Shown: positions 1 to 64,000 of the stretch, one piece after another
Layout: each line of letters opens with the position of its first letter
How positions within the stretch are numbered: the first letter of the stretch is position 1
Assembly: GCA_000146465.1 (NCBI GenBank)
Contig: CP001943.1
DNA length: 64,000 nt
Reading direction: 5' to 3' (one strand)
Notes under the pieces: generated by a model
The model's database searches: none
Told to the model about the DNA's origin: nothing
Seen by the model: the letters and a program-made list of their open reading frames with translations, nothing else
Program-made: the position numbers and the translations under genes

Positions 1-805
1 ACTTCTTTTTCAGATCTCCATAAACTTCCTCCTCATCCATCACAAGCCCATAGTAAAGAGACAGAAACATCCCATCGCTCATCTCAATCCCTCTCTGAAT
101 CACCTTCTTGGCCTTCTCTTTCTGTCCAATGCCTATCAGATATTCACTATAGAAGAAGTAGGCTTCTTCTGCATAATAGAATGAATCTAGGATGTAATTG
201 TATATAAAGTGCATCCTAGACTCATGAGTTCTTCCCCCAAGCTTCATTCCGTTTTCCATCTCCAGATCTATTAGCTTTGCTGCATTCTTCACACTCCAGG
301 ACCTTATCAGCGGTTGCATCTGCTGATACCTTTGGAACGAACTCTGGAAAATAGGAAGGGTGTCGCTTACTATCTTCTTTCCTGTAATTTTGTTGAGCTC
401 TAGCTCAAAGTTCTCAAAGTCCTTCCATAGCTCGCTTAAGGAACTCATCGGCGTTTGCAGCGCTCTCATGTATCCATTTCTTATCTTTTCTATCCTTGTC
501 TGTTCATCCTCGATCTTTCCAAGCTCTTCAATGTATTCCTTGTACAGTCCATACGAGTCCCAGTAATTCTCAAACTGCCCTAACGTAAACTCATACACCT
601 CATACAACTTAAATTTCTTCTGGCTGACCTTTCGGACATACTCGATGTATAGCATCCAGAGCTCCAAGTTGTATGACTTCTTCAAACACTTTCCAAACAG
701 ACTTTCAAGACTCCTATAGTCCTTCGATGTATACAGATCTCTTGCATGCTCCATAATAGCTGAAGGACTGCCCATTTCAATCCCTGTTTTCTCTTCTACA
801 TCCAT
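1..805 (-). CDS. RNA14: mRNA 3'-end processing factor RNA14/CstF-77, N-terminal HAT-repeat part; the gene continues beyond the window start
   Basis: I translated the minus strand from the ATG at 805-803: MDVEEKTGIEMGSPSAIMEHARDLYTSKDYRSLESLFGKCLKKSYNLELWMLYIEYVRK...EQTRIEKIRNGYMRALQTPMSSLSELWKDFENFE. This aligns with the CstF-77 HAT repeats (human [24 protein letters not shown] and [34 protein letters not shown]). The reading frame stays open to position 1. The track does not list it because there is no stop inside the window. Confidence 0.7.
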   Translation of the reverse strand, partial: MDVEEKTGIEMGSPSAIMEHARDLYTSKDYRSLESLFGKCLKKSYNLELWMLYIEYVRKVSQKKFKLYEVYEFTLGQFENYWDSYGLYKEYIEELGKIEDEQTRIEKIRNGYMRALQTPMSSLSELWKDFENFELELNKITGKKIVSDTLPIFQSSFQRYQQMQPLIRSWSVKNAAKLIDLEMENGMKLGGRTHESRMHFIYNYILDSFYYAEEAYFFYSEYLIGIGQKEKAKKVIQRGIEMSDGMFLSLYYGLVMDEEEVYGDLKKK

Positions 806-860
806 CCGGGGTCAAAATTCCCCCAATATAACTCTTGTTCTAAAATCATTGGAAAAGGAA

Positions 861-1793
861 TCATTTATTCTTGTCCAAAAACTCCATGGCCTTTATCCCG
901 CATATGGCCCCTGAAGCTGCAGCCGTCACAGCCTGGCGGTACTTCCTATCGCAGACATCTCCTGCTGCAAAAAGGCCCGGAACACTTGTGCATGCATCGT
1001 CCTTCACAACAATGTATCCGTTGGAATCCAGATCTACATTTACACTCTTCAGAAACGAAGTGTTCGGATCATGGCCTATTCCAAAGAACACCCCATCCAT
1101 CGGAATTGTCTTTGTCTCCCCCGTCTCGGTATTGCGGACAACAATCTCTTTAATCTTGTTGGTTCCCTCTGCACGCTCCAGAACATAGGGCGTCATTATC
1201 TCGATGTTCTCTGTGTTCCTAGCCTTCTCAATCATGTCGCTCCTTGCACGGAACTCATTCCTTCGGTGGATGATGTAGACTTTCTTGGCAATGTTTGAAA
1301 GATAAAGCCCCTCCTCCATGGCTGCATCTCCCCCTCCAATCACACAGGTGACTTTGTTTACGTAAATAAACCCATCGCACACTGCACACGAGCTCACACC
1401 TTTCTGCCAGAACTCGTCATCTCCTGTTCCAGGTACAAAAAGCCGTCTTGCAGAGGCCCCTGTGGCAACAATAACAATCCTTGCCTTTTTCTCTCCTTTC
1501 TCACTGGAAACCACAAACCACTCATCCTCCTTCCTCACGTCCGAAACCGTCTCCTTGACAACCCGGAGTCCCCTCGAGACTGCATGTTCTTTCATCAGCT
1601 GGGTGAGTTCTGGCCCCTCAATTCCCCCCGGAAACCCTGGATAGTTATCTACCGACGTTGTTGTGGTAAGTTGGCCTCCTGGCCCATTATTTCCTATGTA
1701 CCCTCCCTCAAAAAGCAAAGGGTTTCCCCTCATCGTATACAGTGCTGCATTATAGGCTGCTGGCCCACTTCCTATAATAACAATGTTTTCCAT
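861..1793 (-). CDS. TRR1: thioredoxin reductase (low-Mr type, CAVC active site)
   Basis: MENIVIIGSGPAAY Rossmann start, CAVCDG redox motif and GGGDAAMEE NADPH site. The ORF-track start at 1817 is a TTG; the first ATG is at 1793. Confidence 0.85.
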   Translation of the reverse strand: MENIVIIGSGPAAYNAALYTMRGNPLLFEGGYIGNNGPGGQLTTTTSVDNYPGFPGGIEGPELTQLMKEHAVSRGLRVVKETVSDVRKEDEWFVVSSEKGEKKARIVIVATGASARRLFVPGTGDDEFWQKGVSSCAVCDGFIYVNKVTCVIGGGDAAMEEGLYLSNIAKKVYIIHRRNEFRARSDMIEKARNTENIEIMTPYVLERAEGTNKIKEIVVRNTETGETKTIPMDGVFFGIGHDPNTSFLKSVNVDLDSNGYIVVKDDACTSVPGLFAAGDVCDRKYRQAVTAAASGAICGIKAMEFLDKNK

Positions 1794-1851
1794 TGGGGCT
1801 TGATCCCGTCCGAACAATATCTCGCTAGGTCTTCCAATAATTAAGGCTAGA

Positions 1852-2490
1852 TCATTCTACCTTCTTCAGCTCCTTGTCTGTTTCCCTAATCACCTTTGAG
1901 GATCTTTCATTAATCATCGATATGTCGTTCACAATGCTCTTATGCCTGGCTGCTTCCTTATTCTGCTTGTCTGCCTCTACCCTTATCTGCCTCACCGTGT
2001 TCAACACTCCAACCATCTCCCGGTCAGTTTTGTTCTGCCCTTTTATGTACTCTTCTCCTTCTTCAAACTCCACGTGCTTGGGTGCTTGCTCTACATCGTT
2101 TTCTTCCTCCTGCCCCCTATTCACAATATCATCAATTCCTCCTCTATCTCTTCGAAACCATCTCTTTATCGCACGCACACATGGAAGTTCACAGCTGAAC
2201 ACTCTTCCTTCTCGCTCAATGTCCTCCGTAATCTCAGATCCCCTCCTAGCATTCACATTTATCCCAACCGCCGCTCTCTTTGCATTCTCCAGGGTCTCTC
2301 CTTGCCTCATAAGCTCCTCCGTCGTAGCCTTCTGCTTGAGAGCAGACTCGTCAAGCTGCATTCGAACCCCTTTTGCCCTTTCGTAGTTCTGCTCCTCAAT
2401 CCTTTCCGCCTCTTCAATCACATCCTGTGGGACCCCCTTCTTCTTCTTGCTCTTCACAGCCTTGTCCAGTGAGTAGACATCTCCTCCCAT
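1852..2490 (-). CDS. SNAP-25/Sec9-like Qbc SNARE (two coiled coils separated by a Cys cluster, no TM)
   Basis: ELMRQGETLENAKRAAVGINVNARRGSEITEDIEREGRVFSCELPC parallels SNAP-25 [41 protein letters not shown]. A second C-terminal heptad SNARE-like motif follows. There is no membrane anchor. Confidence 0.5.
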   Translation of the reverse strand: MGGDVYSLDKAVKSKKKKGVPQDVIEEAERIEEQNYERAKGVRMQLDESALKQKATTEELMRQGETLENAKRAAVGINVNARRGSEITEDIEREGRVFSCELPCVRAIKRWFRRDRGGIDDIVNRGQEEENDVEQAPKHVEFEEGEEYIKGQNKTDREMVGVLNTVRQIRVEADKQNKEAARHKSIVNDISMINERSSKVIRETDKELKKVE

Positions 2491-2574
2491 CGGATTGTTT
2501 ATTTCTACGTTTTAAAAACTATCCTCCAAGGAAAACATCTTAGTAGCCTAAACATAGAAAACAAACATTTAATC

Positions 2575-3177
2575 TCATATCATCTTCTTCTTCTGGAAAA
2601 ACTTCTTGAGAGAGTACAGCTCGTATGAATTCACTCCGAAGTAGATAACAAGAGTTATCACCGAAAACACCGTCACAAAGGAAAACATCCTTCTGTGCTC
2701 GTAGTCAACACTCCCCATCCTGTGTGCAAGATACTCAGACTCGTTGTTGAGCTCGTAAAGCAGGTTGTCCAGCTTTGTCATTGCTGCCATGGCTGGCTCC
2801 ACACTGACTTTCTTTGCAACGTCCTTCTTGAATGTGTCAAACTGAGCACTAAAGTTGAGCTCTATCTCTCCAAACGTATGGGGCTGCGTCTCATCAATCA
2901 CAATAGGCGTTAATACCATCGACAGCACCTTTGGCTCGCTTATATTGAATGAAAAATGTGTCTCTGTATCCACAGGAAGGTTTTCGTTTGACAGGTAGAC
3001 ACTTCCACTCTCAGATGCCAATACAGCCTTAAAGCTAGAGTTTTTACAATTGATCGGCTTGAGATATCCTTTGCAGATCTTGTTTTCAATCACATCAAAC
3101 TCAACCTCGATGTTTCTTTTCCGCCTTACAGAGAAGATCTCTGCAAATATTATCCCAAGATATAGGACAAAAATCAT
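2575..3177 (-). CDS. p24/emp24 (GOLD-domain) cargo receptor
   Basis: N-terminal signal-like hydrophobic segment, luminal GOLD-like region, coiled coil, C-terminal TM and a short tail LKKFFQKKKMI with FF plus dibasic COPII/COPI motifs. Confidence 0.6.
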   Translation of the reverse strand: MIFVLYLGIIFAEIFSVRRKRNIEVEFDVIENKICKGYLKPINCKNSSFKAVLASESGSVYLSNENLPVDTETHFSFNISEPKVLSMVLTPIVIDETQPHTFGEIELNFSAQFDTFKKDVAKKVSVEPAMAAMTKLDNLLYELNNESEYLAHRMGSVDYEHRRMFSFVTVFSVITLVIYFGVNSYELYSLKKFFQKKKMI

Positions 3178-3250
3178 GGGTTGTTTGGGTATAAGGTATT
3201 TCTATCTCATTCCTTATTTGGCAAGGGATACACAAGGTTCATATGATGAT

Positions 3251-3748
3251 CTAGATTTCCCTGAACTCCCCCTCCCTAAGCCTTACTGCAGAGGGTCCTT
3301 CGACATGCTCTCCATCTCTCACCACTATACAGTGTTCTCCCTTGTACTTCATGGCTTCAAACCTAATCCCATCCTTGGACACATATCCATACACACTTTG
3401 TAGAATTCCACAGATCATTTCCAGGCATTCCTCTTCTTTTCCTGTGTACTGAAGTAACGGGAGCCTTCCCAGACTGATGATACCTTGATTGTGTGTGGGG
3501 TGGAACGAGAAGTAGTATGGAAAGAAAGACTCCGATATGTCTTTTGATACTTCTCCTAAACCCATAGGCTTTTCCGGCTTGCCAGTGAAGAAAAAGTCGT
3601 CTGCCATCCTTTCACCGATCCTCTTTCCAATTGTAAATAACCTCTCTCTACTTCCTTCTGGCCCATCCTTTATGACTTTGTTGATGAATGATGTATACAT
3701 CAATCCAAAGACGTCATGGTTCACTTTCTGGCCATCCTCCCTAGACAT
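3251..3748 (-). CDS. TRAPP complex subunit, Bet3-fold family (Bet3/Trs31/Trs33)
   Basis: 165 aa. DVFGLMYTSFINKVIKD...LFTIGKRIGERMADDF and ...CLEMICGILQSVYGYVSKDGIRFEA resemble the two conserved blocks of Bet3-family TRAPP subunits. Confidence 0.5.
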   Translation of the reverse strand: MSREDGQKVNHDVFGLMYTSFINKVIKDGPEGSRERLFTIGKRIGERMADDFFFTGKPEKPMGLGEVSKDISESFFPYYFSFHPTHNQGIISLGRLPLLQYTGKEEECLEMICGILQSVYGYVSKDGIRFEAMKYKGEHCIVVRDGEHVEGPSAVRLREGEFREI

Positions 3749-3779
3749 TCAGGGCTAGTCTGCAAACCCTCAATACAAG

Positions 3780-4232
3780 ATGCAGAGCAGTAGCCACAGG
3801 GCCGGAAAAGACGCCTCCCAGGAAGGTCTGGAGTCTGTGGAGTTTCTCGACCATCTTGCAGATATCCAAATGCATTGCACGGCAACCAGCCTTCCGGCTC
3901 TGTATGAGGTGGCTGTGAAAGGGATGATGAGCTATGCAGTAAGAATACCACCGGCGGCCCAAGGGACCGGAAGAGTTGAGCTACAGGAAGGATCTTCCGA
4001 AATGAACATGGTGGGACTTCTAACATATTTCATTGATATGATGTATGGAGAAGGCCTTGTTGTCTCCGAAGTCTCTGTACAGCTAAAGGATGGCCATCTT
4101 TTTTGCGACTATTCCGTGGCAAGCGGATCCGAATGCCAAAGCCTCTGTGAAATCAAAGCAGTTACTTTATGTGGTTTGAAAATATTTGAGGAGGAGAATG
4201 TGTTCCATCTCTACTGCATCTTCGATGTTTGA
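3780..4232 (+). CDS. archease (RtcB RNA-ligase cofactor)
   Basis: VEFLDHLADIQMHCTATSLPALYEVAVKGMMSYAV corresponds to the archease signature [33 protein letters not shown]. The C-terminal EIKAVTLCGLKIFEEENVFHLYCIFDV corresponds to EVKAITYSAMQVYNEENPEVFVIIDI. Confidence 0.7.
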   Translation: MQSSSHRAGKDASQEGLESVEFLDHLADIQMHCTATSLPALYEVAVKGMMSYAVRIPPAAQGTGRVELQEGSSEMNMVGLLTYFIDMMYGEGLVVSEVSVQLKDGHLFCDYSVASGSECQSLCEIKAVTLCGLKIFEEENVFHLYCIFDV

Positions 4233-4301
4233 CTTCCTCTTGGTCGGAGGACAAAAGAAGTAAATCCTTTATTAATGATTAAATAAACCCAAGGGAATTG
4301 G

Positions 4302-4961
4302 TCATTTCTTCTCCGGTTGCCCAGTCTCTGTAACCTCTATGAAGTTGTAGTTCAGGAGATCTGTAGGAGGCTTTGTCTCTTTCTCTTCCTTTTCAGGGCC
4401 CTGGAGTCTTTTCAAAGTTGTCTGGAATCGGCTCCTTAGAGACTCCAGATCCTTTGAGATCTTCTCCAAGGCTTTAAGTTCTTCTCCTATCTCTTTTATC
4501 TCGGCGCGGGTTAGAGAGATCTCTTTCTTCGGGCTCAACGGCTTGAGGAGAAATGATGCAGAGATCGGAGTTTCAAAAGTAAGCTCCGACTGGACTTCAG
4601 GCTTGGGGGCATCATCCGAGACTGTTTTTGACTCGTGATACCTCGAAGGAGTTGTTTTTTTCTCGACTTCGCTAAGAATACTCGGCAGCTTCTGCTCCGC
4701 ATTTGAATTCAAGACCACATTTTTCTTCCCAGAGTCCTCCTCAACCACTATCACAGTCTTCTTCCTGGGGGCGGGATTCTCTAAATCTTTGGAATGAGAT
4801 GGACTGTGCTTTCCCTTGGTAGGCAGGAGTCTGTGATGCTCATCCTTCACAGCAACCTCCAAAAACTTTTTGAAGATGTTATCTGTGGACTTGGTGGAAG
4901 AGTCCTCTGCACTGCAGAACACACTAAAGGTCAAGGTCATCGAGACCATCAGAAGCCTCAT
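4302..4961 (-). CDS. hypothetical secreted protein: signal peptide then a Lys/Glu/Ser/Pro-rich low-complexity region and a C-terminal coiled coil
   Basis: MRLLMVSMTLTFSVFCSAEDSS is a signal-peptide-like N-terminus. The remainder has no Cys and is charged and disordered. It ends in a heptad-like EIKEIGEELKALEKISKDLESLRSRFQTTLKRL. I recognise no domain. Confidence 0.5.
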   Translation of the reverse strand: MRLLMVSMTLTFSVFCSAEDSSTKSTDNIFKKFLEVAVKDEHHRLLPTKGKHSPSHSKDLENPAPRKKTVIVVEEDSGKKNVVLNSNAEQKLPSILSEVEKKTTPSRYHESKTVSDDAPKPEVQSELTFETPISASFLLKPLSPKKEISLTRAEIKEIGEELKALEKISKDLESLRSRFQTTLKRLQGPEKEEKETKPPTDLLNYNFIEVTETGQPEKK

Positions 4962-5058
4962 TATTTACAAACTGTCTTTTGAATTTGTAGCTTAATCAAA
5001 AACCTGTTTCAAAGGGTGGTTGGGATGTTGATATGTAAGCAGCAGTAGACCCACGATA

Positions 5059-5847
5059 ATGGATTTTGTTCCTCCAGCCAAGCAGAGAGAGCTGAGGTCT
5101 GCACTCGAGAAGATAGAGTCCGGCATAGTGGTGGTCCACGGGCCTCCGGGGTCTTCGAAGACTTACAGCATAGAGAGGACGGCTCAGGGCTTGGGCTTGT
5201 CCATAGAATATATCGAAGATGTCGGGATGTACAAAAGTATGCTTCCCATCCGGAATGCCATATGTCTTACAGACATGGATGACTATGAATACTTGTCCAG
5301 GCATAGAAAAAGACTGGAGAAAATGAAGAACTTGGTGATTGAGACTAGAACATTGTTCTCCATTGGGAAAATACTTCCAAATGCCACCATTGTGAATTTC
5401 GGAAAGATCTCAAGTAGGAAGATCCAGAAGTTTTACAATCTAAATGAAAAGGAGGCTTTGAAGGTGGGAGAAAACCTCCATGCTGTTGGGTTCTGTAAGT
5501 ATGGTATAAGAAGCGAGACTGTTTCAATATTCCATCTACTTGGAAAGCTGTTCCACTCGAAAGAAACAGATGTCCCAAAGGCTGCCGAAATGATCAATGT
5601 GTATGGGCGAGACCGATTTATTGGGTATTTGATCGAGAACTGCACATCTTTCATGTCTATTAAAGACATTCACAAGCTTATCGATGGAATTAGCCTTGAG
5701 GACATAGGAGAAATGCATCTGGAGCATTTGATTTGGGTGGTTTTGAGCTCGGTGAAGGTAGGCCCAAGGAGGTTTTTCAGCTTCCGGTCGTGGAAGGGGG
5801 CCGTCTTAAGTGAGCACACATGTAGCAACCTTTGCATGAACAGATAG
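5059..5847 (+). CDS. P-loop NTPase, AAA+-like (possible Rad17/Rad24- or RFC-like clamp-loader relative)
   Basis: Walker A IVVVHGPPGSSKTYS close to the N-terminus, as in clamp-loader subunits. The rest is divergent. CCC precedes the ATG. Confidence 0.35.
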   Translation: MDFVPPAKQRELRSALEKIESGIVVVHGPPGSSKTYSIERTAQGLGLSIEYIEDVGMYKSMLPIRNAICLTDMDDYEYLSRHRKRLEKMKNLVIETRTLFSIGKILPNATIVNFGKISSRKIQKFYNLNEKEALKVGENLHAVGFCKYGIRSETVSIFHLLGKLFHSKETDVPKAAEMINVYGRDRFIGYLIENCTSFMSIKDIHKLIDGISLEDIGEMHLEHLIWVVLSSVKVGPRRFFSFRSWKGAVLSEHTCSNLCMNR

Positions 5848-5909
5848 TGTACATTTGTACCCAAGGCTGGGGAGGACTAAAGATAACTTGTAAACAATGA
5901 TCCCTGGCA

Positions 5910-6590
5910 ATGAGTTTTTCCAAGATCAAGCCGAAGTCTTACGAGGGAAAAATGGAAGAGTGGTTGTCTGCAATCAGCATGAAGGTTACTGACCTGAACA
6001 GTCTGGTTCTCGACTACCTGGTCCATGAGGGACTAGGGGATATTGCAGCAGAGTTTGCAAGAGATGTTGGATTGCCTTTTACTGCATCTTCATTTCTGAG
6101 CCATAGAACACGGATAAGAGATGCAATTGAAGAGGGAGATATCAAGAAAGCCATATCGAGGATAAACGATCTGAACACGGAGATAATTGATGGGAATATT
6201 GAGCTGTACTATTTCCTTATGGAACAGAAGGCATGCGAACAAGCACAAGCGATAAGAAGCGAAGGAGAAAGCACAGAGGAGCAGAAGGTGTTTATTCTCC
6301 TTGAAGAAGTTCTTGAGTTTATACGTTCTGAGCTGTCGCCGATTGTTGAGGAAAACCCAGCCTTGGGGCCGCACTTTGAGGACCTCCTTGAGTTTGTTGT
6401 GTTCAACTCTCGGAAAGAGGCTGTGGTGGAGAGGAGGAGGAGGTTGGCAGAGTATATCAACAGGAATATACTGGAGAAGTACGAAGTAACGGAAAACGAG
6501 CTAAAGAAAGTTCTTGACGGAATTGTAAAGGGCGAAAGATTGCTGACGGAGAAGTACAAGTTCCCCACATTCAACGAGTCATTTATATGA
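5910..6590 (+). CDS. GID8: CTLH-complex subunit GID8/TWA1 (LisH-CTLH-CRA)
   Basis: 226 aa. The LisH motif LNSLVLDYLVHEGLGDIAAEF, then the CTLH motif IRDAIEEGDIKKAISRINDLNTEI, are colinear with the 228-aa human GID8. Confidence 0.75.
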   Translation: MSFSKIKPKSYEGKMEEWLSAISMKVTDLNSLVLDYLVHEGLGDIAAEFARDVGLPFTASSFLSHRTRIRDAIEEGDIKKAISRINDLNTEIIDGNIELYYFLMEQKACEQAQAIRSEGESTEEQKVFILLEEVLEFIRSELSPIVEENPALGPHFEDLLEFVVFNSRKEAVVERRRRLAEYINRNILEKYEVTENELKKVLDGIVKGERLLTEKYKFPTFNESFI

Positions 6591-6930
6591 CAAGAGCAAA
6601 AGAGACAAAAATAAAACATTACAATAAAAGACTAGTCGGAACACAGCAAAGCCTTGTTCCAAAGGGAACATCTGTCATCAATGAGATGAAGAAACATCTC
6701 GGCTTCCATTTGGCTTGCTGCCACAACTCGTCATTCTAGCCTCGTGGGAATGCAATTGCTGCATTGTGACGTTTCTGGTTAACTAAACAAATGATTCTGA
6801 ATAGTATCCTCGACGCAAGGGCATAAGGCTCCTCGGAATTTATCTACCATTCAAAACGTTTTTCTACGTTCAGGAGGCAGAATTGCTTCTTCTGCAGTAA
6901 CTCCTTAAAAGCGAAAAGAACACCCAGAGC

Positions 6931-7152
6931 ATGGGTGGGGAACCGAAAAGTATATTGCCTCTTGAGAAGATATATGCCTTTTTGTCGAGGGCTGCCGATG
7001 TAGAGATATGGGAGAAGGACATCGGAGTTCGGCACAAAGGAAGAATCGTTGGTTTTGACGAGTACATGAACATTGTGATGGATAGTGGGGCAAAAAGATA
7101 CTTGCTGAAGGGAGACTGCATATCTGTGGTGTTTGGAAAGGACATAGACTAG
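6931..7152 (+). CDS. SME1: snRNP core protein SmE
   Basis: 73 aa. GRIVGFDEYMNIVMD...LKGDCISVV matches the SmE fold (IIGFDEYMNLVLDDAEE...LKGDNITLL). Confidence 0.8.
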   Translation: MGGEPKSILPLEKIYAFLSRAADVEIWEKDIGVRHKGRIVGFDEYMNIVMDSGAKRYLLKGDCISVVFGKDID

Positions 7153-7385
7153 GATAAAATGTAAGCTGGCCGCAATGGGCCAGGTATTGTTCTACTTCTC
7201 GGGAACGAATAGTGCAAAGAGTTGCACCACCAGTAAAGAGAAGTGGGGGTGGGAGCAAAAATATTTCTTAAACCTTTCTGGAGATCTAGAACAGGGGTGC
7301 ACGAGCAGAGAGTCCCTGTGGAAATACTGGCAGGTCTTAAGGACAGGCCAAGGAATAATAAAAAAAGTTTTGTCTCTGAGGGCTA

Positions 7386-8903
7386 ATGTTTGTTTTACAC
7401 CTTGTGGTTACTCTGTGTTCATCTCTGGAAAGAGCTCTGCTAGAGGAAGGAGATATAGAGCATGCAACCCGCCTCTGCGGAACAAGGGAGGGCCCACTGG
7501 ACTATTTCTATAGCTACTTTGTCAAGAAGGTGTTTATGGGGAAGGAGAAGGAAGCCCTTCTTGACATTGTGGAGTCCGACAACTATGGAGATGCCCGAAA
7601 CATTGTTCTAGGGATAATGTCCATGGAGTCTGGAAAAACAAATGAAAAGGCAAAGCTTGCAGCCGATCTGCTTTGGAATGTGGCAACAAAAGTTTCCAGA
7701 AGGTACCTGAAGAACCCTCATGTATTTCTTGCCACAGAGCCTTTTGGGAAGCTTGAGAGAAACTTCTTGTCGAAAAAGGGAGTGGAAAACATTGTCACAA
7801 TGGTTTATTCGGGAGACGACATATCTGCAAGGCTTTTTCTATCGTTATTGGACAACCGCAAGATATACATTGGCGATTATGTCGATGTGATAGAGTTCCT
7901 TGCAAAAAACGATCATGCAAGAGCGTTTGGATATCTTGGGGAGATATATTATCATGGGATTCGGATGAAGAAGTCTTTGGACGAAGCCATGTACTTCTTC
8001 TCACGAGGGAGAGAGATGCAGGACACGGTGGGGGCCTGCGGTGTTGGAAAGGTACTTATGTCCGACGAGTACAGAGATTACAAGAACGCAAAGTCTGCAC
8101 TGTTGCTGGCAAACAAGCTTGGGCAGTCTGGAGAGGCCGAGTATCTGATGTATCTACTTATGAGTAGGAGGCCTGAGTACATGCACAAGGCCAGCTCACA
8201 CATGGACTCTGCCCTTATGTATGGATATCTTCCGGCTATATGCAGGGATGGAATGAACTACTACACAAGCGGACAGTATATGAATGCTTGCATTCGGTTC
8301 CACCCAATCATCGAGTACTCGGACATTGTATACAATCTGCGAAGAAGGGCAGAAGCCAGCTTTGTGTCTCGACGATACAGACAATGTGTGATTGCATTGC
8401 TCATGTGTGCAGAACTTGGATCTGTCTCCTCTATGAGAAATGCAGTATACGTCCTTCAAAGGCATTCGGTCTTCGAGAGGCAGAAGGAAATGCTCTTTGG
8501 GCTATACATGAGACTCCTTTCGAAAGAAGATAAGGATGCTATAAACAGGATAGGGGATGCCTATTTTTACGGAGAGGGGGTTGAGAAGTCGTACAACGAT
8601 GCATTCGCATTCTACATGTCTGCAGCTCTTACTGGAGATCCCGAGGGATACTACAATGTCAGTTATATGTATGAGCACGGGTATGGAATAAAAAAGAGCC
8701 TGTTGCTTGCCTTCAAGTACATTCTGAAGATCAGTCCCGGGGACGACACATATTTGCTCCTCTTGTACACACACATCAGACTCTTTTCCAAGTTTGTTAC
8801 CTATCTCCTGTTTAACAAGTACTCGATTTCTGTATGGATAGGAGCTCTGGTTGTAAGAAAGATGTACATATCCAAAAGGAGCACAAAGGATTTGAAGGAC
8901 TGA
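7386..8903 (+). CDS. Sel1-repeat membrane protein (Hrd3/SEL1L-like ERAD adaptor)
   Basis: Several Sel1-like repeats (GEIYYHGIRMKKSLDEAMYFF; GDAYFYGEGVEKSYNDAFAFYMSAALTGDPEGYYNVSYMYEHGYGIKKS). Hydrophobic N-terminus and a C-terminal TM (ISVWIGALVVRKMYI) with a short basic tail, as in Hrd3. Confidence 0.5.
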   Translation: MFVLHLVVTLCSSLERALLEEGDIEHATRLCGTREGPLDYFYSYFVKKVFMGKEKEALLDIVESDNYGDARNIVLGIMSMESGKTNEKAKLAADLLWNVATKVSRRYLKNPHVFLATEPFGKLERNFLSKKGVENIVTMVYSGDDISARLFLSLLDNRKIYIGDYVDVIEFLAKNDHARAFGYLGEIYYHGIRMKKSLDEAMYFFSRGREMQDTVGACGVGKVLMSDEYRDYKNAKSALLLANKLGQSGEAEYLMYLLMSRRPEYMHKASSHMDSALMYGYLPAICRDGMNYYTSGQYMNACIRFHPIIEYSDIVYNLRRRAEASFVSRRYRQCVIALLMCAELGSVSSMRNAVYVLQRHSVFERQKEMLFGLYMRLLSKEDKDAINRIGDAYFYGEGVEKSYNDAFAFYMSAALTGDPEGYYNVSYMYEHGYGIKKSLLLAFKYILKISPGDDTYLLLLYTHIRLFSKFVTYLLFNKYSISVWIGALVVRKMYISKRSTKDLKD

Positions 8904-9073
8904 TATGTTTTACTAGTAATAAAATGTTAGAATTGTTTTGTGGTGGAGAAGGGAAGAGTAGACGACATTTGGCTGTCTATTGTCTGTTCTGGTTATCCCG
9001 GACAAAGGGTAGATCCAAATTATTTCGATTGCGTTTTCCATAAAGACTGGCACATTTAATAGAAGGGAAATAG

Positions 9074-9589
9074 CTAGTACCAGTAGATGTCGAATGGAAA
9101 GTCCTCATGGGTCTCTTGAGACTCCATTGTCTTTGGTGAATTCTTGAGGCATCTCTCTTCCAGAAAGCTAAGCTTTTTCTTTATCTTGATGTCTGTTGGG
9201 AAATCAATTCCTTTGTAAAGAATAGACACAGATGGAAGCAGGGTGTGATGGGAATGGATTTGAAGATATCCCACTATGTGAAAGCTTCTGTCTCCACATG
9301 TTGCAGAGTATGTTCTCTTCATCATTGGGCTGCTGCTTAAAAGCTGCTTGTACACTAGGAAAACGCCCTGAACTCTTGATGGAGTCCAGGACATGTCATC
9401 GGTCCATCTCTTGATTCTGCTCTCCTCCTCGCAATATACAAATATGCTTCCGTGTCCTATCTTCTTTCTCTCTCTCGACGTGAGTCTTCTCTGGATCCTA
9501 GGAATGAGGCCTCTCCTTGCAAGATCGATTAGAACAAGGCAGTCTGATTCGTTTTCAATTCTACCATGAAAGGATTCGATGTCTGCCAT
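9074..9589 (-). CDS. WOPR-domain transcription regulator (Gti1/Pac2/Wor1 family)
   Basis: FHGRIENESDCLVLIDLARRGLIPRIQRRLTSRERKKI and GSIFVYCEEESRIKRWTDDMSWTPSRVQGVFLVYKQL match the two conserved WOPR boxes (Wor1 ...SGSVFVFIEQSSGIKRWTDGISWSPSRIQGRFLVY). Confidence 0.7.
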   Translation of the reverse strand: MADIESFHGRIENESDCLVLIDLARRGLIPRIQRRLTSRERKKIGHGSIFVYCEEESRIKRWTDDMSWTPSRVQGVFLVYKQLLSSSPMMKRTYSATCGDRSFHIVGYLQIHSHHTLLPSVSILYKGIDFPTDIKIKKKLSFLEERCLKNSPKTMESQETHEDFPFDIYWY

Positions 9590-9687
9590 GGAGACACAAG
9601 CCCATGCTTTGATGAAGACATGGAGATAATCTTACTTAAAGGAATGGAGATGACCAGATGCAGGGGATTGGAAGGAGCAAAGAAAAA

Positions 9688-9758
9688 TGGAGTTGCCAGG
9701 AATCGAACCCGGGCCAACTGCGTGCAAAGCAGGTATCATCCCACTAGACCACAACCCC
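9688..9758 (-). tRNA. tRNA-Ala (anticodon UGC)
   Basis: Reverse complement: GGGGTTGTGGTCTAGTGGGATGATACCTGCTTTGCACGCAGTTGGCCCGGGTTCGATTCCTGGCAACTCC plus discriminator A. Acceptor stem is 7 bp with the G3:U70 Ala identity pair. T-arm is CCGGG-TTCGATT-CCTGG. Anticodon loop is TTTGCAC, giving UGC. D-loop is AGTGGG. CCA is not encoded. The D-stem pairs poorly in my manual fold. Confidence 0.7.
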
Positions 9759-9837
9759 TCGCTTGGTCCCCCTTTCAAAAACACATCCCTCCATCCGCCC
9801 CCCTTCTAAAACCACGGATTCCCTCAACCCACATAGG

Positions 9838-10311
9838 ATGTCCAGGACACTCGCCCCCGACGAGCTGCACATCCACAAAACTATTGCATCGAAGGTGGAT
9901 TTGGAAGAGATGGAAAGTGTTGAAAGCGTGTCCGTCATTGCAATGAACATGAGGCATTCAATTGTGAGTCCGGCGGTGTACAAGATAAAAGGAACCGACT
10001 CTCTCCTTATATTTGGAAGCATAGGGAATTCAATCGATCTTCGTGAACTTCAGAAGATGTATGAAAACAGTGTTAAAAGTTCGGAGACAGAGGAGCATGC
10101 TGGCCTTTATAGCAGTATCGGTGACAATCTGCAGAAGGAGGATGAGCAAAAACCTGAGGAAGTACCCGTCGAGGTTGACAACGAGCGGTTGTCCGAAGAG
10201 GATATAAAACTAATAAGCCAACAAGTTAAGGCTTCGAGGAGCGAAATAATTAGGGCACTAGCCGAGTCTGATTATGATGTTGTCAATGCAATGATAAAGC
10301 TAACTAAATAA
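9838..10311 (+). CDS. EGD2: nascent polypeptide-associated complex alpha subunit (NAC-alpha/Egd2)
   Basis: NAC domain (SPAVYKIKGTDSLLIFGSIGN) plus a C-terminal UBA (EEDIKLISQQVKASRSEIIRALAESDYDVVNAMIKLTK, compare [34 protein letters not shown]). The ORF-track start at 9763 is a TTG; the first ATG is at 9838 and is preceded by CCC. Confidence 0.65.
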   Translation: MSRTLAPDELHIHKTIASKVDLEEMESVESVSVIAMNMRHSIVSPAVYKIKGTDSLLIFGSIGNSIDLRELQKMYENSVKSSETEEHAGLYSSIGDNLQKEDEQKPEEVPVEVDNERLSEEDIKLISQQVKASRSEIIRALAESDYDVVNAMIKLTK

Positions 10312-10318
10312 AAGGACT

Positions 10319-11287
10319 TTATTCGATGGGTGTTCCCTCTATCTCTGGAACATATACACAATAGAAGTTTTCTTTCAGGGTATCATAGTAACCCCTTCTA
10401 ATCGGATCCAGACTTGCAATCCTTTCAATTATGGCAATTCTTTCTGCCTCCTCCTCGGTGTAATCCAGAAGCACCAGTAGCGCCTCGTAGCATTCAGGCT
10501 CTTCCTCAAGAATCTCACGCACAAATCTGAAGCTTTCCTCTTCAGGGATGAACCTCATCTCCTCTCCATTTATTACCACCTTCCATCTCTCCGAGGTCCT
10601 TATAGACTCGTCTATCACAACAATCCGGGTGTGAAGTTCAAAGGCCATCGTCTTCCTGGTTCCACCGCTTTCAAAAGAAAGCTCACCACAAAAAGGCTTA
10701 TCAAGTAGAATCTCCAGCCTATTCCTGAATCTCCTGATGTACATTCCATGTCTTATCCTTTTCCTCTCCCTCCATAGGTAGAAGTATTCCCAGGAGGTTG
10801 GATCCATAGGATCTGTGTAAATGATGGTAAGGGGATCCTCCGAGTCTGGGTGGTGATGGAGATAGGAGTAGTTAAACACATCTCTCCCAGTCTTGGTTTT
10901 GAGGAAGAACATCCTGTAGCTCCAACAATGGAAGTTCCTTGGATCCGAGTCAAGTAGAAGCTTTGTTAAGAAGTCTTCTCTGCCAAGATATTTTTCTCTT
11001 TGTTCTTTGAAGTTTTCCATCATAAACTTCCTATGGTACCAAGGCTGGTAGGACTTGGGATTTCCTTGGAGAGCGTTCTCACAGACCTTGAGCTGGCTTC
11101 GGAAGTCGGAGGGATTCAATAGAAGATAGTCCTTAAGCTTGTTCCAGGAGTAATAGTCATCTGCTACAACCTGGACAATTGCTTTGTGTTTTTCTATCGA
11201 CTCCTCCTGCAGCCTCAGGTTCAATAAACCCTCCAATGCCTCCTTATCCTCAATGTATTCCCCTTCCTCGATGTTGTGGATAATCAT
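10319..11287 (-). CDS. protein prenyltransferase alpha subunit (Ram2/Bet4-type PPTA repeats)
   Basis: Repeated PPTA motifs NPKSYQPWYHRKFMM and DPRNFHCWSYRMFF. 322 aa, similar to the yeast alpha subunits. Confidence 0.7.
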   Translation of the reverse strand: MIIHNIEEGEYIEDKEALEGLLNLRLQEESIEKHKAIVQVVADDYYSWNKLKDYLLLNPSDFRSQLKVCENALQGNPKSYQPWYHRKFMMENFKEQREKYLGREDFLTKLLLDSDPRNFHCWSYRMFFLKTKTGRDVFNYSYLHHHPDSEDPLTIIYTDPMDPTSWEYFYLWRERKRIRHGMYIRRFRNRLEILLDKPFCGELSFESGGTRKTMAFELHTRIVVIDESIRTSERWKVVINGEEMRFIPEEESFRFVREILEEEPECYEALLVLLDYTEEEAERIAIIERIASLDPIRRGYYDTLKENFYCVYVPEIEGTPIE

Positions 11288-11361
11288 TTAGGGCCCTGTT
11301 CCCAGTGGGAAATCCATTTGTCTGAAATGGTGTTGGGATTGAAGAAAGTACCCTTTCCAAG

Positions 11362-12840
11362 ATGGATAGAATCGAAAGATTTCTGGGGAGAAGGCCAGTG
11401 AAAGGCCGACGCAAAGTCCAGTCCCAAGGCAAGGAGTTCTTGATAACAAAAGAGGATGTGAAGCTCATAAGGAGCTACAAGAAGAACATCTGCATGGATC
11501 CAGATGTCGATCTGTACAGGCCGTTGAACTTAAGTTTCAGCAGAAAGACGATGAACGAAGGAATGGAAACAAGGAAGAAAGTGGTGGTACCGAGAGCCGG
11601 AGGAAGGCCAAAGAAGAAAGAAAGAAGCATCCGAAAAGAAGTTAAGAAAAGGGATAAGAACGAGATTGTGGACATTTGGGAGGAAGAGGGTCTTGAGGAG
11701 CTGAATAGTTATGAACAGGACATGGTTGTAAAAGTGGGGGATGCATACACAGGGGCTGTGGAGGCACTAAGATATGGAAGAGAAGATCTTGAAGGCAGCC
11801 TAAGAAGGATATACTTGAGGCTCTACGAGCCACGAGATGGAAAGAATTACAGGCTAAGAGATCTTATCAAGGAACTGCCTAAGACAGAGACCCTAAGGCC
11901 GTTTCCAGAGGAGATTGGATTGTCGTTTAAGTTTTCGAAGGCAATCCGTGTTGGAATCAGCCAAGATTTCAAGAAATTTGGAGTGGGAGAAGGAAGGAAG
12001 CTTGGGATTTACGAGTTTAAAAACTTTGTAAAGCTGAGACATATCCTCTTTGATTCGGAGATACGGAAGATAATGTTTGCAAGGAATGGGTCTATATGTA
12101 CGTTGCTAGCAGACAACACCATCTGTGTTGTGGACGATATTTATGGAGGAGATGCGGAGAGTTCCAAGGAATCTTTTATTTCCAAGGAATTTCCTGCGTG
12201 GAGCAGAAAGGAGGCAGAAGAGGGAGCAGAAAGGAATGCATTTGTGTGCACGGTGATAAATCCCGAGGGAAAGATAAATGATATAGAAGCCCATGAAGAT
12301 GGTAAGCATATTATTGCAGTTTGTGGAAAGAAGATTATGGTCTACAATCTCAAGGAACGGATAGGGCGGGAAGTTCTAAGGGTCCGGGGAGCCACGCCTT
12401 TGAAGGCCAAGTTCCATAGATCTTTGAGCACAATGATTGTTTCCACAACAAATTCGTTAATCATCTACGATCTTGTGTCCAAGGAAATAGTAAGGGAAGC
12501 CAAGGAGTTTTCGTTTGTCCTTGACTTCTTTAGTGTTGAGGAAAGTAAGGTGGCTGTGGTAAACAACACGAACAAAATAATTCTGTACGATTGGTTGAAA
12601 AACAATGTGCAAAGAACCATGCTTCAAGAGGATGTGGGGATGGAGGTGGTGCAGCATGGAAGACTCAATCTGATGTGTGTTGCATATCCCACGGAGATGG
12701 TTGTTTTCTACAACGACGTAACAAACGACCTGGTGGTTCCTGTAAAAAGGATTCCGGGAAGGTATAGAGATATTTCATTCCATCCGCATCTTCCCTGGCT
12801 GTATGGAGTCGGAGGAAATAGACTGGATGTGTTTACGTGA
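11362..12840 (+). CDS. ERB1: ribosome biogenesis protein Erb1/BOP1 (BOP1NT plus a reduced WD region)
   Basis: FLITKEDVKLIRSYKKNICMDPDVDLYRP matches BOP1NT ([27 protein letters not shown]). The C-terminus MVVFYNDVTNDLVVPVKRIPGRYRDISFHPHLPWLYGVGGNRLDVFT matches the BOP1 C-terminus (...LLVPVKVLKGH...[24 protein letters not shown]). It is shortened to 492 aa. Confidence 0.8.
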   Translation: MDRIERFLGRRPVKGRRKVQSQGKEFLITKEDVKLIRSYKKNICMDPDVDLYRPLNLSFSRKTMNEGMETRKKVVVPRAGGRPKKKERSIRKEVKKRDKNEIVDIWEEEGLEELNSYEQDMVVKVGDAYTGAVEALRYGREDLEGSLRRIYLRLYEPRDGKNYRLRDLIKELPKTETLRPFPEEIGLSFKFSKAIRVGISQDFKKFGVGEGRKLGIYEFKNFVKLRHILFDSEIRKIMFARNGSICTLLADNTICVVDDIYGGDAESSKESFISKEFPAWSRKEAEEGAERNAFVCTVINPEGKINDIEAHEDGKHIIAVCGKKIMVYNLKERIGREVLRVRGATPLKAKFHRSLSTMIVSTTNSLIIYDLVSKEIVREAKEFSFVLDFFSVEESKVAVVNNTNKIILYDWLKNNVQRTMLQEDVGMEVVQHGRLNLMCVAYPTEMVVFYNDVTNDLVVPVKRIPGRYRDISFHPHLPWLYGVGGNRLDVFT

Positions 12841-12906
12841 GATCTTAGGTGGATGGGGTGTGGAAAGCCTAATTCAGCCAGATTGAATTATAAGTAAATT
12901 TTTTAA

Positions 12907-13380
<474 letters not shown>

Positions 13381-13481
13381 ATGAGTCTTTAATTTTATTA
13401 TGTTGCTTTGAATTTCCTTGGGAGTATAGGGATGGAAGATCTCTTGCCTGACGGAAATCTTTTGAAACGGCATACCCTACA

Positions 13482-15518
13482 ATGGCCCGAATTAAGATAA
13501 GCGGAGTTCCTATCGAGATGCCGTTTGAGCCGTATCCTGCACAGATAGTGACGATGACAAAGCTTATATCCTGTCTGACGACAGGAACAAGCGGACTGGT
13601 GGAGAGTCCGACAGGGACTGGAAAGAGCCTATCTATAATATGTGCAGTGCTGGGATATAGTGAATACTTGAAGAGAGGAGCCAAGAGCATCAATGTCAAG
13701 AGAAGAGAGGGGGGGAGTTTGAAAGGAGAAGAGGCAAAGGAGGAGAAGCTGAAGATAATTATATGCTCGCGCACACACAAACAACTTGACCAATTGATTG
13801 AACAGCTTAGGAAAACACATTACAGGCCAAGGATCTCGATCTTGGCAAGCAGGAGCCAGTATTGCATATCACCTAAGCTAGGGGATGTTACAGACAAGAA
13901 CACAGGGTGCAACGAGTTGGTGAAGAGCGGGAGTTGTGCTTACTTCACGGGAAAGGACAGGCTTGCAAAAAGGGTTGGAGACAGGATATTTGACATAGAG
14001 GAGTTGAAAGGGGAGGGCCGGAGATGTGGTGGATGTCCCTACTATGCATCGAGGATCTTGAATGAGGATGCAGAAGTCATATTTGCTCCATATAACTATC
14101 TGATTGATTCCAGAATAAGAGAAAACACAGGAATTAGCCTTGAAAACAGTGTGGTCATTGTTGATGAGGCACACAACATAGAGGATGTATGCCGATCGTC
14201 GGGCTCGATTGAACTTAGCTCGCGGACTATCGAGATAATCCAAAACGAGATTCTAGGGGCAATAAGGAGGAGCGGGATGCTAGGAGAGATCAAACTGGAC
14301 TTTGTCAACCTCATGGACTTCTTTAGGAAGCTTCGAGAGGGGGCAGAGAGCACAGACGGGTTTGACAGAACTACGTTTGGAGGGAAGCTCCGGATAAGGA
14401 AGGGGAAAGAGATAAAGGATGAGCTTGAGAAGATGGGAATAACTAAGGAGTTTGTTTTAAAGATCAAGAATTCAATATACGCAATCCAGAAGAATGAAGA
14501 TGCAAAGGACCTGCTGAACATGAGTACATTCCATGTACTGGAAGGTCTTGACTCTGTCTTGTCTGCAATTCATTTCAGCGGATGCGATGCGTATTCGTTT
14601 GTGTTCCAGAAGACGAACGACGAAAACATAAGAAACTCGAGGTTATCCAAGTTTTCCTACAACTTCTGGCTACTGGATGCGGGTTATACATTCCGATCGT
14701 TTGTTGGGAAGGTGCGGTCGATTGTACTTCTGTCTGGAACCTTGACACCTTTTTCTTCGTTTTCATCGGAGTTGGGGCATGACTTTACTCATTCGATTGT
14801 TGCACCTCATCTAGTTACGGAAAAACAAGTATTTGCTTCGTGTGTTCGGAAAGGACATCTGCTGAAGGACCTGACTGGAACCTATGGGGTTTCGGACACA
14901 CCCCAATATCTGGACCAACTTTCTAGAATCATAGTGGATGTGTCGAACAAGGTCAAGAGCCATGGGGGAACATTGGTGTTTGTACCGAGCTATAGCTTCT
15001 TGGAGAATCTGCAGAAGAGAATGGGAGGAGAGAGTTCGGGGTTGTTGATTGAACCAAAAAGCGGGGGAGGAAATGAGTTTGAAAAGGTGATGAAAAGATA
15101 TAAGAACAGAATAGCAACAAAGCAGAGGGCAATATTCATGTGTGTCTACCGTGGGAAGGCGAGTGAAGGAATCGACTTCAAGGATTCCTTTGCAAGGGCT
15201 GTTATTGCTGTTGGAATTCCCTATCCAAGCCTACATGATCCGCAGGTAGAACTTAAGAAGGAGTTTAACGACAGATACAAAAGCTTCAATGGACGGCTCT
15301 GGTACGAGGCACAGGCGTTTCGAGCAGTGAATCAAGCACTTGGACGAGCAATCCGTCACAAAGACGATTGGGGGATTGTGATGCTCCTTGACAGCAGATA
15401 TTCGGAGAAGAGAGTACAGACTCACCTGTCCAAGTGGGTTACAGACAACATCAGGGTTCATGACTCGTATGACACCTGTGCCTCTGAGCTCTCTGGATTT
15501 CTGTCTTTGATTAAATAG
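13482..15518 (+). CDS. Rad3/XPD-family Fe-S DNA helicase (DEAD_2/DEAH; XPD, Chl1 or RTEL1-like, subfamily unresolved)
   Basis: Motif I SPTGTGKSLS, IICSRTHKQL, four Cys ending in CPYY (an Fe-S domain), motif II VVIVDEAHNIED and a C-terminal Helicase_C_2 block (GRAIRHKDDWGIVMLLDSRY). Confidence 0.8.
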   Translation: MARIKISGVPIEMPFEPYPAQIVTMTKLISCLTTGTSGLVESPTGTGKSLSIICAVLGYSEYLKRGAKSINVKRREGGSLKGEEAKEEKLKIIICSRTHKQLDQLIEQLRKTHYRPRISILASRSQYCISPKLGDVTDKNTGCNELVKSGSCAYFTGKDRLAKRVGDRIFDIEELKGEGRRCGGCPYYASRILNEDAEVIFAPYNYLIDSRIRENTGISLENSVVIVDEAHNIEDVCRSSGSIELSSRTIEIIQNEILGAIRRSGMLGEIKLDFVNLMDFFRKLREGAESTDGFDRTTFGGKLRIRKGKEIKDELEKMGITKEFVLKIKNSIYAIQKNEDAKDLLNMSTFHVLEGLDSVLSAIHFSGCDAYSFVFQKTNDENIRNSRLSKFSYNFWLLDAGYTFRSFVGKVRSIVLLSGTLTPFSSFSSELGHDFTHSIVAPHLVTEKQVFASCVRKGHLLKDLTGTYGVSDTPQYLDQLSRIIVDVSNKVKSHGGTLVFVPSYSFLENLQKRMGGESSGLLIEPKSGGGNEFEKVMKRYKNRIATKQRAIFMCVYRGKASEGIDFKDSFARAVIAVGIPYPSLHDPQVELKKEFNDRYKSFNGRLWYEAQAFRAVNQALGRAIRHKDDWGIVMLLDSRYSEKRVQTHLSKWVTDNIRVHDSYDTCASELSGFLSLIK

Positions 15519-15626
15519 AAGGGACTTAAAATAAAATTGTGAAAGCAATGCTTCAACGTTTTTCTAGATTTTTCCGGCTGTTTCGAGGAAAACGAAAATA
15601 TTTAACGGGAAATTCCCTAGCAATTA

Positions 15627-17696
15627 ATGTCGTCCAAACAAGAATCATTGGCAGAAGGCACTATAAAAGACAAGCATCCTGAGACACATGGATTTGAGGT
15701 TGATGTGAATCAGATGATGGACACTATGATCAAGAGTGTGTACTCATCCAAGGAGCTCTTTCTTAGGGAGCTAGTATCGAACTCCAGCGATGCATGCGAC
15801 AAGCTTAAGTCGCTGTACTATGAACTGAATTCCAAGGGATGTGATCTGGACCCGGTTACATCTCTAAGTATTGAGATAATCCCGAACAAGACGAACAGAA
15901 CTTTGACCATCAAGGATAATGGGATTGGGATGACGAAGCCGGACCTGATGAACTTCATCGGAACTATTGCAAGCAGTGGAACCAAGAAGTTCCGAGAGGA
16001 GATGAAGGAGAAGGGGAATGCAGCAGATGCCTCCAACCTGATTGGGCAGTTTGGTCTTGGATTCTACTCGTCATACCTTGTAGCGGACAGGGTTGATGTG
16101 ATAACAAAGCATCCTGAGGATGAGGCTCTTGTGTGGACATCTACTGGAAGAGATGTGTACACTATAGAAGAGTACACTGGAGATTCTTTCTCTCACGGAA
16201 CATCATTGGTGCTTTATATCAAGGAGGGAGAGGAGGAATTCTTGGATCCAAAGAAGATTAGTGAGATAGTGAAGAAGTACTCTCTGTTTGTGTTCTATCC
16301 AATATACACATATGTTGAGAAGGAGATTGAAGAGCCTTCTGAGGAAAAGGAAGAAGAGAAGGAAGAAAAAGCAACCGAGGAAACAACTGAGCCAAAGGTT
16401 GAAGAGGCGAAGGAGAAGAGACTGAAGAAGGTTACACAGAGGGAGCAGATCAATGCGGAAAAGCCCTTGTGGAAGAGAAATATAAAGGAAGTTCCCGAGG
16501 AGGAGCTGAAGAGCTTCTACAAGACGATTTCCGAGGACTGGGATGACTTCCTTGCAGTTGACTTCTGGCGTGTTGAGGGGCTTCTATCGATTGATCTTCT
16601 TATGTTTATTCCGAAGAGAGCCAGGTTTGATATGTTCAACAGGAACAAGAAGAACAACAACATTAAGCTGTACTGTAAGAATGTGTTTGTGACTGATGAT
16701 TTCGGAGATTCTATTCCCGAGTGGATGTCGTTTGTCAGTGGTGTGATTGCTTCTGATGACATTCCTATGAACATCAGCCGAGAGATGATCCAGGGAACAA
16801 ATGTAATGAAGCTTGTCAAGAAGATTCTTCCACAGAAGATTTTCGAGATGATTGGAAAGCTTGCCATGGATGCTGAGAAGTACAAGACTTTCTACAAGGA
16901 GTTTGGAAACTGCATCAAGATGGCGATTGGAGAGGCAAGCGAAGGACAGCAGGATGGCTATGCAAAATGTCTTCGATATTTCACTACAAAGAGTGGAGAG
17001 GAGATGGTGTCTTTGGATACATATGTGGAGAGGATGGCAGCCAACCAGAAGCAGATCTATGTGATAACAGGGCTTGGAAAGGATCAGGTCAAATCAAATC
17101 CAGCTCTAGATGCATTCCAGAAGTACGAGGTAATCTACATGTACGATGTGATGGATGAGGTCATGCTCCGAGGACTCAAGAAATACAAGGGACATGCTAT
17201 TCAGAGGATAACAAGTGAAGGAGTAGAGCTTCCCGAAGATGAAGAAAACAATGAGGAAATTGTCAAGTCGTTCGAGGAGTTCTGCAAGAAGGCAAAGGAT
17301 CTTCTCTCAAACAAGGTGGAGAAAGTTACGGTGAATCCAAGGCTTGTGAGTGCACCGGCAGTTATCTCGACAACTAAGTACTCTCTATCTGGAACGATGG
17401 AAAACATAATGAGGTCCCAGCCTGTCACAGAGGCAAATCCGTTTGCAGCAATGACTGCAGTCAGCAAGAAGATCTTCGAGATGAATCCCCACCATAAACT
17501 TGTCAAGAATCTTAAGACACTTTTCGATAACAACGAAATTGAAAAGATGGGTAAGATGCTGGAGCTGTTCTTTGAGACGGTTCTTATCCACAATGGATTC
17601 ATGCTGTCAGATCCTAAGACATTCTGTGCCAATGTCTTTGAGTTCCTTTGCTCCTCGGAAGTAAAGAGTGAGGAGCTTGTGGAAGAGGTCCAGTGA
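15627..17696 (+). CDS. HSP90: cytosolic HSP90
   Basis: N-terminal ATPase signature FLRELVSNSSDACDKL, an acidic EEKEEEKEEK charged linker, and conserved middle and C domains. The C-terminus is ...LVEEVQ rather than MEEVD. Confidence 0.9.
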   Translation: MSSKQESLAEGTIKDKHPETHGFEVDVNQMMDTMIKSVYSSKELFLRELVSNSSDACDKLKSLYYELNSKGCDLDPVTSLSIEIIPNKTNRTLTIKDNGIGMTKPDLMNFIGTIASSGTKKFREEMKEKGNAADASNLIGQFGLGFYSSYLVADRVDVITKHPEDEALVWTSTGRDVYTIEEYTGDSFSHGTSLVLYIKEGEEEFLDPKKISEIVKKYSLFVFYPIYTYVEKEIEEPSEEKEEEKEEKATEETTEPKVEEAKEKRLKKVTQREQINAEKPLWKRNIKEVPEEELKSFYKTISEDWDDFLAVDFWRVEGLLSIDLLMFIPKRARFDMFNRNKKNNNIKLYCKNVFVTDDFGDSIPEWMSFVSGVIASDDIPMNISREMIQGTNVMKLVKKILPQKIFEMIGKLAMDAEKYKTFYKEFGNCIKMAIGEASEGQQDGYAKCLRYFTTKSGEEMVSLDTYVERMAANQKQIYVITGLGKDQVKSNPALDAFQKYEVIYMYDVMDEVMLRGLKKYKGHAIQRITSEGVELPEDEENNEEIVKSFEEFCKKAKDLLSNKVEKVTVNPRLVSAPAVISTTKYSLSGTMENIMRSQPVTEANPFAAMTAVSKKIFEMNPHHKLVKNLKTLFDNNEIEKMGKMLELFFETVLIHNGFMLSDPKTFCANVFEFLCSSEVKSEELVEEVQ

Positions 17697-17769
17697 ATCT
17701 TATTAAATAATTCTCTCAACACTTGTAACATTTGTGTTTCTGTTAATTGGCCCAAAAAAATTGCTGGGG

Positions 17770-20280
17770 ATGGAAGTGAAATTATGCGAAGATGCTTGGA
17801 AAGTTCTAAGTGCAATAAAGCAGACAATTGTTTCGGAAAGAATGAAAGATACGCCAGAGAACGTTACGGAGGCAGCGATTGAGACGTTTCTGGAGATGAG
17901 CCGAAGAAATGATCATTCGAAAGTGGAAGAGCTTCTTCAGATAATCCTGGCACATAAGAACTACATCACCGAGAAAAGTAGCACAGAGCTTGTGAGAAGA
18001 ATTCTTCTCTCCTTTAAGGAGAAGAAGGTTTATCTCCAAGGACTCCGGGTAATCAAGCATTTTGTGAAAAGCGGGAGATATCACATGTCGCACTTCAAGA
18101 TTCTTGTCGAAGACTGTTTTGGCCGGAAGTCACTAAAAACAAGGTCTGTGGAACTTGCAAAGAGATATCTGGAACTTGAGGAGTTTAGAAAGGAACTTCT
18201 AGGGTATATATCGAAGCTCGAAGGAACCGACTTGATAAGACACATCAACTGTTTCTTCGACTCTATTGCAGATGGAATTGATGTTGTAGAGAAACTTGAC
18301 TCATTTGTGAATCCGGATGTTTTTGAGGGGATGGAGACCGGCGAGGCAAGGGCACTGTACTCTGAATGCTGTGATATGCTCTACAAATATACGTTGATGG
18401 AGATGGAGGTTGGAATTCCGGATGAAAAGGTTTTTGAATACATAGTGAAGAAGCTTCAGATCCTGTTTGAAATTCCTTTTCCCAGGGGAGGAAAGCTCTT
18501 GGAAACTCTTTCATTACTTGCAGAAAAGGACTTGGTTGTTTCTTTAAGGAGCAAGCAGCATTTGATGAGATGGGATAAGAATCTGAAGAGAGAGGTTGTG
18601 AAAGAGCTCTGTGAGTCGAATTTGAAGAATGACAAAATATACGAGTTTATAAGATCTGTAAGGCACGTCCTTGTTCCCGAGTTCATGGATCTAATAAGAC
18701 ACATGGCAAGGAACTTTGTGGAAGGAGATGATAAATATCGATTTGCCCTTGGGGCAGTAGCAGGAATTATAGGAATCGAGGATCTATTTCTGGTACTAGA
18801 AGACATGGAAATAGAGATTAGGACATGGGCACCAATTATCCGATGTTCTTCAAATGGAGACATATCGTTTTTCATAAAGATTCTCCGGGATGTGGAGGAA
18901 AGAAAAGGTGTGGAATCTATCGACAGAACGATTCTCTTGAACTGTATTCCTGCATTCTGCAACTATGCAACTGATCGTACGGGTTCAATTGAAGGTCTCC
19001 TACAAATCATGAAAGCCAACCTAGGGAATTCAAACGTTTTTAATTCGATATGCACAGGACTAAGGAAGTTGATGCATTCCCACGAGAACAACATCAAGAA
19101 CAACTTGATTCTTCGAAACCCGATTCCTCCTGGGGAGTCGGAGAGAATCCTCCACTCAATCAGGAAATCCGAGATTGCTTTGGACATTCTTTCTGTAGGA
19201 ATTGGGAAGTGCTCTGATGAGCTGGATCAGACATTGTTCAAGCTACTGGAAACCGATGATTTTGGACTATCGAGCAGGATATTCCAGTATATCCTACTCT
19301 ACCCTCAGATTGAGTCTGTTACAGTCGGAAAGTGGAATCTATCGGGGATTTCGGATGTAATGAAGGTTGCAAGGTACTTTGTTCCAAAGATGAACAGCGA
19401 TTTCGAGATTTATAGCAAGCTCATGGAGTTCTGTCTTTCTGAGGACGGGGGAGCACAGAAAAGAGCATATCAGCTTCTGTATCACATGAAGAAGCATCAA
19501 AAGATTGATCTGTGCATCTGCGACACTTTATTTTCCCACGAAACCGATGAGAAGACAAAGGACTGCTCCCAGAAATGGAGGATTGCTCTTATTTATTCTG
19601 TTTATACAGTCGGATGCAAATGCTTTTCCGAGCGGAAGAAAGAATATCTCAACAGGATGCTTCCAGTGCTTGTGCTAGGTCTGAAGACAGGAAATGCTAA
19701 GGCCCGAAAGGTTTGTCAGGAAAATTTGGATGAACTTGTATCTGGGTTTTCATCTTCCGAATTTGATTTCTATTGTAGGCTAATGGTTGCAGGAACAGCA
19801 TCGGAAAATGTAGTTCTCAGATGCGGAATACTGGAAGCCTCTGTTGCACTAATAGAGAGCCACAGAGAAAGACTTTCCCAAGAATTCATCCAGTCGATGT
19901 ACGATGGCTGCCTCTCGACAAGTAGACTAGGAAGGGAAACTGTTCCCCATGTTCTCAAATTCTTAAATATCCTTGTTAGCACCTATGCAGTGAACCCTCA
20001 GGGATGTCTGGAAGTTTTAGAGCTATATGCAGACAAATTCAAAAGAAGATATGCAGAAGACGTCAAGTCGATTGTATCAAGACTGATTAGAAGAGATGTG
20101 GAGATCCCCAAGAGTCTCCGCCTTTTCTTGAAGGAAAGAAAAAGAAAAGGTCCTCGGGCAACCTTACAGATAACGAAGAAAAACAACGTGATGATCACAC
20201 AAGGAAAACAGAAACAGGAGAGCATTCCGTTTTCGGGCCACAGAAGAACCGTCAAGCGGAACAAGAGACACAAGAAATAA
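17770..20280 (+). CDS. large alpha-helical (HEAT/ARM-like) protein with a basic K/R-rich C-terminal tail; possible nucleolar ribosome-biogenesis factor
   Basis: 837-aa ORF that is all-helical by composition. The tail KERKRKGPRATLQITKK...HRRTVKRNKRHKK is typical of nucleolar proteins. The ORF-track start at 17734 is a GTG; the first ATG is at 17770 and is preceded by CCC. Confidence 0.4.
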   Translation: MEVKLCEDAWKVLSAIKQTIVSERMKDTPENVTEAAIETFLEMSRRNDHSKVEELLQIILAHKNYITEKSSTELVRRILLSFKEKKVYLQGLRVIKHFVKSGRYHMSHFKILVEDCFGRKSLKTRSVELAKRYLELEEFRKELLGYISKLEGTDLIRHINCFFDSIADGIDVVEKLDSFVNPDVFEGMETGEARALYSECCDMLYKYTLMEMEVGIPDEKVFEYIVKKLQILFEIPFPRGGKLLETLSLLAEKDLVVSLRSKQHLMRWDKNLKREVVKELCESNLKNDKIYEFIRSVRHVLVPEFMDLIRHMARNFVEGDDKYRFALGAVAGIIGIEDLFLVLEDMEIEIRTWAPIIRCSSNGDISFFIKILRDVEERKGVESIDRTILLNCIPAFCNYATDRTGSIEGLLQIMKANLGNSNVFNSICTGLRKLMHSHENNIKNNLILRNPIPPGESERILHSIRKSEIALDILSVGIGKCSDELDQTLFKLLETDDFGLSSRIFQYILLYPQIESVTVGKWNLSGISDVMKVARYFVPKMNSDFEIYSKLMEFCLSEDGGAQKRAYQLLYHMKKHQKIDLCICDTLFSHETDEKTKDCSQKWRIALIYSVYTVGCKCFSERKKEYLNRMLPVLVLGLKTGNAKARKVCQENLDELVSGFSSSEFDFYCRLMVAGTASENVVLRCGILEASVALIESHRERLSQEFIQSMYDGCLSTSRLGRETVPHVLKFLNILVSTYAVNPQGCLEVLELYADKFKRRYAEDVKSIVSRLIRRDVEIPKSLRLFLKERKRKGPRATLQITKKNNVMITQGKQKQESIPFSGHRRTVKRNKRHKK

Positions 20281-20352
20281 AACTTCATTTAATTTTGGTC
20301 TTCAAAATAATTCTATCTGTTTTTTTATTTATCTCTTCTGTAGCACTAGAAG

Positions 20353-22164
20353 TCATGCATAGGACCGTACAAAGTTAAGCTCCTCGTCAAAACTGTCATC
20401 GTAGTCCATTGTTGGAGCCTCCATTCCGATGCTTTCGCAGAAATTAGTAAAAAGGATCTTTAGGTCGAGAGATTCCTCCTTGTTTACGCAATCTCTGAGT
20501 ACAGAGAAGTATTGTCTTTGCATGTCTATAGGCATTTTTTGGAGGAGCATCATGGCAATCTTGCATCTAAAGGATGCACCCACCTTAAGCTGAAGTGCCC
20601 TGTCAACAAGATAAGCCCAAGTATCTTTATTCTCAAGCAGCATTAGGCTTGAGTACAGCCTTGCAAGGGAAATAGACTTGTGTTTCGAATATCCATACAT
20701 AATCTCTATGCTAGGAATTATTACATTCATCACTTGCATGCTTATCTCGGCCTTGTGCACAACAGAAGCCAGAAAGTCAATATCCTCAAAAACCCATGGA
20801 TGCAGAAAGATCGACATAAGTGTGGCCTTGCTCTTGATAAGACAAGACCAAAGTAAAGAGTCTCCGTCAAAGGCCTCCTTCCTGAAAAAGTATCTGAAAA
20901 ATCCTGTGTAATCTGCACAGAGTATAGATTGGGAAGGGGAAAAGAGTCTTGAGAGACAGTTGTTTACATGTACAAAGTCTACCTTCGAAGCCCTGTAGTT
21001 CCTGATTCTTTCTATAAACTCGCGAATTCTATGGCTGGTTGCCTCGTTCAAGAGGAAATACCGTCCTATCCCATTGAGACACATACAGTATGCTTCAATG
21101 TTCTTGGTCTTGAAGAGATAATCCAAGAGCCCAAACATCTCATCAGAAGAAACCTCTCTGAACTTACACATCTCGGATATAAGTAAGCAATTCGATATCA
21201 CATCGTTGTGGCTTGGGTTCTTTGCCTGATATATTTCTCTGAAGAGAACTGCTACAACTTTTCTTGCAACAGCTCCCATGTTTTTAAGTATCCTGGCTAT
21301 GCTTGATATGAAGTTAGGGTTGAGCTTCAACTGCATAAGCATGAAAACAACCTCCTTCTGGTTGTTTACGTTTTTTATGGATTTCGATAATGCATCCAAC
21401 TTCTCTGTATCTCCAGAATGCATAATGATGTAGTCCCTTATCTCTTTTATGTCCAGGCCCCCATCATAACATTCCAATGAGGCAGTACGCCCGGTGTAAT
21501 AGTGGAACTCCTCGTTCTCCACATCGGCCATCTTCTTAAGGTCATATCCCTCGTCACACACCTTTATCCCAAGAGACCTTGCTACAACATCAAGCCTCCC
21601 ACCCCTGTCTTCACTAGTCTGCGGATCTATCCTTTTAGCTTGGTTAGAAACCTCTGCTTGGCTTAGTTCATCCTTATAGTTTTCCATTATGTATCCGAGA
21701 AAGAGGATTCTAGGTTTTTCACTTATCTTGTTGCATAGATCTCTGATCAGATTTTCTCTTCTCTCCTCTTTATCCACAGTCCTTCTTGATAGAGTCTGCA
21801 AATCAAAGAAAAAGGCTGCAAGCCAGTACTTCTCCGTCTCCTCAATTCCATGATTTATGATCTTTCCTAATTCCGACATCAACAGCCTCATGAAGTCGCT
21901 GCATGATGTAAGTGCAGACGTCACCCGGACAACACTCTTGATGTCGTCTGTAGATTGTACTTTTGATAGAAGTATCGAAGTAACTATCTCGGAGGTGAAC
22001 TTGCTCATGTCTTCCTTCTCAAGATCACTTTTAATCGCTTCTACACTTTCTGAATTTATGTTTTTAAGCTTCTTTATGATCGAAAGCTTTTTTCTAAGCG
22101 GAGAGTTTCTCTTTCTTTCTGTATAAGGAACTCCCAAAGCCATAAGCTCATCTTCCCAATTCAT
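20353..22164 (-). CDS. conserved hypothetical helical-repeat protein (MIF4G/ARM-like?)
   Basis: 603-aa uninterrupted ORF starting at an ATG, followed by GGG on the plus strand. I find no confident domain match. The composition is that of a helical repeat protein. Confidence 0.4.
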   Translation of the reverse strand: MNWEDELMALGVPYTERKRNSPLRKKLSIIKKLKNINSESVEAIKSDLEKEDMSKFTSEIVTSILLSKVQSTDDIKSVVRVTSALTSCSDFMRLLMSELGKIINHGIEETEKYWLAAFFFDLQTLSRRTVDKEERRENLIRDLCNKISEKPRILFLGYIMENYKDELSQAEVSNQAKRIDPQTSEDRGGRLDVVARSLGIKVCDEGYDLKKMADVENEEFHYYTGRTASLECYDGGLDIKEIRDYIIMHSGDTEKLDALSKSIKNVNNQKEVVFMLMQLKLNPNFISSIARILKNMGAVARKVVAVLFREIYQAKNPSHNDVISNCLLISEMCKFREVSSDEMFGLLDYLFKTKNIEAYCMCLNGIGRYFLLNEATSHRIREFIERIRNYRASKVDFVHVNNCLSRLFSPSQSILCADYTGFFRYFFRKEAFDGDSLLWSCLIKSKATLMSIFLHPWVFEDIDFLASVVHKAEISMQVMNVIIPSIEIMYGYSKHKSISLARLYSSLMLLENKDTWAYLVDRALQLKVGASFRCKIAMMLLQKMPIDMQRQYFSVLRDCVNKEESLDLKILFTNFCESIGMEAPTMDYDDSFDEELNFVRSYA

Positions 22165-22223
22165 AGAAGGGACTTTCCTCCCAAAGGATTTATTACACTG
22201 GGGGCTTCTTGAAGCCCTTGGAC

Positions 22224-25200
22224 ATGAACCGGAACTATTTGAAGAACCTCTATCTCCAGCAACTCGAATCGGAACGGTATTCAGATGTATTCCGAGAAAG
22301 CCTACATAGCCTAGTGTCTGTGGAAATAATGAATACCGTTATACTCTTGGCTGTTAAGGATGATGACGAGGATGCACTCATCGATCTTCTGGAGTTGTTT
22401 CTGCAACATCTAGAGACCAACCCTATATTTTATGAGAAACTTGGGAAATCAAACCTTCACTTACTTCTGTTGGAACGTCCACTGAGGATGCAGAGCTACA
22501 CAAAACTAAAGTTGGTTTATGATAAGGTTAGGCCCAAGAGAACTCCACTAAGCTTTGAGCATACAGAGTTTCTCGCCAAAAACTTTTACAATTACTGTCT
22601 CTACAAGTACGCATACAATGATTATCAGTTCGACCTTGAGATGTCTGTGGAAGGATTTGGGCCGGTGGAGATGAATTTGTTCAAAGATCTCCTTAGGAAG
22701 ATATGCATTGAAAATAGAGAGAACGAGCATCTTGCTAATTATGTAAGAACTCTTCCCATGGACACAAATGTCTTTCTTGCTATAGTGGAGCCGGATTTCA
22801 AGGTAGATGCATCGAAGCTTGAGCCAGAGGATTTATTTGTTGTGTACCCAGCTCAGGTCCAAAGATGTAACCTGGGCTTGTTTACAAAGCCATTTCTTTG
22901 CAGTTTGAACTCTAAGGAGGGTCTTTGCAGAGTTTGTGGGAGAAGAGTTCTAGAATACCACTTTGAGGAGATCGACCACGAAGAATACCTGGAAAGTATA
23001 GCAGGAAATATCAAAGAGATATGTTTTGCTGTAAGTCATTGGGAAAAGGCCAGAACGCCTCGGGTGCTTATAACTGTTCTCAGGTCTCTGTTCAAAGGAT
23101 GCGAAGATCTCGAATGTTACAAATCCCTAAAGTACTTTCCGGTGAAAGAGGAGAGCGATATGGAGGATATAGTTGTAAAGTTCTTAAGATATGCAGCAAG
23201 CACATTGAACATTGAGAACATCCAGGTATCCCTCAGGATGCTTCCGTTTACAAGCCACACCCCAAAAGTAATATTTTCATACTTTGTTATTTTATTTGAA
23301 AGCTTACGAAAGTATCCGGAAAATGGGTTTTTGAGAAGCATAGTAAAGAATGTGGTGATGAGGAACAAGGACAAATTTATGAAGATAAGAGCAATGATAT
23401 TTGAATACTATATGAAGGGGGACGAAGAGTCGGTGTTTGACATTCCAAATAGAGAAAAAGAGGGAAGAGGCTTGAAGGATGGAAAGGACTTTAATACAAG
23501 CATAAGCGATAGACTTGAACGTAGACTTGCACCGTTGTCTGAATTCTTCAGCGAGGAGTGCGGATCTTTCGTTAAAAACAACATGTTCTACATATATCCT
23601 ATCATATACTCACTATGGCTTCCTCGTTGCACCCAGGATCTTGGATTTACTCAGGCAAATAACCACTTTCTAGTAATATCGCTTTGCCTCCAAGGGGAAG
23701 AAAGCAGAATAGATGAAATAGGATATGAAAAAGACGAACTGTATGGAATGGGGGTTGATGTAATTGTTCCCCTTTTGTGCAACGGATACTTCAAATATGA
23801 TATTCTGGAAAGGTTTTTTGGGGATACTCGGAAGTATATAAGCATCCACTTACCGAAGTTTTTATTTGCATTGAAGAAGGTGTATGTAGAAAGACCTTTT
23901 GAGTTTCGAGTATGTGTGTTTAAGGTTCTGAAGTGCATTATAGATGCAATTTCCAACAATGTGAAGATGTTGTTCAACTATCTATTTCCGTTTGTGGAGT
24001 TCTTTATGAGAAAACATGAAGACTCGTGTGGAATGGATTGCAAGATGATTTTCATTGAGTATTATTCATCATTTTTTGAGAACGATTGTTTTATCCGAAA
24101 CATGCCCAGGATATTTCCATATTTAGACGTTGAAAAGATAGTGAAGTGGAGCAATGCAAAGAATGAGGAAGACTACCTGGATATAGTCCTTGGGCTTTTG
24201 AACACCAAAGGGCACTTTTCACAGGAAATGGCCACCTCTAAAGCGGTGGAACTTCTTACAAGGGTCTTTGGAAGTATAGATAAAGATGGAGTGCTTGATG
24301 AAGAAAGCTTTGTGGAAAACATTCTTACCCGATTCTTTAAGAGCCCTACGTTTAGAATTAAGGTTGGGAGTATCTACAGGCGACTTAGAGAAGTGGAAAG
24401 TGATGCAGCATTCCTGATTGGATGTATATCACAGGAGTTTCTGGAACCAGAGATCCATCCCTCTGTCTGTGACGTTCCTATTATGGGGAATACTCCGGAA
24501 GCAATTGCTAGAGTGATGATTGAAAGGTATCTACTCGAGATAGATCCTGGAAAACAAGATCTTCATTTTTTCATAATACAGGAGACTTTAAAGTTTATTA
24601 GAGGGCCTTTAAGCGACAGTATAGAAGAAGTTGTTGATCAGTTTAGAAACACACAGTATCTCTATGAGCACGTGCCTACATATTCAACGGAGAAGTTGTA
24701 TGAAAAGACACATACATTTAAGAAGTTCCTCGAAAGGCTGTATCGGCACACCCTCTCAGAAGTTGAAAGGAGGAACAAAAAGGAATATTTTAATCTTCTT
24801 AGATATGGAGATCTGCTTGGGATTCCGTTTCTGGAGTTCCATTGCTTGTCCCTGTGCAGGCTACTTCTAGATTCGGGAGACAGCAGAGTTGCAGGGATTG
24901 CACAGAATATATCCCAGGACCTCGAGGGGGGAGTGGACAGAAAGATTGCAAGGTTTGTTCTGAAACTACACAGGTTCACAGAAGGGAAGTATGTTCCAGA
25001 TCTTGTGATACTCAGGATATCTATTTTTCTCAAGGACCATTATAACGCTATCCAGGTTTTAGAGAAGATGATAAGAAAAGAAAGGAGAAGGGATCTCTTT
25101 GATCTCCTCCAATACAACTACTATTGGATCAAGGACTATGACAAAGTACTAGGAATAAACTCGGTATTTGGGAGACCAACACTGATCAACCTTTTTTTTG

Positions 25201-27647
25201 GGTTCTGTGTTGATAAAAACTTCGCAGCAGCAAGGAGATGCTTAGAGCCAGAAGTGATTCTTGGGAATTGTACCACGGAGTCGGATGACGAAGAAAAAGG
25301 GAAGGACTTAATAATTCAATCACTGGACATGAAAGACCGTCTATCGGAAATCATAGATGAATGCCAAGACGATGAAGTTATGAAGTTTATGAATGACTGC
25401 AAGAGAATTGAGAAGGATTTTTCCGAATGGAGAAACTTGGAGAGTAGAAATGAGGTCTTCAAGCATTTTGTAAAAGACTGCGAGCTTGTATCTAAGAGCA
25501 AGAATCTACTCAAGACCCTTGATCTGATAGCTGGGAGAAGAGAGATGGCTGGGGACGATAGAATGCTTCTGGAATGCCATGAAAGTCTTATGGCAGGAAT
25601 TAGATCCATGGTGGATGGAAGAGATGATATATCATGTGATGAAATGTTTGAGTCTCTTTTCACTTTATCAAAGGAGAATGTCGGGGAAAGCCAGGATGTA
25701 GGTCTTGAGCACAGAGAATACTTTGACGACTTTGCATCTGTGGATATGGTCCGAGCTGAAAGGCATCATGAAAGGATAGGATACATAGATAGAAGTAGGT
25801 TCGGAAAGACAAGCGGATACAATTCTTTGGATGAATTTGAAAGAGATTTAAAGCTTGGGATGATAAGAAGCTACATGGGAGATAATGATTTTAATAAGTG
25901 CATTCAGGAGATTGGAAGCATGCTTCTCAAGAGGGAGTGGAGCGCACTATATGAACTGGCCAAGCTAAATGTTCTGCAGGGGAAAGTAGGAGATGCAAAG
26001 ACGTCCCTCAAAAAGGTTTTGGAATTGTTTCCTAGAACATCGATATTCCATAAAAGAGCTTTGGCCAGATATGCAGAGATAGTGGATACAAAGACAGGAT
26101 ATGACTCTGCATTGTCAGTCTTAAAGGATTCTGGAAAGCTTTTTCTTCTTGGAGCCAAGAAATTTGAAAGCACAGAGCCGGTGAAGGCAATGGAGATGTA
26201 TATTAACAGTGTAGTGCATGATAGTCAATATTCAGACGAAGCAATTCCTAGAATATTTCATCTGTTTTCCGAGATGACACCTCCAGGAGACATCAATGCG
26301 AGTAGTGCCTTGATTAAGAAGTTCTTAGAATCTTGCCTTTCTCTGCTTCCCCCATACTACAATCAAATTCTCTCCCGATTAAGTCATCCAAACCGAGATG
26401 TGGTGGATGTAGTGTCCAATATTGTGCTTGAGCTCATGGAAAATTATCCTAGCAAGACTTTTTGGAGATCTCTGATCATGATGAACTCCCAGGTTCCAAA
26501 CACTAGGAAGCGCATGGAGGGAATCATCTCCGAGCTTACATTGGATAACAAGGTGGTTCTGTCCAACATCAGGAAGATATCAGAGGGCCTTATGGAAATA
26601 TCAAAATCTAAAAAGAACGAGCTAGCCATGGAGGAAGACTTTCCGGGATTCATTAGAATGTTTCCAACTAATGTCATGGTTCCTAATACCGGGATATTGA
26701 TAAACGGAGTGAAAAATGAGATAAAGGTCTTCAATTCTTTGCAGAGGCCTAAAAGAATATGCTTTGTAGGAAATGATGGAAAAAACTACTACTGGCTTTG
26801 CAAGAACCAGGACGATTTAAGGAAAGATAGCAGGTTTATGGACCTGAACCTCATAATTAACAGCATACTTAGGAAGCAAAGCAACAAAAAGTACATTCGA
26901 ACCTATGCTGTGATACCGTTTAGCCATGAGAGCGGAATCATAGAATGGATCAAGGGGTTGAACTCCCTTAAGGTTATATGCGATTCCTACTATTCAAAAG
27001 ATGGGATATCAATCTCGGAGACTGCATGTCGGTTTGTACAAAACAAGAAGATAGGGCCTCGAGAATGGCATAAGGTTATCTCTAAGTTCGGCCCGAAGTT
27101 TCATCTTTGGTTCAGCGACAACTTTCCGCATCCATATAGTTGGCTATCAGCTAGAAACAATTACACCAGGACGTATGCAATAATGAACATTGTGGGATGG
27201 TTTATGGGTCTGGGAGACAGGCATGCAGAGAACATTCTTTTTGATTCCAACACTGGCGACACAGTCCATGTCGATTTGAACTGTATCTTTGGAAAGGGAA
27301 GAGAGCTGCAAGTTCCAGAAAAGGTTCCATATAGACTCACTCAAAATATAGTGGATGCATTTGGAGTACTTGGGCTTGAAGGTTCATACAATGCCTCTCT
27401 TTGTTCAACGCTGGACCTATTTCTCAAGAACAAAAACATCCTTGTGTCTAACCTCCTATCTTTTGTTTATGATCCTTTATTTGAATGGAGAAGGAAATCC
27501 ACCACCACTCCAAAGAGGATCATCGAAGATCTGTGCCGCAAGATGGATGATTTGGATGTCAGCAGTAAGTGTGATGTTTTGAATGAGGAGGCAACAAAAA
27601 GTGAGAACCTGTGTATGATGTACATAGGATGGCTTCCATTCATTTAG
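22224..27647 (+). CDS. MEC1: PI3K-related protein kinase of the ATR/Mec1 type
   Basis: C-terminal PI3K/PI4K catalytic domain (GLGDRHAENILFDSNTGDTVHVDLNCIF; DFG-equivalent region) and a FATC tail ending in MMYIGWLPFI, as in Mec1/ATR (...GWCPFW). A long helical FAT-like N-terminus precedes it. The ORF-track start at 22209 is a TTG; the first ATG is at 22224. Confidence 0.8.
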   Translation: MNRNYLKNLYLQQLESERYSDVFRESLHSLVSVEIMNTVILLAVKDDDEDALIDLLELFLQHLETNPIFYEKLGKSNLHLLLLERPLRMQSYTKLKLVYDKVRPKRTPLSFEHTEFLAKNFYNYCLYKYAYNDYQFDLEMSVEGFGPVEMNLFKDLLRKICIENRENEHLANYVRTLPMDTNVFLAIVEPDFKVDASKLEPEDLFVVYPAQVQRCNLGLFTKPFLCSLNSKEGLCRVCGRRVLEYHFEEIDHEEYLESIAGNIKEICFAVSHWEKARTPRVLITVLRSLFKGCEDLECYKSLKYFPVKEESDMEDIVVKFLRYAASTLNIENIQVSLRMLPFTSHTPKVIFSYFVILFESLRKYPENGFLRSIVKNVVMRNKDKFMKIRAMIFEYYMKGDEESVFDIPNREKEGRGLKDGKDFNTSISDRLERRLAPLSEFFSEECGSFVKNNMFYIYPIIYSLWLPRCTQDLGFTQANNHFLVISLCLQGEESRIDEIGYEKDELYGMGVDVIVPLLCNGYFKYDILERFFGDTRKYISIHLPKFLFALKKVYVERPFEFRVCVFKVLKCIIDAISNNVKMLFNYLFPFVEFFMRKHEDSCGMDCKMIFIEYYSSFFENDCFIRNMPRIFPYLDVEKIVKWSNAKNEEDYLDIVLGLLNTKGHFSQEMATSKAVELLTRVFGSIDKDGVLDEESFVENILTRFFKSPTFRIKVGSIYRRLREVESDAAFLIGCISQEFLEPEIHPSVCDVPIMGNTPEAIARVMIERYLLEIDPGKQDLHFFIIQETLKFIRGPLSDSIEEVVDQFRNTQYLYEHVPTYSTEKLYEKTHTFKKFLERLYRHTLSEVERRNKKEYFNLLRYGDLLGIPFLEFHCLSLCRLLLDSGDSRVAGIAQNISQDLEGGVDRKIARFVLKLHRFTEGKYVPDLVILRISIFLKDHYNAIQVLEKMIRKERRRDLFDLLQYNYYWIKDYDKVLGINSVFGRPTLINLFFGFCVDKNFAAARRCLEPEVILGNCTTESDDEEKGKDLIIQSLDMKDRLSEIIDECQDDEVMKFMNDCKRIEKDFSEWRNLESRNEVFKHFVKDCELVSKSKNLLKTLDLIAGRREMAGDDRMLLECHESLMAGIRSMVDGRDDISCDEMFESLFTLSKENVGESQDVGLEHREYFDDFASVDMVRAERHHERIGYIDRSRFGKTSGYNSLDEFERDLKLGMIRSYMGDNDFNKCIQEIGSMLLKREWSALYELAKLNVLQGKVGDAKTSLKKVLELFPRTSIFHKRALARYAEIVDTKTGYDSALSVLKDSGKLFLLGAKKFESTEPVKAMEMYINSVVHDSQYSDEAIPRIFHLFSEMTPPGDINASSALIKKFLESCLSLLPPYYNQILSRLSHPNRDVVDVVSNIVLELMENYPSKTFWRSLIMMNSQVPNTRKRMEGIISELTLDNKVVLSNIRKISEGLMEISKSKKNELAMEEDFPGFIRMFPTNVMVPNTGILINGVKNEIKVFNSLQRPKRICFVGNDGKNYYWLCKNQDDLRKDSRFMDLNLIINSILRKQSNKKYIRTYAVIPFSHESGIIEWIKGLNSLKVICDSYYSKDGISISETACRFVQNKKIGPREWHKVISKFGPKFHLWFSDNFPHPYSWLSARNNYTRTYAIMNIVGWFMGLGDRHAENILFDSNTGDTVHVDLNCIFGKGRELQVPEKVPYRLTQNIVDAFGVLGLEGSYNASLCSTLDLFLKNKNILVSNLLSFVYDPLFEWRRKSTTTPKRIIEDLCRKMDDLDVSSKCDVLNEEATKSENLCMMYIGWLPFI

Positions 27648-27731
27648 CCTCACTATAAAAGAGATTCCAATGGCAGTCCATTAGATTATCTATCCAAAAT
27701 AACTTAAAATATACTTAGAATACTCTCAAGA

Positions 27732-28241
27732 CTATTTACTTTTCAAAAGACCTTGAAGATCGTCGAGAAACTCCTCATGGATAAGCCTTCCGTTGGAATC
27801 AAAGAGGTCAAACATCGATTTGGTGTACTTACTAGGAATGAGCTTGTTTTTGTTGTAGACCATTATTACATATGTGGGATCAGGTGCACTCACACTTGTG
27901 GAAACCACCCGGTCCTTGAATACCATTGAAGAGCCTGTCCATCGAAAGTAGATTTCTCCAAGAATGTTGATTACGAAATAGATTAGAGTTAATATAGTTA
28001 TGACTTGTTTGTGATACTCAAACTCCGATGTCAAGGAAAAATATGCAACTGCTGAGGCAATGACAGTCGAAATCAGCCCTATTGCTATTTTAATGTCTGT
28101 AGAGACCTTAGACTGCTTGGAATTCCCCACATTTTCCATGAAGTCTCGGATGACATCATCGAGAATAATCTTCAGCTCGCTTAGGTTGTATATGTCTCCT
28201 CTGAGCGGGTTTTTGTTGTACTTGGCTTTTAAGTTATCCAT
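27732..28241 (-). CDS. signal peptidase complex subunit 2 (SPCS2/Spc2)-like
   Basis: Two adjacent TMs (IAIGLISTVIASAVAYFSL; ITILTLIYFVINILGEIYF) followed by YTKSMFDLFDSNGRLIHEEFLDDLQGL (compare human SPCS2 [27 protein letters not shown]). I chose the ATG at 28241 because GGG follows it on the plus strand. An upstream ATG at 28319 would overlap the MCM4 start. Confidence 0.5.
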   Translation of the reverse strand: MDNLKAKYNKNPLRGDIYNLSELKIILDDVIRDFMENVGNSKQSKVSTDIKIAIGLISTVIASAVAYFSLTSEFEYHKQVITILTLIYFVINILGEIYFRWTGSSMVFKDRVVSTSVSAPDPTYVIMVYNKNKLIPSKYTKSMFDLFDSNGRLIHEEFLDDLQGLLKSK

Positions 28242-28285
28242 AGAGGGTAAATATTTTACAAAGGTGTTAACTAGGATAGGAGACA

Positions 28286-28289
28286 CCCC
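28286..28289 (+). promoter_or_regulatory. CCCC motif 2 nt upstream of the MCM4 ATG
   Basis: agacaCCCCaaATG. Confidence 0.4.
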
Positions 28290-28291
28290 AA

Positions 28292-30418
28292 ATGGATTCC
28301 GATCAACAGTCCTCTGCATTTTCGTTCTATGATGCTAGTCAGGAGAATCTGTTGAATTTTACGCCTTCGCAAGGAGACCTCAGTTCTACTATCCTTCCTA
28401 TAGTGGAGACAGAGAGAGTAAAGGTGATCTGGGGTACTACGATAAACATCCAAGAGACATCCGAGCGGTTCAAGGAGTTTATTAGAAAGAATAGAGACTA
28501 TCATGACGTTCTTGAGCAAATGGATCTTACTCAAGAGTTTGTGTTTGATCTCAATTGTGAAGATCTTGATCCAGATCTTCGAAGTCAGCTTGCAACATAT
28601 CCTCAGGAGATGCTTCCGATTCTCCAGGGATCATTACAGGAAATATATGTGGAGAACTTTCCAAGCTTCAATGGGACCATCAGAATCAGACCCTTTGGAA
28701 TAGGAAAGGCTCTCTCAATAAGAAACATCAATCCAAATGATATCGACAGGATTGTGCAGATTACGGGAATGGTCATCAGGTCGTCGTCTGTGATTCCCGA
28801 GATTGTAAGGGCTTTTTTCCGATGCTCAAAGTGCATGGATGAGTGTTTTGTAGAAAGCATAAGGAATGTGATTGAGGAGCCAAGCAAGTGCAAGTGTGGA
28901 GGGAAGTATTCTCAGCAGTTAGTTCACAATTCAAGTGAATTTGAAGACAAGCAGATATCCAGGATACAAGAACTCCCTGAGGGTATTCCTGATGGAACAA
29001 CACCCATGGCTATGACAATAGTCTGCAGAAACGAGTTTGTTGACGGGCTTGTTCCAGGAGATAGAGTTAAGGTGATAGGAATTTTGAAAGCAACACCGGT
29101 GAGACTCAACCCTGTGATGAAGAAAATCAAGAGTACATTCAGGACTTATCTCGATCTTCTCAGCTACGAGGTAATGAATAAGAAGGTCAAGGAACGGGAT
29201 CCCATTTACAAGATTGATGAGCTTCGAAAAAACCCTAAAGTATATGAGGTGTTGGCGAATTCTATAGCACCCTCTGTGTGTGGAATGGAAGACACAAAGA
29301 AGGCGTTGCTCCTTCAACTATTTGGAGGAGTTCGAAAAGAATTGGGCAGTTCAAGGCTTAGAGGAGACATAAATATACTTCTTGCAGGGGATCCAGGAAT
29401 ATCGAAATCACAGCTACTGAGCTTTATACATAGAACGTCTGAAAGAGGGATGTACACCAGTGGAAGAGGATCAAGTGCAGTTGGACTGACGGCTAGTGTG
29501 GCTAAGGATCCAGATAGTGGGCAATTTATCCTGGAGTCTGGGGCTCTTGTCTTATCTGATAACGGAGTGTGTTGTATCGATGAATTCGACAAGATGAGCG
29601 ATAGCACAAGAAGTGTATTGCATGAGGTAATGGAGCAGCAGACGGTGTCGGTTGCAAAGGCGGGAATTATAACCACATTAAATGCAAGATGTTCCATTCT
29701 TGCAAGCTGCAATCCTATTGAAAGCAAGTACAATCCTCGGAAAAGCATAATTGAAAACATCAATCTTCCTCCCACCTTGCTAAGCAGATTTGATGTTGTG
29801 TGTTTGTTAATAGATAGATCTGATGAATTCCAGGACAGAACCATAGGAGACCATATTGTGTCTCTATATTCCGAGGAGAGGGGAAAAACGGAATGTGTTG
29901 ATGCCGACCTTCTTAAGGCATATGTGAAGGAAGCAAGGAAGATAGTTCCACGATTGACGGCCGAAAGTATGAGGTTGCTGACGCAAGCATATGTGGATCT
30001 TAGGCAAATGGACAATGGAAAAACAATAACCGCAACAACAAGACAATTGGAAAGTTTAATCCGCCTGAGTGAGGCACATGCAAGGATGAGGTTTTCAAGC
30101 ACTGTCGAGGCAAAGGATGTTAAAGAGGCAGTGAGAATAATAAGAGAAAGCCTTCTTATGTATGCGATTGATCCATCTACTGGAAAGGTAGATATGGATA
30201 TGATAATTACAGGAAGAAGTACATTTAGAAACAAGATGCTGGAGAGCCTGAAGGATGCAATCCTTCTAATGATGCGAGACCGAATCGAGGTCTCTGAAAT
30301 AGTTAGGAAGACAGGTGCAAATGAAAAGATGGTGAAAGAGGCCCTAGAGGAGCTTGCACAGGAAGATAAAATAATGACTTCTGGACACGAGTCTTGTTAC
30401 GAAAGGATAAGAGACTAG
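28292..30418 (+). CDS. MCM4: MCM2-7 family replicative helicase subunit, most like MCM4
   Basis: MCM box IDEFDKMSDSTRSVLHEVMEQQTVSVAKAGIITTLNARCSILASCNP, arginine finger SRFDVV and a C4 zinc finger (CSKCMDEC...CKCG). The N-terminal KVIWGTTINIQETSERFKEF resembles the MCM4-specific VIWGTDVNV block. Confidence 0.75.
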   Translation: MDSDQQSSAFSFYDASQENLLNFTPSQGDLSSTILPIVETERVKVIWGTTINIQETSERFKEFIRKNRDYHDVLEQMDLTQEFVFDLNCEDLDPDLRSQLATYPQEMLPILQGSLQEIYVENFPSFNGTIRIRPFGIGKALSIRNINPNDIDRIVQITGMVIRSSSVIPEIVRAFFRCSKCMDECFVESIRNVIEEPSKCKCGGKYSQQLVHNSSEFEDKQISRIQELPEGIPDGTTPMAMTIVCRNEFVDGLVPGDRVKVIGILKATPVRLNPVMKKIKSTFRTYLDLLSYEVMNKKVKERDPIYKIDELRKNPKVYEVLANSIAPSVCGMEDTKKALLLQLFGGVRKELGSSRLRGDINILLAGDPGISKSQLLSFIHRTSERGMYTSGRGSSAVGLTASVAKDPDSGQFILESGALVLSDNGVCCIDEFDKMSDSTRSVLHEVMEQQTVSVAKAGIITTLNARCSILASCNPIESKYNPRKSIIENINLPPTLLSRFDVVCLLIDRSDEFQDRTIGDHIVSLYSEERGKTECVDADLLKAYVKEARKIVPRLTAESMRLLTQAYVDLRQMDNGKTITATTRQLESLIRLSEAHARMRFSSTVEAKDVKEAVRIIRESLLMYAIDPSTGKVDMDMIITGRSTFRNKMLESLKDAILLMMRDRIEVSEIVRKTGANEKMVKEALEELAQEDKIMTSGHESCYERIRD

Positions 30419-30475
30419 AATGGGTTTGCAAGGGACTAGTCTTCCTCCTAGGTTTGATTTAAATAAAATGGTGTC

Positions 30476-31087
30476 TTAATCTACTTCCTTCTGGATTTTG
30501 TTATGGAAATACCACCAGTAGTAAAACTTTTCCCAATCGGTAAGGCGTCTACCCGAATCTCCCTTACTTCCCTTCATTGCCTGGAGCTGAGACGACTTTA
30601 GTTTGCAGCTGCCAAAGAGTATGGAGTCTTCTATTAAATTTTCGATAACGGCACTTGCATTCATTAAGTTTTCCTGTGTATCTGCACTTATATAACAATG
30701 CAAGGGTTCGGCATATTTGTCCTTGTAGGATCCTCTTATGTATATCCTGGCTTTTGTAATCCTTTCAAGCTGCCTTTGGGTGGATCCTTTTGGACCTATT
30801 ATCAAGCCCACAAAATTGCTTTCGGGGAATTCCTGGACAGGAATGTAGATTTTATTTGTATACATATTTCCAGATATCGAAACATTTCCCTGTATTTGGA
30901 GGCCTAGAATCTGTTGTTTTCTTGATTTCAGCCATTGGACCAGTTGTTGATTGTTGGATGCAACTGCATTTCTAAGGCGTCTATCTATTTCCTCAGAACG
31001 CATGGAACAGAGCAGTTTCTTCAACTCGGATTTACTTTTTACATCTTTTGGGAATGGGACCTTCTCTGGGTGTCGGAACAGCTCCAT
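30476..31087 (-). CDS. MSL5: branchpoint-binding protein SF1/BBP (KH-QUA2)
   Basis: NKIYIPVQEFPESNFVGLIIGPKGSTQRQLERITKARIYIRGS is the SF1 KH-QUA2 core. The ORF-track start at 31213 is a TTG; the first ATG is at 31087. Confidence 0.7.
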   Translation of the reverse strand: MELFRHPEKVPFPKDVKSKSELKKLLCSMRSEEIDRRLRNAVASNNQQLVQWLKSRKQQILGLQIQGNVSISGNMYTNKIYIPVQEFPESNFVGLIIGPKGSTQRQLERITKARIYIRGSYKDKYAEPLHCYISADTQENLMNASAVIENLIEDSILFGSCKLKSSQLQAMKGSKGDSGRRLTDWEKFYYWWYFHNKIQKEVD

Positions 31088-31126
31088 CAGATGGTCTACC
31101 AAAAAAATGCAAATTTTTCCTCCCCG

Positions 31127-31750
31127 ATGGCAAGTATTCCTAAGTCGAACGAAGTAATCTTTGTAAAGAATTATTATAGCATGCTCTGCAACAGGCCATC
31201 GGTCATCCACCAATACTACATGAAGGATTCTCAGCTAACAATCTCCAAGGAGGCGAGCAAGCCCGAAATATGCACCGAGGACTTTGGGAAATACATCAAA
31301 TCGAAGATATCCAGCCCAGTTTCCAAAGTATTCATATCTCACCTGTCTTTTCAAAAGATAGACAACCTGAAATCGGCTATAAGTGTCATCGGGCAATTTG
31401 TTTACAACGACTCGTCGCAAGTGAGAATATCTCATCAGTTCATTGTCTCGAGGATAGATTCTGTTCTATACATCAAGAACGAGATTCTGACGTTCCTAGA
31501 CGAAGAGATTGCTTATGATCTGGACCATGATGCCAAGAAGGTTGTGGTTGTTGAATATGGAAAGAACGAAATGTTACAGGCCATCAATGCTATTTCTGAG
31601 TTTGGAAAGATTAAATCTATGAAGTCTGAGGACGATGGCAAGGTTGTCATGACATTCGACAGTATAGAGGATGTGGAGAATATCAAGAAGAATGTTCCAA
31701 AGATAGTCTCGCAGGGATATAAGTTGGAGTTTGATGGGCTGAAAGTGTGA
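31127..31750 (+). CDS. NTF2-like domain plus RRM-like protein (G3BP/Bre5-like)
   Basis: The N-terminal EVIFVKNYYSMLCNRPSVIHQYYMKDSQLTISKE resembles the NTF2 fold start (FVRQYYTLLNQAPDMLHRFY). The C-terminal VVVVEYGKNEMLQAINAISEFGKIKSMK...VVMTFDSIEDVE is RRM-like. The ORF-track start at 30935 is a TTG; ATGs lie at 31091 and 31127. Confidence 0.5.
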   Translation: MASIPKSNEVIFVKNYYSMLCNRPSVIHQYYMKDSQLTISKEASKPEICTEDFGKYIKSKISSPVSKVFISHLSFQKIDNLKSAISVIGQFVYNDSSQVRISHQFIVSRIDSVLYIKNEILTFLDEEIAYDLDHDAKKVVVVEYGKNEMLQAINAISEFGKIKSMKSEDDGKVVMTFDSIEDVENIKKNVPKIVSQGYKLEFDGLKV

Positions 31751-31851
31751 GGAATCAAAGAACTTTTTGAAATAAATTCTTATGGGCATTTTGTTTTGCA
31801 TGGTTCTTTGCAAATGATGTTTCTTGTCTAATAAAGGCCCTACAAAGGATA

Positions 31852-32451
31852 ATGGAAGAAGAAGGAAAACTGGCAGAGAGATTTGTAAAGGCGTATAATA
31901 GACGTGTAGAGTTGTACAGACAGAGATATGCTCTGGAAGATTCTATAAATGCAAAGCTTGTCGACCAGTGTGCATTGAAAAAAGCAATAGAAATGAATAA
32001 AGAGCTAGACAAAAAGGATCAGCCAAGACCACCTGACCAGGGAACAATGTTTGGGACTGGAATGCACAGATTGTCTCTTGTTGACATAGGTAGACTTCCT
32101 ACAGAGAATCTGGACATGTTCCATACCGAAACAGCAATCTACCCTGTAGGATATATGTGCAGAAAGAAGTATAAGAAGCACGACGCTTATAAAAAGAAGG
32201 CAAAAGACAGGATCCTGTATATATGTAGTGTGGATCCTCAAAAGGGTCCGATAATAACTGCCGATGACGGAAGGAAATGGTACGGGCCAAGTATGTGGAA
32301 AGATTTTGTAGAGAGCATCGAAGGAGGGACAGAATACAAAAGTGTTGAAGAATTTTTTGGGCTAGGAAATTCTGCGCTTGCCAGAAAAATTGAATCTCTT
32401 GGAGACTTATCTGCTTTCAAAAAGTATATTCCGTTGAACAAAAGATCTTAA
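31852..32451 (+). CDS. FYR-domain protein (FYRN+FYRC, TBRG1-like)
   Basis: MFHTETAIYPVGYMCRKKY...ILYICSVDPQKGPIITADDGRKWYGPSMWKDF fits the F/Y-rich N and C modules. Confidence 0.5.
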   Translation: MEEEGKLAERFVKAYNRRVELYRQRYALEDSINAKLVDQCALKKAIEMNKELDKKDQPRPPDQGTMFGTGMHRLSLVDIGRLPTENLDMFHTETAIYPVGYMCRKKYKKHDAYKKKAKDRILYICSVDPQKGPIITADDGRKWYGPSMWKDFVESIEGGTEYKSVEEFFGLGNSALARKIESLGDLSAFKKYIPLNKRS

Positions 32452-32520
32452 ATATGGTGTTTTCTGATTTCAAATTAAAAGAATTTATTGAAGTGGTAAA
32501 AACCAGATTGCTTTTTATTT

Positions 32521-33054
32521 TTAGAAGACAATCTTAAGAAGCACGAAAACTCCAACCAGAGAGAATAAAAGTAGCAGAATCGATTGGATAATCTTGGCTT
32601 TCCAAAGCTTTCTTCTTCTAGTAATACTCAGCTGCTCGTTGACGAGCATTCCATACTGCTCACCTTCTTCAAGATGTTCCATAACATTATCAATGGGAAA
32701 TCTGGCGTCGTTGATTGCATAGTTTATGTAGTTCGAGACAGCGACAACCTCTTGAACACTTCTAGTAATCTCATCTATCGAGCTCTTCCGACTCAGTGCC
32801 TCCATATGCATTTTACATGCAGATATCTCATTATCTAGTTCTTTATAGGGACTTGAAATGCATTTGTATCTATTCTTCAGTTCGTTATAGCGTTTCACAA
32901 GCCTTGGAGGCTGCTGTCCACATTCAACAAGACGATCACAAATCTGAAACATAGCAGGCAGCTTGGACTCGTCCTCTCTGTGAGTACCTCTCTCCAATTC
33001 CTTGATGCTGTTATCCAGCATGTCTATCCTCCTGGAAAAGGTCATTTCATTCAT
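32521..33054 (-). CDS. tail-anchored SNARE, Qb-like (Bos1/Vti1/Gos1 class)
   Basis: Heptad SNARE-like segment ITRSVQEVVAVSNYINYAINDARFPIDNVMEHLEEGEQYGMLVNEQLSITRRR followed by a C-terminal TM (IIQSILLLLFSLVGVFVLLKIVF). Confidence 0.45.
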   Translation of the reverse strand: MNEMTFSRRIDMLDNSIKELERGTHREDESKLPAMFQICDRLVECGQQPPRLVKRYNELKNRYKCISSPYKELDNEISACKMHMEALSRKSSIDEITRSVQEVVAVSNYINYAINDARFPIDNVMEHLEEGEQYGMLVNEQLSITRRRKLWKAKIIQSILLLLFSLVGVFVLLKIVF

Positions 33055-33157
33055 CTAGAGACTTGTTTATCCTGTCTTACCTCCAGATGAGTTTGATGAT
33101 CTTTGTTACAGATTGGTAGATCATAAACCTATATTCAATTTCAGTCAAGTAATTCGC

Positions 33158-33550
33158 TCACTCCAGCCCGAATCTTGACATGACACGTTTCTCCATTTCA
33201 ACAATATCTGCTAGGATTGGAAGAGGTATGTCCATGGAGTTGTGCTCTTCGGGTTCCATGAGAAGGAGAATTCCTTTCATGTGTCCTTTTTTCCTTATAG
33301 CCTGTCTTGTGTTCTGAAACCATTTTTGAATGGACTTTGGATGGACATTGATAAGCAATGCCAAGTCAATAATTGTTTTTGACGAAGGAAACTTCGATAT
33401 CTCGAATATTCTATTCAGAACACATGTTTGCAGTCTTGTCTTTCTCATTTGCTTTCCAGCGCAGTATCTATTCATCTGGAATCCACTCAGCTTCAGCAGC
33501 CCAAGTGCTGCTTCTAGCTCTCTTACGTTTTTGGTTTTTTCACTAGCCAT
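33158..33550 (-). CDS. homeodomain transcription factor
   Basis: RKTRLQTCVLNRIFEISKFPSSKTIIDLALLINVHPKSIQKWFQNTRQAIRKKG is a 60-aa homeodomain with the WFQNxR recognition helix. Confidence 0.75.
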   Translation of the reverse strand: MASEKTKNVRELEAALGLLKLSGFQMNRYCAGKQMRKTRLQTCVLNRIFEISKFPSSKTIIDLALLINVHPKSIQKWFQNTRQAIRKKGHMKGILLLMEPEEHNSMDIPLPILADIVEMEKRVMSRFGLE

Positions 33551-33929
33551 TTTTAGGAAGTGAGCTGAGTTTCTTTAAAACAAGTTGACGTCTGTTCACT
33601 CACTGATATATTAAATTATTCTTGAATGTCATGTATTGTAATGCATCTTAAATTGCTTGTTTTTACAAAATTTGAACTCTAATTAATAACTCTATTGGTC
33701 TTAATTTAAAACGAACAGAAGTTAATCATCTCCAGGTCTTAAAAGGCCATATTGGCAATAGGATAGGCTCTTTAGGCCTGGCTCCCACTGAAACATTCCT
33801 CTCTAAAGACATTCTATGCCTCTGTTTTATTAAAATATCCTCTTCTATGCCCCTCAAGTCTTCCGTATTCATAAGCTGTGCAATAAATGTTGGAAGAAAT
33901 CTAAAGTGTTCGAAAAACATAGAACAATT

Positions 33930-35858
33930 TTAATTGGCTGTTCTTTTTTGCTTAGTAAAGGGCAATAGATTAAATACCAAAAATCCATCGCAGTAATAAA
34001 AACCATTTCGCTCAAATTGAATCACATCTCCTTCCTTAATGTCCACAACGGCAGATTCAGCATACCAATACTCCTTTTGGATGGAATCCGTGTTGAATCT
34101 CGCTGCCAGATCCTCGTCGTCCCCGTCAGTCATCAGACTTCCATATTCAATAAGCTCCACAACTACAGATCCCCTCTTGGAAACCCACGATATTTTGTTC
34201 TTTGTCTGCTTGAAATCACCTTCTGGATTAAGAATGATTTCCATCTTAGTCACAATTCCGTCCTGGACACTTTTACTTCGAACAATCGCATTTCCCCAGT
34301 TCATCAATGTAAATTCTTCATTTTCTTGGAGTATTTGCCCATCTTCTTGAGAAAGAAGTATTAAACTTGAGTAGAAGACCTCCTTTGTCCCGATGTCTCC
34401 ATTCTTCTTGTGCCTTGGAACACTCATCATATATTCCGATGTATTTTTAACAGACACTTCTACAACATTTCTTTGCTGAACGCAGAAATATCTTGGTGCC
34501 ACAGGATCAACTCTTTTTTTGTTCATTGCCCAGACCTTGTCCCAAGATATGGTACAGGTCTTTTGAGAAACTCCCTGCATCAGTATATATTCTCTGAGAA
34601 CTTCCATGTTCATCCCAAGCCTCCTTATTCCCGCAACTGTTGCTAGCCTTGGATCATCCCATCCCGACACAAATCCGTTATCGACGTAGTACTTAAGCTT
34701 TCTTTTACTAAGAACGGTATTCTCGAAGTTGAGTCTCGAGAAGTCATGAATTTTAGGCCTATTACTTAATTGAAGATTCTCTATGAACCAGTAGTATTGA
34801 GGATTTCTATCTCTATATTCATTAGCACGAAGTGACAATGTAACCCCCTCCAGACTGTCGACAATGGGACATGAAAAGTCATAAGTGGGATAAACTTTGT
34901 ACTTGTCGCCCGTTCTATGATGAGGAGATTTGTTCATTCTGAAAATAACAGGATCTCTCATGGCCTTGTTGCAGTTGGACATGTCTATCTTTGCTCTCAG
35001 ACAATATCCGGAGGCTTCCCCGCTGATCATTTCCTCAAATATCCTTTTGCTTTCCTCTGTACTCATATTCCTGCATTTGGACTCAATACCCTTTCCTCTT
35101 TCATCCCTCATTTCTTCCTGTGGCGTGTTATCTGCATATGCCTTACCCTCATCTATCAAGAAAAAGGCCAAATCTATTATCTTTTCAAAGTAGTCACTGG
35201 TGTGGGAAAGAGTGTATTCTCTGATTCCCAGAAGATCGAGATCCTTTAGAATTCCCTTCTCAAACCTTTCTTCCTCCTTCTCGGGGTTTGTATCATCAAA
35301 CCTAACCAGCAGACGTCCATTCCCTTTGCTGGAAAAATACCAATTCAAAAGTGCTGCTCTTGCATGTCCAATATGGAGGCGGCCGTTAGGCTCTGGGGGA
35401 AATCTGGTTATAACATTTTCCGACGGCCCATCTATTTCAAGGTTCCCTTGCTCTTTCTTAAAACTTGTGTTAAACTCCTTAAGCAGGTTCTTGTTAGCCT
35501 TGAATTGCTCCGAATACATCTCACAGACATTCGGAAACTTCTCCATTTCCTTCTTGTCTTTTATGAGCTTGGTAAGTGTCGAATTTATATTGATCATTCC
35601 AAAAAGAATGTCCCTCAGCTCGTCAGAGTCAATGCAGCTTATAAAGGAGTTGAGCGAAAGTAGAAAATTCACTCCTTCTTCTCGATTCGGATTTATGGTG
35701 TAGGAATCAAGAACATCCATAAGACCGGCCGGGAAAATTTCCTTAGATATTTTTCCCAGTGCATTGGAATACACTGGAGGATCCTCTGGCTTTGTGCCAT
35801 ATTTCTTTAGCAGGATGTAATTGATAAGCTCCTCTTTGAACTCGCCTTTTCTATTCAT
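33930..35858 (-). CDS. GUS1: glutamyl-tRNA synthetase (class I, eukaryotic GluRS type)
   Basis: RFPPEPNGRLHIGHARAALLNWYF...LLVRFDDTNPEKEE...ILKDLDLLGI follows yeast GluRS (HIGHAKAALLNQYF, RFDDTNPSKEK, ILEDLDLLGI) rather than GlnRS. The KMSKS-equivalent is VLSKRKLKYYV. Confidence 0.8.
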   Translation of the reverse strand: MNRKGEFKEELINYILLKKYGTKPEDPPVYSNALGKISKEIFPAGLMDVLDSYTINPNREEGVNFLLSLNSFISCIDSDELRDILFGMININSTLTKLIKDKKEMEKFPNVCEMYSEQFKANKNLLKEFNTSFKKEQGNLEIDGPSENVITRFPPEPNGRLHIGHARAALLNWYFSSKGNGRLLVRFDDTNPEKEEERFEKGILKDLDLLGIREYTLSHTSDYFEKIIDLAFFLIDEGKAYADNTPQEEMRDERGKGIESKCRNMSTEESKRIFEEMISGEASGYCLRAKIDMSNCNKAMRDPVIFRMNKSPHHRTGDKYKVYPTYDFSCPIVDSLEGVTLSLRANEYRDRNPQYYWFIENLQLSNRPKIHDFSRLNFENTVLSKRKLKYYVDNGFVSGWDDPRLATVAGIRRLGMNMEVLREYILMQGVSQKTCTISWDKVWAMNKKRVDPVAPRYFCVQQRNVVEVSVKNTSEYMMSVPRHKKNGDIGTKEVFYSSLILLSQEDGQILQENEEFTLMNWGNAIVRSKSVQDGIVTKMEIILNPEGDFKQTKNKISWVSKRGSVVVELIEYGSLMTDGDDEDLAARFNTDSIQKEYWYAESAVVDIKEGDVIQFERNGFYYCDGFLVFNLLPFTKQKRTAN

Positions 35859-35945
35859 TTTGTTTAATGGGCCAAAATATTATCTGCCTATTCGTTGAGT
35901 GGCTGGCCGCAATACTACTAGAGGTATTCCAAGTCTTATACAAAG

Positions 35946-35950
35946 CCCCC
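35946..35950 (+). promoter_or_regulatory. C-run (CCCCC-GGG) immediately 5' of the Lig1 ATG; an example of the recurrent CCC-like start-proximal motif
   Basis: caaagCCCCCgggATG. See the window-wide finding. Confidence 0.4.
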
Positions 35951-35953
35951 GGG

Positions 35954-37723
35954 ATGAGCAAAATTTTGTTTGTAGATTTCTGTACGGTATTGGAGAGAAT
36001 AAACCAGACCACTAAGCGCTTGGAGATCCAATCAATACTTACGGATTACCTGAAGGATGTGCATAAAATCGATCCTCCTTCTTTGGCTCCAGTTCTGTAC
36101 CTGTTTACAGCAACAGTGTATCCAGAATACTTCAATAAGGAACTGGGAGTGGGAGAGAATACTTTAATAAATGTTGTTGCTGAGCTCACAGGAAAGTCTG
36201 CCAAAAATGTTAAAAAGGAATATTCAAAGGAAGGAGATCTGGGGACTATAGCAATGAAGTGTAGAGTATCGCAATTGTTTGTGTTGAAGACACAGCTGGA
36301 AGTAATGGATGTGTTTCTTGGAATGAGAAAGGTGGCAAACGAGGGGGGACAGAAATCCTCTGCATCCAAGAAGAGAATCATCCTCGGAATGATGGTTAAA
36401 TGCTCTCCATTAGAGTCGAAATATCTGATAAGGTTAATTGAGGGAAGACTTAAAGTAGGACTGGCACTTAAAACTGTACTGATAAGTCTTGCAAATGCTT
36501 TTTCTAGTGACAAGGCCGACGAAGTCAAGGCAGCTTTCAATAGACAACCGGACATAGGGAGATTGGCCGAATGTATTCTTGAATACGGAGTAGAAGGGCT
36601 TCCAACCAAGTTCCAGGTTTCTCCGGGAGTTCCTCTGAAGCCCATGTTGGCAAATCCTTCAAAAGACCTGACATCAGCTTTCAAAAAGGTTGAAAACAAG
36701 AACTTTACTTGCGAGTACAAATACGATGGAGAAAGGATCCAGATCCATAAGTTCGGAAATAGGATAGAAACTTTTAGTAGAAATTCCGAGAAGACCACAG
36801 AAAAGTATCCGGATTTAATGGATCTCTACAATATATCGGATAGAGATTTCATTATTGACGGAGAGATTGTTGCATATGATAGAAAAGAGAGAAAAATTCT
36901 TCCGTTCCAAATACTAACAACAAGAAAGAGAAAAAGGGTGGAGAGCAGTAAAATAGATGTTCAGGTGTGTGTTTTTGGATTTGATCTAATATACTTTGAT
37001 GGGAAAACTTATATTGACGAGCCATTTGAAGAAAGGAGGAAGATTTTGCACAGCTCATTCAAGGAGATGGACGGGAAGTTTCAGTTTACAGAGTTTAAAG
37101 ATTGCGAGACTCCAGAAGAGTCCGAGATGTTCTTTAATGAGTCTGTCGAAAAGGGCTTTGAGGGGATGATGATAAAGATATTAGGGTCGGATGCAACCTA
37201 TCTTCCATCACAGAGAAGTAACAAATGGATAAAGATAAAGAAGGATTACCTTGAGGGAATGTCGGATTCGTTGGATCTGGTTGTGATGGGAGCATATTAT
37301 GGAAAGGGAAAGAGAGCTGGATTCTATGGAGGATTCCTACTTGGAGTCTACAATGACGAAGAAGAGAAGTTTGAGGCATTGTGCAAGATAGGGACGGGAT
37401 TTGATGACAATATTCTATCGAGGCTTTATGAACAGCTAAGTAGTAATCTGTGCAGTGCACCAAAGAACTACTCATACAAGGAGTCTGTTAAGCCGGATGT
37501 GTGGGTAGAAGCCAAATATGTGTGGGAGGTCAAGGCAGCCGGACTTTCTCTGTCGCCCATATACAATGCTGGGGGTAATAGAAATGAAAAGGGAATATCG
37601 CTAAGGTTCCCCAGGTTCTTAAGAGAAAGAGAGGATAAAGATGTGAAAGAAGTGACCACATCTTCCCAGATTTATCAGATGTACTTAGACTCTAAGGTTG
37701 AGAATTCCGAAGAGTTCTACTAA
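35954..37723 (+). CDS. CDC9: ATP-dependent DNA ligase I
   Basis: Adenylation motif I CEYKYDGERIQIH, then the OB-fold and conserved motifs (EGMMIK, DLVVMGAYYGKGKR). I chose the ATG at 35954 (MSKILFVDF...) because CCCCCGGG immediately precedes it. An in-frame ATG at 35867 lies only 8 nt from the divergent GluRS ATG. Confidence 0.85.
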   Translation: MSKILFVDFCTVLERINQTTKRLEIQSILTDYLKDVHKIDPPSLAPVLYLFTATVYPEYFNKELGVGENTLINVVAELTGKSAKNVKKEYSKEGDLGTIAMKCRVSQLFVLKTQLEVMDVFLGMRKVANEGGQKSSASKKRIILGMMVKCSPLESKYLIRLIEGRLKVGLALKTVLISLANAFSSDKADEVKAAFNRQPDIGRLAECILEYGVEGLPTKFQVSPGVPLKPMLANPSKDLTSAFKKVENKNFTCEYKYDGERIQIHKFGNRIETFSRNSEKTTEKYPDLMDLYNISDRDFIIDGEIVAYDRKERKILPFQILTTRKRKRVESSKIDVQVCVFGFDLIYFDGKTYIDEPFEERRKILHSSFKEMDGKFQFTEFKDCETPEESEMFFNESVEKGFEGMMIKILGSDATYLPSQRSNKWIKIKKDYLEGMSDSLDLVVMGAYYGKGKRAGFYGGFLLGVYNDEEEKFEALCKIGTGFDDNILSRLYEQLSSNLCSAPKNYSYKESVKPDVWVEAKYVWEVKAAGLSLSPIYNAGGNRNEKGISLRFPRFLREREDKDVKEVTTSSQIYQMYLDSKVENSEEFY

Positions 37724-37781
37724 TCAATTGGTGTAATATGTTTTCAAAAATTTTTAAGTTTGTGTTTTAGTTTTCACCCCA

Positions 37782-39899
37782 ATGGAGCATATGAAAAGTG
37801 GCTTTGAAAGTCCTCAACCGAATGAGGAAGACCTTTCTCCAAGGTCTATTATTGATGAATGCAACTACTACAGATCGACTCTGACAGCCATTCCCGAAAA
37901 GCAGGATTTAGTAAGAACGTCTGGAATTCCTTTTGTTATTAATGTGATACTAGAAAACTATGAAGAAGAAGAGGTTCCATTGTGCTCGGACGACATAATC
38001 CGATGTGAACGCTGCAAGTCTTACCTGAATCCTTTTGTTGAGATTATACCTCCAGGTCTGAAGTGGAAGTGCAATCTCTGCCTGACAATCAACGATCTGG
38101 CAACTGCCTTTCAAGTTACCAGCAGAGGGATATCTCGGACTAGTAGTCTGTTTGACCCCAAGGTGAATGCTATGCATAATTACAGCTACTACACCCGAGG
38201 GGAGCTGAGAAGTACTGTTTATGAGCTAGAAGCACCACCGAATTACTCGCTCAAAACACCATCCCCTCCATTAATATGCTTTCTCATAGAAGTGACTTTT
38301 GAAAGCATGAAATATAGATCTGTTGATGCAGTTATAAGAAGTATTCTAGGAGGGCTGAACCCAAGGTTCTTTGATCCAAGGTCTCGTATGATGTTTGCAT
38401 TCTTCGACTCGTGCATATACCTTCTCAGGAAAAACGGAGACTTCTCCGTAATCTCGGATGCAACACATATTCCTTTCTTCTTAGAAGAGGACTTCTTGCT
38501 ACCTCTTGATCATCGCTTCGACGTTGATGGGATAGAAAGGTTCTTCATAGAAAACAAGTCTACAAGAAACAATTACGGAGATGCACTAAGGATTGTCCAG
38601 AACATCCTCGGTACCACTGGAGGATGCATAATCTCCTTTCTGGCAACATATCCAAACGTAGGCCCAGGGTGTGTGGACTCCAATCAACATGAGCTAAGAT
38701 GCAAGTCGGTATTTTACAAAGAAATATCGGTGTATTTGTCGAAGCAAGGTATATCTGTGACACAGTTTTTGTTTCCCCGACTTGGAATAGAACTTCCTAC
38801 TCTTAGTGTATTAAGTAAGTATACAGGAGGAATGGTATACTATTACCCAAACTTCGATGGAACCGATCCTACATTTGCCACAAAGTTAGCTAATGATCTT
38901 GCTTCGCATCTCGATTTGAATATAGGGTTGTATGGAATGTGCAGAGTCAGAACCAGCAAGTGTGTGTTTATAAAGGAGTACTTCGGATCTTTACACCATA
39001 GGTCTGAGGATTTAATATCGTTTTCCACCTTCTTTCCTCCTCACTCATTCAGTTTTGAAATAGACATATCCAAGGAAGAAGGGACAAGGGGCGTTTGTTT
39101 CCAAGTGGCTATTCTTAGAACACTTCGTACTGGAGAAAGAAGAATCCGAGTAGTGAACTTTTGTATTGAAAAAGTGTCTAGATCATTGTACAGTGTTGTG
39201 GATCCTTATGCAGTAGCACATGCATTTGCTTTGAAAGCCTTTTTCTTCGAGTCGAGGACAAAGGGAGGAGGTAATGAGTATCTCAATAAGTCCATGAAGG
39301 ATATTGTCAGATTGTACAAGCAGCTTTCCAATACAACAACCCTTTTACCTGCAACACTCGAGGTGCTTCCGATGCTCATCCTATCTCTTTGCAAGTCTAT
39401 TCCCCTCAGACCTGCATCTTATACACCAATGGACTACAAATCCTACTACATATACCTGATTAGCAATTCCTACCCAAAGCTGGTTGATACAGTGATATAT
39501 CCAACTTTACTCGCTTTACATCGGCTGGACTCTATACAGCCACTTAACCTAACTCTTAACTGCCTCGAGACAAACGGATTGTATTTACTAGATACCGGTG
39601 TGACCATCTTCTTTTTTGTGGCTAGAGACTGCGATCCATCTCTCCCGAACTTACTGTTCGACTCGTCCATAGGATCGGAAAGATTTATCTTCGATCCTGA
39701 AAGGAACGAATTTAGTGATTCTGTATGTAAGATAATCAAAGAGTTGAGAAGTAATAGGCATTTAACTCCCAACTATGTGCTGGTGAGGGACGATGGCACA
39801 AGCAGCATATATAAGGACATATTCTTCACTTACTTTGTGGAAGACGAGTCTCACGGCCTTCCATCCTATTCTAAATATCTTGAATTGCTGAGGGCTTAA
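37782..39899 (+). CDS. SEC24: COPII coat subunit of the Sec23/Sec24 family (Sec24-like)
   Basis: The zinc finger IIRCERCKSYLNPFVEIIPPGLKWKCNLCLTINDL matches the Sec24 Zn-finger consensus (CrrCrAYiNPFv...W.CNlC..N). A trunk and helical region follow. It is shortened to 705 aa. Confidence 0.7.
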   Translation: MEHMKSGFESPQPNEEDLSPRSIIDECNYYRSTLTAIPEKQDLVRTSGIPFVINVILENYEEEEVPLCSDDIIRCERCKSYLNPFVEIIPPGLKWKCNLCLTINDLATAFQVTSRGISRTSSLFDPKVNAMHNYSYYTRGELRSTVYELEAPPNYSLKTPSPPLICFLIEVTFESMKYRSVDAVIRSILGGLNPRFFDPRSRMMFAFFDSCIYLLRKNGDFSVISDATHIPFFLEEDFLLPLDHRFDVDGIERFFIENKSTRNNYGDALRIVQNILGTTGGCIISFLATYPNVGPGCVDSNQHELRCKSVFYKEISVYLSKQGISVTQFLFPRLGIELPTLSVLSKYTGGMVYYYPNFDGTDPTFATKLANDLASHLDLNIGLYGMCRVRTSKCVFIKEYFGSLHHRSEDLISFSTFFPPHSFSFEIDISKEEGTRGVCFQVAILRTLRTGERRIRVVNFCIEKVSRSLYSVVDPYAVAHAFALKAFFFESRTKGGGNEYLNKSMKDIVRLYKQLSNTTTLLPATLEVLPMLILSLCKSIPLRPASYTPMDYKSYYIYLISNSYPKLVDTVIYPTLLALHRLDSIQPLNLTLNCLETNGLYLLDTGVTIFFFVARDCDPSLPNLLFDSSIGSERFIFDPERNEFSDSVCKIIKELRSNRHLTPNYVLVRDDGTSSIYKDIFFTYFVEDESHGLPSYSKYLELLRA

Positions 39900-39949
39900 T
39901 AAAACTGTTTGAAATCTCTTATCATATTCCATGGACTGCTTGAAAAGCC

Positions 39950-42736
39950 ATGCCTGGCCTCCCCCCAATGCAAAGGGAATTGGAAGACCTCATAACAAAG
40001 CTCAAAACAATGGCAATAGTTGATAATCACGAGGACTACAACTATTTAGTGTCGTGTACAGACAAGTACGACAACAAAGGAAAGATATTTGAGCTTCTGA
40101 GAAATAGGAACAATGCACCTGGGGAGATGGCACCTCTACTGTTTACATTCACATCGAAGCTCGGGACGGAGTCTGACGAAGGTCTGCTTGTTCGAATCAT
40201 TGACTTCATCAGAGGATGCAGAAGAGACTCGAGAGAGACCTCAGAATGGATGGTCAAGATCCTATTTTTGATTCTGGAAAAAGTCAAAGAGAAAAGGAAG
40301 GATTCTGCGATAAGGCTAAGGCTTCTTGAATGCATTAGGATTTACAGCCAGGACATAGGATTGGTCAACCACATGATCGATCTTATGTGTACGAAGAGTA
40401 GCTCCGAGATTATCGGGTCGATACTTGAATCCATTCCCTCAGTATCTCATGAGTTTATTGAATGTGCCATGAAGCAAGATAATCCAGCTCTGCTGAAAAA
40501 CCTGTCTCTTGTTCTTCCTTCCTTATCTGAAAAGGATATAAGTCTGTTTGTAAACTACGAGTCCTTTGAAGAATTTCTTGAGTCTGAGCACTTTTTTATG
40601 AGGAACTGCTTCCTGGAAATATGTGCAAACCTTGTAGAGCACTTTAAGAAGAAAGGAATGGTTGAGAAGATGAACGATCTTATAGGAATGGTTGTAGAGA
40701 GGTTATCTGACACATATTTCTTAACTCGGTATAAGGCTCTTCAGGTTCTAGAATGTCTCTTCCAAAGGAACTCAATAGGCGTAGGAAGAAGACATGAAAT
40801 CATTCGGGAGATTGGAGGTCGGGTTCTGGACAAAACGGTTGTCGTTCGAAAGAAGGCCATAGGGATTTGTTCTGGCTTACTTATGAGCCATCCCTTTGCA
40901 TCTGAAAAAAGTCTTGAAAAGAAGAATTTCAAGCCAAGCGAGGATGAAAACAACAGTAACTATCCTGACAATAAGAAAAAAGAGGTTGAAAGAAGGTATC
41001 ATGAAGACTTGAATGAGTTCCACGACATCATGAGGGAAATACAGGACAATGTCATAATTCTCCTGAATGGAGAGACTAAAACAGAAATTGCCGAATGTGT
41101 TGAATTTGTAAAGCTTTCCTTCTACTATAAAATAGATGGGTCCAAAGAGGCATTTGAATCACTCTTTGATCTTGTATGGACCCAAGACCAGGAACTCTTG
41201 GTTCTGTCTTTCAAAGACCTTATTATGCAGATGAAGATGAGCAAGATCAGCTTATTTGGCTTCTTCAAGGAGTTTATAAGGAAGGAAGGAAATCATTCGT
41301 TTGAAAGAATGATTAGAGAACTCAGTACAAGGAGGTATATAGATAAGTCATTTGTGGGGGAGCTATACAATACGTTTCTTCAAGGAGCTTATCTCTTTGA
41401 AACCTCTTATCTTTTAAGGCATATAGGAAGGCCTGTTCCGGTAGATATGTTCCACTCGTTGGCCCTGTCTATCACAAATCTTTTATTCTCTATCCAGGAG
41501 GAAAAGGATTTGGTTGAGATGCTGTCCGTGTACAAAAACATAATACAGATCAAGATACGGGAGAGGGTGGAATTCGATGGTGAGATAATAGAAATGCTCA
41601 TTAAGAACCTTGTGAAGATGACTTTCTTTGAACATCAGGTAACCGAGATAACTGTTTCTGTGATATATTCAATTAGCAGATTTCCCGAGAAGAGCATTAT
41701 CATGCTACTTGAAAAGCTTTGTATGATGGAAAAAAGCATGCTCAAGGTTATTTCTGCAGTAGGATATATTGGGCTGAAACACATGAAGTATCTAGAGGAG
41801 TTGGAAAGACTGGTGAAGTCCAACAGGATAAAAGTCAAGGTGGATAAAACAGTAATTACTCCTGAGATAGTGGAGAGGAGAAGAAGTATAAATGCATCTA
41901 GACAGAGTATTAGCACCATTATTGAAGAAGAAAGGGATGGGAATAGTACAATTCTAAGCGACCCTGGGTTTAGCAATAATATTTCCTCTAGGATTGGAGA
42001 CAAAAGTGAAGAGGAAATCATTGACTTTTTCTTCTACATTAAGGAGAAAGAGATGCTATATGGAAAAAGTATTCTCTCTATCTTCAAACGAATTGTTGAA
42101 GATGGATGCCACTCCAATGATGAGGAGATACAGGTTTGCTCGTATGTTTCCCTTTACAGGCTCATGTGCATTAGCTTTGAATTTTTTACCGAGCATTACG
42201 ATGTCTTTGTCAGGTCTATGAATCATCCGGTCTCTAGAGTTAGAGCAAATGCTGTTGTTGCAATGGGGGATTTTCTGTTGAACTACAATACCGTTGCAGA
42301 ACAACATACTTATCTTTTGCTTGAATCTCTTTCTGACGCAGATGTAGATGTTCGAAGAAATGCTCTTCTTGTAATTCACAATCTGCTTATGAAGAACATC
42401 CTTAAAATCAAGGGATATGGTTCCAAACTTGCAGTTCTTCTAATCGATGAGGAAACCGAAATTCGAGAAATGGCAGAACACCTTCTGGTGCAGATATCCA
42501 AGAAGGAGAATATGATGTCTGTCCTTCTCTACGAGACAATAACTGCAGGCAATGACCAACTATCTTCTGTTATAGGATTTTTTAGAGATTTGGTAAGCGA
42601 AAAAGTCAAGGAGAGTTTATTCTTGAAGGCCTTGAAGTCAAAGGTTGAACCAGAAACCTTGAGGCTTCTTCACAGTGCCTTTGATTTGGATGAAAAAATG
42701 ATGGAGGTGGTTAGACTCCTCGACGGATCTAAATAA
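39950..42736 (+). CDS. YCS4: condensin complex subunit 1 (Ycs4/CAP-D2)
   Basis: C-terminal Cnd1 domain: VRANAVVAMGDFLLNYNTVAEQHTYLLLESLSDADVDVRRNALLVIHNLLMKNILKIKGYGSKLAVLLIDEETEIREMAEHLL. This matches the Cnd1 consensus (LGDLavrFpN...VRknallvLthLILnDMIKVKGq...). The protein is HEAT-like throughout and 928 aa long. Confidence 0.7.
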   Translation: MPGLPPMQRELEDLITKLKTMAIVDNHEDYNYLVSCTDKYDNKGKIFELLRNRNNAPGEMAPLLFTFTSKLGTESDEGLLVRIIDFIRGCRRDSRETSEWMVKILFLILEKVKEKRKDSAIRLRLLECIRIYSQDIGLVNHMIDLMCTKSSSEIIGSILESIPSVSHEFIECAMKQDNPALLKNLSLVLPSLSEKDISLFVNYESFEEFLESEHFFMRNCFLEICANLVEHFKKKGMVEKMNDLIGMVVERLSDTYFLTRYKALQVLECLFQRNSIGVGRRHEIIREIGGRVLDKTVVVRKKAIGICSGLLMSHPFASEKSLEKKNFKPSEDENNSNYPDNKKKEVERRYHEDLNEFHDIMREIQDNVIILLNGETKTEIAECVEFVKLSFYYKIDGSKEAFESLFDLVWTQDQELLVLSFKDLIMQMKMSKISLFGFFKEFIRKEGNHSFERMIRELSTRRYIDKSFVGELYNTFLQGAYLFETSYLLRHIGRPVPVDMFHSLALSITNLLFSIQEEKDLVEMLSVYKNIIQIKIRERVEFDGEIIEMLIKNLVKMTFFEHQVTEITVSVIYSISRFPEKSIIMLLEKLCMMEKSMLKVISAVGYIGLKHMKYLEELERLVKSNRIKVKVDKTVITPEIVERRRSINASRQSISTIIEEERDGNSTILSDPGFSNNISSRIGDKSEEEIIDFFFYIKEKEMLYGKSILSIFKRIVEDGCHSNDEEIQVCSYVSLYRLMCISFEFFTEHYDVFVRSMNHPVSRVRANAVVAMGDFLLNYNTVAEQHTYLLLESLSDADVDVRRNALLVIHNLLMKNILKIKGYGSKLAVLLIDEETEIREMAEHLLVQISKKENMMSVLLYETITAGNDQLSSVIGFFRDLVSEKVKESLFLKALKSKVEPETLRLLHSAFDLDEKMMEVVRLLDGSK

Positions 42737-42781
42737 ATGTTCAAAGCCTAAGTCCAGTCTATATCCAAAGAACTGATCTAG

Positions 42782-43228
42782 CTATGTATTCCAGGGTGCC
42801 TTTTTGAACACCTTTATGTTGGGAATTTTTCTGTGAAGCCTCCTATATGCTTCATGTATGTGGGAAGGAAGAAGAGGGCCGGTCTCTTCTCTTTCTCCCT
42901 GAACAATCTTTGCCATTTCTATCATCTCCCCCACAAATACCTTTGCAAGCCCACAAACTGCGATGACGAAATTTGGATTTACAGCCTGGCCTATTACGCT
43001 GCTTATATACTTTTTAATTGCAGCCTTTGGAAACCCGCTCCCTCGAAACTTTTCATACCTGTGCAATTCTTCCTCAGTCATTGTCCCTGTAATAGAATGT
43101 AGACGCCCAGGATCCTCTCTCTTGTATGTAGAATCGTCTGTCATGAGATTGAGGTCGTCAGATTCTGTGTCTGACTGAACGTCTTTAGTGTTTTGGTCCT
43201 TTTCTCCTTCTTCATTACTCTCGTTCAT
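42782..43228 (-). CDS. TAF11: TFIID subunit TAF11 (histone-fold)
   Basis: HRYEKFRGSGFPKAAIKKYISSVIGQAVNPNFVIAVCGLAKVFVGEMIEMAKIV matches TAF11 ([53 protein letters not shown]). The ORF-track start at 43318 is a TTG; the first ATG is at 43228, with GGG following on the plus strand. Confidence 0.8.
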   Translation of the reverse strand: MNESNEEGEKDQNTKDVQSDTESDDLNLMTDDSTYKREDPGRLHSITGTMTEEELHRYEKFRGSGFPKAAIKKYISSVIGQAVNPNFVIAVCGLAKVFVGEMIEMAKIVQGEREETGPLLPSHIHEAYRRLHRKIPNIKVFKKAPWNT

Positions 43229-43261
43229 TTCGAGGGTTAATTTTCGAGTAGAGATAGGCCC

Positions 43262-44218
43262 ATGATAATAAGAATCGATCGGAAGCACATAAGTAGTTCT
43301 ATTGAGGAGTGGTTCCAACTCCTGAAGTCCAACAACGATTCTTTGGAGGATGGAAAGACCTCTGGATGCGATCCATCAATGGAGTACGAAATAGAAGTAA
43401 AAGAAAGTATCGGGAAAAAAATAGCCTTGGTTACTGTAAACAGGGTTGGTATAAAGCATGAAGTGTCTTTGGATAAGATCGAAGAAACTCTTCTGGAAGT
43501 TGTTGGGACCCTTCTTGGACATGAACTGGTGGTTATTCATGGATTTACAGTTAAGGATCAAAGCGGAGAAAAGACGAAACCGATTATTCCGATCTTCTTC
43601 AGATCGACTCTCGGGATTCAAATTCCCAAGAGAATGGGGTATTTAAAGAACGATGGAGCCGGAATTCCAGAGATCGACGAGAGTATGATGGTTCCATTTG
43701 TGCATACCAGTCCAATTTTAAAGTCATTACTAAACTCAAGACCTTTGAGGTTCTCAGGCGAGGGTGTAAAAGCTTTGTTAGTTCTCTACAACGGATCTAC
43801 ATTCATCATCCCAGATACAGCTAGAATTATTCCTATGATCCGTGGAATGCTTTCCAGGGAAAAAATGGGAGAGTTTCTCAAGCTTCTCAAAAAGTTCCCA
43901 TTTAAGTTTGTTGAAACCTTTATAAAAGCATATATGCAACCTTCTTCACTTGAAGTTAACAAGGAGTTGAGTGGTTGCTTTTCAGAATTTCAAAACAACC
44001 TTACCAAGCTTCACATCAAATGCATACACAAGATAGTATCTAATGCTCCTGTGTTTTTGGATGCTCGGGACAAGATTACTGAAAGAATCGAGAAGTTTTA
44101 TATTTACAATGCAAAAGGATTTAAGAGAAAAAGGGGGGAATATCTTAAGTGTAGAGAGGAGCTTTACATAGACAAGAATCCCATTGGATCTTTGAAGAGG
44201 TATTTCCGAGATCTCTAA
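43262..44218 (+). CDS. hypothetical protein (318 aa), no recognisable domain
   Basis: Uninterrupted ORF from an ATG preceded by CCC. Globular alpha/beta composition. Possibly lineage-specific. Confidence 0.4.
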   Translation: MIIRIDRKHISSSIEEWFQLLKSNNDSLEDGKTSGCDPSMEYEIEVKESIGKKIALVTVNRVGIKHEVSLDKIEETLLEVVGTLLGHELVVIHGFTVKDQSGEKTKPIIPIFFRSTLGIQIPKRMGYLKNDGAGIPEIDESMMVPFVHTSPILKSLLNSRPLRFSGEGVKALLVLYNGSTFIIPDTARIIPMIRGMLSREKMGEFLKLLKKFPFKFVETFIKAYMQPSSLEVNKELSGCFSEFQNNLTKLHIKCIHKIVSNAPVFLDARDKITERIEKFYIYNAKGFKRKRGEYLKCREELYIDKNPIGSLKRYFRDL

Positions 44219-44251
44219 AAAGCAGTTATAGCAAGCCTGTGTATTGTACCC

Positions 44252-44674
44252 ATGGTAAGTGTATTAACCTCAGTAGATGATGTGAACAAAGTAGTCGGAG
44301 ACACATCTTGCAGACTTGTAGTTATAAGGTTTGGAGACAAAGAAGATCCGCTGTGCACCCATACAGATGCACTTCTAGAGAAGATATGTCCTCTCCTTTC
44401 TAATTACGTTGATATATATGTTTGTGAAAGAAACTCAGTAAAGGAACTTGAAGAAGTGATGAGGTTAGACTCGCCTTTGAATATCATGTGTTTCTTTAAC
44501 AGGAGACATATAAAAATAGATTGTTCAAGTGGAGACAACGACAAAATAAATTTCCTAGTGGAGAATGAAGAAATGCTTGTAGAAATATTTACACTGGCAT
44601 ACAAGGCAGGTGTAAGAGGAAAAGGAATTATAAAATCTCCGTTTAAGGTCCAAGAGCTGCAAGGAGAATTATAA
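44252..44674 (+). CDS. DIM1: U5 snRNP protein Dim1/TXNL4A (thioredoxin-like)
   Basis: Colinear with human Dim1: RLVVIRFGDKEDPLC, NYVDIYVCE, MCFFNRRHIKIDCSSGDNDKINFLVENEEMLVEIF, GVRGKGIIKSPF. 140 aa against 142 aa. Confidence 0.85.
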   Translation: MVSVLTSVDDVNKVVGDTSCRLVVIRFGDKEDPLCTHTDALLEKICPLLSNYVDIYVCERNSVKELEEVMRLDSPLNIMCFFNRRHIKIDCSSGDNDKINFLVENEEMLVEIFTLAYKAGVRGKGIIKSPFKVQELQGEL

Positions 44675-44704
44675 CATGCTAGATATTTATCAAAGAAAAT
44701 CCTC

Positions 44705-45229
44705 CTAGAGGAGCACAATCGAATAAATAAATCCCTTATCGAATTTTTTTGAAACAAGAGGAGGGTCTGCTCTGAGCATTGTGTTAAGAATGTCGACACA
44801 TCTGTATCTTGAGATTCCTGTGTTTTTGATAATTTCTTCCAGCACGGCTCCTTCTCTATTATCATAAAGAAACCTTGCTATTTTTGCAGCATTGTTCCTG
44901 AATAGCTTATTACCAGTTGTGGTGGATCCCATTCTTTCTATAAACTCCTGCAAGCTTTCCTCTCCTCTTATGTTTGAGAAAGATGATGTTGTCTCTTCTT
45001 TAGTTTTTTCCTTAGGAATAACTTTCTTAGGAAAAACTATGGTTTGGGAAGTCTTGTCCAAGTCTAGATTGTGCTCAACACCACGGATTGTGTATGCGTC
45101 AAAGGCTGCCAGTAGTGCCTCCACCTTGTAGTTAAACTCTTTGATGTGGGAGCTACTTTGGATTATTACTTCGAGTTTCCTTTTGACTTCACTCACTAAC
45201 CTTGAGATTTCCTTAAGCTTCTCATCCAT
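44705..45229 (-). CDS. hypothetical protein with a C-terminal winged-helix-like segment
   Basis: 174-aa ORF. The start has ATG followed by GGG on the plus strand. EEIIKNTGISRYRCVDILNTMLRADPPLV looks like a winged-helix recognition segment. No confident family. Confidence 0.35.
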   Translation of the reverse strand: MDEKLKEISRLVSEVKRKLEVIIQSSSHIKEFNYKVEALLAAFDAYTIRGVEHNLDLDKTSQTIVFPKKVIPKEKTKEETTSSFSNIRGEESLQEFIERMGSTTTGNKLFRNNAAKIARFLYDNREGAVLEEIIKNTGISRYRCVDILNTMLRADPPLVSKKFDKGFIYSIVLL

Positions 45230-45304
45230 GGGATAAGACCATTGATGGATAATATCTTTAAGCCCCAGATCCAGCTTCCAAAATCAAAAAACAGCTTCTT
45301 TATG

Positions 45305-45309
45305 CCCCC
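45305..45309 (+). promoter_or_regulatory. CCCCC motif abutting the Brn1 ATG
   Basis: ctttatgCCCCCATG. Confidence 0.4.
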
Positions 45310-46641
45310 ATGTCTAACGATGACTTAGGAACCTGGCTAAAGGCAGCTGCTGAAAACAAAATCACAACAAAGAATACATGGAAGTCAACCCTAATTGACC
45401 ACTTTACAAATATAGATGAGTTTCGAGAAAAACAAGGGATTAACTTTCAGAAGGCCAGCTTTACGTTGGATGGGTGTGCCAAGGTTTATTCGACGCGTGT
45501 AGACGACGTTTCTGAAAATGCAATGAGACTTCTGGAAGGATTTGGGAGAGAAGAAGGGAAAAAGAGGCAAGCTAAAAAGAACAAAACAACAATAGAAAAG
45601 AACATTCTTAATCTTAATATCAAAGTAAGTGCGTCGAGAAGGCTGGTTGATCCGAAGTTTCTGTACTTGTCGTCGTTGGCTGAGAATGCTTTAATGATCG
45701 ATGCATTGGGAATTTCGTCAGACGGAATGTTTAGGATGACGTCTTCTAGGGATTGGGAGACTGTAGTTGTAGACGATCTCAAACTATCTGTAAACCTTCC
45801 TCAGGGACTGCAGATTTCTCCTAGTATAAACGAGGATAAAGAGATAAAGGATATTATTATCGACCCTATAGTAGGCAATGATGACGAGTCCTCTGGGGGA
45901 TCGGGGGGTTTTGGGATTGACAATCATCCTGACTTCTCCGAGTTTCCTCCTACTGCGGATAACCAGAATCTTGCTTACAAAGAGACTTCGTTTTCTTATT
46001 TCAAGGGATGGGCAGGGCCAAATCACTGGAAAGTACAGGCAAAAAAAGGAAAGGGAGGATCACAGAAACCCAAGGAAACTTCTTTTTTGGACTTTACAGA
46101 AATAATAGACCACGAGGGCATACTTGAGGCAGGAAACACCCTCTTTGAGCCTTCTTTGATAGTAGAGCGTAGAGAAAACCATCATGTACTACCTCAGGAC
46201 TTTAGATTGGAGGTGGAAGATCTGTACAGATATCTAGTAAGAGATGGGCTTTTTCATAGGAAAGACCAAAGTCATATGGATGAAATCTCTTTTGATTACT
46301 CTCCAGATCCGTGCATTGTGGAGGAACCTGAGGACGAGTTTATAACTGATGCTCCTTCTCAGGGAAACCAAAGAAGCACAGTCCCGCTTAGAAAGACATC
46401 CAAGAAAATCAACATCAAAAAGCTGAAGGATAATGTATTTGATTTCGTTAGAGAGGGAAGCACCAGTTTGCTTTCCATATTTAAAAGTGTACCCAAGATA
46501 TATGATAGCGAAGAGTCTAAAGATATTTCTATGCATCTTTGTTTTATTTCTCTTCTTCATCTTGCCAATGAGAAGAATATTCAACTTAAAGACGTAGGAG
46601 ATGATGTAAAGGTATGGATATCACCAGATTCAAGAACTTAG
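45310..46641 (+). CDS. BRN1: condensin complex subunit 2 (kleisin Brn1/CAP-H/Barren)
   Basis: The N-terminal kleisin box WLKAAAENKITTKNTWKSTLIDHF...NFQKASFTLDGCAKVYSTRVDDVSENAMRLLEGF, and the C-terminal LCFISLLHLANEKNIQLKDVGDDVKVWIS, match the two conserved ends of CAP-H. It is shortened to 443 aa. Confidence 0.75.
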   Translation: MSNDDLGTWLKAAAENKITTKNTWKSTLIDHFTNIDEFREKQGINFQKASFTLDGCAKVYSTRVDDVSENAMRLLEGFGREEGKKRQAKKNKTTIEKNILNLNIKVSASRRLVDPKFLYLSSLAENALMIDALGISSDGMFRMTSSRDWETVVVDDLKLSVNLPQGLQISPSINEDKEIKDIIIDPIVGNDDESSGGSGGFGIDNHPDFSEFPPTADNQNLAYKETSFSYFKGWAGPNHWKVQAKKGKGGSQKPKETSFLDFTEIIDHEGILEAGNTLFEPSLIVERRENHHVLPQDFRLEVEDLYRYLVRDGLFHRKDQSHMDEISFDYSPDPCIVEEPEDEFITDAPSQGNQRSTVPLRKTSKKINIKKLKDNVFDFVREGSTSLLSIFKSVPKIYDSEESKDISMHLCFISLLHLANEKNIQLKDVGDDVKVWISPDSRT

Positions 46642-46657
46642 GGATAAATTAGCTTCT

Positions 46658-48670
46658 TCACTGTCCTTTCTCTATGAAGTCCCAAGTGGGGATTATGCTG
46701 ATTCTTCTAAGGAATTCTGTCTCCTCGCCAAATCCGTAAGTTAGTCTTGAGTAGAGGAAGAAAAATACAATCACAAAAAACGTAAACACAGCAACAAATC
46801 CCAATCTGGCAAATTTCATGATATAGCATAATGAAAACAATGCAAAAAACAAGGCGGGATAATAGTGATGGAAGTACAGCACTCTCTTAACAAAGAAAAA
46901 GGGAATGTAGTGCAGGAGCCATCCACAACAAGACAGAAAAACCATGTATCCTTCGTTCCTTAGGAATGCCAGTGGTTTCCCCTTTCGCTTTCGGCTGATT
47001 ACTCTGCAAAGAAGAACAATCGGTGAAAGAATCACACAAATTCCTGAAGAGTACCATACAAGTGGATTTCCAAACATATAGAACTTCTCGTTCTGTCCGT
47101 CCCACGCGGTCATTCTTAATCCTCTTTTGAGGATGAACCACTCATATGGCTTTGAAACAATTCTTTCCGGCTCCAGATCTTCATCCTGAATGAAAGAAGC
47201 ATTTGTAATAAACATAGCCTTATTATGCTCCACAAACTTCTTTGAAAATGGATATCTTGTGATCTCTTTATACACAGGATTTTTCTCTTCGCTCAGCTTT
47301 GCAGATGTGTTTTCCTCGACATTCCAAAGAGTTGCCTCGCCCTTCTTGGCTCCACAGATGACCTCTCCCTGCTCAAATCCCCACGAAGGATATTTTCTTG
47401 ATGAAGGCTTGAGATAGCAGTTATGTTTGGTGCTGAACAGCCTGAATTTGGTTGTAAGAGTTTTTACTCGGCCCTCCTTTTTTATGGCGTCTTCTACTAT
47501 TTCTATTTTGAACAGGTTCGTATCGGAAAGGTGGCTTCCTGAGGACTCTGCTCTCAAACCACTTGACATAAGAGAATGGTTGCCTGGAATGTCCAAATAC
47601 TTCCTAGTCTCCATGTGCAGAAGAACAACTGTGTCACCTGACGAAATGAACTCTGCATCTTCTAGGTCATCAGTCACCTTTTGAAGTACCCAGGCGTTGT
47701 TTTCGTCCTTATGATGATAGATGGTTACTTGATTATTCTCTCCGTTCGGATACTTGTGGTCGTGGGAATGGAGATATCCTCCTCCTGTCTTGGAGGACTT
47801 AATTGTCACCTTAGTTCCAAACAATGGATATTTTCTGTTGTTACCTATGTCACTTCCCTTGAGGGTTGCTTGAAAGAGTGAGCTCATATGTCCATCGTCG
47901 CTACTACTCCTGTTTACCATCTCAAAGTGGATGTAAAACAATAGAACGTACAAAGACGCCGGAATACAAATCAGAAAAAACGCCTTCATAAGAAACAGCT
48001 TGGCAAATCCCAAAATGCTTTCTTTAGAGGTAATATTACACCATAGACAATAGATGGTAAACAATCCAACCAGGCTCATTGTCAAAAATCCAATCCACTT
48101 AATGCTCAGGACGCAGCCCAAAGTTATTCCCAGAAGAGAAATAGAGGCCAAATCTATCTTTTCCTTAGATCTAAAGTACATTCTAGTCATGAAGTATGCA
48201 ACTGCAGCCGTAAATGTCAGGAGATGGGAGTCCAAAAGTATTAGTCTTCCAATGGATGTAAACCCATTCTCAAATATAAATATTAAAGAAAGAAGAATTC
48301 TACGCTTGTATGAATACTTCATTTCTTTAAGCATTAGGTATCCAAGAACTGGCATAAAAGACGCTATGGCAGAATGAAATCTCCGCATTCCCGAATAATC
48401 AAATCCTTTAGGAAATTTCTCTCCTGATTTAAATTCGAAGTCCAGAGGTTGGTTAAAAAGATATCCTCCAAGAGAAGTTAGTATCTTACCGAGGGGAGGA
48501 TGGACATCAAAGTAAAACTTTCTGGATAGATATTTCTCCGAAAACTTCCCAAAATGGGCTTCATCCCATACAACAAAGTCTCCGTTCTCTATCCGGTAGG
48601 TTTTCATAACTATACTCAATGTGAATATCAAGAGGACGGTAGATATCTCAAGGTATTTGGACTTTGCCAT
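46658..48670 (-). CDS. PMT: dolichyl-phosphate-mannose protein O-mannosyltransferase (PMT family)
   Basis: VVWDEAHFGKFSEKYLSRKFYFDVHPPLGKILTSLGGYL is the PMT signature. The protein is multi-TM, with a central MIR-like region and a C-terminal 4-TM PMT domain. Confidence 0.85.
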   Translation of the reverse strand: MAKSKYLEISTVLLIFTLSIVMKTYRIENGDFVVWDEAHFGKFSEKYLSRKFYFDVHPPLGKILTSLGGYLFNQPLDFEFKSGEKFPKGFDYSGMRRFHSAIASFMPVLGYLMLKEMKYSYKRRILLSLIFIFENGFTSIGRLILLDSHLLTFTAAVAYFMTRMYFRSKEKIDLASISLLGITLGCVLSIKWIGFLTMSLVGLFTIYCLWCNITSKESILGFAKLFLMKAFFLICIPASLYVLLFYIHFEMVNRSSSDDGHMSSLFQATLKGSDIGNNRKYPLFGTKVTIKSSKTGGGYLHSHDHKYPNGENNQVTIYHHKDENNAWVLQKVTDDLEDAEFISSGDTVVLLHMETRKYLDIPGNHSLMSSGLRAESSGSHLSDTNLFKIEIVEDAIKKEGRVKTLTTKFRLFSTKHNCYLKPSSRKYPSWGFEQGEVICGAKKGEATLWNVEENTSAKLSEEKNPVYKEITRYPFSKKFVEHNKAMFITNASFIQDEDLEPERIVSKPYEWFILKRGLRMTAWDGQNEKFYMFGNPLVWYSSGICVILSPIVLLCRVISRKRKGKPLAFLRNEGYMVFLSCCGWLLHYIPFFFVKRVLYFHHYYPALFFALFSLCYIMKFARLGFVAVFTFFVIVFFFLYSRLTYGFGEETEFLRRISIIPTWDFIEKGQ

Positions 48671-48737
48671 TATATTTTTGCCTTTTCTCCTTTTTAAGCC
48701 ACACCTGAAACATGTTTCAATTGTCGATCAAATTACT

Positions 48738-49313
48738 TTAATCACCTCGATCTTCCCTGGCTGCTGAAAGCCTTTCTACCTTTCCTCCAATGAAATCTCT
48801 TATTCCTCTTTCGTTAATCGTATGAAATACATTCTTCTTTAAAGCTTCCCTATCCAACTCTAGAACATTGTCTTTACACTTTACAAATAAATTGAATAGG
48901 GCCACCTCGTTATAGAACGGATGGTCTATATTACACAGATCCATTTCTTCTTCAGGCCTGTCATAAAGAATAAAGTTAAGCATCTTCCCATATTCCCTAT
49001 CCAGACTACTCAATGAGGAGGTTGTCTTATTTCTGGTGCAGAAGTCATAATGAACTCGGAGAGCAAAAGAAATGTCTCCTGTGATTCCCTTTTCGCTTTT
49101 AAGAATTCCATTGATGATTCTTCTTTCGTCTGATGTATTTTCCCGATTGGCAGATGATTTGAGCATACCCATTATTTTTCTCTTTAGAGATATCTCCGGA
49201 CCAAAATCCATACCGGGATCAAGAATACTTACCAGCTTATCGTATCCGTAAATATCTCTTTTCGCCAGATTCTTCCATGCTGTCTTCTTTCTCTCGATGG
49301 CTTCCTTAATCAT
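48738..49313 (-). CDS. hypothetical protein (192 aa from the first ATG)
   Basis: The ORF-track start at 49367 is a TTG; the first ATG is at 49313. I recognise no domain. Confidence 0.35.
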   Translation of the reverse strand: MIKEAIERKKTAWKNLAKRDIYGYDKLVSILDPGMDFGPEISLKRKIMGMLKSSANRENTSDERRIINGILKSEKGITGDISFALRVHYDFCTRNKTTSSLSSLDREYGKMLNFILYDRPEEEMDLCNIDHPFYNEVALFNLFVKCKDNVLELDREALKKNVFHTINERGIRDFIGGKVERLSAAREDRGD

Positions 49314-49651
49314 TTGCTGTCTCCTATTTCCACAAATGACGGGGTTGTATTTCCCCCGAGTAACCAAGGATACATACAGCTTCAGGTTCTCTGATCTCCT
49401 CTGGCCCTTAAAATTACTCGAGGATCGGAGGCAACCCTTTCCACATATGATCTTTTTCTCTTGGCATTCGGATGCAGATATAGATGTGATTTATCTGAGA
49501 TTCTTATTCTTACAGCTGTAAACTTCGTTCTGTTTCCTACTAGCATGTATCCCTCACACAAACAGATAGAAACCTTTCTTGAAAAGAAGATCCCATAATC
49601 CAAAATCATTCGCTAGGGTTGGTTGAAAAATTAAAAACACCACATCCAGAG

Positions 49652-51313
49652 TCATCGAAACAAGTGTGAAAATATATAATCCGTGCTGTACTTCTTTTCG
49701 GCAGACACTTCTCCCTTATAGTTCTTAGATACAAAGCAGTGTGTATATTCATTCCCTTCTGTAATTGTTCCTCCTCCGTTTACGATGACTCTTGCATAGC
49801 TTTCCCTCTTCTGTTCATCACAGTACAGTCTAACAATCCATCTGTGGAATGCTGGCTTCCCTTTGGATGCCACTCTTTCTCTCCATTTTTTGATTGAGGC
49901 CACAATCTTTCTCTCCTTTTCTGGAGTATTCTCGTCTGCAGTCCATTCATACTTACCGAAATCAAAGTTTGCCGAGTTATCAAAATTATCTATGAAATCA
50001 GGCCTGAGAATCCATCCTCCATTGCACAAGCACGATAAAAACTTTTCGGACGTACATACACTACCCATGATGAGATGGGTACATTTCTCATATCGGTCTC
50101 CATCACTATACCTTACCCTTAGTTTTTCAAATCTCTCGATTGCTTTGCTCTTCAGGATTGGAGATAACCCTGTAAATTGGAACAGCATAAATCTAGAAGC
50201 AAAGATCCCGGTCTTTCTGGACATTTCATCTTTTTTGTTTTCTATAAACAAATTTGAAGGTTCTATTCCTATCCTATACTTGTCTTCATTCACATATCTC
50301 ATCCGATGCAGACACTGGTCAACCCATGACAGTAATACGACTTTATATGGAGTATGTCTATTTCCTGTATATTCTTTCCTGTCTCTTATTATTAGATGTG
50401 TACAGCTCGCATCAACTTCTTCTTTCACAATCGCTCCTAAAGCTCTTAGTTTATTAAACACTTCTACCTTCAGTTCCCTCAGACTCGCGTCAATGCAGCA
50501 TACCGCTTCACTCAGAATAGCATTACTTCTTCCAAAATAAACTTTATAGGGCCCAGGAAGTAAAATAGAGTCTGTCTCAACGCAATCGAAAACATACTGA
50601 TAGTGAAAGACCTTTCCATCATGTCTCTTAAATTCCCCATGTGATTCCGCCACTATGAAATCAACATCTCTATCAACAACCGACACACGTGTTCCTCCGT
50701 TCGATATAATTAATCTTCTGAGACGATTGAAAAGGATCTTTGGAAGCTTCGAATCAAGGAAAAATACCTTCCCGTTAAACAAAGGTTCGCCGGCTGAGTC
50801 TATGGCTTTAAAATGAGGTTCCTTTTTGTATGCTCCATAGTCATTTCCAAACACAGAATGGGATGTGACAACCGGAATTCCATACTTCTTACAGAACTCT
50901 GTCTTCTCATTGCATTGGGAATTAGTAATCAGAAAATCTGTCCAAGCAGTAAGATTTTCGGTGAAGGATGCGCCAAGAAGACAATGGTAATTGATAAGAG
51001 AGTCGTCGGTCACTCCGGAGATTGTAAAACTAGACCCTGAAAGTGGTGTCATCTCATACTTCTTTGTGTTTTCATCTGTATCGTACAACCATCTGACATG
51101 GAGAATCTTTATATTCCATTTCAAAGCCTGGATATACTTCTCTGTCATCATTGCCTTGTAGGAAACTAGGTAATCTGTAGTGGTGGACAGCGTATCCTCG
51201 AGAATCACATGTTTTGGGAGCTGGCTCCTTATTAAGTCCTGTTCATCTCTTGAAATTCCCGTTGTGCACACAAACACATTTGGCTTGAACGTGCTCTGGA
51301 TTTCAAAATCCAT
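49652..51313 (-). CDS. multi-BRCT scaffold protein (Dpb11/TopBP1/Cut5-like)
   Basis: At least four BRCT-like units, with no catalytic domain. Examples are NVFVCTTGISRDEQDLIRSQL...; FTISGVTDDSLINYHCLLGASF...; KVFFLDSKLPKILFNRLRRLIISNGG...; FMLFQFTGLSPILKSKAIERFEKLRVRY.... 553 aa. Confidence 0.5.
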   Translation of the reverse strand: MDFEIQSTFKPNVFVCTTGISRDEQDLIRSQLPKHVILEDTLSTTTDYLVSYKAMMTEKYIQALKWNIKILHVRWLYDTDENTKKYEMTPLSGSSFTISGVTDDSLINYHCLLGASFTENLTAWTDFLITNSQCNEKTEFCKKYGIPVVTSHSVFGNDYGAYKKEPHFKAIDSAGEPLFNGKVFFLDSKLPKILFNRLRRLIISNGGTRVSVVDRDVDFIVAESHGEFKRHDGKVFHYQYVFDCVETDSILLPGPYKVYFGRSNAILSEAVCCIDASLRELKVEVFNKLRALGAIVKEEVDASCTHLIIRDRKEYTGNRHTPYKVVLLSWVDQCLHRMRYVNEDKYRIGIEPSNLFIENKKDEMSRKTGIFASRFMLFQFTGLSPILKSKAIERFEKLRVRYSDGDRYEKCTHLIMGSVCTSEKFLSCLCNGGWILRPDFIDNFDNSANFDFGKYEWTADENTPEKERKIVASIKKWRERVASKGKPAFHRWIVRLYCDEQKRESYARVIVNGGGTITEGNEYTHCFVSKNYKGEVSAEKKYSTDYIFSHLFR

Positions 51314-51384
51314 ACCCTCCTAGCTCTAATTCATGGCTAAATATAAAAGGTGATCACTACTCCAAAGAATACCAAACAAAGAAT

Positions 51385-51702
51385 TTATTTTTCGCTTCCA
51401 CCGGAGACATGCTCTACCAACGCAGAAACAACGTCTCCTTTGTTTCTCACATCTCTAAGCTTCTTGACCTTCATCTCAAATTCGGATTTTAGCCTTTCAT
51501 CAACTACTTTTATGTATTCCTCAACTTCCTTTTCTAGAAGAAGTAACCTACTTTCGTTTTCCTTTCTAAGGTCCTCAACCATCAATCCTGCATCTCTTCT
51601 CGCTTGAGCCCTCATCTCCTCAAGCTCCCTACGTGCCATCTCTAGCTTCTCTTTGGCATCGTTCTCGCACTGGACAAGTCTTTTAATACTTTCGACAGAC
51701 AT
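51385..51702 (-). CDS. VMA10: V-type H+-ATPase subunit G (Vma10)
   Basis: 105-aa coiled coil. IKRLVQCENDAKEKLEMARRELEEMRAQARRDAGLMVEDLR parallels Vma10 IATLLQAEKEAHEIVSKARKYRQDKLKQAKTDAAKEIDSYK. Confidence 0.6.
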   Translation of the reverse strand: MSVESIKRLVQCENDAKEKLEMARRELEEMRAQARRDAGLMVEDLRKENESRLLLLEKEVEEYIKVVDERLKSEFEMKVKKLRDVRNKGDVVSALVEHVSGGSEK

Positions 51703-51813
51703 ACCCCTGTGTTGGGCGCGTTGCTTGTCTTTTATAAGCCCGAGTGTTCAAACCCAACATAAAGCAAATGTGTTTATTTGTACAAAAAATAGACAGATAT
51801 TTTCTTGTAATAT

Positions 51814-53091
51814 TTATTTTCGTCGTCTTCCGTATACAACTCTGTGTATTCTCCCAAAATACAATGTCTCTCCTCTCCTCAGAAAATATAAGAAGACCCT
51901 TATTTTTCTTTTTCTTCTTCCCATGCATACAACCTCTGCGATGTTGTTGTTTTCAAACTCGATGTCCTTGTCTAGGTATTCTGCCATATCCGGTGTAAAG
52001 AACAATCTTTTATCGGAATATGCAATTAGCTTCAAGTTGCGCGTCTCAAAGCATTCCATCAATCTTTTAAAAGTCAAGGTCCCATCGTAAAGAACTCCAT
52101 ACCAATGATAGGAGCAGGTACGACATCCCGGATTTCTTTCGCATGTCTCTAGCTTTCGGATGATATTTCCATTGTCGACACAGTAATAATTGCACTTATT
52201 CTTAACAGATAGGATCATCAGGGATGCGATTATTGAGTTTATTGTGCTCAAAGACGGAATTATATTCCCTGCTATCGTAACTGCATCGTCAAAGGATAAG
52301 GGTTTGATTCCTGCACACATTCCTCTTATGTATGCCACATTGTAAATGTATTCCAAAACATCTCTCTTGTCTTTGTCAAACGAGATGAGATCCGAACTTC
52401 CTAAAATCTCGACTATTTTCTTGGTTTTTTCTTTGTAGTCTTCACTGCTTCTGAACTTCTCTAACTCGCCTGGAGTCGACATATCTTCGCAATTTTCTAT
52501 AATGTCTTTCAGATGTCTTGGATAAAAGTCTTGTTCACCGTCTACCTTCAACTTCATTTCGAGAAACACGTACTTTGCCCAGGAAATGCAATGTTCAAAA
52601 CTGGTCGGCCTTGATCGGATCGTGCACACCAGATGCTCTCTTGAAATCCTCTTTGGAATGCAATCAAAACATTCCGAGTTGTAGTCGAAATAATACGCCT
52701 GGCCCTTGAACCCACCGCTTCCTCCATCAACCAAGGGTGTTTTTGAGATAAAGCATCTTTGATTCACATAACTTCGTACTTCGATACTGTCCAAACAGCT
52801 ATAGACTGTCTCATACTCTGCAAAAAACCTTGCATCAAATTCTGTGATGTCTGCACATATTGGAAAGACTTTACATTTCTTGTTCATTTTCCTAAAAACT
52901 TTGGCTGCTACAATTGCTTTACTTTTTCCAATGTCTTTTCTACCGAAGAAAAACTGCCGGTTAAGGTTTGAAAGGTCAACGTTATCGCAGTCTATCAATG
53001 TTATACTCTCTAAATTCTTTGTTGCTAGCAACTTCAGCAATTCACATCCTATTCCTCCACACCCCACTACCAAGACTCTTCCACGGATCAT
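51814..53091 (-). CDS. UBA2: ubiquitin-like activating enzyme E1 catalytic subunit, most like SUMO E1 Uba2/SAE2
   Basis: ThiF fold VLVVGCGGIGCELLKLL...DCDNVDLSNLNRQFFF. The catalytic-Cys region CTIRSRPTSFEHCISWAKYVF matches Uba2 ([21 protein letters not shown]). The ORF-track start at 53130 is a TTG; the first ATG is at 53091. Confidence 0.7.
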   Translation of the reverse strand: MIRGRVLVVGCGGIGCELLKLLATKNLESITLIDCDNVDLSNLNRQFFFGRKDIGKSKAIVAAKVFRKMNKKCKVFPICADITEFDARFFAEYETVYSCLDSIEVRSYVNQRCFISKTPLVDGGSGGFKGQAYYFDYNSECFDCIPKRISREHLVCTIRSRPTSFEHCISWAKYVFLEMKLKVDGEQDFYPRHLKDIIENCEDMSTPGELEKFRSSEDYKEKTKKIVEILGSSDLISFDKDKRDVLEYIYNVAYIRGMCAGIKPLSFDDAVTIAGNIIPSLSTINSIIASLMILSVKNKCNYYCVDNGNIIRKLETCERNPGCRTCSYHWYGVLYDGTLTFKRLMECFETRNLKLIAYSDKRLFFTPDMAEYLDKDIEFENNNIAEVVCMGRRKRKIRVFLYFLRRGETLYFGRIHRVVYGRRRK

Positions 53092-53177
53092 GCAAGGCTT
53101 CTGGTAATGGGGCTTATATAGACTATGCAATGAACATTAAAGATAAAGCATGGAATGGAAATCCATATGAAATAGCT

Positions 53178-53768
53178 TTAATCCTTCTTTTCATCGGAAA
53201 CGTAGAAGATATTTATGGTTCCTTGTTCGGAGCTCAGCTTAAGCTTATAGAAACCTTTTTCATATCGAGGATATTCCATTATGGTTTCCGAAGGTGCCTT
53301 AACTGCAAAAACGAGGTTTCCATCTAGAGAAGGAAGGTTCTGGAGGTCTGAGTATGTAACATATGCATTTGCAAGATTCTTTTCCGACTGGGAAAGCATT
53401 GAAATCTCTTCATTGAGCCTGAAAAGGGTTTCGTCCAGATCATCGCCTTTTAGAACATTTTCTGGATTTAGATAGGAATTCTCCTGGTTTTCCTTTTCTT
53501 CATCATCAAGTAAATACCGATCTATGTTTCCGCCAATCCACTTTGCGTTGCTTACAGACCATTTACTCAAAAGTCCTAATCCTTCCAATACATTCGTTAT
53601 GTCGTATATTCTTCTCTTTCCTACATTCAGCTCTATCGATGCCTGGTGAATGCTTATGTTATGGTCTGGTGCCATACTCACAAGCTTTAGAAATCTCTTG
53701 GTAAGGTTGTAAAGCGAGTTTTCCGATCTAATAGACGACAATCTGTCCGAAGTCGATTTTCTTGCCAT
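53178..53768 (-). CDS. E2F: E2F-family transcription factor (winged-helix DNA-binding domain)
   Basis: SLYNLTKRFLKLVSMAPDHNISIHQASIELNVGKRRIYDITNVLEGLGLLSK...KWIG matches the E2F DNA-binding domain (KRRIYDITNVLEGIgLIEK...IQW.G). A coiled coil and a marked-box-like region follow. Confidence 0.8.
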   Translation of the reverse strand: MARKSTSDRLSSIRSENSLYNLTKRFLKLVSMAPDHNISIHQASIELNVGKRRIYDITNVLEGLGLLSKWSVSNAKWIGGNIDRYLLDDEEKENQENSYLNPENVLKGDDLDETLFRLNEEISMLSQSEKNLANAYVTYSDLQNLPSLDGNLVFAVKAPSETIMEYPRYEKGFYKLKLSSEQGTINIFYVSDEKKD

Positions 53769-53956
53769 GAGGGAGTTTCGGCAGAAATGGTTTTAGTCGA
53801 AATAAGGAAGCAAGTTTTTGATTTGGGGCAATTCCCACACACCCGAAAATGAAAACCTAAAGCATCAGGCAGTTGCATACATGGCAGAGGCGAAAGCATG
53901 CCACACTTGAGAAAGACTTAAGGTTCTTATAAATGTTATTAATTTCTCCACCCTTT

Positions 53957-55459
53957 ATGACTAAACAGAAGTTTGGGCTAACAGCCAAAAAAGAAGAAGA
54001 TTTTTCCGAATGGTATGTACAGGTTATAACAAAAGGAGAGATGATAGATTACTACGAGATTAAAGGATGCTATGTGATGCGCCCCCAGGGACAGTTTGTC
54101 TGGAAGTGTATCCAGAAATGGTTTACCGAAAAGATTGAAGAACTTGGTGTCCAAGAATGCTATTTTCCCATGCTAGTTCCCAAGTCGACGCTTGAAAAAG
54201 AGAAGAACCATGTGGAAAATTTTTCCCCCGAAGTAGCATGGATTACTAAGTGTGGAAATGAGGTCTTGGGAGATCCAGTTGCCGTGCGTCCTACATCCGA
54301 AACAATAATATATCCTTCTTTTTCTAAGTGGATAAGAAGCCACAGAGATCTTCCTCTAAAAATAAACCAATGGTGTAGTGTGCTGAGATGGGAGCTACAT
54401 GGGACCCTCCCTTTTATAAGAGGGAAGGAGTTTCTATGGCAGGAAGGGCACACAGCTTTTCTGACGAAAGAGGAATCGGATGTGGAGGTTTTTGCAATTC
54501 TGGATCTTTACTCCAGAATATACTCGGAGCTCCTTGCAGTTCCCGTGATAAAAGGAAGAAAGTCAGAAAGCGAGAAGTTTGGGGGAGCAGATTACACCAC
54601 GTCCATTGAAGCCTTTATCCCTGGATCAGGCCGGGGAATTCAAGCGGGAACCTCCCATTCCTTGGGACAGAACTTCTCAAAAATGTTTGATATTAAGGTC
54701 GACACAGAAGAAGGATCCGAAAATAGCAGCTTTGTCTACCAGAACTCCTGGGGGCTAACCACCCGATCCATTGGAATTGCAATTATGATACATTCGGACA
54801 ACCTTGGGTTGGTGCTTCCCCCAAGAGTAGCTATGATTCAGGTTGTTGTTATTCCCTGTGGGATAACAGCATCCTCTTCGGAAGAGGACGTTGAAAGTTT
54901 ACGCACATACATAAGCAAAATACATGCCCAGCTCAAAAACTTCGTTCGTGTGCATGTGGACGATCGGAATAATGTAACTGTTGGATTCAAATTCAATCAT
55001 TGGGAAATAAGAGGGGTTCCGTTAAGGTTAGAGGTTGGGTTCAAAGATATGGCTAACTCGGAAGCTTGCTTAGTTAGAAGGGACACCCGTGCCAAAAAGC
55101 AGGTATCTGTGGAGGATATCGGGCAGACAGTAATGGAGGAAATAGATACCATGCACAACGATATGCTTAGTAGGGCTACCACAGAAAGAGATAGGAGAAT
55201 TTCATATGTAAGAAGCTTCGAGGAGTTTATGTCTTCTCTTGAAAACAAAAAAATGATAATGGCACCGTGGTGTGGAGTTGATAAATGTGAAGCCAACATT
55301 AAATCTAAAACCACAAAGTTTGGGCCCAACGGAAATGTAGTTTCGACTGGGGCAAAGACCTTATGTATTCCTTATGAGGCAAAGTCCTGCAATGGAATGG
55401 AATGTATCAACTGCAACCAGAAGGCTATCCATTATGCTTTATTTGGAAGATCCTACTAA
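53957..55459 (+). CDS. prolyl-tRNA synthetase (eukaryote/archaeal-type class IIa with C-terminal zinc-binding domain)
   Basis: Class II motifs, an anticodon-binding domain and a C-terminal domain ending ...HYALFGRSY. I chose the ATG at 53957 (MTKQKF...) because CCC precedes it. An in-frame ATG at 53933 is also possible. Confidence 0.9.
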   Translation: MTKQKFGLTAKKEEDFSEWYVQVITKGEMIDYYEIKGCYVMRPQGQFVWKCIQKWFTEKIEELGVQECYFPMLVPKSTLEKEKNHVENFSPEVAWITKCGNEVLGDPVAVRPTSETIIYPSFSKWIRSHRDLPLKINQWCSVLRWELHGTLPFIRGKEFLWQEGHTAFLTKEESDVEVFAILDLYSRIYSELLAVPVIKGRKSESEKFGGADYTTSIEAFIPGSGRGIQAGTSHSLGQNFSKMFDIKVDTEEGSENSSFVYQNSWGLTTRSIGIAIMIHSDNLGLVLPPRVAMIQVVVIPCGITASSSEEDVESLRTYISKIHAQLKNFVRVHVDDRNNVTVGFKFNHWEIRGVPLRLEVGFKDMANSEACLVRRDTRAKKQVSVEDIGQTVMEEIDTMHNDMLSRATTERDRRISYVRSFEEFMSSLENKKMIMAPWCGVDKCEANIKSKTTKFGPNGNVVSTGAKTLCIPYEAKSCNGMECINCNQKAIHYALFGRSY

Positions 55460-55608
55460 CTTACAAGTCTCTGTCGCTACCATAATTATTAAAAAGACAA
55501 GGAAATATTAACCGATTTACATTCCATGGAATAATTCTTTATATTAAGAAAAGATATTTCTCCTCAATGGAAGAAGGGCCGTACCTGGCCCAATCGCCCC
55601 TCTGGAAG

Positions 55609-57525
55609 TCATGCTAAAACCTGAAATCTCTCTTCCAAGAGAAGACAACCTTCTGGAGTATGGTTTTTGGGCTCGGCCTTATCAAGTATCCTTTTTTCCA
55701 GCAGAGCTTTGATTTCTTTATACGACTCCTCGTGGGATTTGGGAGAAACAATTTCCGAAGAAAAGCGGTCGAGAAAATGAATGGCAATTCCATTAGTCCA
55801 TCCAAATCCGACTTGCGCCGTATATTCCCCCTTATATCCAGGTGACCCAACCATCTCACAACTATATTTTTCAAAGATCCCCCTCTTTGTCTCGTCAACA
55901 ACGGATGTAGAAACAGATATGTTTTCTAAGTAGGATCTAACCATATGTAATGCCATTTCACGCTCACCCACTCTTTCTAAGAAAAACGCCACTATATGCA
56001 CAAGGGGAGGCCACATGTTGGGAAAATCCCATTGTAAGGTACTGTCCTTATTCTTAGATCCACTTGCAGGCATCCCTCCCGGATGTCCAAATATATCTTC
56101 TGCAAACATATTCAAAATGTGGTAAACGCTGACACCTTTGTCTTTTGGAGGAGGGATCCCATAGCACATCGGCATTAAGTTTGAGGCATAGAACCCAGGA
56201 GATGTATGCTCTCTTGTTTCAATATCAAAGTCATTCCATACACCTTGTTGATCGTTCCATAGCACATTATTAATGGCATCTTTTCTTTCTTCGCTCTTTT
56301 CTTTGAAGTACTTAGAGTTCTTGGAGTTTTTTCCTTCGATTATCTCATATAGCTTCGAAATGATACATTCATTGGCATACATTACTGAATTCAGATCCGC
56401 AGGAATCCTTTTGGAGACTCTTATGGAATCAAGTTGCCCGCTTAAGCCTAGCCATCTGGATGAAAAGTCCCATCCCGATTCGGCTCCGGCTTTTAAGTCG
56501 GCATAAATGTCTTCTGCTCTTCTTCTGTACTTCTCATCTCTGCTCTTATTTTGCTCTGCAGTTTCCCTGTCTTCACTATAAGACTCTGCTCTTGGCGTAG
56601 TATCGTTAACCTTGTAAACATTAAGTACATACGACTTTCCGTTCTTTTCAACCCTTTCAACTTTTTGGGTCATGAAGAAAGTATGCTCTGTTACTGCCGC
56701 ATCCAATCCCCTCTTGATAGTGTTTTCTATCTTCTCCCATGGTAAGTGTTTATAAAGAGTGAGAAGCATCTGAGGAAAGTATGGAGGCTGAGACCTGTTT
56801 AAATAGTATGTCCTAAGTCCATTAGGAATGAATCCAAACTGCTCTATCAGACCTATAAAGTTCTCCACCATTCCCACGGCAATTTTTTCCATACCGCTTC
56901 TGACAAGTCCTTCTAAGATCCAGCTACTATCCCAATAATAAGCCTCTTTGAATCGGTCTCCAGGAATAATAAATGGATTCTTGACCTTTATCATCGTTGA
57001 ATACTGTCCTCTCTTCAACCTATTCTGCCTTACGTAGATCTTACCCCATGCATTTTCGAGTTCTTTCCCGATTCTAATCAAGTTTGCTATAGATTGTTTG
57101 TATTGGCTGGTCTGGAAAAGAGGATTGGAGCCATCTGAAAGCTTTTCCTCAAGCTTGATTATATAGCTCGAGGTGTTCTTGGGCATATCTGCCTGAAGCT
57201 CTTTATCATCTTTACCAAATATAAGTTCGGTCTCTGGCTCAAAACTATTTTCATCTACAAACCTCCAAAAATCCTCCTCTTTTTCAAAAGATCTATTTTC
57301 TCGAAGCATGTTTCTAAGAATCTCATCAATTTCTTCTGGAGGCTTAGTAAACACCTTATCAACCAAAATCTTGCTATCCTTTGTAATCTTACTTACAAAA
57401 GAAACCTCGAGAAGTTCTGAACTCATTCGGGAGCCAGGATCCATAATTCCGGAAGCCCTTACGGGGATTATTGTACAAGCGGCAAGGAAAATATAGCGCA
57501 ATTTTACCCCGGAAGCCATCTCCAT
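55609..57525 (-). CDS. trehalase (GH37), with an N-terminal signal peptide
   Basis: Trehalase signature 1 IIPGDRFKEAYYWDSSWILEGL and signature 2 QWDFPNMWPP. The signal-like N-terminus is MEMASGVKLRYIFLAACTIIPVRASG. Confidence 0.9.
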   Translation of the reverse strand: MEMASGVKLRYIFLAACTIIPVRASGIMDPGSRMSSELLEVSFVSKITKDSKILVDKVFTKPPEEIDEILRNMLRENRSFEKEEDFWRFVDENSFEPETELIFGKDDKELQADMPKNTSSYIIKLEEKLSDGSNPLFQTSQYKQSIANLIRIGKELENAWGKIYVRQNRLKRGQYSTMIKVKNPFIIPGDRFKEAYYWDSSWILEGLVRSGMEKIAVGMVENFIGLIEQFGFIPNGLRTYYLNRSQPPYFPQMLLTLYKHLPWEKIENTIKRGLDAAVTEHTFFMTQKVERVEKNGKSYVLNVYKVNDTTPRAESYSEDRETAEQNKSRDEKYRRRAEDIYADLKAGAESGWDFSSRWLGLSGQLDSIRVSKRIPADLNSVMYANECIISKLYEIIEGKNSKNSKYFKEKSEERKDAINNVLWNDQQGVWNDFDIETREHTSPGFYASNLMPMCYGIPPPKDKGVSVYHILNMFAEDIFGHPGGMPASGSKNKDSTLQWDFPNMWPPLVHIVAFFLERVGEREMALHMVRSYLENISVSTSVVDETKRGIFEKYSCEMVGSPGYKGEYTAQVGFGWTNGIAIHFLDRFSSEIVSPKSHEESYKEIKALLEKRILDKAEPKNHTPEGCLLLEERFQVLA

Positions 57526-57740
57526 TTCTAACCTGTTTTTTGCTTTTAAACATTTGTAATAGTTTATTTAAGTTAAATTGTGCAAGCTAAATTATTCTAT
57601 AATCATTCCTGGTTATTGGTGAGATGTCATCTTAAGAGTCATCCCTAAAAGGAAGTTTAATATCATTATATTGAATTTACTTAGAGGAGGTGTGCAGCTT
57701 AAGTTATTTATATGTTTATTTCAAAAAAAGCCTACCCTTA

Positions 57741-58976
57741 ATGGCAGGAAACTTTTTGCTAAGTATTTCCATAATGAACTATGTTTTTATGGTTTATTTG
57801 AAAATACGTGAGCTCAGGCAGTTGTTCAAGCCTCCATCCAAGACATACCTTAGGCTGGCTACAATGGATCAGATAAAAAAGACCAAGGAATACAATAGAG
57901 ACAAGCTATTTATGTCCGTTTTCGAGCTCACAATTCTTCTTGGGAGGGATATATATCTGATCAAGAAAGGAGTGTTGGAGGAGGTGTACAGCATCAAATA
58001 CTTTATGAATAGTTACTATGGGGATACATTGTTCTTGCTAGGATTCGCCCACTTCCAAAGACTCTTTGACCTTCCTTTGGATCTAATTTCCACATTTTAC
58101 ATTGAGGCAAAACATGGATTCAACAAAACCACATTTCCAACATTTCTATTGGACTTCGTGAAGATGACGGCTATAATCACTGTTATATTTGCTCCTTTTT
58201 CACATATTGTAATGAGCATTATTCGGAAATACCAGAAAACATTCTTCTGCATCTATCTATGGATTTTCATAGCCATTTTCCAGATAGTCCTTGTTATTAT
58301 ATATCCGATTGCCATTCAGCCTATATTTAATAAGTTTGAGGAGATGGAAGAATCGGATCTTAAGACGAAGATCCAAGAATTGGCAGAAAAGGTTGGGTTT
58401 CGTGCCAATAAGATACTGATTATGGACGCCTCGAAGAGATCTGGCCATTCGAATGCCTACTTCATAGGAATTACTAAGGAAAAAAGGATTGTTCTGTACG
58501 ACACTTTGCTAAAACAGGCAAATGAAGAGGAGGTTCTTGCCATTCTGTGCCACGAATTTGGGCATTGGAAGCATAGCCATGTCATTAAGATGGCATCTAT
58601 GGTTCTTTTGATTCAGCTATTTTACTTGTTCATATTGAATGTTTTGATGAACTCCCGTTCCTTTGGGAACTTCATACTTGGGAAGGATTTGCCACTGCTT
58701 ATAAGGTGTGTTTATTTCCTCATGATAATCGGAGCTCTCAGCGTTCCTATAGACATGATAAAAAACTCTGTTTCGAGATACTTTGAAAGACAAGCAGATA
58801 GGTTTTCTGTGTCCCTTGGTTATGGAAAGGAGCTTTCATCAGGGCTTATCAAGCTTTTTGAAAAGAATAGTAGTAATATGGATCCTGATCCGCTTTATTC
58901 AGCTGTAATGCACACACATCCCACTTTGATTGAAAGAATCAACCTGATTGAAGGCGAGATGAATAAAATCAAGTAA
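57741..58976 (+). CDS. STE24: CAAX prenyl protease 1 (Ste24/ZMPSTE24, peptidase M48)
   Basis: Multi-TM protein with the HExxH zinc site LCHEFGHWKHSH and a downstream conserved Glu region. The ORF-track start at 57690 is a GTG; the first ATG is at 57741 and is preceded by CCC. Confidence 0.85.
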   Translation: MAGNFLLSISIMNYVFMVYLKIRELRQLFKPPSKTYLRLATMDQIKKTKEYNRDKLFMSVFELTILLGRDIYLIKKGVLEEVYSIKYFMNSYYGDTLFLLGFAHFQRLFDLPLDLISTFYIEAKHGFNKTTFPTFLLDFVKMTAIITVIFAPFSHIVMSIIRKYQKTFFCIYLWIFIAIFQIVLVIIYPIAIQPIFNKFEEMEESDLKTKIQELAEKVGFRANKILIMDASKRSGHSNAYFIGITKEKRIVLYDTLLKQANEEEVLAILCHEFGHWKHSHVIKMASMVLLIQLFYLFILNVLMNSRSFGNFILGKDLPLLIRCVYFLMIIGALSVPIDMIKNSVSRYFERQADRFSVSLGYGKELSSGLIKLFEKNSSNMDPDPLYSAVMHTHPTLIERINLIEGEMNKIK

Positions 58977-59011
58977 TTTCTTAAGTATTTATTTGGTGCC
59001 CGATCCCTTGA

Positions 59012-60466
59012 ATGAAGATGGCAGAGGCTTGCATAGATTTAGCTCCACTGGTAAAATCAGCAGTGAACTTCTTGTATCGTCTATCTTTATCCAAAAATAT
59101 GAAGTCGAGGCATTGCTACAAGAAAATGGCCCAAGAGTTAGAGAAAATAGAAGGACCTCTTTATTCGCTGGACTACCTGAAGAACATCAAGTGGGCTGGA
59201 GCTAAAACAATTGAAAAGATCCAGGAGTTGATAGACAGAAGAATTCTAGAAGACATAAAAACGGAGGAGGATTTTGAGAAGTATCTGAATGTTCTCTCAC
59301 CGAGGGCATATGAAGAAAGCAAAAGAAAGTTATGGAAAGAAGGCACAGAGAAGAGCGATTCCAAGGATAAACAATACAAGAAGGAGAAAGACAACATATC
59401 CAAGAAGAGAAAATACATTCCTGGATATAGAACAGGAAGTTATGGAATAATGAAAGCACTATGGATAAGAGAAGGGATTGGTAGGCATGAGATAGCACGG
59501 ATAGGAAGAAATTACTGTGACTCAGAGTTTGACTTTGGATCAAGACATTCTGCTTGGTCATCCATGAAAACACTAGTTAGAAAGGGATTTGTGTATAAAG
59601 AGGGAAGATCGAAATTCTACCTTACAGACGAAGGAAGGGAGCTAGCAGCAACAATGTTTGCAAATACATCTGTTGTTGAGGAGGAAGACGAGATTACACT
59701 TCTGGTAGATACTAGGGAAGTAAAGAGTAGGAGATCCAGGCTGTTTTTCCAAGAGTATTTTGAATCTCAACAAATCAGGCACGAGACAAGAGCTCTTGAG
59801 GTAGGGGATTTTCTTTGGGTCAGAGGCGAGAGGGTTTGTAGCTCGATAATCGAAAGGAAAAGAGGAAGCGACCTTGTAAGTAGCATAGTAGATGGAAGAT
59901 TTAAAGAGCAAAAGAACAGGCTGAAAAACACAGGAATAAGAAAGATTTTTTATATTGTAGAAGGACTAAAGAACAGCCATATGCAAAATGTAGGTAAAGA
60001 GACTATAGTATCGTGCATGGCGGCAACTAGGCTGGAGGGATTCATTGTCATGGAGACAGAAGACATAGGCCAGACAGGCTCAGTGATCCGTATGATAGAT
60101 TACGAAGTGAAAAAGGAACAAGAGAAAAAAAAGAAGACTTCGAACAAATTAGACCATTGCGAAGAATCCAGTGAATGTCTAGAAGATCCTGACGAAGAGA
60201 TGGAGATGAGCTATGAAAGCTTTATTGATAAAAGCACTAAGTCGAAAGGAAAAACTCAGACCTATCTGCTGTACATGTCTCTTCTCTCTATTAAAGGAAT
60301 AGGCCATAAAAAGGCGCTTATACTGGCCGAACGGTATAAGACAATCGGGGGACTAATAAGTAGAGTAAAAGCTGATGGAGTAAACAAGCTTTATGACTTT
60401 GAAATAAACGGAAAAAAAATATCTAGAAAGAATGGAAATGACATAATAGACTTTTTTCTGAAGTGA
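59012..60466 (+). CDS. MUS81: structure-specific endonuclease Mus81 (ERCC4 nuclease domain plus HhH)
   Basis: LLVDTREVKS...VGDFLWV...IIERKRGSDLVSSIVDGRFKEQKNRLKNTGIRKIFYIVEG matches Mus81 ERCC4 ([46 protein letters not shown]). C-terminal HhH: LLSIKGIGHKKALILAERYKTIGGLI. Confidence 0.8.
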   Translation: MKMAEACIDLAPLVKSAVNFLYRLSLSKNMKSRHCYKKMAQELEKIEGPLYSLDYLKNIKWAGAKTIEKIQELIDRRILEDIKTEEDFEKYLNVLSPRAYEESKRKLWKEGTEKSDSKDKQYKKEKDNISKKRKYIPGYRTGSYGIMKALWIREGIGRHEIARIGRNYCDSEFDFGSRHSAWSSMKTLVRKGFVYKEGRSKFYLTDEGRELAATMFANTSVVEEEDEITLLVDTREVKSRRSRLFFQEYFESQQIRHETRALEVGDFLWVRGERVCSSIIERKRGSDLVSSIVDGRFKEQKNRLKNTGIRKIFYIVEGLKNSHMQNVGKETIVSCMAATRLEGFIVMETEDIGQTGSVIRMIDYEVKKEQEKKKKTSNKLDHCEESSECLEDPDEEMEMSYESFIDKSTKSKGKTQTYLLYMSLLSIKGIGHKKALILAERYKTIGGLISRVKADGVNKLYDFEINGKKISRKNGNDIIDFFLK

Positions 60467-60501
60467 CACGGATTGATAAGTGGAAATATTTTGCTCCCAG
60501 G

Positions 60502-60684
60502 ATGGGAGGGATCAGCGAGAAGTTGAAAGGACTAAAGTTTATGCAAAGAGCGGAGAGAAAAAACAATGGGGATGGAGAGGTGTCGTTTTCGACGTACTTT
60601 TGCAAGAAAGGAATTTTCAGTTACTGCAGCAAGCAAAAGATCCACGATAAGGAAGACGAAGCTCAAAAAAAGGCCAGGAACTAG
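60502..60684 (+). CDS. candidate small ORF (60 aa, basic), unannotated gap gene?
   Basis: ATG preceded by the gctCCCagg motif, as for neighbouring genes. The protein is MGGISEKLKGLKFMQRAERKNNGDGEVSFSTYFCKKGIFSYCSKQKIHDKEDEAQKKARN. It lies in an otherwise 296-bp gap. No recognised family. Confidence 0.25.
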   Translation: MGGISEKLKGLKFMQRAERKNNGDGEVSFSTYFCKKGIFSYCSKQKIHDKEDEAQKKARN

Positions 60685-60762
60685 AGCATTCCCATATCTC
60701 TTATTAAATATATGTATCCTATACGTAGGCTTTCTTTCTGGACCCTTTTGTGTTAGTATTAG

Positions 60763-61989
60763 ATGAATGAAGATGGAGTGAACATAAAAGAACTGATAAA
60801 CGCCAGATTTCAGAATCCAAAGTTTGTCTACGATGGAAAGAGGATGAGAGTCCTACAGGAAAGGAAGGTAGTTGACTATACATCGGGTATTTGTGTTCAA
60901 AGAGTGAAAAGGAGAATTGATCCACTACAAGTCAACACGAGCTTTGAACTTTCCTCACAGATTCTTAACCTAAAATCCCCAGAGCTATGCTACAATGATT
61001 TATCCAGCCTATTTACGACAAAGATCGAGCATGTCAGTGTCAACAAAGTCAAGTGCCCTGTTAACATTGTCAGATGGACTCCTGATGGAAGAAGACTAAT
61101 GAGCGGAACAGCTACAGGGGAATTCACATTGTGGAATGGCTATGGATGCAACTTTGAAACTATCCTTCAGGCACATGAATCACCTGTTAGAGGGATGGCT
61201 TGGTCTCCTTCGGGCTCGTTTTTGATATCCTCGGACAACTTTGGGATAATTAAGTACTGGCATCCATCGATGAACAATATACAAATAATACAAGGACATG
61301 CAGAGGCAGTAAGAGATCTTTCATTTTCTCACAACGATAGTAAGTTTTGCTCGGCTTCGGACGATTCAACAATAAAGATTTGGGACTCGATTGAAGCAAA
61401 AGAGGAATCAGTCCTTAGAGGTCATAACTGGGATGTAAGAGCAGCACAATGGCACAGATATAAATCGTTGATAGCAAGTGCAGGGAAGGATAATTTGGTT
61501 AAGATGTGGGATCCACGTACTGCAGAGGAGCTATGCACTCTACATCATCATAAGAATACAATACTAGCCTTGAAGTGGATGGGCGATGAAAACTATCTCC
61601 TTACAGGAGGAAAGGACCAGGTGATAAAAATGGTGGACATTAGAACAATGGCTGATGTGTTTACCTACAAGAATCACAAAAAGGAAGTTACATCAATAGG
61701 AATACATCCTTGTATTCCAGATATGTTTGTAAGCGGAGGTACGGAAGGAGGGATCTACTTTTGGCAAGCATATACTCAGGTGCCTTTGGAGGTTATCGAA
61801 GAGGGCCATGAGGGTACTGTGTGGTCACTAGATTACCATCCTGTGGGACACATCCTAGCATCTGGATCTGTAGATCAAAGCGTAAGATTTTGGGTTAGAC
61901 CAAGGCCAGACGAGAATGCTGAATCTACTGTTGGAGGATTTGTTGATGAAGAAAACAATTCTGATGGAGGAGCCATTCCAGGACTGTAG
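60763..61989 (+). CDS. PFS2: polyadenylation factor subunit Pfs2/WDR33 (WD40)
   Basis: Colinear with WDR33 across the blades: FTLWNGYGCNFETILQAHESPVRGMAWS, IKYWHPSMNNIQIIQGHAEAVRDLSFS, KFCSASDDSTIKIWD, LRGHNWDVRAAQWH, VKMWDPRTAEELCTLHHHKNTILALKW, GHILASGSVDQSVRFWVRPRPDE. Confidence 0.85.
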   Translation: MNEDGVNIKELINARFQNPKFVYDGKRMRVLQERKVVDYTSGICVQRVKRRIDPLQVNTSFELSSQILNLKSPELCYNDLSSLFTTKIEHVSVNKVKCPVNIVRWTPDGRRLMSGTATGEFTLWNGYGCNFETILQAHESPVRGMAWSPSGSFLISSDNFGIIKYWHPSMNNIQIIQGHAEAVRDLSFSHNDSKFCSASDDSTIKIWDSIEAKEESVLRGHNWDVRAAQWHRYKSLIASAGKDNLVKMWDPRTAEELCTLHHHKNTILALKWMGDENYLLTGGKDQVIKMVDIRTMADVFTYKNHKKEVTSIGIHPCIPDMFVSGGTEGGIYFWQAYTQVPLEVIEEGHEGTVWSLDYHPVGHILASGSVDQSVRFWVRPRPDENAESTVGGFVDEENNSDGGAIPGL

Positions 61990-62122
61990 TGTGGGTCTCC
62001 CTCCATGAAATATATATTTAAATGTTTGTGTGCTTCTATTATTAAATATGTTGTTGGGCTTTTTCTGTTTATCCTAGAAAGTTGGATAACTACAATTGAG
62101 AAAAAATAAAAACAAATCCTGG

Positions 62123-63409
62123 ATGATTACCGAGTACGAATACGATTTTGTTATTCTTGGAACGGGGCTAGTAGAGTGTGCGGTTGGATGTATCTTGGCT
62201 GGAAAGAATAAAAAAGTTATTCTAATAGATAGGAATCCGATGTACGGATCGGATTTTGCAACGCTGAGATACACAGAATTAGAGACGTACTTTCGGAGCT
62301 CAAACATGGTCCCCGAACTGAAAACCTATGATTCCGAATTTTCGGTTGATCTTACTCCGAAGCTGTTCCTTGCGGATAGTAAGATGCTGAAGATGCTAGT
62401 CAGGTATGGGATTGATGAATATTTAGAGTTCTGTAGAATTCCCGGATCTTTTCTATGGAAAAGAAAGCTATATTCTGTCCCGACGAACGAGGCTCAGTCC
62501 ATGACCACTGGGCTTATAGGAATATGGCAAAAGCCAAAAGTCATGAGGTTTTTTTGGAATGTCCGGGACTATGCAAGAGCCGCAATGAAGGGCAAGTCTT
62601 ATCAATTCAAGAGTACTATGAGAGAAGAATTCAAGGAGTATGGACTTACGGAAGAATCGATGGAACTTATAGGGCATGGAATAGCCTTGAATCTTGACGA
62701 TTCCTATCTGGACAGACATCCCAAAGAGACGTTTGATAAGATCTTAACGTACGTAAGGTCTATTATATGCTATGAAAACTCGATGGAGTCACCTTATTTA
62801 TATCCAAGATATGGGCTTTCTGAAATTGCTCAGGGATTTGCGCGAAGTTGCTGTACAAAGGGAGGGGAGATAATGATAAATGCGGAGATGCTGGAAATCG
62901 ATGAAGCAAAGATGGAGTTGTTAGTTCGAGAACCTGTCAACAAAGAAATCTTGAAAATAAAGGCAGGAAAGATAATTTCAGATCAGTCCTATTTCCAGAA
63001 AAGTGTTGTTTTATATGAAGTTATAAGAGGAATATGTATAGTACGAGGGGATTCGGTTGATATAACAAAGGGAGCTTCTTCAGCCCAGGTGATCTTCCTA
63101 AAAGGAGAGCTTGGAAGGAAGAATGACATCTTTGTTGTTGTATTGGGATCTGAGGAGAAGTCTACGCCTGAAGGCTATAAGGCGGTTATTATAAGTACTG
63201 TGAGAGAAACAGATAATCCTGAGAAAGAGATAGAGGTTGTTTTGGAGAGGTTGGGGGATGTTGTAAGGTACTTCATTGATGTAAAGCCGGTATACGAAGC
63301 GGAAGACATGGAGAATATAGTTTTTACAAAGGGTGTGGACGAATCCCCCCACTTTGAGGACATTTATGAAGAGATAGAAAGGATTTGCAAAAAGCTAGAC
63401 GTTTGTTGA
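62123..63409 (+). CDS. GDI1: Rab GDP-dissociation inhibitor (GDI/REP family)
   Basis: EYEYDFVILGTGLVECAVGCILAGKNKKVILIDRNPMYGSDFATL is the GDI FAD-like N-terminal signature. It is about 430 aa, like GDI. The ORF-track start at 62096 is a TTG; the first ATG is at 62123. Confidence 0.8.
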   Translation: MITEYEYDFVILGTGLVECAVGCILAGKNKKVILIDRNPMYGSDFATLRYTELETYFRSSNMVPELKTYDSEFSVDLTPKLFLADSKMLKMLVRYGIDEYLEFCRIPGSFLWKRKLYSVPTNEAQSMTTGLIGIWQKPKVMRFFWNVRDYARAAMKGKSYQFKSTMREEFKEYGLTEESMELIGHGIALNLDDSYLDRHPKETFDKILTYVRSIICYENSMESPYLYPRYGLSEIAQGFARSCCTKGGEIMINAEMLEIDEAKMELLVREPVNKEILKIKAGKIISDQSYFQKSVVLYEVIRGICIVRGDSVDITKGASSAQVIFLKGELGRKNDIFVVVLGSEEKSTPEGYKAVIISTVRETDNPEKEIEVVLERLGDVVRYFIDVKPVYEAEDMENIVFTKGVDESPHFEDIYEEIERICKKLDVC

Positions 63410-63497
63410 CTAGCCAATCACCTCTGAATTTCCGGTGATAAGAGGCTTGTTAATCTTTAGAAGCGAGGTTACAACTATTGGATTTCATAAAGCCCTT

Positions 63498-64000
63498 ATG
63501 GAAATAAAGACAGGGATGATAAGTGGGGCTCTTTCGTCTTGCTATTTGAAGACTAATAAAACATCAGTTATATGCTGCATCTATCTAGAGCAAAAAGGAG
63601 AGACGGAGCCACAAACCGAGGTACATTTCTCCGAGGGACTACCTCTGCAGATTCGTTCAGGAGTTAGCTCAATCGTAAAGTCGTTATTTTCAACAAAAAC
63701 TAGATCTACAAGGATCAAAGTGACATTCCATGCTGTGAGATGTGGAGAGGACTTGTTTTCTTGTCTTGTAAACTCTTTTTCCGTATGTGCCATACTATCT
63801 GGGATTGGGATCATAGATACCATTTGTTCTAGTACTGTATATGCTGACAAGAATAACATTTCGCTTACAAGTCAGTTGAATTCTTTCCCTCTACACATGG
63901 TGTATATGATTCACAAGAAAAGAATCATGCAGGTGCATTTTGATGGGTGCCTTGACTCTTCTCTTTTTGTTAAAGCCACTGAGAGGCTTGTCCAGACATG
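63498..64000 (+). CDS. exosome RNase-PH-like subunit (Rrp46/Mtr3/Rrp41 class); N-terminal part only, the gene runs off the window end
   Basis: Open frame from the ATG at 63498 (preceded by CCC) to the window end. It is absent from the track because it has no stop. GALSSCYLKTNKTSVICCIYLEQKGE fits the RNase-PH domain (GSAyvE.GnTKVlcaVyGP) and the second half motif. Confidence 0.45.
   Translation, partial: MEIKTGMISGALSSCYLKTNKTSVICCIYLEQKGETEPQTEVHFSEGLPLQIRSGVSSIVKSLFSTKTRSTRIKVTFHAVRCGEDLFSCLVNSFSVCAILSGIGIIDTICSSTVYADKNNISLTSQLNSFPLHMVYMIHKKRIMQVHFDGCLDSSLFVKATERLVQT

What the first reader, a model, noticed from the sequence alone, without database searches (positions are those of the whole stretch)
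1..64000. Recurrent C-triplet within about 20 nt upstream of start codons (GGG downstream of CAT for minus-strand genes)
Reading the 20 nt before each chosen ATG, I find a CCC(C) run for roughly 25-30 of about 50 genes. Examples are archease cagggctagtctgcaaaCCCtcaatacaagATG, SmE caCCCagagcATG, Erb1 taCCCtttccaagATG, HSP90 ttCCCtagcaattaATG, Sec24 caCCCCaATG, Dim1 taCCCATG and Brn1 CCCCCATG. Minus-strand genes show the mirror CAT...GGG (p24 CATgggttg, E2F CATgaggg, PPTA CATttagggccc). This is the CCC-like transcription-start/promoter signal reported for Encephalitozoon-type microsporidia. It explains the ultra-short intergenic spacers. It also helps choose between alternative ATGs: Lig1 35954 over 35867, ProRS 53957 over 53933 and SPCS2 28241 over 28319. 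It supports the small ORF at 60502.
Basis: partly seen in the sequence, partly recalled or inferred. Interest (0 to 1): 0.5.

Follow-up and report, generated by a model that had tools for sequence, protein, structure and literature searches.

The report
Known microsporidian CCC promoter signal

Summary
With a motif-blind gene set (first ATG of the longest ORFs), 32 of 52 starts have CCC in -20..-1. The rate is 8% at internal ATGs and 13% at all ATGs (p 3e-22 and 2e-16). CCC is by far the most enriched of the 64 triplets.

After homology-checked start corrections the count is 40 of 51 (78%). The signal is sense-strand specific, peaks at -15..-1, and is equally common in divergent and tandem gene pairs.

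The window is E. intestinalis chromosome II. In syntenic loci from E. cuniculi, E. hellem, two Ordospora species and two unnamed relatives, 67-85% of orthologous starts carry the triplet.

The same triplet, with an upstream TATA-like block, lies 4 nt before the untranslated U3 snoRNA in three lineages. That favours transcription over translation.

All of this is published (Cornman 2009; Peyretaillade 2009 and 2012; Belkorchia 2015 and 2017; MicroAnnot 2024).

Verdict: real, correctly interpreted, not novel. The claim that the motif "explains" the short spacers is not supported.

The parts
808..811 (-). C-run, 2 nt upstream of the ATG at 805 (Suf/CstF77-like gene, partial)
   Evidence: conserved in sp54 and O. 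colligata
1795..1798 (-). C-run, 1 nt upstream of the ATG at 1793 (thioredoxin-reductase-like)
3178..3180 (-). CCC abutting the ATG at 3177 (p24/EMP24)
3752..3754 (-). CCC, 3 nt upstream of the ATG at 3748 (TRAPP-like); shares a 31-nt divergent spacer with archease
3767..3769 (+). CCC, 10 nt upstream of the ATG at 3780 (archease)
5050..5052 (+). CCC, 6 nt upstream of the ATG at 5059
5902..5904 (+). CCC, 5 nt upstream of the ATG at 5910 (LisH/CTLH)
6819..6821 (-). CCC, 4 nt upstream of the inferred 5' end (6814) of the U3 snoRNA, a gene that is not translated
   Evidence: Rfam. In alignment A2 the CCC is invariant in E. intestinalis, O. colligata and sp54 while the flanking spacers vary.
6838..6843 (-). 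TATA-like ATAAAT block about 17-22 nt upstream of the U3 CCC
   Evidence: ATA-A invariant in three lineages
6923..6925 (+). CCC, 5 nt upstream of the ATG at 6931 (SmE/LSM, 73 aa)
9828..9830 (+). CCC, 7 nt upstream of the ATG at 9838; further C-runs lie upstream
11291..11293 (-). CCC, 3 nt upstream of the ATG at 11287 (PPTA)
11351..11353 (+). CCC, 8 nt upstream of the ATG at 11362 (Erb1/BOP1-like)
12907..12909 (+). CCC, 12 nt upstream of the ATG at 12922 (ubiquitin fusion), preceded by AAATTTTTT
13475..13477 (+). CCC, 4 nt upstream of the ATG at 13482 (XPD helicase)
15615..15617 (+). CCC, 9 nt upstream of the ATG at 15627 (HSP90)
17751..17753 (+). CCC, 16 nt upstream of the ATG at 17770 (RRP12-like); orthologs have it at 4 nt
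22169..22171 (-). CCC, 4 nt upstream of the ATG at 22164 (MIF4G)
22215..22217 (+). CCC, 6 nt upstream of the ATG at 22224 (MEC1/ATR-like kinase)
28245..28247 (-). CCC, 3 nt upstream of the ATG at 28241 (SPC25/SPCS2); marks the true start rather than 28319
28286..28289 (+). CCCC, 2 nt upstream of the ATG at 28292 (MCM)
31122..31125 (+). CCCC, 1 nt upstream of the ATG at 31127 (NTF2); true start rather than 31091
31838..31840 (+). CCC, 11 nt upstream of the ATG at 31852 (FYRN)
35869..35871 (-). CCC, 10 nt upstream of the ATG at 35858 (GlnRS), preceded by AATATTTT
35946..35950 (+). CCCCC, 3 nt upstream of the ATG at 35954 (DNA ligase I); true start rather than 35867
37777..37780 (+). CCCC, 1 nt upstream of the ATG at 37782 (Sec24)
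39961..39966 (+). CCCCCC, 1 nt upstream of the ATG at 39968 (condensin Cnd1); true start rather than 39950
43234..43236 (-). CCC, 5 nt upstream of the ATG at 43228 (TAFII28)
43259..43261 (+). CCC abutting the ATG at 43262
44249..44251 (+). CCC abutting the ATG at 44252 (DIM1)
45230..45232 (-). CCC abutting the ATG at 45229
45305..45309 (+). CCCCC abutting the ATG at 45310 (Cnd2/Brn1)
49616..49618 (-). CCC, 6 nt upstream of the ATG at 49609; true start of a 291-aa gene that is frameshifted in this sequence
51714..51716 (-). CCC, 11 nt upstream of the ATG at 51702 (V-ATPase G), with TATAAAAG 14 nt further upstream
53109..53112 (-). CCCC, 17 nt upstream of the ATG at 53091 (ThiF-type), directly after TATATAAG
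53771..53773 (-). CCC, 2 nt upstream of the ATG at 53768 (E2F)
53951..53953 (+). CCC, 3 nt upstream of the ATG at 53957 (ProRS); true start rather than 53933
57735..57737 (+). CCC, 3 nt upstream of the ATG at 57741 (M48 peptidase)
59005..59007 (+). CCC, 4 nt upstream of the ATG at 59012 (MUS81/ERCC4)
60496..60498 (+). CCC, 3 nt upstream of the ATG at 60502 (60-aa ORF 60502-60684, Eint_021355), preceded by AAATATTTT
60743..60745 (+). CCC, 17 nt upstream of the ATG at 60763 (WD40)
63493..63495 (+). CCC, 2 nt upstream of the ATG at 63498 (RNase PH-like, partial)

Best explanation
The C-triplet is the microsporidian 'CCC-like' core-promoter signal. It is a short, orientation-specific DNA element that sits a few bases upstream of the transcription start site. 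Because microsporidian mRNAs have almost no 5' leader, it therefore also sits 0-17 nt upstream of the start codon.

It usually works together with an A/T-rich, TATA-like or AAATTT-like element about 10-25 nt further upstream. Together these would position the initiation complex and give direction in spacers of only 30-100 bp.

Shown here: enrichment, sense-strand specificity, position, independence from gene arrangement, conservation of presence and spacing across genera, the associated A/T-rich element, and presence in front of the untranslated U3 gene.

Taken from the literature: mapped 5' ends in E. cuniculi lie 1-6 nt upstream of the AUG and downstream of the motif, and the motif precedes all ncRNA genes.

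Inferred and untested anywhere: which factor reads the triplet, and whether it is required for initiation.
For: Enrichment is 32/52 in the motif-blind set and 40/51 in the refined set, against 8-13% background. Density is six times that of the rest of the intergenic DNA, on the sense strand only.

Frequency is the same in divergent (20/24) and tandem (20/27) arrangements, and each partner of a 31-50 nt divergent spacer has its own triplet.

In seven species or lineages, 67-85% of orthologous starts carry the triplet, against 5-20% at all ATGs. The CCC-to-ATG gap is conserved between E. intestinalis and O. colligata (Spearman 0.88, p 1.5e-6, n=18). Presence or absence is concordant between lineages (Fisher p 0.009 and 0.0014).

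AAWWTT lies within 40 nt upstream of the CCC in 12/40 genes, against 3.5% by chance. A+T peaks at 77% at 16-20 nt upstream of the triplet.

The CCC 4 nt before the U3 snoRNA 5' end, with an upstream ATA-A block, is invariant in three lineages while the spacers between them vary.

Against: There are no RNA 5'-end data for this window or species, so the position of the triplet relative to the start site is inferred from E. cuniculi.

Eleven of 51 genes lack the triplet, and that absence is conserved, so it is not obligatory. For genes with a gap of 0-3 nt, the triplet could be partly inside the transcript.

A 3-nt motif has little information, and no binding factor or mutational test exists. The U3 evidence is a single locus; its 5' end was inferred from the Rfam models and from my recollection of the yeast U3 5' sequence, not mapped.

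Some ortholog start coordinates come from public annotations that may themselves have used the CCC rule. This is mitigated by the motif-blind set and the stop-codon test.
Confidence: 0.8

Rival explanations
1. The triplet acts in the mRNA as a translation-initiation context. It would be Kozak-like, or Shine-Dalgarno-like pairing with the reduced small-subunit rRNA, rather than a DNA promoter element.
For: It is defined relative to the ATG. It co-occurs with a +4 purine bias (42/51). Thirty-one of 40 gaps are 6 nt or less. For very short gaps it could lie within a transcript that starts a few bases earlier.
Against: The distance to the ATG varies from 0 to 17 nt, unlike a fixed-register context. 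The same triplet, at the same kind of distance and with a TATA-like block, precedes the untranslated U3 snoRNA in three lineages. It is also reported before all ncRNA genes (PMC5499648). Published 5'RACE puts the mRNA 5' ends 1-6 nt from the AUG and highlights the motif as lying upstream of them (PMC2803860).
Confidence: 0.07
2. The triplet has a dual role. It is a promoter-proximal DNA element whose last bases are also often the first transcribed bases, so it shapes both start-site choice and the extreme 5' end of the mRNA (cap-proximal sequence).
For: Five genes have CCC abutting the ATG and sixteen more have gaps of 1-3 nt. Published leaders are 1-6 nt, so overlap is arithmetically possible.
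Against: No data bear on it here. For U3 the conserved block ends 4 nt before the inferred 5' end.
Confidence: 0.1
3. It has no function. It is a compositional by-product (C-rich spacers or a 3'-end signal of the upstream gene) or an artefact of choosing ATGs by eye.
Against: A motif-blind gene set gives p 3e-22. Per-sequence shuffles never exceed 18 against 32 observed. The rest of the intergenic DNA has the same CCC density as coding DNA. Only 5/51 genes have CCC after the stop codon. Divergent pairs, which have no upstream 3' end, carry it as often as tandem pairs. It is conserved in lineages whose flanking bases have diverged.
Confidence: 0.02

Closest known systems
CCC-like transcriptional signal of Microsporidia (Cornman et al. 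2009, PMC2685015; Peyretaillade et al. 2009, PMC2803860; Peyretaillade et al. 2012 Nat Commun, as cited in the text of PMC10815200 read)
   Same: A sense-strand cytosine triplet, mostly within 15 nt of the ATG and present in most genes. It is conserved across microsporidia, comes with a +4 purine bias, and is used to pick start codons and support small ORFs. All of these features were reproduced here for E. intestinalis.
   Different: Nothing substantive. The 'purine-CCC-pyrimidine' bracket described for E. cuniculi is weak in this window: purine at -1 in 24/40, T at +1 in 19/40.
AAATTT-like / A-rich / TATA-like upstream signal of microsporidian genes (PMC2803860; TATA peak near -27 in N. ceranae, PMC2685015)
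   Same: AAWWTT occurs within 40 nt upstream of the CCC in 12/40 genes. Clear TATA boxes precede V-ATPase G and ThiF. A+T peaks 16-20 nt upstream of the triplet.
   Different: Here it is not limited to ribosomal-protein genes. It also precedes SPC25, GlnRS, NTF2 and the 60-aa ORF.
CCC/GGG motif 5' of microsporidian non-coding RNA genes (Belkorchia et al. 2017, PMC5499648)
   Same: In this window the U3 snoRNA has CCC 4 nt before its 5' end and a TATA-like block upstream.
   Different: The tRNA-Ala at 9688-9758 has no conserved CCC upstream: GGG runs in two lineages and nothing in O. colligata.
GGG-like alternative motif (PMC2803860)
   Same: Three CCC-less genes (7386, 9589, 51313) have GGG within 20 nt of the ATG.
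   Different: It is not statistically supported here: 3/11 against a 14% background, with no positional GGG peak.
Initiator (Inr) and Kozak context of other eukaryotes
   Same: A short element tied to the start of the transcript or the coding region.
   Different: The sequence differs, it lies upstream of rather than across the mapped start site (from the literature), and its register to the AUG is variable.

Membership tests
Microsporidian CCC-like transcription signal | Sense-strand cytosine triplet within about 15-20 nt upstream of the start codon in the majority of genes | tested here: met
   32/52 in the motif-blind set and 40/51 in the refined set; background 8-13%
Microsporidian CCC-like transcription signal | Positional peak close to the ATG (published: -10 to -3) and none on the opposite strand | tested here: met
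   Bins -15, -10 and -5 hold 9, 13 and 14 hits; the GGG profile is flat. Sense density is 5.4 per 100 nt against 1.6 antisense.
Microsporidian CCC-like transcription signal | Host genome is a microsporidian | tested here: met
   Proteins are 100% identical to E. intestinalis ATCC 50506 entries
Microsporidian CCC-like transcription signal | Conserved at orthologous genes in other microsporidia | tested here: met
   67-85% of orthologous starts in E. cuniculi, E. hellem, O. colligata, O. pajunii and two unnamed lineages. Gap correlation 0.88. Presence/absence concordant.
Microsporidian CCC-like transcription signal | Lies just upstream of the mapped transcription start, with 5'UTR under about 7 nt | not testable with these tools
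   No RNA data are available. This rests on E. cuniculi 5'RACE (PMC2803860, PMC4589312, PMC5499648).
Microsporidian CCC-like transcription signal | Accompanied upstream by an A/T-rich, AAATTT-like or TATA-like element | tested here: met
   AAWWTT in 12/40 against 3.5% (p 9e-9); A+T 77% at 16-20 nt upstream
Microsporidian CCC-like transcription signal | Also present 5' of non-coding RNA genes | tested here: met
   U3 snoRNA in three lineages; only one ncRNA locus was available
Microsporidian CCC-like transcription signal | Predicts the correct start codon among in-frame ATGs | tested here: met
   Five of five corrections are backed by ortholog stop codons. There is one likely false call, trehalase codon 34.
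GGG-like alternative signal | GGG replaces CCC near the ATG in CCC-less genes more often than chance | tested here: inconclusive
   3/11 against a 14% background; the sample is too small
Kozak-type translation context | Fixed register relative to the AUG and restricted to translated genes | tested here: not met
   The gap is 0-17 nt, and the motif is present before U3 snoRNA

The most novel reading that the evidence does not exclude
The roughly 20% of genes without the triplet are a conserved, separate promoter class rather than noise. Absence is concordant between E. intestinalis and lineages with only 52-64% protein identity (Fisher p 0.009 and 0.0014).

Three CCC-less genes carry a conserved forkhead-site-like RTAAACA at -7 to -32 from the ATG in two or three deep lineages. 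They are DUF5089 at 2490 and the unnamed genes at 4961 and 33054. The background rate is 0.5-2% per 40 nt.

Other CCC-less genes keep their own conserved blocks: a TATA-like block in BRCT, and ACATGTTTCAGGTGTGGCTTAAAAA upstream of PMT.

This could mark genes under specific, for example stage-specific, control instead of the default CCC promoter. A fork-head-like motif has been reported in T. hominis (PMC3486916). In the papers I read I did not see a link between that motif and CCC-less promoters in Encephalitozoon/Ordospora.
Probability: 0.3. Interest if true: 0.35.

Novelty: already known. Interest (0 to 1): 0.1.

Why it matters
The signal is useful rather than surprising. In genomes with almost no 5' leaders it marks true start codons, validates tiny genes and flags broken gene models.

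It does all three in this window. It identifies five starts that a first-ATG rule gets wrong. It supports a 60-aa gene. It also shows that Eint_021270 is the 3' part of a frameshifted 291-aa gene.

Biologically it remains an open problem: no factor that reads the triplet has been identified and no mutational test exists. This window adds no leverage on that beyond replication.

Tried and rejected
1. An extended consensus around the triplet. 'CCC followed by A/T' looked absolute in the first set (32/32). It falls to 37/40 in the refined set against an 84% background, so it is not significant. The purine-before and pyrimidine-after bracket is weak.

2. GGG as a second signal has no positional peak and is not enriched in CCC-less genes.

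3. Dependence on gene arrangement or spacer length: none was found. The median spacer is 73.5 nt with the motif and 103 nt without it.

4. An intron reading of ATGGTAAGT at DIM1 (44252) was rejected. The codons are conserved as coding sequence (MVSV / MVSA) and all orthologs are 138-141 aa.

5. The ARAGORN 'tRNA-Val' at 54428-54526 was rejected. It lies inside the ProRS coding sequence, is 99 nt long, and has no Rfam support.

6. Candidate ORFs at 6870-7145(-), 33726-33920(-) and 60566-60766(+) from the greedy set were treated as spurious. They overlap SmE or the 60-aa gene, or have no counterpart in the gene calls of orthologous loci.

7. The literature searches (Grisdale 2013 read) turned up no genome-wide start-site maps for Encephalitozoon that would place the triplet relative to start sites. 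The RACE studies remain the only 5'-end evidence.

Full report
**What the window is.** The window is 93% coding, about 41% G+C, with 51 protein genes and a median spacer of 78 nt (range 31-379). The PI3K-like kinase at 22224-27647 and the BRCT protein at 49652-51313 are 100% identical to E. intestinalis ATCC 50506 proteins. HSP90 is found exactly in an NCBI assembly (GCA_051312795.1). Locus tags recovered by exact look-up are Eint_0212xx-0213xx, which places the window on chromosome II.

- CCC occurs in -20..-1 of 32 of them (62%). The controls are 8.1% of 1293 internal ATGs, 12.7% of all 2488 ATGs on both strands and 12.8% of random positions (binomial p 3e-22 and 2e-16).
- CCC is the top triplet of 64; the runner-up, CCT, has p 1e-6.
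- Shuffling each upstream 20-mer gives 9.7 +/- 2.4 and never more than 18.
- The positional profile peaks sharply in the last 15 nt. GGG on the sense strand has no peak. Only 5/51 genes have CCC in the 20 nt after the stop codon.
- Sense-strand CCC density is 5.4 per 100 nt in the proximal zone, against 0.9 in the remaining intergenic DNA and 0.9 in coding DNA.

**Are the start-codon choices right?** I fetched syntenic loci from E. hellem, E. cuniculi, O. colligata, O. pajunii, an E. hellem-like Encephalitozoon from a public read set (Logan SRR23946965), and an unnamed relative with 54-64% protein identity (Logan SRR21023573, called 'sp54' here).
- For Lig1 (35954), SPC25/SPCS2 (28241), ProRS (53957), NTF2 (31127) and Cnd1 (39968), at least one and usually two species have an in-frame stop with no upstream ATG immediately 5' of the homologous, CCC-preceded ATG. 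The upstream extension in E. intestinalis therefore cannot be conserved coding sequence.
- The 60-aa ORF at 60502-60684 is conserved (M-x-G/E-I-S-E-K-L-K-G) and is called in four other species. It is already annotated as Eint_021355.
- With these corrections and SmE (6931), 40 of 51 genes (78%) carry the triplet. The gaps are 0-17 nt.
- The rule is not perfect. In trehalase the only CCC-preceded ATG is codon 34, downstream of a hydrophobic N-terminus that E. hellem and sp54 also have.

**What is it?** The triplet is orientation-specific. It is as frequent in divergent pairs (20/24) as in tandem pairs (20/27). In divergent spacers as short as 31-50 nt each gene has its own copy. It is therefore not a 3'-end signal of the upstream gene and not a general property of spacers.
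- Across seven lineages, 67-85% of orthologous starts carry it, against 5-20% at all ATGs.
- The distance to the ATG is conserved between E. intestinalis and O. colligata (Spearman 0.88, p 1.5e-6).
- Whether a gene has it at all is concordant between E. intestinalis and O. colligata (p 0.009, n=45) and sp54 (p 0.0014, n=46).
- An A/T-rich element accompanies it. AAWWTT occurs within 40 nt upstream in 12/40 genes, against 3.5% by chance. A+T peaks at 77% at 16-20 nt upstream. Textbook TATA boxes precede V-ATPase G and ThiF. This geometry is what one expects if transcription starts just after the triplet.

**Transcription or translation?** The window holds one informative non-coding gene, the U3 snoRNA at 6630-6814 on the minus strand.
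- I set its 5' end from the Rfam models and from the yeast U3 5' sequence GUCGACGUACUU, which I recalled from memory.
- That 5' end is preceded by ...TAGAAAAA..(15 nt)..ATAAAT..(about 14 nt)..CCCttgc.
- In alignment with O. colligata and sp54, the CCC, the ATA-A block and the TAGAAAAA block are invariant, while the spacers between them are not.
- An element that precedes an untranslated RNA at the same distance as it precedes ATGs argues for a transcriptional role and against a Kozak-like one. The variable 0-17 nt register points the same way.

**Comparison with what is known.** Every element of this is published.
- Cornman et al. 2009 found the cytosine triplet upstream of N. ceranae and E. 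cuniculi start codons, enriched at -10 to -3.
- Peyretaillade et al. 2009 mapped E. cuniculi 5' ends 1-6 nt from the AUG. They named the CCC-like, GGG-like and AAATTT-like signals, noted the +4 purine bias (42/51 here), and corrected 364 start codons with them.
- The signals were later used to find small genes in all four Encephalitozoon genomes. They were found 5' of all ncRNA genes with RACE-mapped starts and are built into the MicroAnnot pipeline.
- T. hominis and Nematocida have the motif too.
- The one claim I do not accept is that the motif 'explains' the short spacers. [quoted passage not shown] Closeness to the ATG therefore predates compaction and permits it rather than causing it.
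- The published GGG-like alternative is not supported by this small sample: 3/11 against a 14% background.

**What remains open.** No factor that reads the triplet is known, no mutational test exists, and I had no RNA data. The residual novelty lies in the CCC-less genes. Their lack of the triplet is conserved, and three of them share a conserved RTAAACA element close to the ATG. This is a lead, not a result.

**Verdict.** The feature is real, highly significant and correctly identified. It is useful for annotation and already known. Interest is low.

Noticed in passing
window 48738-49609 (minus), frameshift near 49390-49400: The ortholog of a 291-295 aa conserved gene is split into a 75-aa and a 191-aa ORF. 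The cause is an apparent 4-nt deletion (GGAGATCAGAGAACC, where intact copies encode GDQKENL). The reference annotation Eint_021270 is only the 191-aa 3' part. Four other E. intestinalis assemblies encode an intact 291-aa protein (P0080). This is either a strain-specific lesion or an error in this assembly. The CCC sits at the true start, 49609.
   Followed up: yes
window 6630-6814 (minus): U3 snoRNA between the LisH/CTLH gene and SmE. Three upstream blocks are conserved (TAGAAAAA, ATAAAT, CCC) in E. intestinalis, O. colligata and an unnamed relative.
   Followed up: yes
window 2491-2510, 4962-4975 and 33055-33075 (minus-strand upstream regions); L012, L013, L003-L007: CCC-less genes (DUF5089 family; unnamed genes at 4961 and 33054) carry a conserved forkhead-site-like RTAAACA(A) 7-32 nt upstream of the ATG in two or three deep lineages. 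The E. intestinalis copy upstream of 4961 reads GTAAATA, one mismatch. Absence of CCC is itself conserved between lineages.
   Followed up: partly
window 57427-57525 (minus), trehalase N-terminus: The first ATG has no CCC and encodes a signal-peptide-like segment that E. hellem and the unnamed relative share. The E. cuniculi annotation starts at the equivalent of codon 28. In this window the CCC-preceded ATG is codon 34. This could mean two isoforms, or an over-trimmed E. cuniculi gene model.
   Followed up: partly
window 48671-48715 (upstream of PMT, minus): The block ACATGTTTCAGGTGTGGCTTAAAAA is conserved upstream of the protein O-mannosyltransferase gene in five species. That gene has no CCC in any of them.
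   Followed up: no
window 33551-33929: An unusually long (379 nt) spacer lies upstream of the homeobox gene (33550, minus). It is also long in all orthologous loci. The gene lacks CCC in Encephalitozoon but has it in Ordospora and the unnamed relative. A 64-aa ORF here (33726-33920) has no Pfam match and no counterpart in the gene calls of other species.
   Followed up: partly
window 9688-9758 (minus): tRNA-Ala(UGC) lies in the 248-nt spacer between the Gti1/Pac2 gene and the gene at 9838. It has no conserved CCC upstream. The opposite-strand gene at 9838 has four C-runs within 45 nt of its ATG.
   Followed up: partly
L006, L011, L013 (Logan SRR21023573) and L004 (Logan SRR23946965): Two public read-set assemblies contain long syntenic contigs of Encephalitozoon/Ordospora-like microsporidia, and the records give no species name. 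One has only 54-64% protein identity to E. intestinalis and upstream regions unlike either genus.
   Followed up: no

Follow-up and report, generated by a model that had tools for sequence, protein, structure and literature searches.

An intact archease gene in Encephalitozoon intestinalis with a probable role in RtcB-dependent tRNA splicing

Results

Archease gene of E. intestinalis

The 64,000-nucleotide stretch of contig CP001943.1 analyzed here (the window) contains a genuine, intact archease gene, Eint_020930 of Encephalitozoon intestinalis. Taking the evidence as a whole, we consider it very probable that its product acts on the RtcB RNA ligase of the organism, mainly for the joining of tRNA exons. 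The identification as archease is not new, as the gene is already annotated as encoding an archease-domain protein and the partner pathway is already documented in the lineage.

The gene is located on the plus strand and encodes a protein of 150 residues (Table 1). An in-frame stop codon is positioned seven codons 5′ of the ATG at 3780, and no other usable start would therefore retain the conserved N-terminus. The protein shares 100% identity with Eint_020930 of E. intestinalis ATCC 50506, which carries the UniRef name "Archease domain-containing protein", and the window therefore belongs to chromosome II of a microsporidian. The remainder of the window is tightly packed with genes encoding HSP90, an ATR-like kinase, MCM, Glu/Gln-tRNA synthetase, DNA ligase I, Sec24, condensin subunits, trehalase, GDI, and others, and this content fits a microsporidian origin. 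The assignment to a reduced genome of fungal lineage, proposed from the nucleotide sequence in a preliminary description, is thus borne out. A literature search returned no paper mentioning archease together with Encephalitozoon, and likewise nothing for HSPC117 with cuniculi.

Table 1 Coordinates of the archease gene, its conserved elements, and other features of the window.
Feature	Coordinates	Strand	Remarks
Pyr_redox_2 gene	861..1817	-	Low-Mr thioredoxin reductase
TRAPP-subunit gene	3251..3748	-	Divergent from archease gene
TRAPP/archease intergenic spacer	3749..3779	.	31 bp between start codons
Archease CDS	3780..4232	+	ATG start, 150 codons and TGA stop; from ORF listing
N-terminal tail, residues 1-18	3780..3833	+	Poorly conserved, predicted to be disordered
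N-terminal signature E21-F-L-D24-H25-L-A-D28-I-Q-M-H32	3840..3875	+	Invariant in alignments
Motif E124-I-K126-A-V-T129	4149..4166	+	Invariant in alignments
D149-V150-stop	4224..4232	+	D149 invariant; ORF ends one residue after
ORF without Pfam match	4302-4961	-	Near archease gene
ORF without Pfam match	5059-5847	+	Near archease gene
U3 snoRNA match	6630-6813	-	Rfam RF01848 ACEA_U3
tRNA-Ala(TGC)	9688..9758	-	Intronless
ORF without Pfam match	11362-12840	+	
SPC25 signal-peptidase ORF	27732-28319	-	Divergent from MCM ORF
MCM ORF	28292-30418	+	Divergent from SPC25 ORF
ORF without Pfam match	43262-44218	+	
ORF without Pfam match	48738-49367	-	
Prolyl-tRNA synthetase ORF	53933..55459		
ARAGORN call, 99-nt tRNA-Val(GAC)	54428..54526	+	Rejected as tRNA

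Family membership and predicted fold

The product of the window gene is an archease family member with, according to its predicted structure, the archease α/β fold. It matches the Pfam family Archease (PF01951) with an E-value of 3.9e-20 and a score of 73 bits, well above the gathering cut-off of 25, over positions 2-136 of the 136-position model. The archease signature read from the sequence in the preliminary description is present, with FLDHLAD at residues 22-28 and EIKAVT at residues 124-129, and the profile comparison proposed there confirms the assignment. The match to the bacterial and archaeal equivalog NF001617 of NCBIfam is weak (26 bits against a threshold of 126), as expected for a divergent eukaryotic member. 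A sequence search of the PDB identified human archease chains at an E-value of 4e-5.

An AlphaFold2 model, built on an alignment of 63 diverse archeases, has a mean pLDDT of 89.3 and a pTM of 0.83. When the model was compared with the PDB, all 12 matches at E-values of up to 1e-3 were archeases, originating from human, P. horikoshii, M. thermautotrophicus, and T. maritima; the next hit, unrelated, had an E-value of 0.055. Human archease in complex with RTCB (8odo) ranks first, with a TM-score of 0.77 and an rmsd of 2.1 Å. The model has pLDDT values below 50 at residues 2-7 and 9-15, within the tail of residues 1-18 that is variable or missing in homologues.

Residues required for RtcB activation

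In crystal structures of the human RTCB-archease complex, D51, D178, and the terminal carboxylate of I179 of archease bind a third Mn2+ at site C, and K156 and D178 contact the γ-phosphate of GTP (PMC10944509). The substitutions D51A and K156A impair the activation of RTCB (PMC10944509). Similarly, the activation of RtcB by P. horikoshii archease is severely reduced by D12A, D141A, and the deletion of I142, as well as by substitutions of H9 and K117 (PMC3973293).

The window protein has all the residues that these experiments identified as necessary for the activation of RtcB: H25, D28, K126, D149, and a C-terminus located one residue past the aspartate. D28 aligns with the ligand of Mn2+ at site C (human D51, P. 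horikoshii D12), H25 with P. horikoshii H9, and K126 with the γ-phosphate-binding lysine (human K156, P. horikoshii K117). D149 and the terminal carboxylate of V150 align with the metal ligands D178 and I179-COO- of human archease and D141 and I142 of the P. horikoshii protein. As in human archease, the reading frame stops exactly one residue past the aspartate, and the free carboxylate ligand is therefore preserved. Residues D24, H25, D28, K126, T129, and D149 are invariant across the alignment of 63 diverse archeases and near-universal in a set of 268, where the signature histidine is found in 267, the aspartate corresponding to D28 in 265, and the lysine in 264 sequences. Since all the residues required for RtcB activation are invariant, the gene looks functional, as judged from its sequence.

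Orthologues, conserved gene order, and gene integrity

Orthologues of the window protein, sharing 47-71% identity with it over their full length, occur in E. romaleae, E. cuniculi, E. hellem, Ordospora colligata, O. pajunii, and several assembled contigs. For some of them, the name in NCBI or UniRef is already "Archease protein" or "Archease domain-containing protein". The archease gene is divergent from a gene for a TRAPP subunit, and the short spacer between the two is presumably the site of both promoters. The spacer to the convergent gene downstream is 69 bp long. The divergent TRAPP/archease pair is kept in O. colligata, O. pajunii, and a Logan contig, with a larger spacer in Ordospora than in the window. 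It is flanked by genes for Suf, thioredoxin reductase, and DUF5089 and by genes for CTLH, LSM, and Sel1, and this order recurs in a second E. intestinalis assembly, O. colligata, O. pajunii, and the Logan contig. The GC content and GC3 of the archease gene match those of the neighboring genes.

Two gene models in public databases differ from the remaining orthologues at the N-terminus. The O. pajunii model HK407_02g03880 (GCA_021821965.1) is only 104 residues long and starts at an internal methionine. At this locus (1238-1815 of the contig piece), the reading frame is open further upstream and encodes IEFLDHPADVMMHC, which carries the essential IEFLDHPAD motif preceded by a cysteine-rich N-terminal stretch, CNCTCTERCSC...CKCNCC. 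The short model is an annotation truncation, and decay of the gene, which it might have indicated, is ruled out by the open frame upstream and the DHPAD motif encoded there. The E. cuniculi entry (UniRef M1KK48) begins with 31 additional residues that no other orthologue has, and its start was probably called too far upstream.

The archease gene is vertically inherited and under purifying selection, and is neither a relic nor a contaminant, because its residues, fold, synteny, and composition agree. That the open reading frame would be a decaying relic, a chance frame, or foreign or contaminant DNA is extremely improbable. The pronounced divergence of the window protein from other archeases, together with the annotation of the O. 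pajunii homologue at 104 residues, might suggest such an origin. However, the frame is intact, the catalytic residues are invariant in 15 members of the clade, the syntenic position is conserved in at least three genera or lineages, and the short O. pajunii protein is a product of its annotation. The GC and GC3 values, the same as those of the neighbors, and the synteny rule out horizontal transfer and contamination. We regard this origin as already effectively refuted.

An isolated clade with five invariant cysteines

We searched 5.8 billion proteins (word index) and 1.84 billion cluster representatives (exhaustively) with a profile of the 11 closest homologues. In both searches, only proteins of Encephalitozoon, Ordospora, and their relatives reached at least 140 bits among the matches listed. 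No listed match fell in the range between 140 and 67 bits; outside the clade, the highest-scoring family reached at most 67 bits. The next-best named matches outside the clade are archeases from archaeal and bacterial metagenome-assembled genomes, Asgard among them, and one dictyostelid. Few matches are named, and among the best 120-150 none is named as an archease from any other microsporidian genus. Among the matches listed, the Encephalitozoon and Ordospora archeases thus form an isolated, divergent clade.

The clade shares five invariant cysteines, C33, C109, C123, C131, and C146. All five are present in each of the 14 full-length members, and the N-terminally truncated O. pajunii entry has four. 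None of the 253 other archeases examined carries more than two of them, and inspection of the 150 best representatives by name and for the cysteine signature identified no distant microsporidian archease.

Fast evolution in a compact genome may be all that underlies the isolation and the cysteines. We are doubtful, while allowing it some chance, that within Microsporidia a recognizable archease is confined to Encephalitozoon and Ordospora, where it evolves fast, or that the cysteines are a clade-specific redox or metal adaptation of RtcB activation. If archease were confined to this clade, the other microsporidia that possess RtcB would have a eukaryotic ligase operating without archease, a type not known in eukarya according to the literature (PMC4604427).

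Other features of the window

The window contains several further features outside the archease locus. A match to U3 snoRNA (57.2 bits, with a gathering score of 55) is positioned in the gap between the CTLH-domain and Sel1-like genes. The divergent SPC25 signal-peptidase and MCM open reading frames have 28 bp in common at their 5′ ends; either the coding starts truly overlap, or one of them is an internal ATG. Five open reading frames without a Pfam match appear to encode clade-restricted proteins; similar-sized genes occupy the same positions in Ordospora as the two that adjoin the archease gene.

Discussion

The probable RtcB partner and tRNA substrate

The mechanism of archease, the RtcB and Trl1 state of Microsporidia, and the tRNA introns and absence of Ire1 in E. 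cuniculi are taken from the literature. According to the Shuman laboratory, Microsporidia encode RtcB and "do not have a recognizable Trl1", unlike other RtcB-bearing fungi (PMC8051265). A 2026 review of tRNA ligases also states that RTCB is retained in Microsporidia, and reports that both archease and PYROXD1 came to light through phylogenetic patterns of presence and absence that match those of RTCB (PMC13247085). RtcBs that work without archease are common among bacteria, which is not the case in archaea or eukarya (Desai et al., PMC4604427). Since RTCB is retained in Microsporidia and archease tracks RTCB, a microsporidian archease is what the pattern of co-occurrence predicts. The proposal in the preliminary description that archease marks an RtcB-type ligation pathway in place of Trl1 is therefore supported by published work at the level of the phylum, and it is on this phylum-level literature that the presence of RtcB and the absence of Trl1 in E. 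intestinalis rest. The generalization that fungi lack RtcB is over-simplified, as more than 90 fungal taxa encode it (PMC8051265).

The product of the archease gene is a small α/β protein with a conserved tip formed by D28, K126, D149, and the carboxylate of the C-terminal V150. In all likelihood, this tip enters the active site of the RtcB RNA ligase of the organism, where it would supply the third Mn2+ site and position the γ-phosphate of GTP. The guanylylation of RtcB would thereby be promoted, enabling multiple-turnover ligation of RNA ends carrying a 2′,3′-cyclic phosphate and a 5′-OH. We infer the stimulation of guanylylation and of multiple turnover from the sequence of the window protein, and likewise its interaction with RtcB and the use of tRNA as substrate. 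In the reduced genome, the main, and possibly the only, task of the pair would be the ligation of exon halves once the tRNA splicing endonuclease has cut the few pre-tRNAs that contain introns, with the Trl1/Tpt1-type ligase of other fungi apparently absent in Microsporidia.

Of the 46 tRNA genes of E. cuniculi, two are interrupted by introns, 16 and 42 bp in length, and these two genes also contain introns in Enterocytozoon bieneusi (PMC2607024). By analogy, two such genes would be a sufficient substrate and would explain the retention of archease. The only tRNA gene of the 64-kb window encodes tRNA-Ala(TGC), and no intron-containing tRNA was found there with ARAGORN and Rfam. A 99-nt tRNA-Val(GAC) called by ARAGORN was considered as a candidate intron-bearing tRNA. 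It was rejected as a false positive, since Rfam gives no tRNA match for it and its position is within the open reading frame for prolyl-tRNA synthetase.

To our knowledge, eukaryotes do not keep the prokaryotic rtcB-archease operon. The lack of an RtcB gene in the 64-kb window, as assessed from its gene content and by tblastn with human RTCB (verified against PDB 8odo), is therefore unsurprising. The Pyr_redox_2 gene located three genes upstream of archease was considered as a candidate for PYROXD1, the protector of RTCB, and was rejected, as it encodes a low-Mr thioredoxin reductase (267 bits to TrxR structures).

Possible alternative roles of archease

It is very improbable that the protein is kept for a role independent of RtcB, for instance in assisting, as a chaperone or as a determinant of specificity, a tRNA m5C methyltransferase or some other enzyme acting on nucleic acids. 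The archease of Pyrococcus abyssi raises the specificity of a tRNA m5C methyltransferase, and the initial proposal for archease was that of a general modulator of enzymes acting on nucleic acids, both as related in PMC3973293, which cites Auxilien 2007. A protein-database search with human RTCB, in which the best 120 of 8000 scored candidates were all metazoan and none came from this genome, could also be read in favor of this role. However, the most strictly conserved residues of archease are the Mn2+ and γ-phosphate ligands, which are sensible only inside the active site of RtcB. Moreover, RtcB is reported in Microsporidia (PMC8051265, PMC13247085), and the co-occurrence of archease and RTCB is so tight that one led to the discovery of the other (PMC13247085). 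A second role in addition to the activation of RtcB is possible.

The preliminary description also suggested an Hac1/XBP1-like substrate, which we consider unlikely. RTCB and archease perform XBP1 splicing in animals (PMC13247085), and a search with the profile of the Ire1 RNase domain, Ribonuc_2-5A, found "difficult to place microsporidian RNases" (PMC8104961). Nevertheless, a study of the E. cuniculi kinome found no Ire1 orthologue (PMC2078597), the 64-kb window contains no Ire1-like gene, and the two intron-bearing tRNAs already account for the retention of archease (PMC2607024). We therefore give very little credence to non-conventional mRNA splicing in an unfolded-protein response as an additional, or even the main, function of the pair, and favor the joining of tRNA exons.

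Comparison with known archeases and significance

The window protein belongs to the same Pfam family and has the same fold as human archease, the cofactor of RTCB (ZBTB8OS; 8BTX, 8ODO, 8ODP, 5YZ1), and the two share the ligands D51, K156, D178, and I179-COO- of the human protein, which correspond to D28, K126, D149, and V150-COO-. However, they are only about 25% identical. The window protein lacks most of the animal N-terminal extension and helix 1, its residues 1-18 forming a tail predicted to be disordered, as well as two internal insertions of human archease, and carries the five clade-specific cysteines. The archeases of P. horikoshii (4N2P) and other prokaryotes (MTH1598, TM1083) have the same fold and a similarly compact size of about 140-150 residues, and the functional residues H9, D12, K117, D141, and I142 of the P. 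horikoshii protein are conserved in the window protein. Prokaryotic and Asgard archeases are also its next-best sequence matches outside the clade, among the matches listed. Prokaryotic archease genes are usually part of an operon with rtcB (PMC4604427, PMC3973293), whereas the window gene stands alone, adjoining the TRAPP-subunit gene and unrelated genes. The Encephalitozoon and Ordospora orthologues have the same cysteine signature and synteny as the window gene, and differ from it only by species-level divergence and in their gene models.

The archease of E. intestinalis adds one more case to the tight co-occurrence of archease and RtcB, and conveys little beyond the confirmation of a correct annotation. 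The divergence of the clade and its cysteine signature are of possible interest for the question of how minimal a eukaryotic RtcB-archease system can be. The gene is also one more case of microsporidia keeping the ancestral RtcB route, which was replaced by Trl1/Tpt1 in most other fungi. Antifungals aimed at Trl1/Tpt1 would not apply to microsporidia, the ligase system of which is similar to that of their human host, as already implied previously (PMC8051265).

Follow-up and report, generated by a model that had tools for sequence, protein, structure and literature searches.

The window, a 64,000-nucleotide stretch of contig CP001943.1 (assembly GCA_000146465.1), holds at positions 4302..4961 of the minus strand the complete coding sequence of Eint_020940, a conserved microsporidian hypothetical protein of 219 codons followed by TGA. 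The ORF list and its translation carry the frame from ATG to stop and agree exactly with the 219-aa protein described in a sequence-only reading of this DNA, and the strand is minus. The ORF is a real gene, previously annotated but uncharacterised in Encephalitozoon intestinalis; the protein cluster that holds Eint_020940 (ADM11092.1; 219-aa member) shows 100% identity over 98% of the length of the window protein, and the counterparts are ECU02_0990 in E. cuniculi, EHEL_020910, and EROM_020900. All relatives carry the annotation "hypothetical", and a literature search on the locus tags, accession numbers, and motif peptides of the family found no mention of them. The gene lies between those for archease and a RAD24-like protein, with genes for TRAPP, p24, thioredoxin reductase, and a LisH/CTLH protein among its other neighbors, so that its description as sitting among housekeeping genes is borne out. 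A 97-bp intergenic region (4962..5058, no strand assigned), the presumed promoter, is common to Eint_020940 and the divergent RAD24-like gene. Rfam and TRF searches on both strands of the Eint_020940 region returned no match.

The sequence-only reading recognized no homologue, a statement that database searches overturn: the first of them recovered 12 relatives at E<=0.01 and profiles added others, with ortholog E-values of 1e-86 to 1e-17. Four Encephalitozoon and two Ordospora species have orthologs, as do N. granulosis and several other microsporidia, where the relatives are distant; similarity is significant over the full length, and members share the motifs EDSS..DNIFKKFLE, [LS]T[FY]xxPxS..L[LF]K, and DL[LF]N[YI][NK][FV]IEV[TS]. 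The proposal that the protein is lineage-specific fared better, as the database searches, and likewise a full HMMER scan in which the family profile was run against 1.84 billion representatives, turned up relatives among microsporidia alone, and these were detected, subject to detection limits, in just one part of the phylum, that of Encephalitozoon/Ordospora/Nosema. Two other HMMER matches, P0017 and P0020, were rejected as spurious repeat proteins, and none of the 600 pattern matches obtained by scanning metagenome contigs with the family patterns was confirmed. Pfam scans of Eint_020940 and 15 family members gave only sub-threshold coiled-coil noise (e.g., a Nuf2_DHR10-like match at E=0.019), far below gathering cut-offs and inconsistent between members, while a PDB profile search with the family found no relative, the best match being SRP54 at E=0.27.

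The gene order archease - X - RAD24-like - CTLH - LSM - Sel1 is identical in E. cuniculi (locus L005), in O. pajunii (L006), and at locus L001, while in N. granulosis (L004) and at locus L002 the gene directly after Sel1 is a family member. The family gene is single-copy per genome at every locus examined and syntenic in Encephalitozoon and Ordospora. Identity to the E. cuniculi ortholog is 66%, within the range of the neighboring proteins, and the whole-gene dN/dS for this pair is 0.146, compared with 0.055-0.171 for the neighbors. It is clear from these values that Eint_020940 is under purifying selection, like the housekeeping genes around it.

The first 18 residues (MRLLMVSMTLTFSVFCSA; 4908..4961, with this and all following features on the minus strand) form a predicted cleavable signal peptide. 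A basic n-region is followed by an uncharged hydrophobic core of about 16 residues and by the small residues C16 and A18 at -3 and -1, after which the chain continues with ED; the peptide would be cut after Ala18, before E19. AF2 predicts a helix at residues 3-16. The sole cysteine of the protein, C16, lies inside the predicted signal peptide, and there are zero cysteines after residue 18. Neither a second hydrophobic segment (KD19 peaks at residue 1, with 1.24) nor a GPI-type C-terminal tail was found in Eint_020940. Because the rule-based signal-peptide test is unselective, with 19 of the 75 ORFs in the window passing it, the call rests on an equivalent hydrophobic N-terminus that 16 of the 18 family members retain although the sequence of codons 1-19 changes at a near-neutral rate (dN/dS of 1.3). 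The signal-peptide-like N-terminus noted earlier is supported both by this layout and by its retention across the family, and the Eint_020940 product is probably secreted.

The mature part contains 35% charged residues at a net charge of about 0, and its commonest residues are K, E, S, L, T, and P. In charge-hydropathy space it lies beyond the boundary, on the disordered side, and AF2 pLDDT is below 50 over most of residues 50-116, so that the two methods agree with the earlier picture of a cysteine-free, K/E/S/P-rich chain suggestive of disorder. The accompanying label of a low-complexity or repetitive protein does not hold: the mean entropy of 20-aa windows is 3.22 bits, against 3.24-3.44 bits in neighboring proteins, alignment of one half of the protein to the other scored at the level of shuffled sequences, and TRF found no tandem repeat.

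The mature N-terminus, aa 19-44 (EDSSTKSTDNIFKKFLEVAVKDEHHR; 4830..4907), is conserved and includes an amphipathic AF2 helix at residues 27-44. It is the most constrained segment of the protein, with the lowest dN/dS (0.038); F33 and L34 are invariant in alignment A1, and the segment aligns with EDSSSGNDVIIKISE of the Nosema-type members. It is followed by a variable, charged, disordered linker of low pLDDT at aa 45-120 (4602..4829), which differs in length and sequence between genera and has a dN of 0.41 vs 0.07-0.11 in the segments on either side. Further along, aa 152-187 (4401..4508) form an amphipathic helix with heptad-type periodicity, a candidate short coiled coil, which two independent AF2 runs modeled at a pLDDT of 85-94 (about 90). 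Along this helix, every one of the 18 members has a stronger hydrophobic period at 3.5 than at 3.6 residues (z = 2.6-4.7 vs shuffles), and the conserved hydrophobic positions are spaced 3-4 residues apart. The claim that the protein ends in a heptad coiled coil was therefore half right: the heptad-periodic helix is there, but it spans only about five heptads with a discontinuity, and 32 further residues follow it, among them the invariant TDLLNYNFIEVTE. The AF2 models are monomers, and in them the full chain consists only of helices and disorder, with no beta-trefoil; when the C-terminal 103 residues were modeled from a deeper alignment, the helix was again the only folded element.

The most conserved parts of the family are EDSS..DNIFKKFLE, ELTFETPISASFLLKP, and TDLLNYNFIEVTE, and these three short invariant motifs are its real signature, which the sequence-only reading overlooked. 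Motif 1, at aa 124-141 (QSELTFETPISASFLLKP; 4539..4592), follows the family consensus [LS]T[FY][EQK]xPxSxx[FIL]L[LF]K; the columns Q124, L127, T128, F129, E130, P132, S134, A135, L138, L139, and K140 are invariant or nearly so in alignment A1, and the T, P, S, L, and K stay invariant once the Nosema-type members join the alignment. Motif 2, at aa 200-212 (TDLLNYNFIEVTE; 4326..4364), precedes a short K-rich tail and follows the consensus DL[LF]N[YI][NK][FV]IEV[TS][ED], with 13 successive invariant or nearly invariant columns in alignment A1 and with N, I, E, and V invariant in 18/18 members. Both motifs are unstructured in the AF2 monomer, and invariant motifs that lie outside any predicted fold are what would be expected of interaction or assembly sites. 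Two resemblances to known short motifs were discarded: a SUMO-interaction-like stretch in the linker, VIVVEEDS, is not conserved in position when Nosema-type members are aligned, and in the LC3-interaction motif apparent in TDLLNYNFIEV, the aromatic residues are replaced by I or V in those members.

The expression data come from bulk RNA-seq of E. cuniculi by Grisdale et al. 2013 (PMC3629993, Additional file 1) and concern the ortholog ECU02_0990 rather than the E. intestinalis gene itself. The ECU02_0990 transcript goes from 116.7 FPKM at 24 h to 447.0 at 48 h and 492.5 at 72 h (3.83x and 4.22x), while over the same intervals PTP1 is up 3.82x and 4.07x and PTP2 4.40x and 4.85x, rises that Grisdale et al. 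place among the strongest positive changes, PTP3 is up 2.6x and 2.9x, SWP1, EnP1, and EnP2 are up 2.6-2.8x, and the adjacent tags ECU02_0980 and ECU02_1000 are flat at 0.9-1.2x (PMC3629993). Ranked by inspection, ECU02_0990 shows roughly the 11th strongest 72 h/24 h induction of 1,985 genes, with about 10 well-expressed genes above it. ECU02_0990 is turned on at the start of sporogony along with the genes of the polar tube, and this co-induction makes Eint_020940 a plausible candidate for a novel part of the spore or of the invasion apparatus. At about 450-490 FPKM, the absolute level of ECU02_0990 is near that of PTP3 and PTP4 and far below the 14,000-24,000 FPKM of the structural wall proteins.

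We propose that the Eint_020940 product is secreted during sporogony and serves the polar tube or spore wall as a scaffold or assembly protein, and we give this proposal an even chance of being correct. The protein would be made mainly at the switch from proliferation to spore formation and would enter the ER co-translationally, and thereby the secretory pathway, with its signal peptide removed after Ala18. The 201-aa cysteine-free mature chain would stay mostly unfolded, except that the helix at 152-187, judging from its periodicity and the AF2 models, may pair with itself into a short coiled coil. Each oligomer would then present several copies of the EDSS..DNIFKKFLE helix and of the beta-prone motifs ELTFETPISASFLLKP and TDLLNYNFIEVTE, three segments that could dock non-covalently onto other secreted sporogony proteins, and the product would thus act as a multivalent, non-disulfide-linked scaffold or assembly factor in which the charged linker serves as a spacer. 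The genes upregulated in the sporoblast cluster of E. intestinalis encode nearly half of all predicted secreted proteins (PMC11972355), and an uncharacterised protein of this group, Eint_070340, gives a precedent. The sequence-only reading had named both a spore-wall or polar-tube component and a host-exposed effector as possibilities; the former is now favored over the latter, which has become less likely, because the 3.8- to 4.2-fold induction is in step with PTP1/PTP2 and the gene is single-copy, syntenic, under purifying selection, and present in Nosema. Going further, it is possible, and we suggest it only tentatively, that Eint_020940/ECU02_0990 represents an unrecognised structural-protein family of the invasion apparatus in Encephalitozoon, Ordospora, and Nosema, comprising a new polar tube protein or an anchoring or wall protein, whose two invariant beta-prone motifs and coiled coil would form a new, disulfide-independent assembly interface linking polar-tube or wall polymers.

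Among the known polar tube proteins, PTP3 (ECU11_1440) offers the closest parallels in chain type, as it is secretory, as predicted here for Eint_020940, and likewise highly charged, mostly disordered, and almost or entirely without cysteine (PMC10229552, PMC10931468), with a similar transcript level (about 500 FPKM) and similar induction at 48-72 h. Since both proteins are nearly or wholly free of cysteine, an association of Eint_020940 with the tube would be non-covalent. PTP3 differs in having >1,100 aa rather than 219, in showing no sequence similarity in any search, and in having been recovered from the E. hellem polar-tube extract, whereas EHEL_020910 is missing from the 22 signal-peptide-bearing hypothetical proteins of that cross-linked, DTT-extracted preparation (PMC6703431, Table S1). 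This extraction protocol could have missed a protein that is SDS-soluble and free of cysteine. An XL-MS preprint on E. hellem makes no mention of EHEL_020910 either. With PTP1 and PTP2 (ECU06_0250/ECU06_0240), Eint_020940 shares a signal peptide, predicted here, and a near-identical induction profile in E. cuniculi, and with PTP2 it also shares lysine richness and a similar size class. Those two proteins, however, have many cysteines, are disulfide-linked, and are encoded in a conserved ptp1-ptp2 cluster, whereas Eint_020940 has no mature cysteines, lies among housekeeping genes, has a 5- to 6-fold lower transcript level, and has no sequence similarity to them. Eint_070340 is also a hypothetical protein with a predicted signal peptide and late-development induction alongside the PTPs; this late-upregulated secreted unknown was picked from that pattern alone and was localised to the E. 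intestinalis polar tube (PMC11972355). It is encoded on another chromosome with no homology seen, and its location is experimental, whereas the placement of Eint_020940 is predicted.

The spore wall proteins SWP1, EnP1, EnP2/SWP3, and N. bombycis SWP5 and SWP26 resemble Eint_020940 in being small, secreted (a prediction in our case), sporogonic, often disordered and Ser/Lys/Glu-rich, and found only in microsporidia; EnP2 (221 aa) and NbSWP5 (186 aa) are also similar in length. N. bombycis SWP5 is secreted and binds PTP2/PTP3, but identity with it was rejected as lacking supporting evidence; a search seeded with a Nosema-type member (71% identical to N. granulosis NGRA_1745) returned zero N. 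bombycis proteins. The differences from the wall proteins lie in sequence and in abundance: no named SWP was among the database matches, Eint_020940 lacks cysteines, a Cardin-Weintraub motif, and a GPI-type C-terminus, and the ECU02_0990 transcript is 30- to 50-fold lower than those of SWP1, EnP1, and EnP2. Adhesive SWPs of the EnP1/SWP26 type carry heparin-binding motifs (XBBXBX / XBBBXXBX) and/or a cysteine-rich domain, both missing here, and motif and Pfam scans of Eint_020940 found no heparin-binding, chitin-binding, or ricin-B element. PTP4, PTP5, PTP6, and the other ricin-B-lectin (RBL) PTPs, which carry a single ricin-B (beta-trefoil) domain behind the signal peptide, are likewise distinct, as none of the 15 members scanned had a ricin-type Pfam match. 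More generally, no homology to a named PTP or SWP appeared in the database searches or in the HMMER scan of 1.84 billion representatives. Two further candidates were set aside: the E. intestinalis PTP6 corresponds to another protein, E0S8R2, which has a ricin-B fold, and NcSWP8 lacks a signal peptide and has a pI of 4.35.

It is unlikely, though in keeping with several of these observations, that the product is instead a luminal helper of the secretory pathway (the ER or a Golgi-like network), that is, a microsporidia-specific escort or chaperone that binds polar-tube or wall precursors via its short motifs during the burst of secretion in sporogony and is not itself incorporated into the spore. 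The predicted signal peptide, the conserved short binding motifs in a disordered chain, and an induction that parallels that of the presumed clients fit such a helper, and the moderate transcript level (about 450-490 FPKM vs 14,000-24,000 FPKM for structural wall proteins), the missing E. hellem ortholog in the polar-tube extract list, and the housekeeping-like evolutionary rate would suit it as well. However, the C-terminus reads ...TETGQPEKK, with neither an HDEL/KDEL-type retrieval signal nor a membrane anchor, and no similarity to a known chaperone or cargo-receptor family was found with Pfam or the PDB profile search. Core secretory machinery would also be expected phylum-wide, whereas the family was detected only in Encephalitozoon/Ordospora/Nosema, a point that detection limits weaken.

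Less probable again is an effector, exposed to the host or to the parasitophorous vacuole, that targets the vacuole, in its lumen or at its membrane, or else the host cell. Host-exposed microsporidian families tend to be large, lineage-specific, fast-evolving, and often subtelomeric, whereas this gene is single-copy in a syntenic core-genome context with a dN/dS of 0.146, at housekeeping level, and members of its family occur in Nosema, which develops directly in the host cytoplasm without a vacuole. A predicted signal peptide, intrinsic disorder, and short linear motifs are common effector traits, and there is precedent in Encephalitozoon secreted proteins that touch host structures, such as SSP1 (PMC6703431), but expression of the ortholog is at its minimum at 24 h, while the niche is being set up, and climbs with the spore-formation genes. 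We consider it very improbable that the protein is a non-secreted intracellular coiled-coil sporogony factor (e.g., cytoskeletal or nuclear) whose N-terminal stretch is a membrane anchor or buried helix, since the unselective signal-peptide heuristic (19/75 ORFs pass), the weak Pfam coiled-coil matches (Nuf2_DHR10-like at E=0.019 and similar), and lysine clusters that could be nuclear localisation signals are countered by a stretch that is short (10-16 uncharged residues), sits at the extreme N-terminus between a basic residue and a small-residue site with an acidic mature end behind it, and keeps its character but not its sequence across genera, the signature of a cleaved signal peptide and not of a structural helix, and by the inconsistency of those matches, all far below gathering cut-offs.

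The inventory of polar-tube and spore-wall proteins is still incomplete, and both structures underlie infection by human-pathogenic Encephalitozoon. Eint_020940 encodes a small predicted secreted protein, found in several genera, with an induction (that of the E. cuniculi ortholog) as strong as that of PTP1/PTP2. Because it is conserved, is induced in a PTP-like manner, and carries invariant motifs, it offers an inexpensive and specific target for localisation with antibodies and for interaction studies, in which the three invariant short motifs might serve as mutation targets or peptide antigens. Should the scaffold role be correct, these motifs would give a lead on what keeps the tube or wall together in its non-covalent part, and should the product prove to be a luminal helper or an ordinary protein, little would be lost. 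The gene had been annotated beforehand, and the main additions made here are the definition of the family and its expression context. In the 97-bp intergenic region presumed to be the promoter, GAAAC-N2-GTTT and CTACAAATTCA elements are kept in the orthologous regions of E. cuniculi and L001.

Eint_020940 occupies positions 4302-4961 of the minus strand, running from ATG to TGA over 219 codons, and translation of this interval reproduces exactly the protein quoted in the sequence-only reading. The sole rival open reading frame at the locus encodes 62 aa on the plus strand (4794-4982), and the region is free of tandem repeats and compositional anomalies, with neither strand matching Rfam. As the orthologs retain MRLL or MKLL at the N-terminus, translation probably starts from the ATG at 4961; two automatic Logan calls of family proteins, P0001 (identical to the E. 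intestinalis protein) and P0003, begin at internal methionines and clip the predicted signal peptide. The full-length member of the 100%-identical cluster from the first protein search is Eint_020940 of E. intestinalis ATCC 50506 (ADM11092.1, chromosome II), which is already annotated yet uncharacterized, and none of its family's locus tags, accessions, or motif peptides appears in the literature searched.

No homologue had been recognized at first, but orthologs exist across Encephalitozoon (EHEL_020910 of E. hellem, 72% identity; EROM_020900 of E. romaleae, 70%; ECU02_0990/M970_020940 of E. cuniculi, 66%) and Ordospora (HK407_02g03890 of O. pajunii, 39%; CWI42_020940 of O. colligata, 36%), with distant relatives in Nosema. 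Given these orthologs and their shared gene order, Eint_020940 is not an orphan. A JGI metagenome and read-archive assemblies of several microsporidia supplied further orthologs, and all are annotated 'hypothetical'. When 1.84 billion representative proteins were scanned in full by HMMER with the family profile, the only additions were two distant members from microsporidia, P0018 and P0019, two other matches being dismissed as spurious repeat proteins; re-seeding with P0019 led to NGRA_1745 of Nosema granulosis, and two more AT-rich relatives came from a broader profile. The truncated P0018 is named 'allophanate hydrolase subunit 1' by JGI, an evident misannotation, and no support was found for equating the Nosema members with N. 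bombycis SWP5. As far as these searches see, the family is single-copy, syntenic, and limited to the Encephalitozoon/Ordospora/Nosema part of the microsporidia. Pfam returned no family above cut-off in any member scanned, and none of the solved structures is related.

The housekeeping setting described earlier holds, as ordinary core genes lie on both sides: thioredoxin reductase, a DUF5089 protein, a p24/GOLD protein, a TRAPP subunit, and archease on one flank, and a small P-loop RAD24-like protein, a LisH/CTLH protein, an LSM protein, and a Sel1-repeat protein on the other. The genes around the family member stand in the same order in E. cuniculi, O. pajunii, and a GC-rich species. The Sel1-repeat gene (7386-8903, plus strand) lies three genes from Eint_020940, as it does in Encephalitozoon and Ordospora, and is the immediate upstream neighbor of the family member in N. 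granulosis (L004, 1430-2878) and on a JGI metagenome contig (L002, 1000-2508), which suggests an older linkage later split by insertion or rearrangement. The divergent RAD24-like gene (5059-5847, plus strand) encodes a 262-aa P-loop protein (GPPGSSKT) that has only weak Pfam RAD24_helical/AAA_16 matches and may be a strongly reduced clamp-loader subunit of the RAD17/RAD24 type. The 97-bp intergenic region that it shares with Eint_020940 (4962-5058) carries a GAAAC-N2-GTTT element and a CTACAAATTCA box, both kept in E. cuniculi and the GC-rich species and not clearly in Ordospora. The uncharacterized 212-aa protein at 1852-2490 (minus strand) matches Pfam DUF5089 very strongly (E=1e-66) and shares 85% identity with its E. 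cuniculi ortholog, above most neighbors. Farther along, the open reading frame at 9763-10311 (plus strand), which was given a TTG start, has a C-terminus that resembles a UBA domain (…SRSEIIRALAESDYDVVNAMIKLTK); it may encode an NAC-alpha/EGD2-type protein whose true ATG lies further in.

Compared with E. cuniculi, Eint_020940 has a dN/dS of 0.146 (dN 0.22, dS about 1.5), within the range of twelve neighbors (0.055-0.171) and equal to that of the TRAPP subunit; its 66% protein identity falls at the low end of theirs (64-90%). Constraint is uneven along the chain: the signal-peptide region (codons 1-19) is nearly neutral, with a dN/dS of 1.3, the mature N-terminus (codons 20-45) and the C-terminal part (codons 121-219) have values of 0.038 and 0.076, and the linker (codons 46-120) changes fastest at the protein level (dN 0.41).

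Residues 1-18 (MRLLMVSMTLTFSVFCSA) combine a basic residue with a hydrophobic core that carries no charge, have C and A at positions -3 and -1, and are followed by acidic EDSS; an equivalent N-terminus is present in 16 of the 18 family members, the two exceptions resembling truncated gene calls on short contigs. A rule-based signal-peptide test is unselective, passing 19 of the 75 open reading frames in the window. An N-terminus that keeps its character while its sequence varies freely is, however, typical of cleaved signal peptides, and as this pattern is found family-wide, we predict a signal peptide in Eint_020940. There is neither a second hydrophobic segment nor a GPI-type tail. The mature chain is indeed free of cysteine, with 35% charged residues and a net charge near zero, and has no N-glycosylation sequon or Cardin-Weintraub heparin-binding motif; it is not, as had been claimed, low-complexity in the strict sense, and internal repeats are absent. 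AlphaFold2 with the family alignment gave a mean pLDDT of 58, with helices at 3-16 (predicted signal peptide), 27-44, and 152-187 (pLDDT about 90) and disorder, as suggested previously, at residues 50-116; when residues 117-219 were modeled separately from 18 sequences, the 152-187 helix was again the only structure. The conserved hydrophobic residues of this helix are spaced 3-4 apart, and a 3.5-residue periodicity (z = 2.6-4.7) exceeds the 3.6-residue signal in every member, so the helix could plausibly form a short coiled coil, roughly five heptads long and broken once. Conservation is strongest not in this helix but in three short segments, at the mature N-terminus (EDSS..DNIFKKFLE), just before the helix (aa 124-141, ELTFETPISASFLLKP), and just after it (aa 200-212, TDLLNYNFIEVTE), with recognizable Nosema-type counterparts (EDSSSGNDVIIKISE, DSTYQVPTSNILFKD, and RDLFNIKVIEVSD). 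Their invariance, despite their lack of structure in the model of the monomer, leads us to read them as putative docking or assembly sites.

For the E. cuniculi ortholog, ECU02_0990, expression was taken from Grisdale et al. 2013 (PMC3629993, Additional file 1). Its level was 116.69, 447.03, and 492.45 FPKM at 24, 48, and 72 h, respectively, an increase over 24 h of 3.83-fold at 48 h and 4.22-fold at 72 h, similar to PTP1 (3.82 and 4.07) and PTP2 (4.40 and 4.85); the corresponding ratios were 2.59 and 2.86 for PTP3, 1.96 and 2.10 for PTP4, 2.6-2.8 at both times for SWP1, EnP1, and EnP2, and 2.25 and 2.48 for chitin deacetylase, and those of the adjacent ECU02_0980 and ECU02_1000 were 1.0-1.2 and 0.9-1.2 (PMC3629993). 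In the same study, the change between 24 and 48 h is taken to mark the point at which spore-related genes begin to be expressed. Ranked by inspection, not script, across all six table parts, only about ten well-expressed genes and a few with FPKM below 10, among 1,985, exceed ECU02_0990 in 72 h/24 h ratio. Its absolute level resembles that of PTP3 and PTP4 and is far under that of the major wall proteins.

The original observations have largely stood, and their interpretation, a spore-wall or polar-tube component or an effector, has stood in part and can be narrowed. Our preferred reading, in which we place about even confidence, is that Eint_020940 is a sporogony-stage secretory protein, small and multivalent, that scaffolds the polar tube or spore wall or assists in its assembly; it would oligomerize through its helix, and the three invariant segments would attach non-covalently to other secreted proteins of the spore. 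The analysis shows the gene and its family, how selection acts on it, its architecture, and when the ortholog is expressed; that it is secreted and oligomerizes, with which partners, and where it resides are inferred. A luminal helper of the secretory pathway, co-induced with its clients, would fit the moderate abundance and the absence of the ortholog from a tube extract, but Eint_020940 has no retention signal, and we consider this unlikely. The absence in question, which weighs weakly against a polar-tube component, is that of EHEL_020910 from the 22 signal-peptide-bearing hypothetical proteins of an E. hellem polar-tube preparation (PMC6703431, Table S1), which was cross-linked and DTT-extracted after an SDS wash that could have removed a cysteine-free protein such as this one. 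An effector exposed to the host or vacuole is harder still to credit, given the single-copy synteny, the purifying selection, the presence of the family in Nosema, and the low ortholog level at 24 h. Least probable of all is a non-secreted intracellular coiled-coil protein, against which the family-wide signal-peptide-like N-terminus speaks.

Eint_020940 belongs to no named PTP or SWP family, as it lacks homology to any of them in every search and has no cysteines, ricin-B domain, or heparin-binding motif. PTP1, PTP2, and EnP1 contain cysteines, whereas its mature chain has none, and the ricin-B domain of PTP4, PTP5, and PTP6 is absent by both Pfam and AlphaFold2. Its closest likenesses in proposed function are the PTP3-type proteins, likewise cysteine-poor, charged, and disordered, and Eint_070340. 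In a single-cell study of E. intestinalis, sporoblast cluster P4 encodes nearly half of the predicted secreted proteins; AlphaFold models of its unnamed secreted proteins were mostly poor, and one of these, Eint_070340, localizes to the polar tube (PMC11972355). Although unproven, Eint_020940 is a sensible candidate to be a new constituent of the spore or polar tube, and what is new here is the definition of the family, its three signature motifs, the selective constraint, and the PTP-like induction. Several uncharacterized E. cuniculi genes are induced from 24 to 72 h as strongly as PTP1 and PTP2 (PMC3629993), namely ECU06_0580, ECU08_1810, ECU06_0670, ECU05_0590, ECU08_1885, ECU11_1300, ECU08_1390, ECU05_0210, ECU08_1550, and a chromosome 2 run (ECU02_0150-0190, ECU02_0280), and these would be natural candidates to consider as additional proteins of the spore and polar tube.
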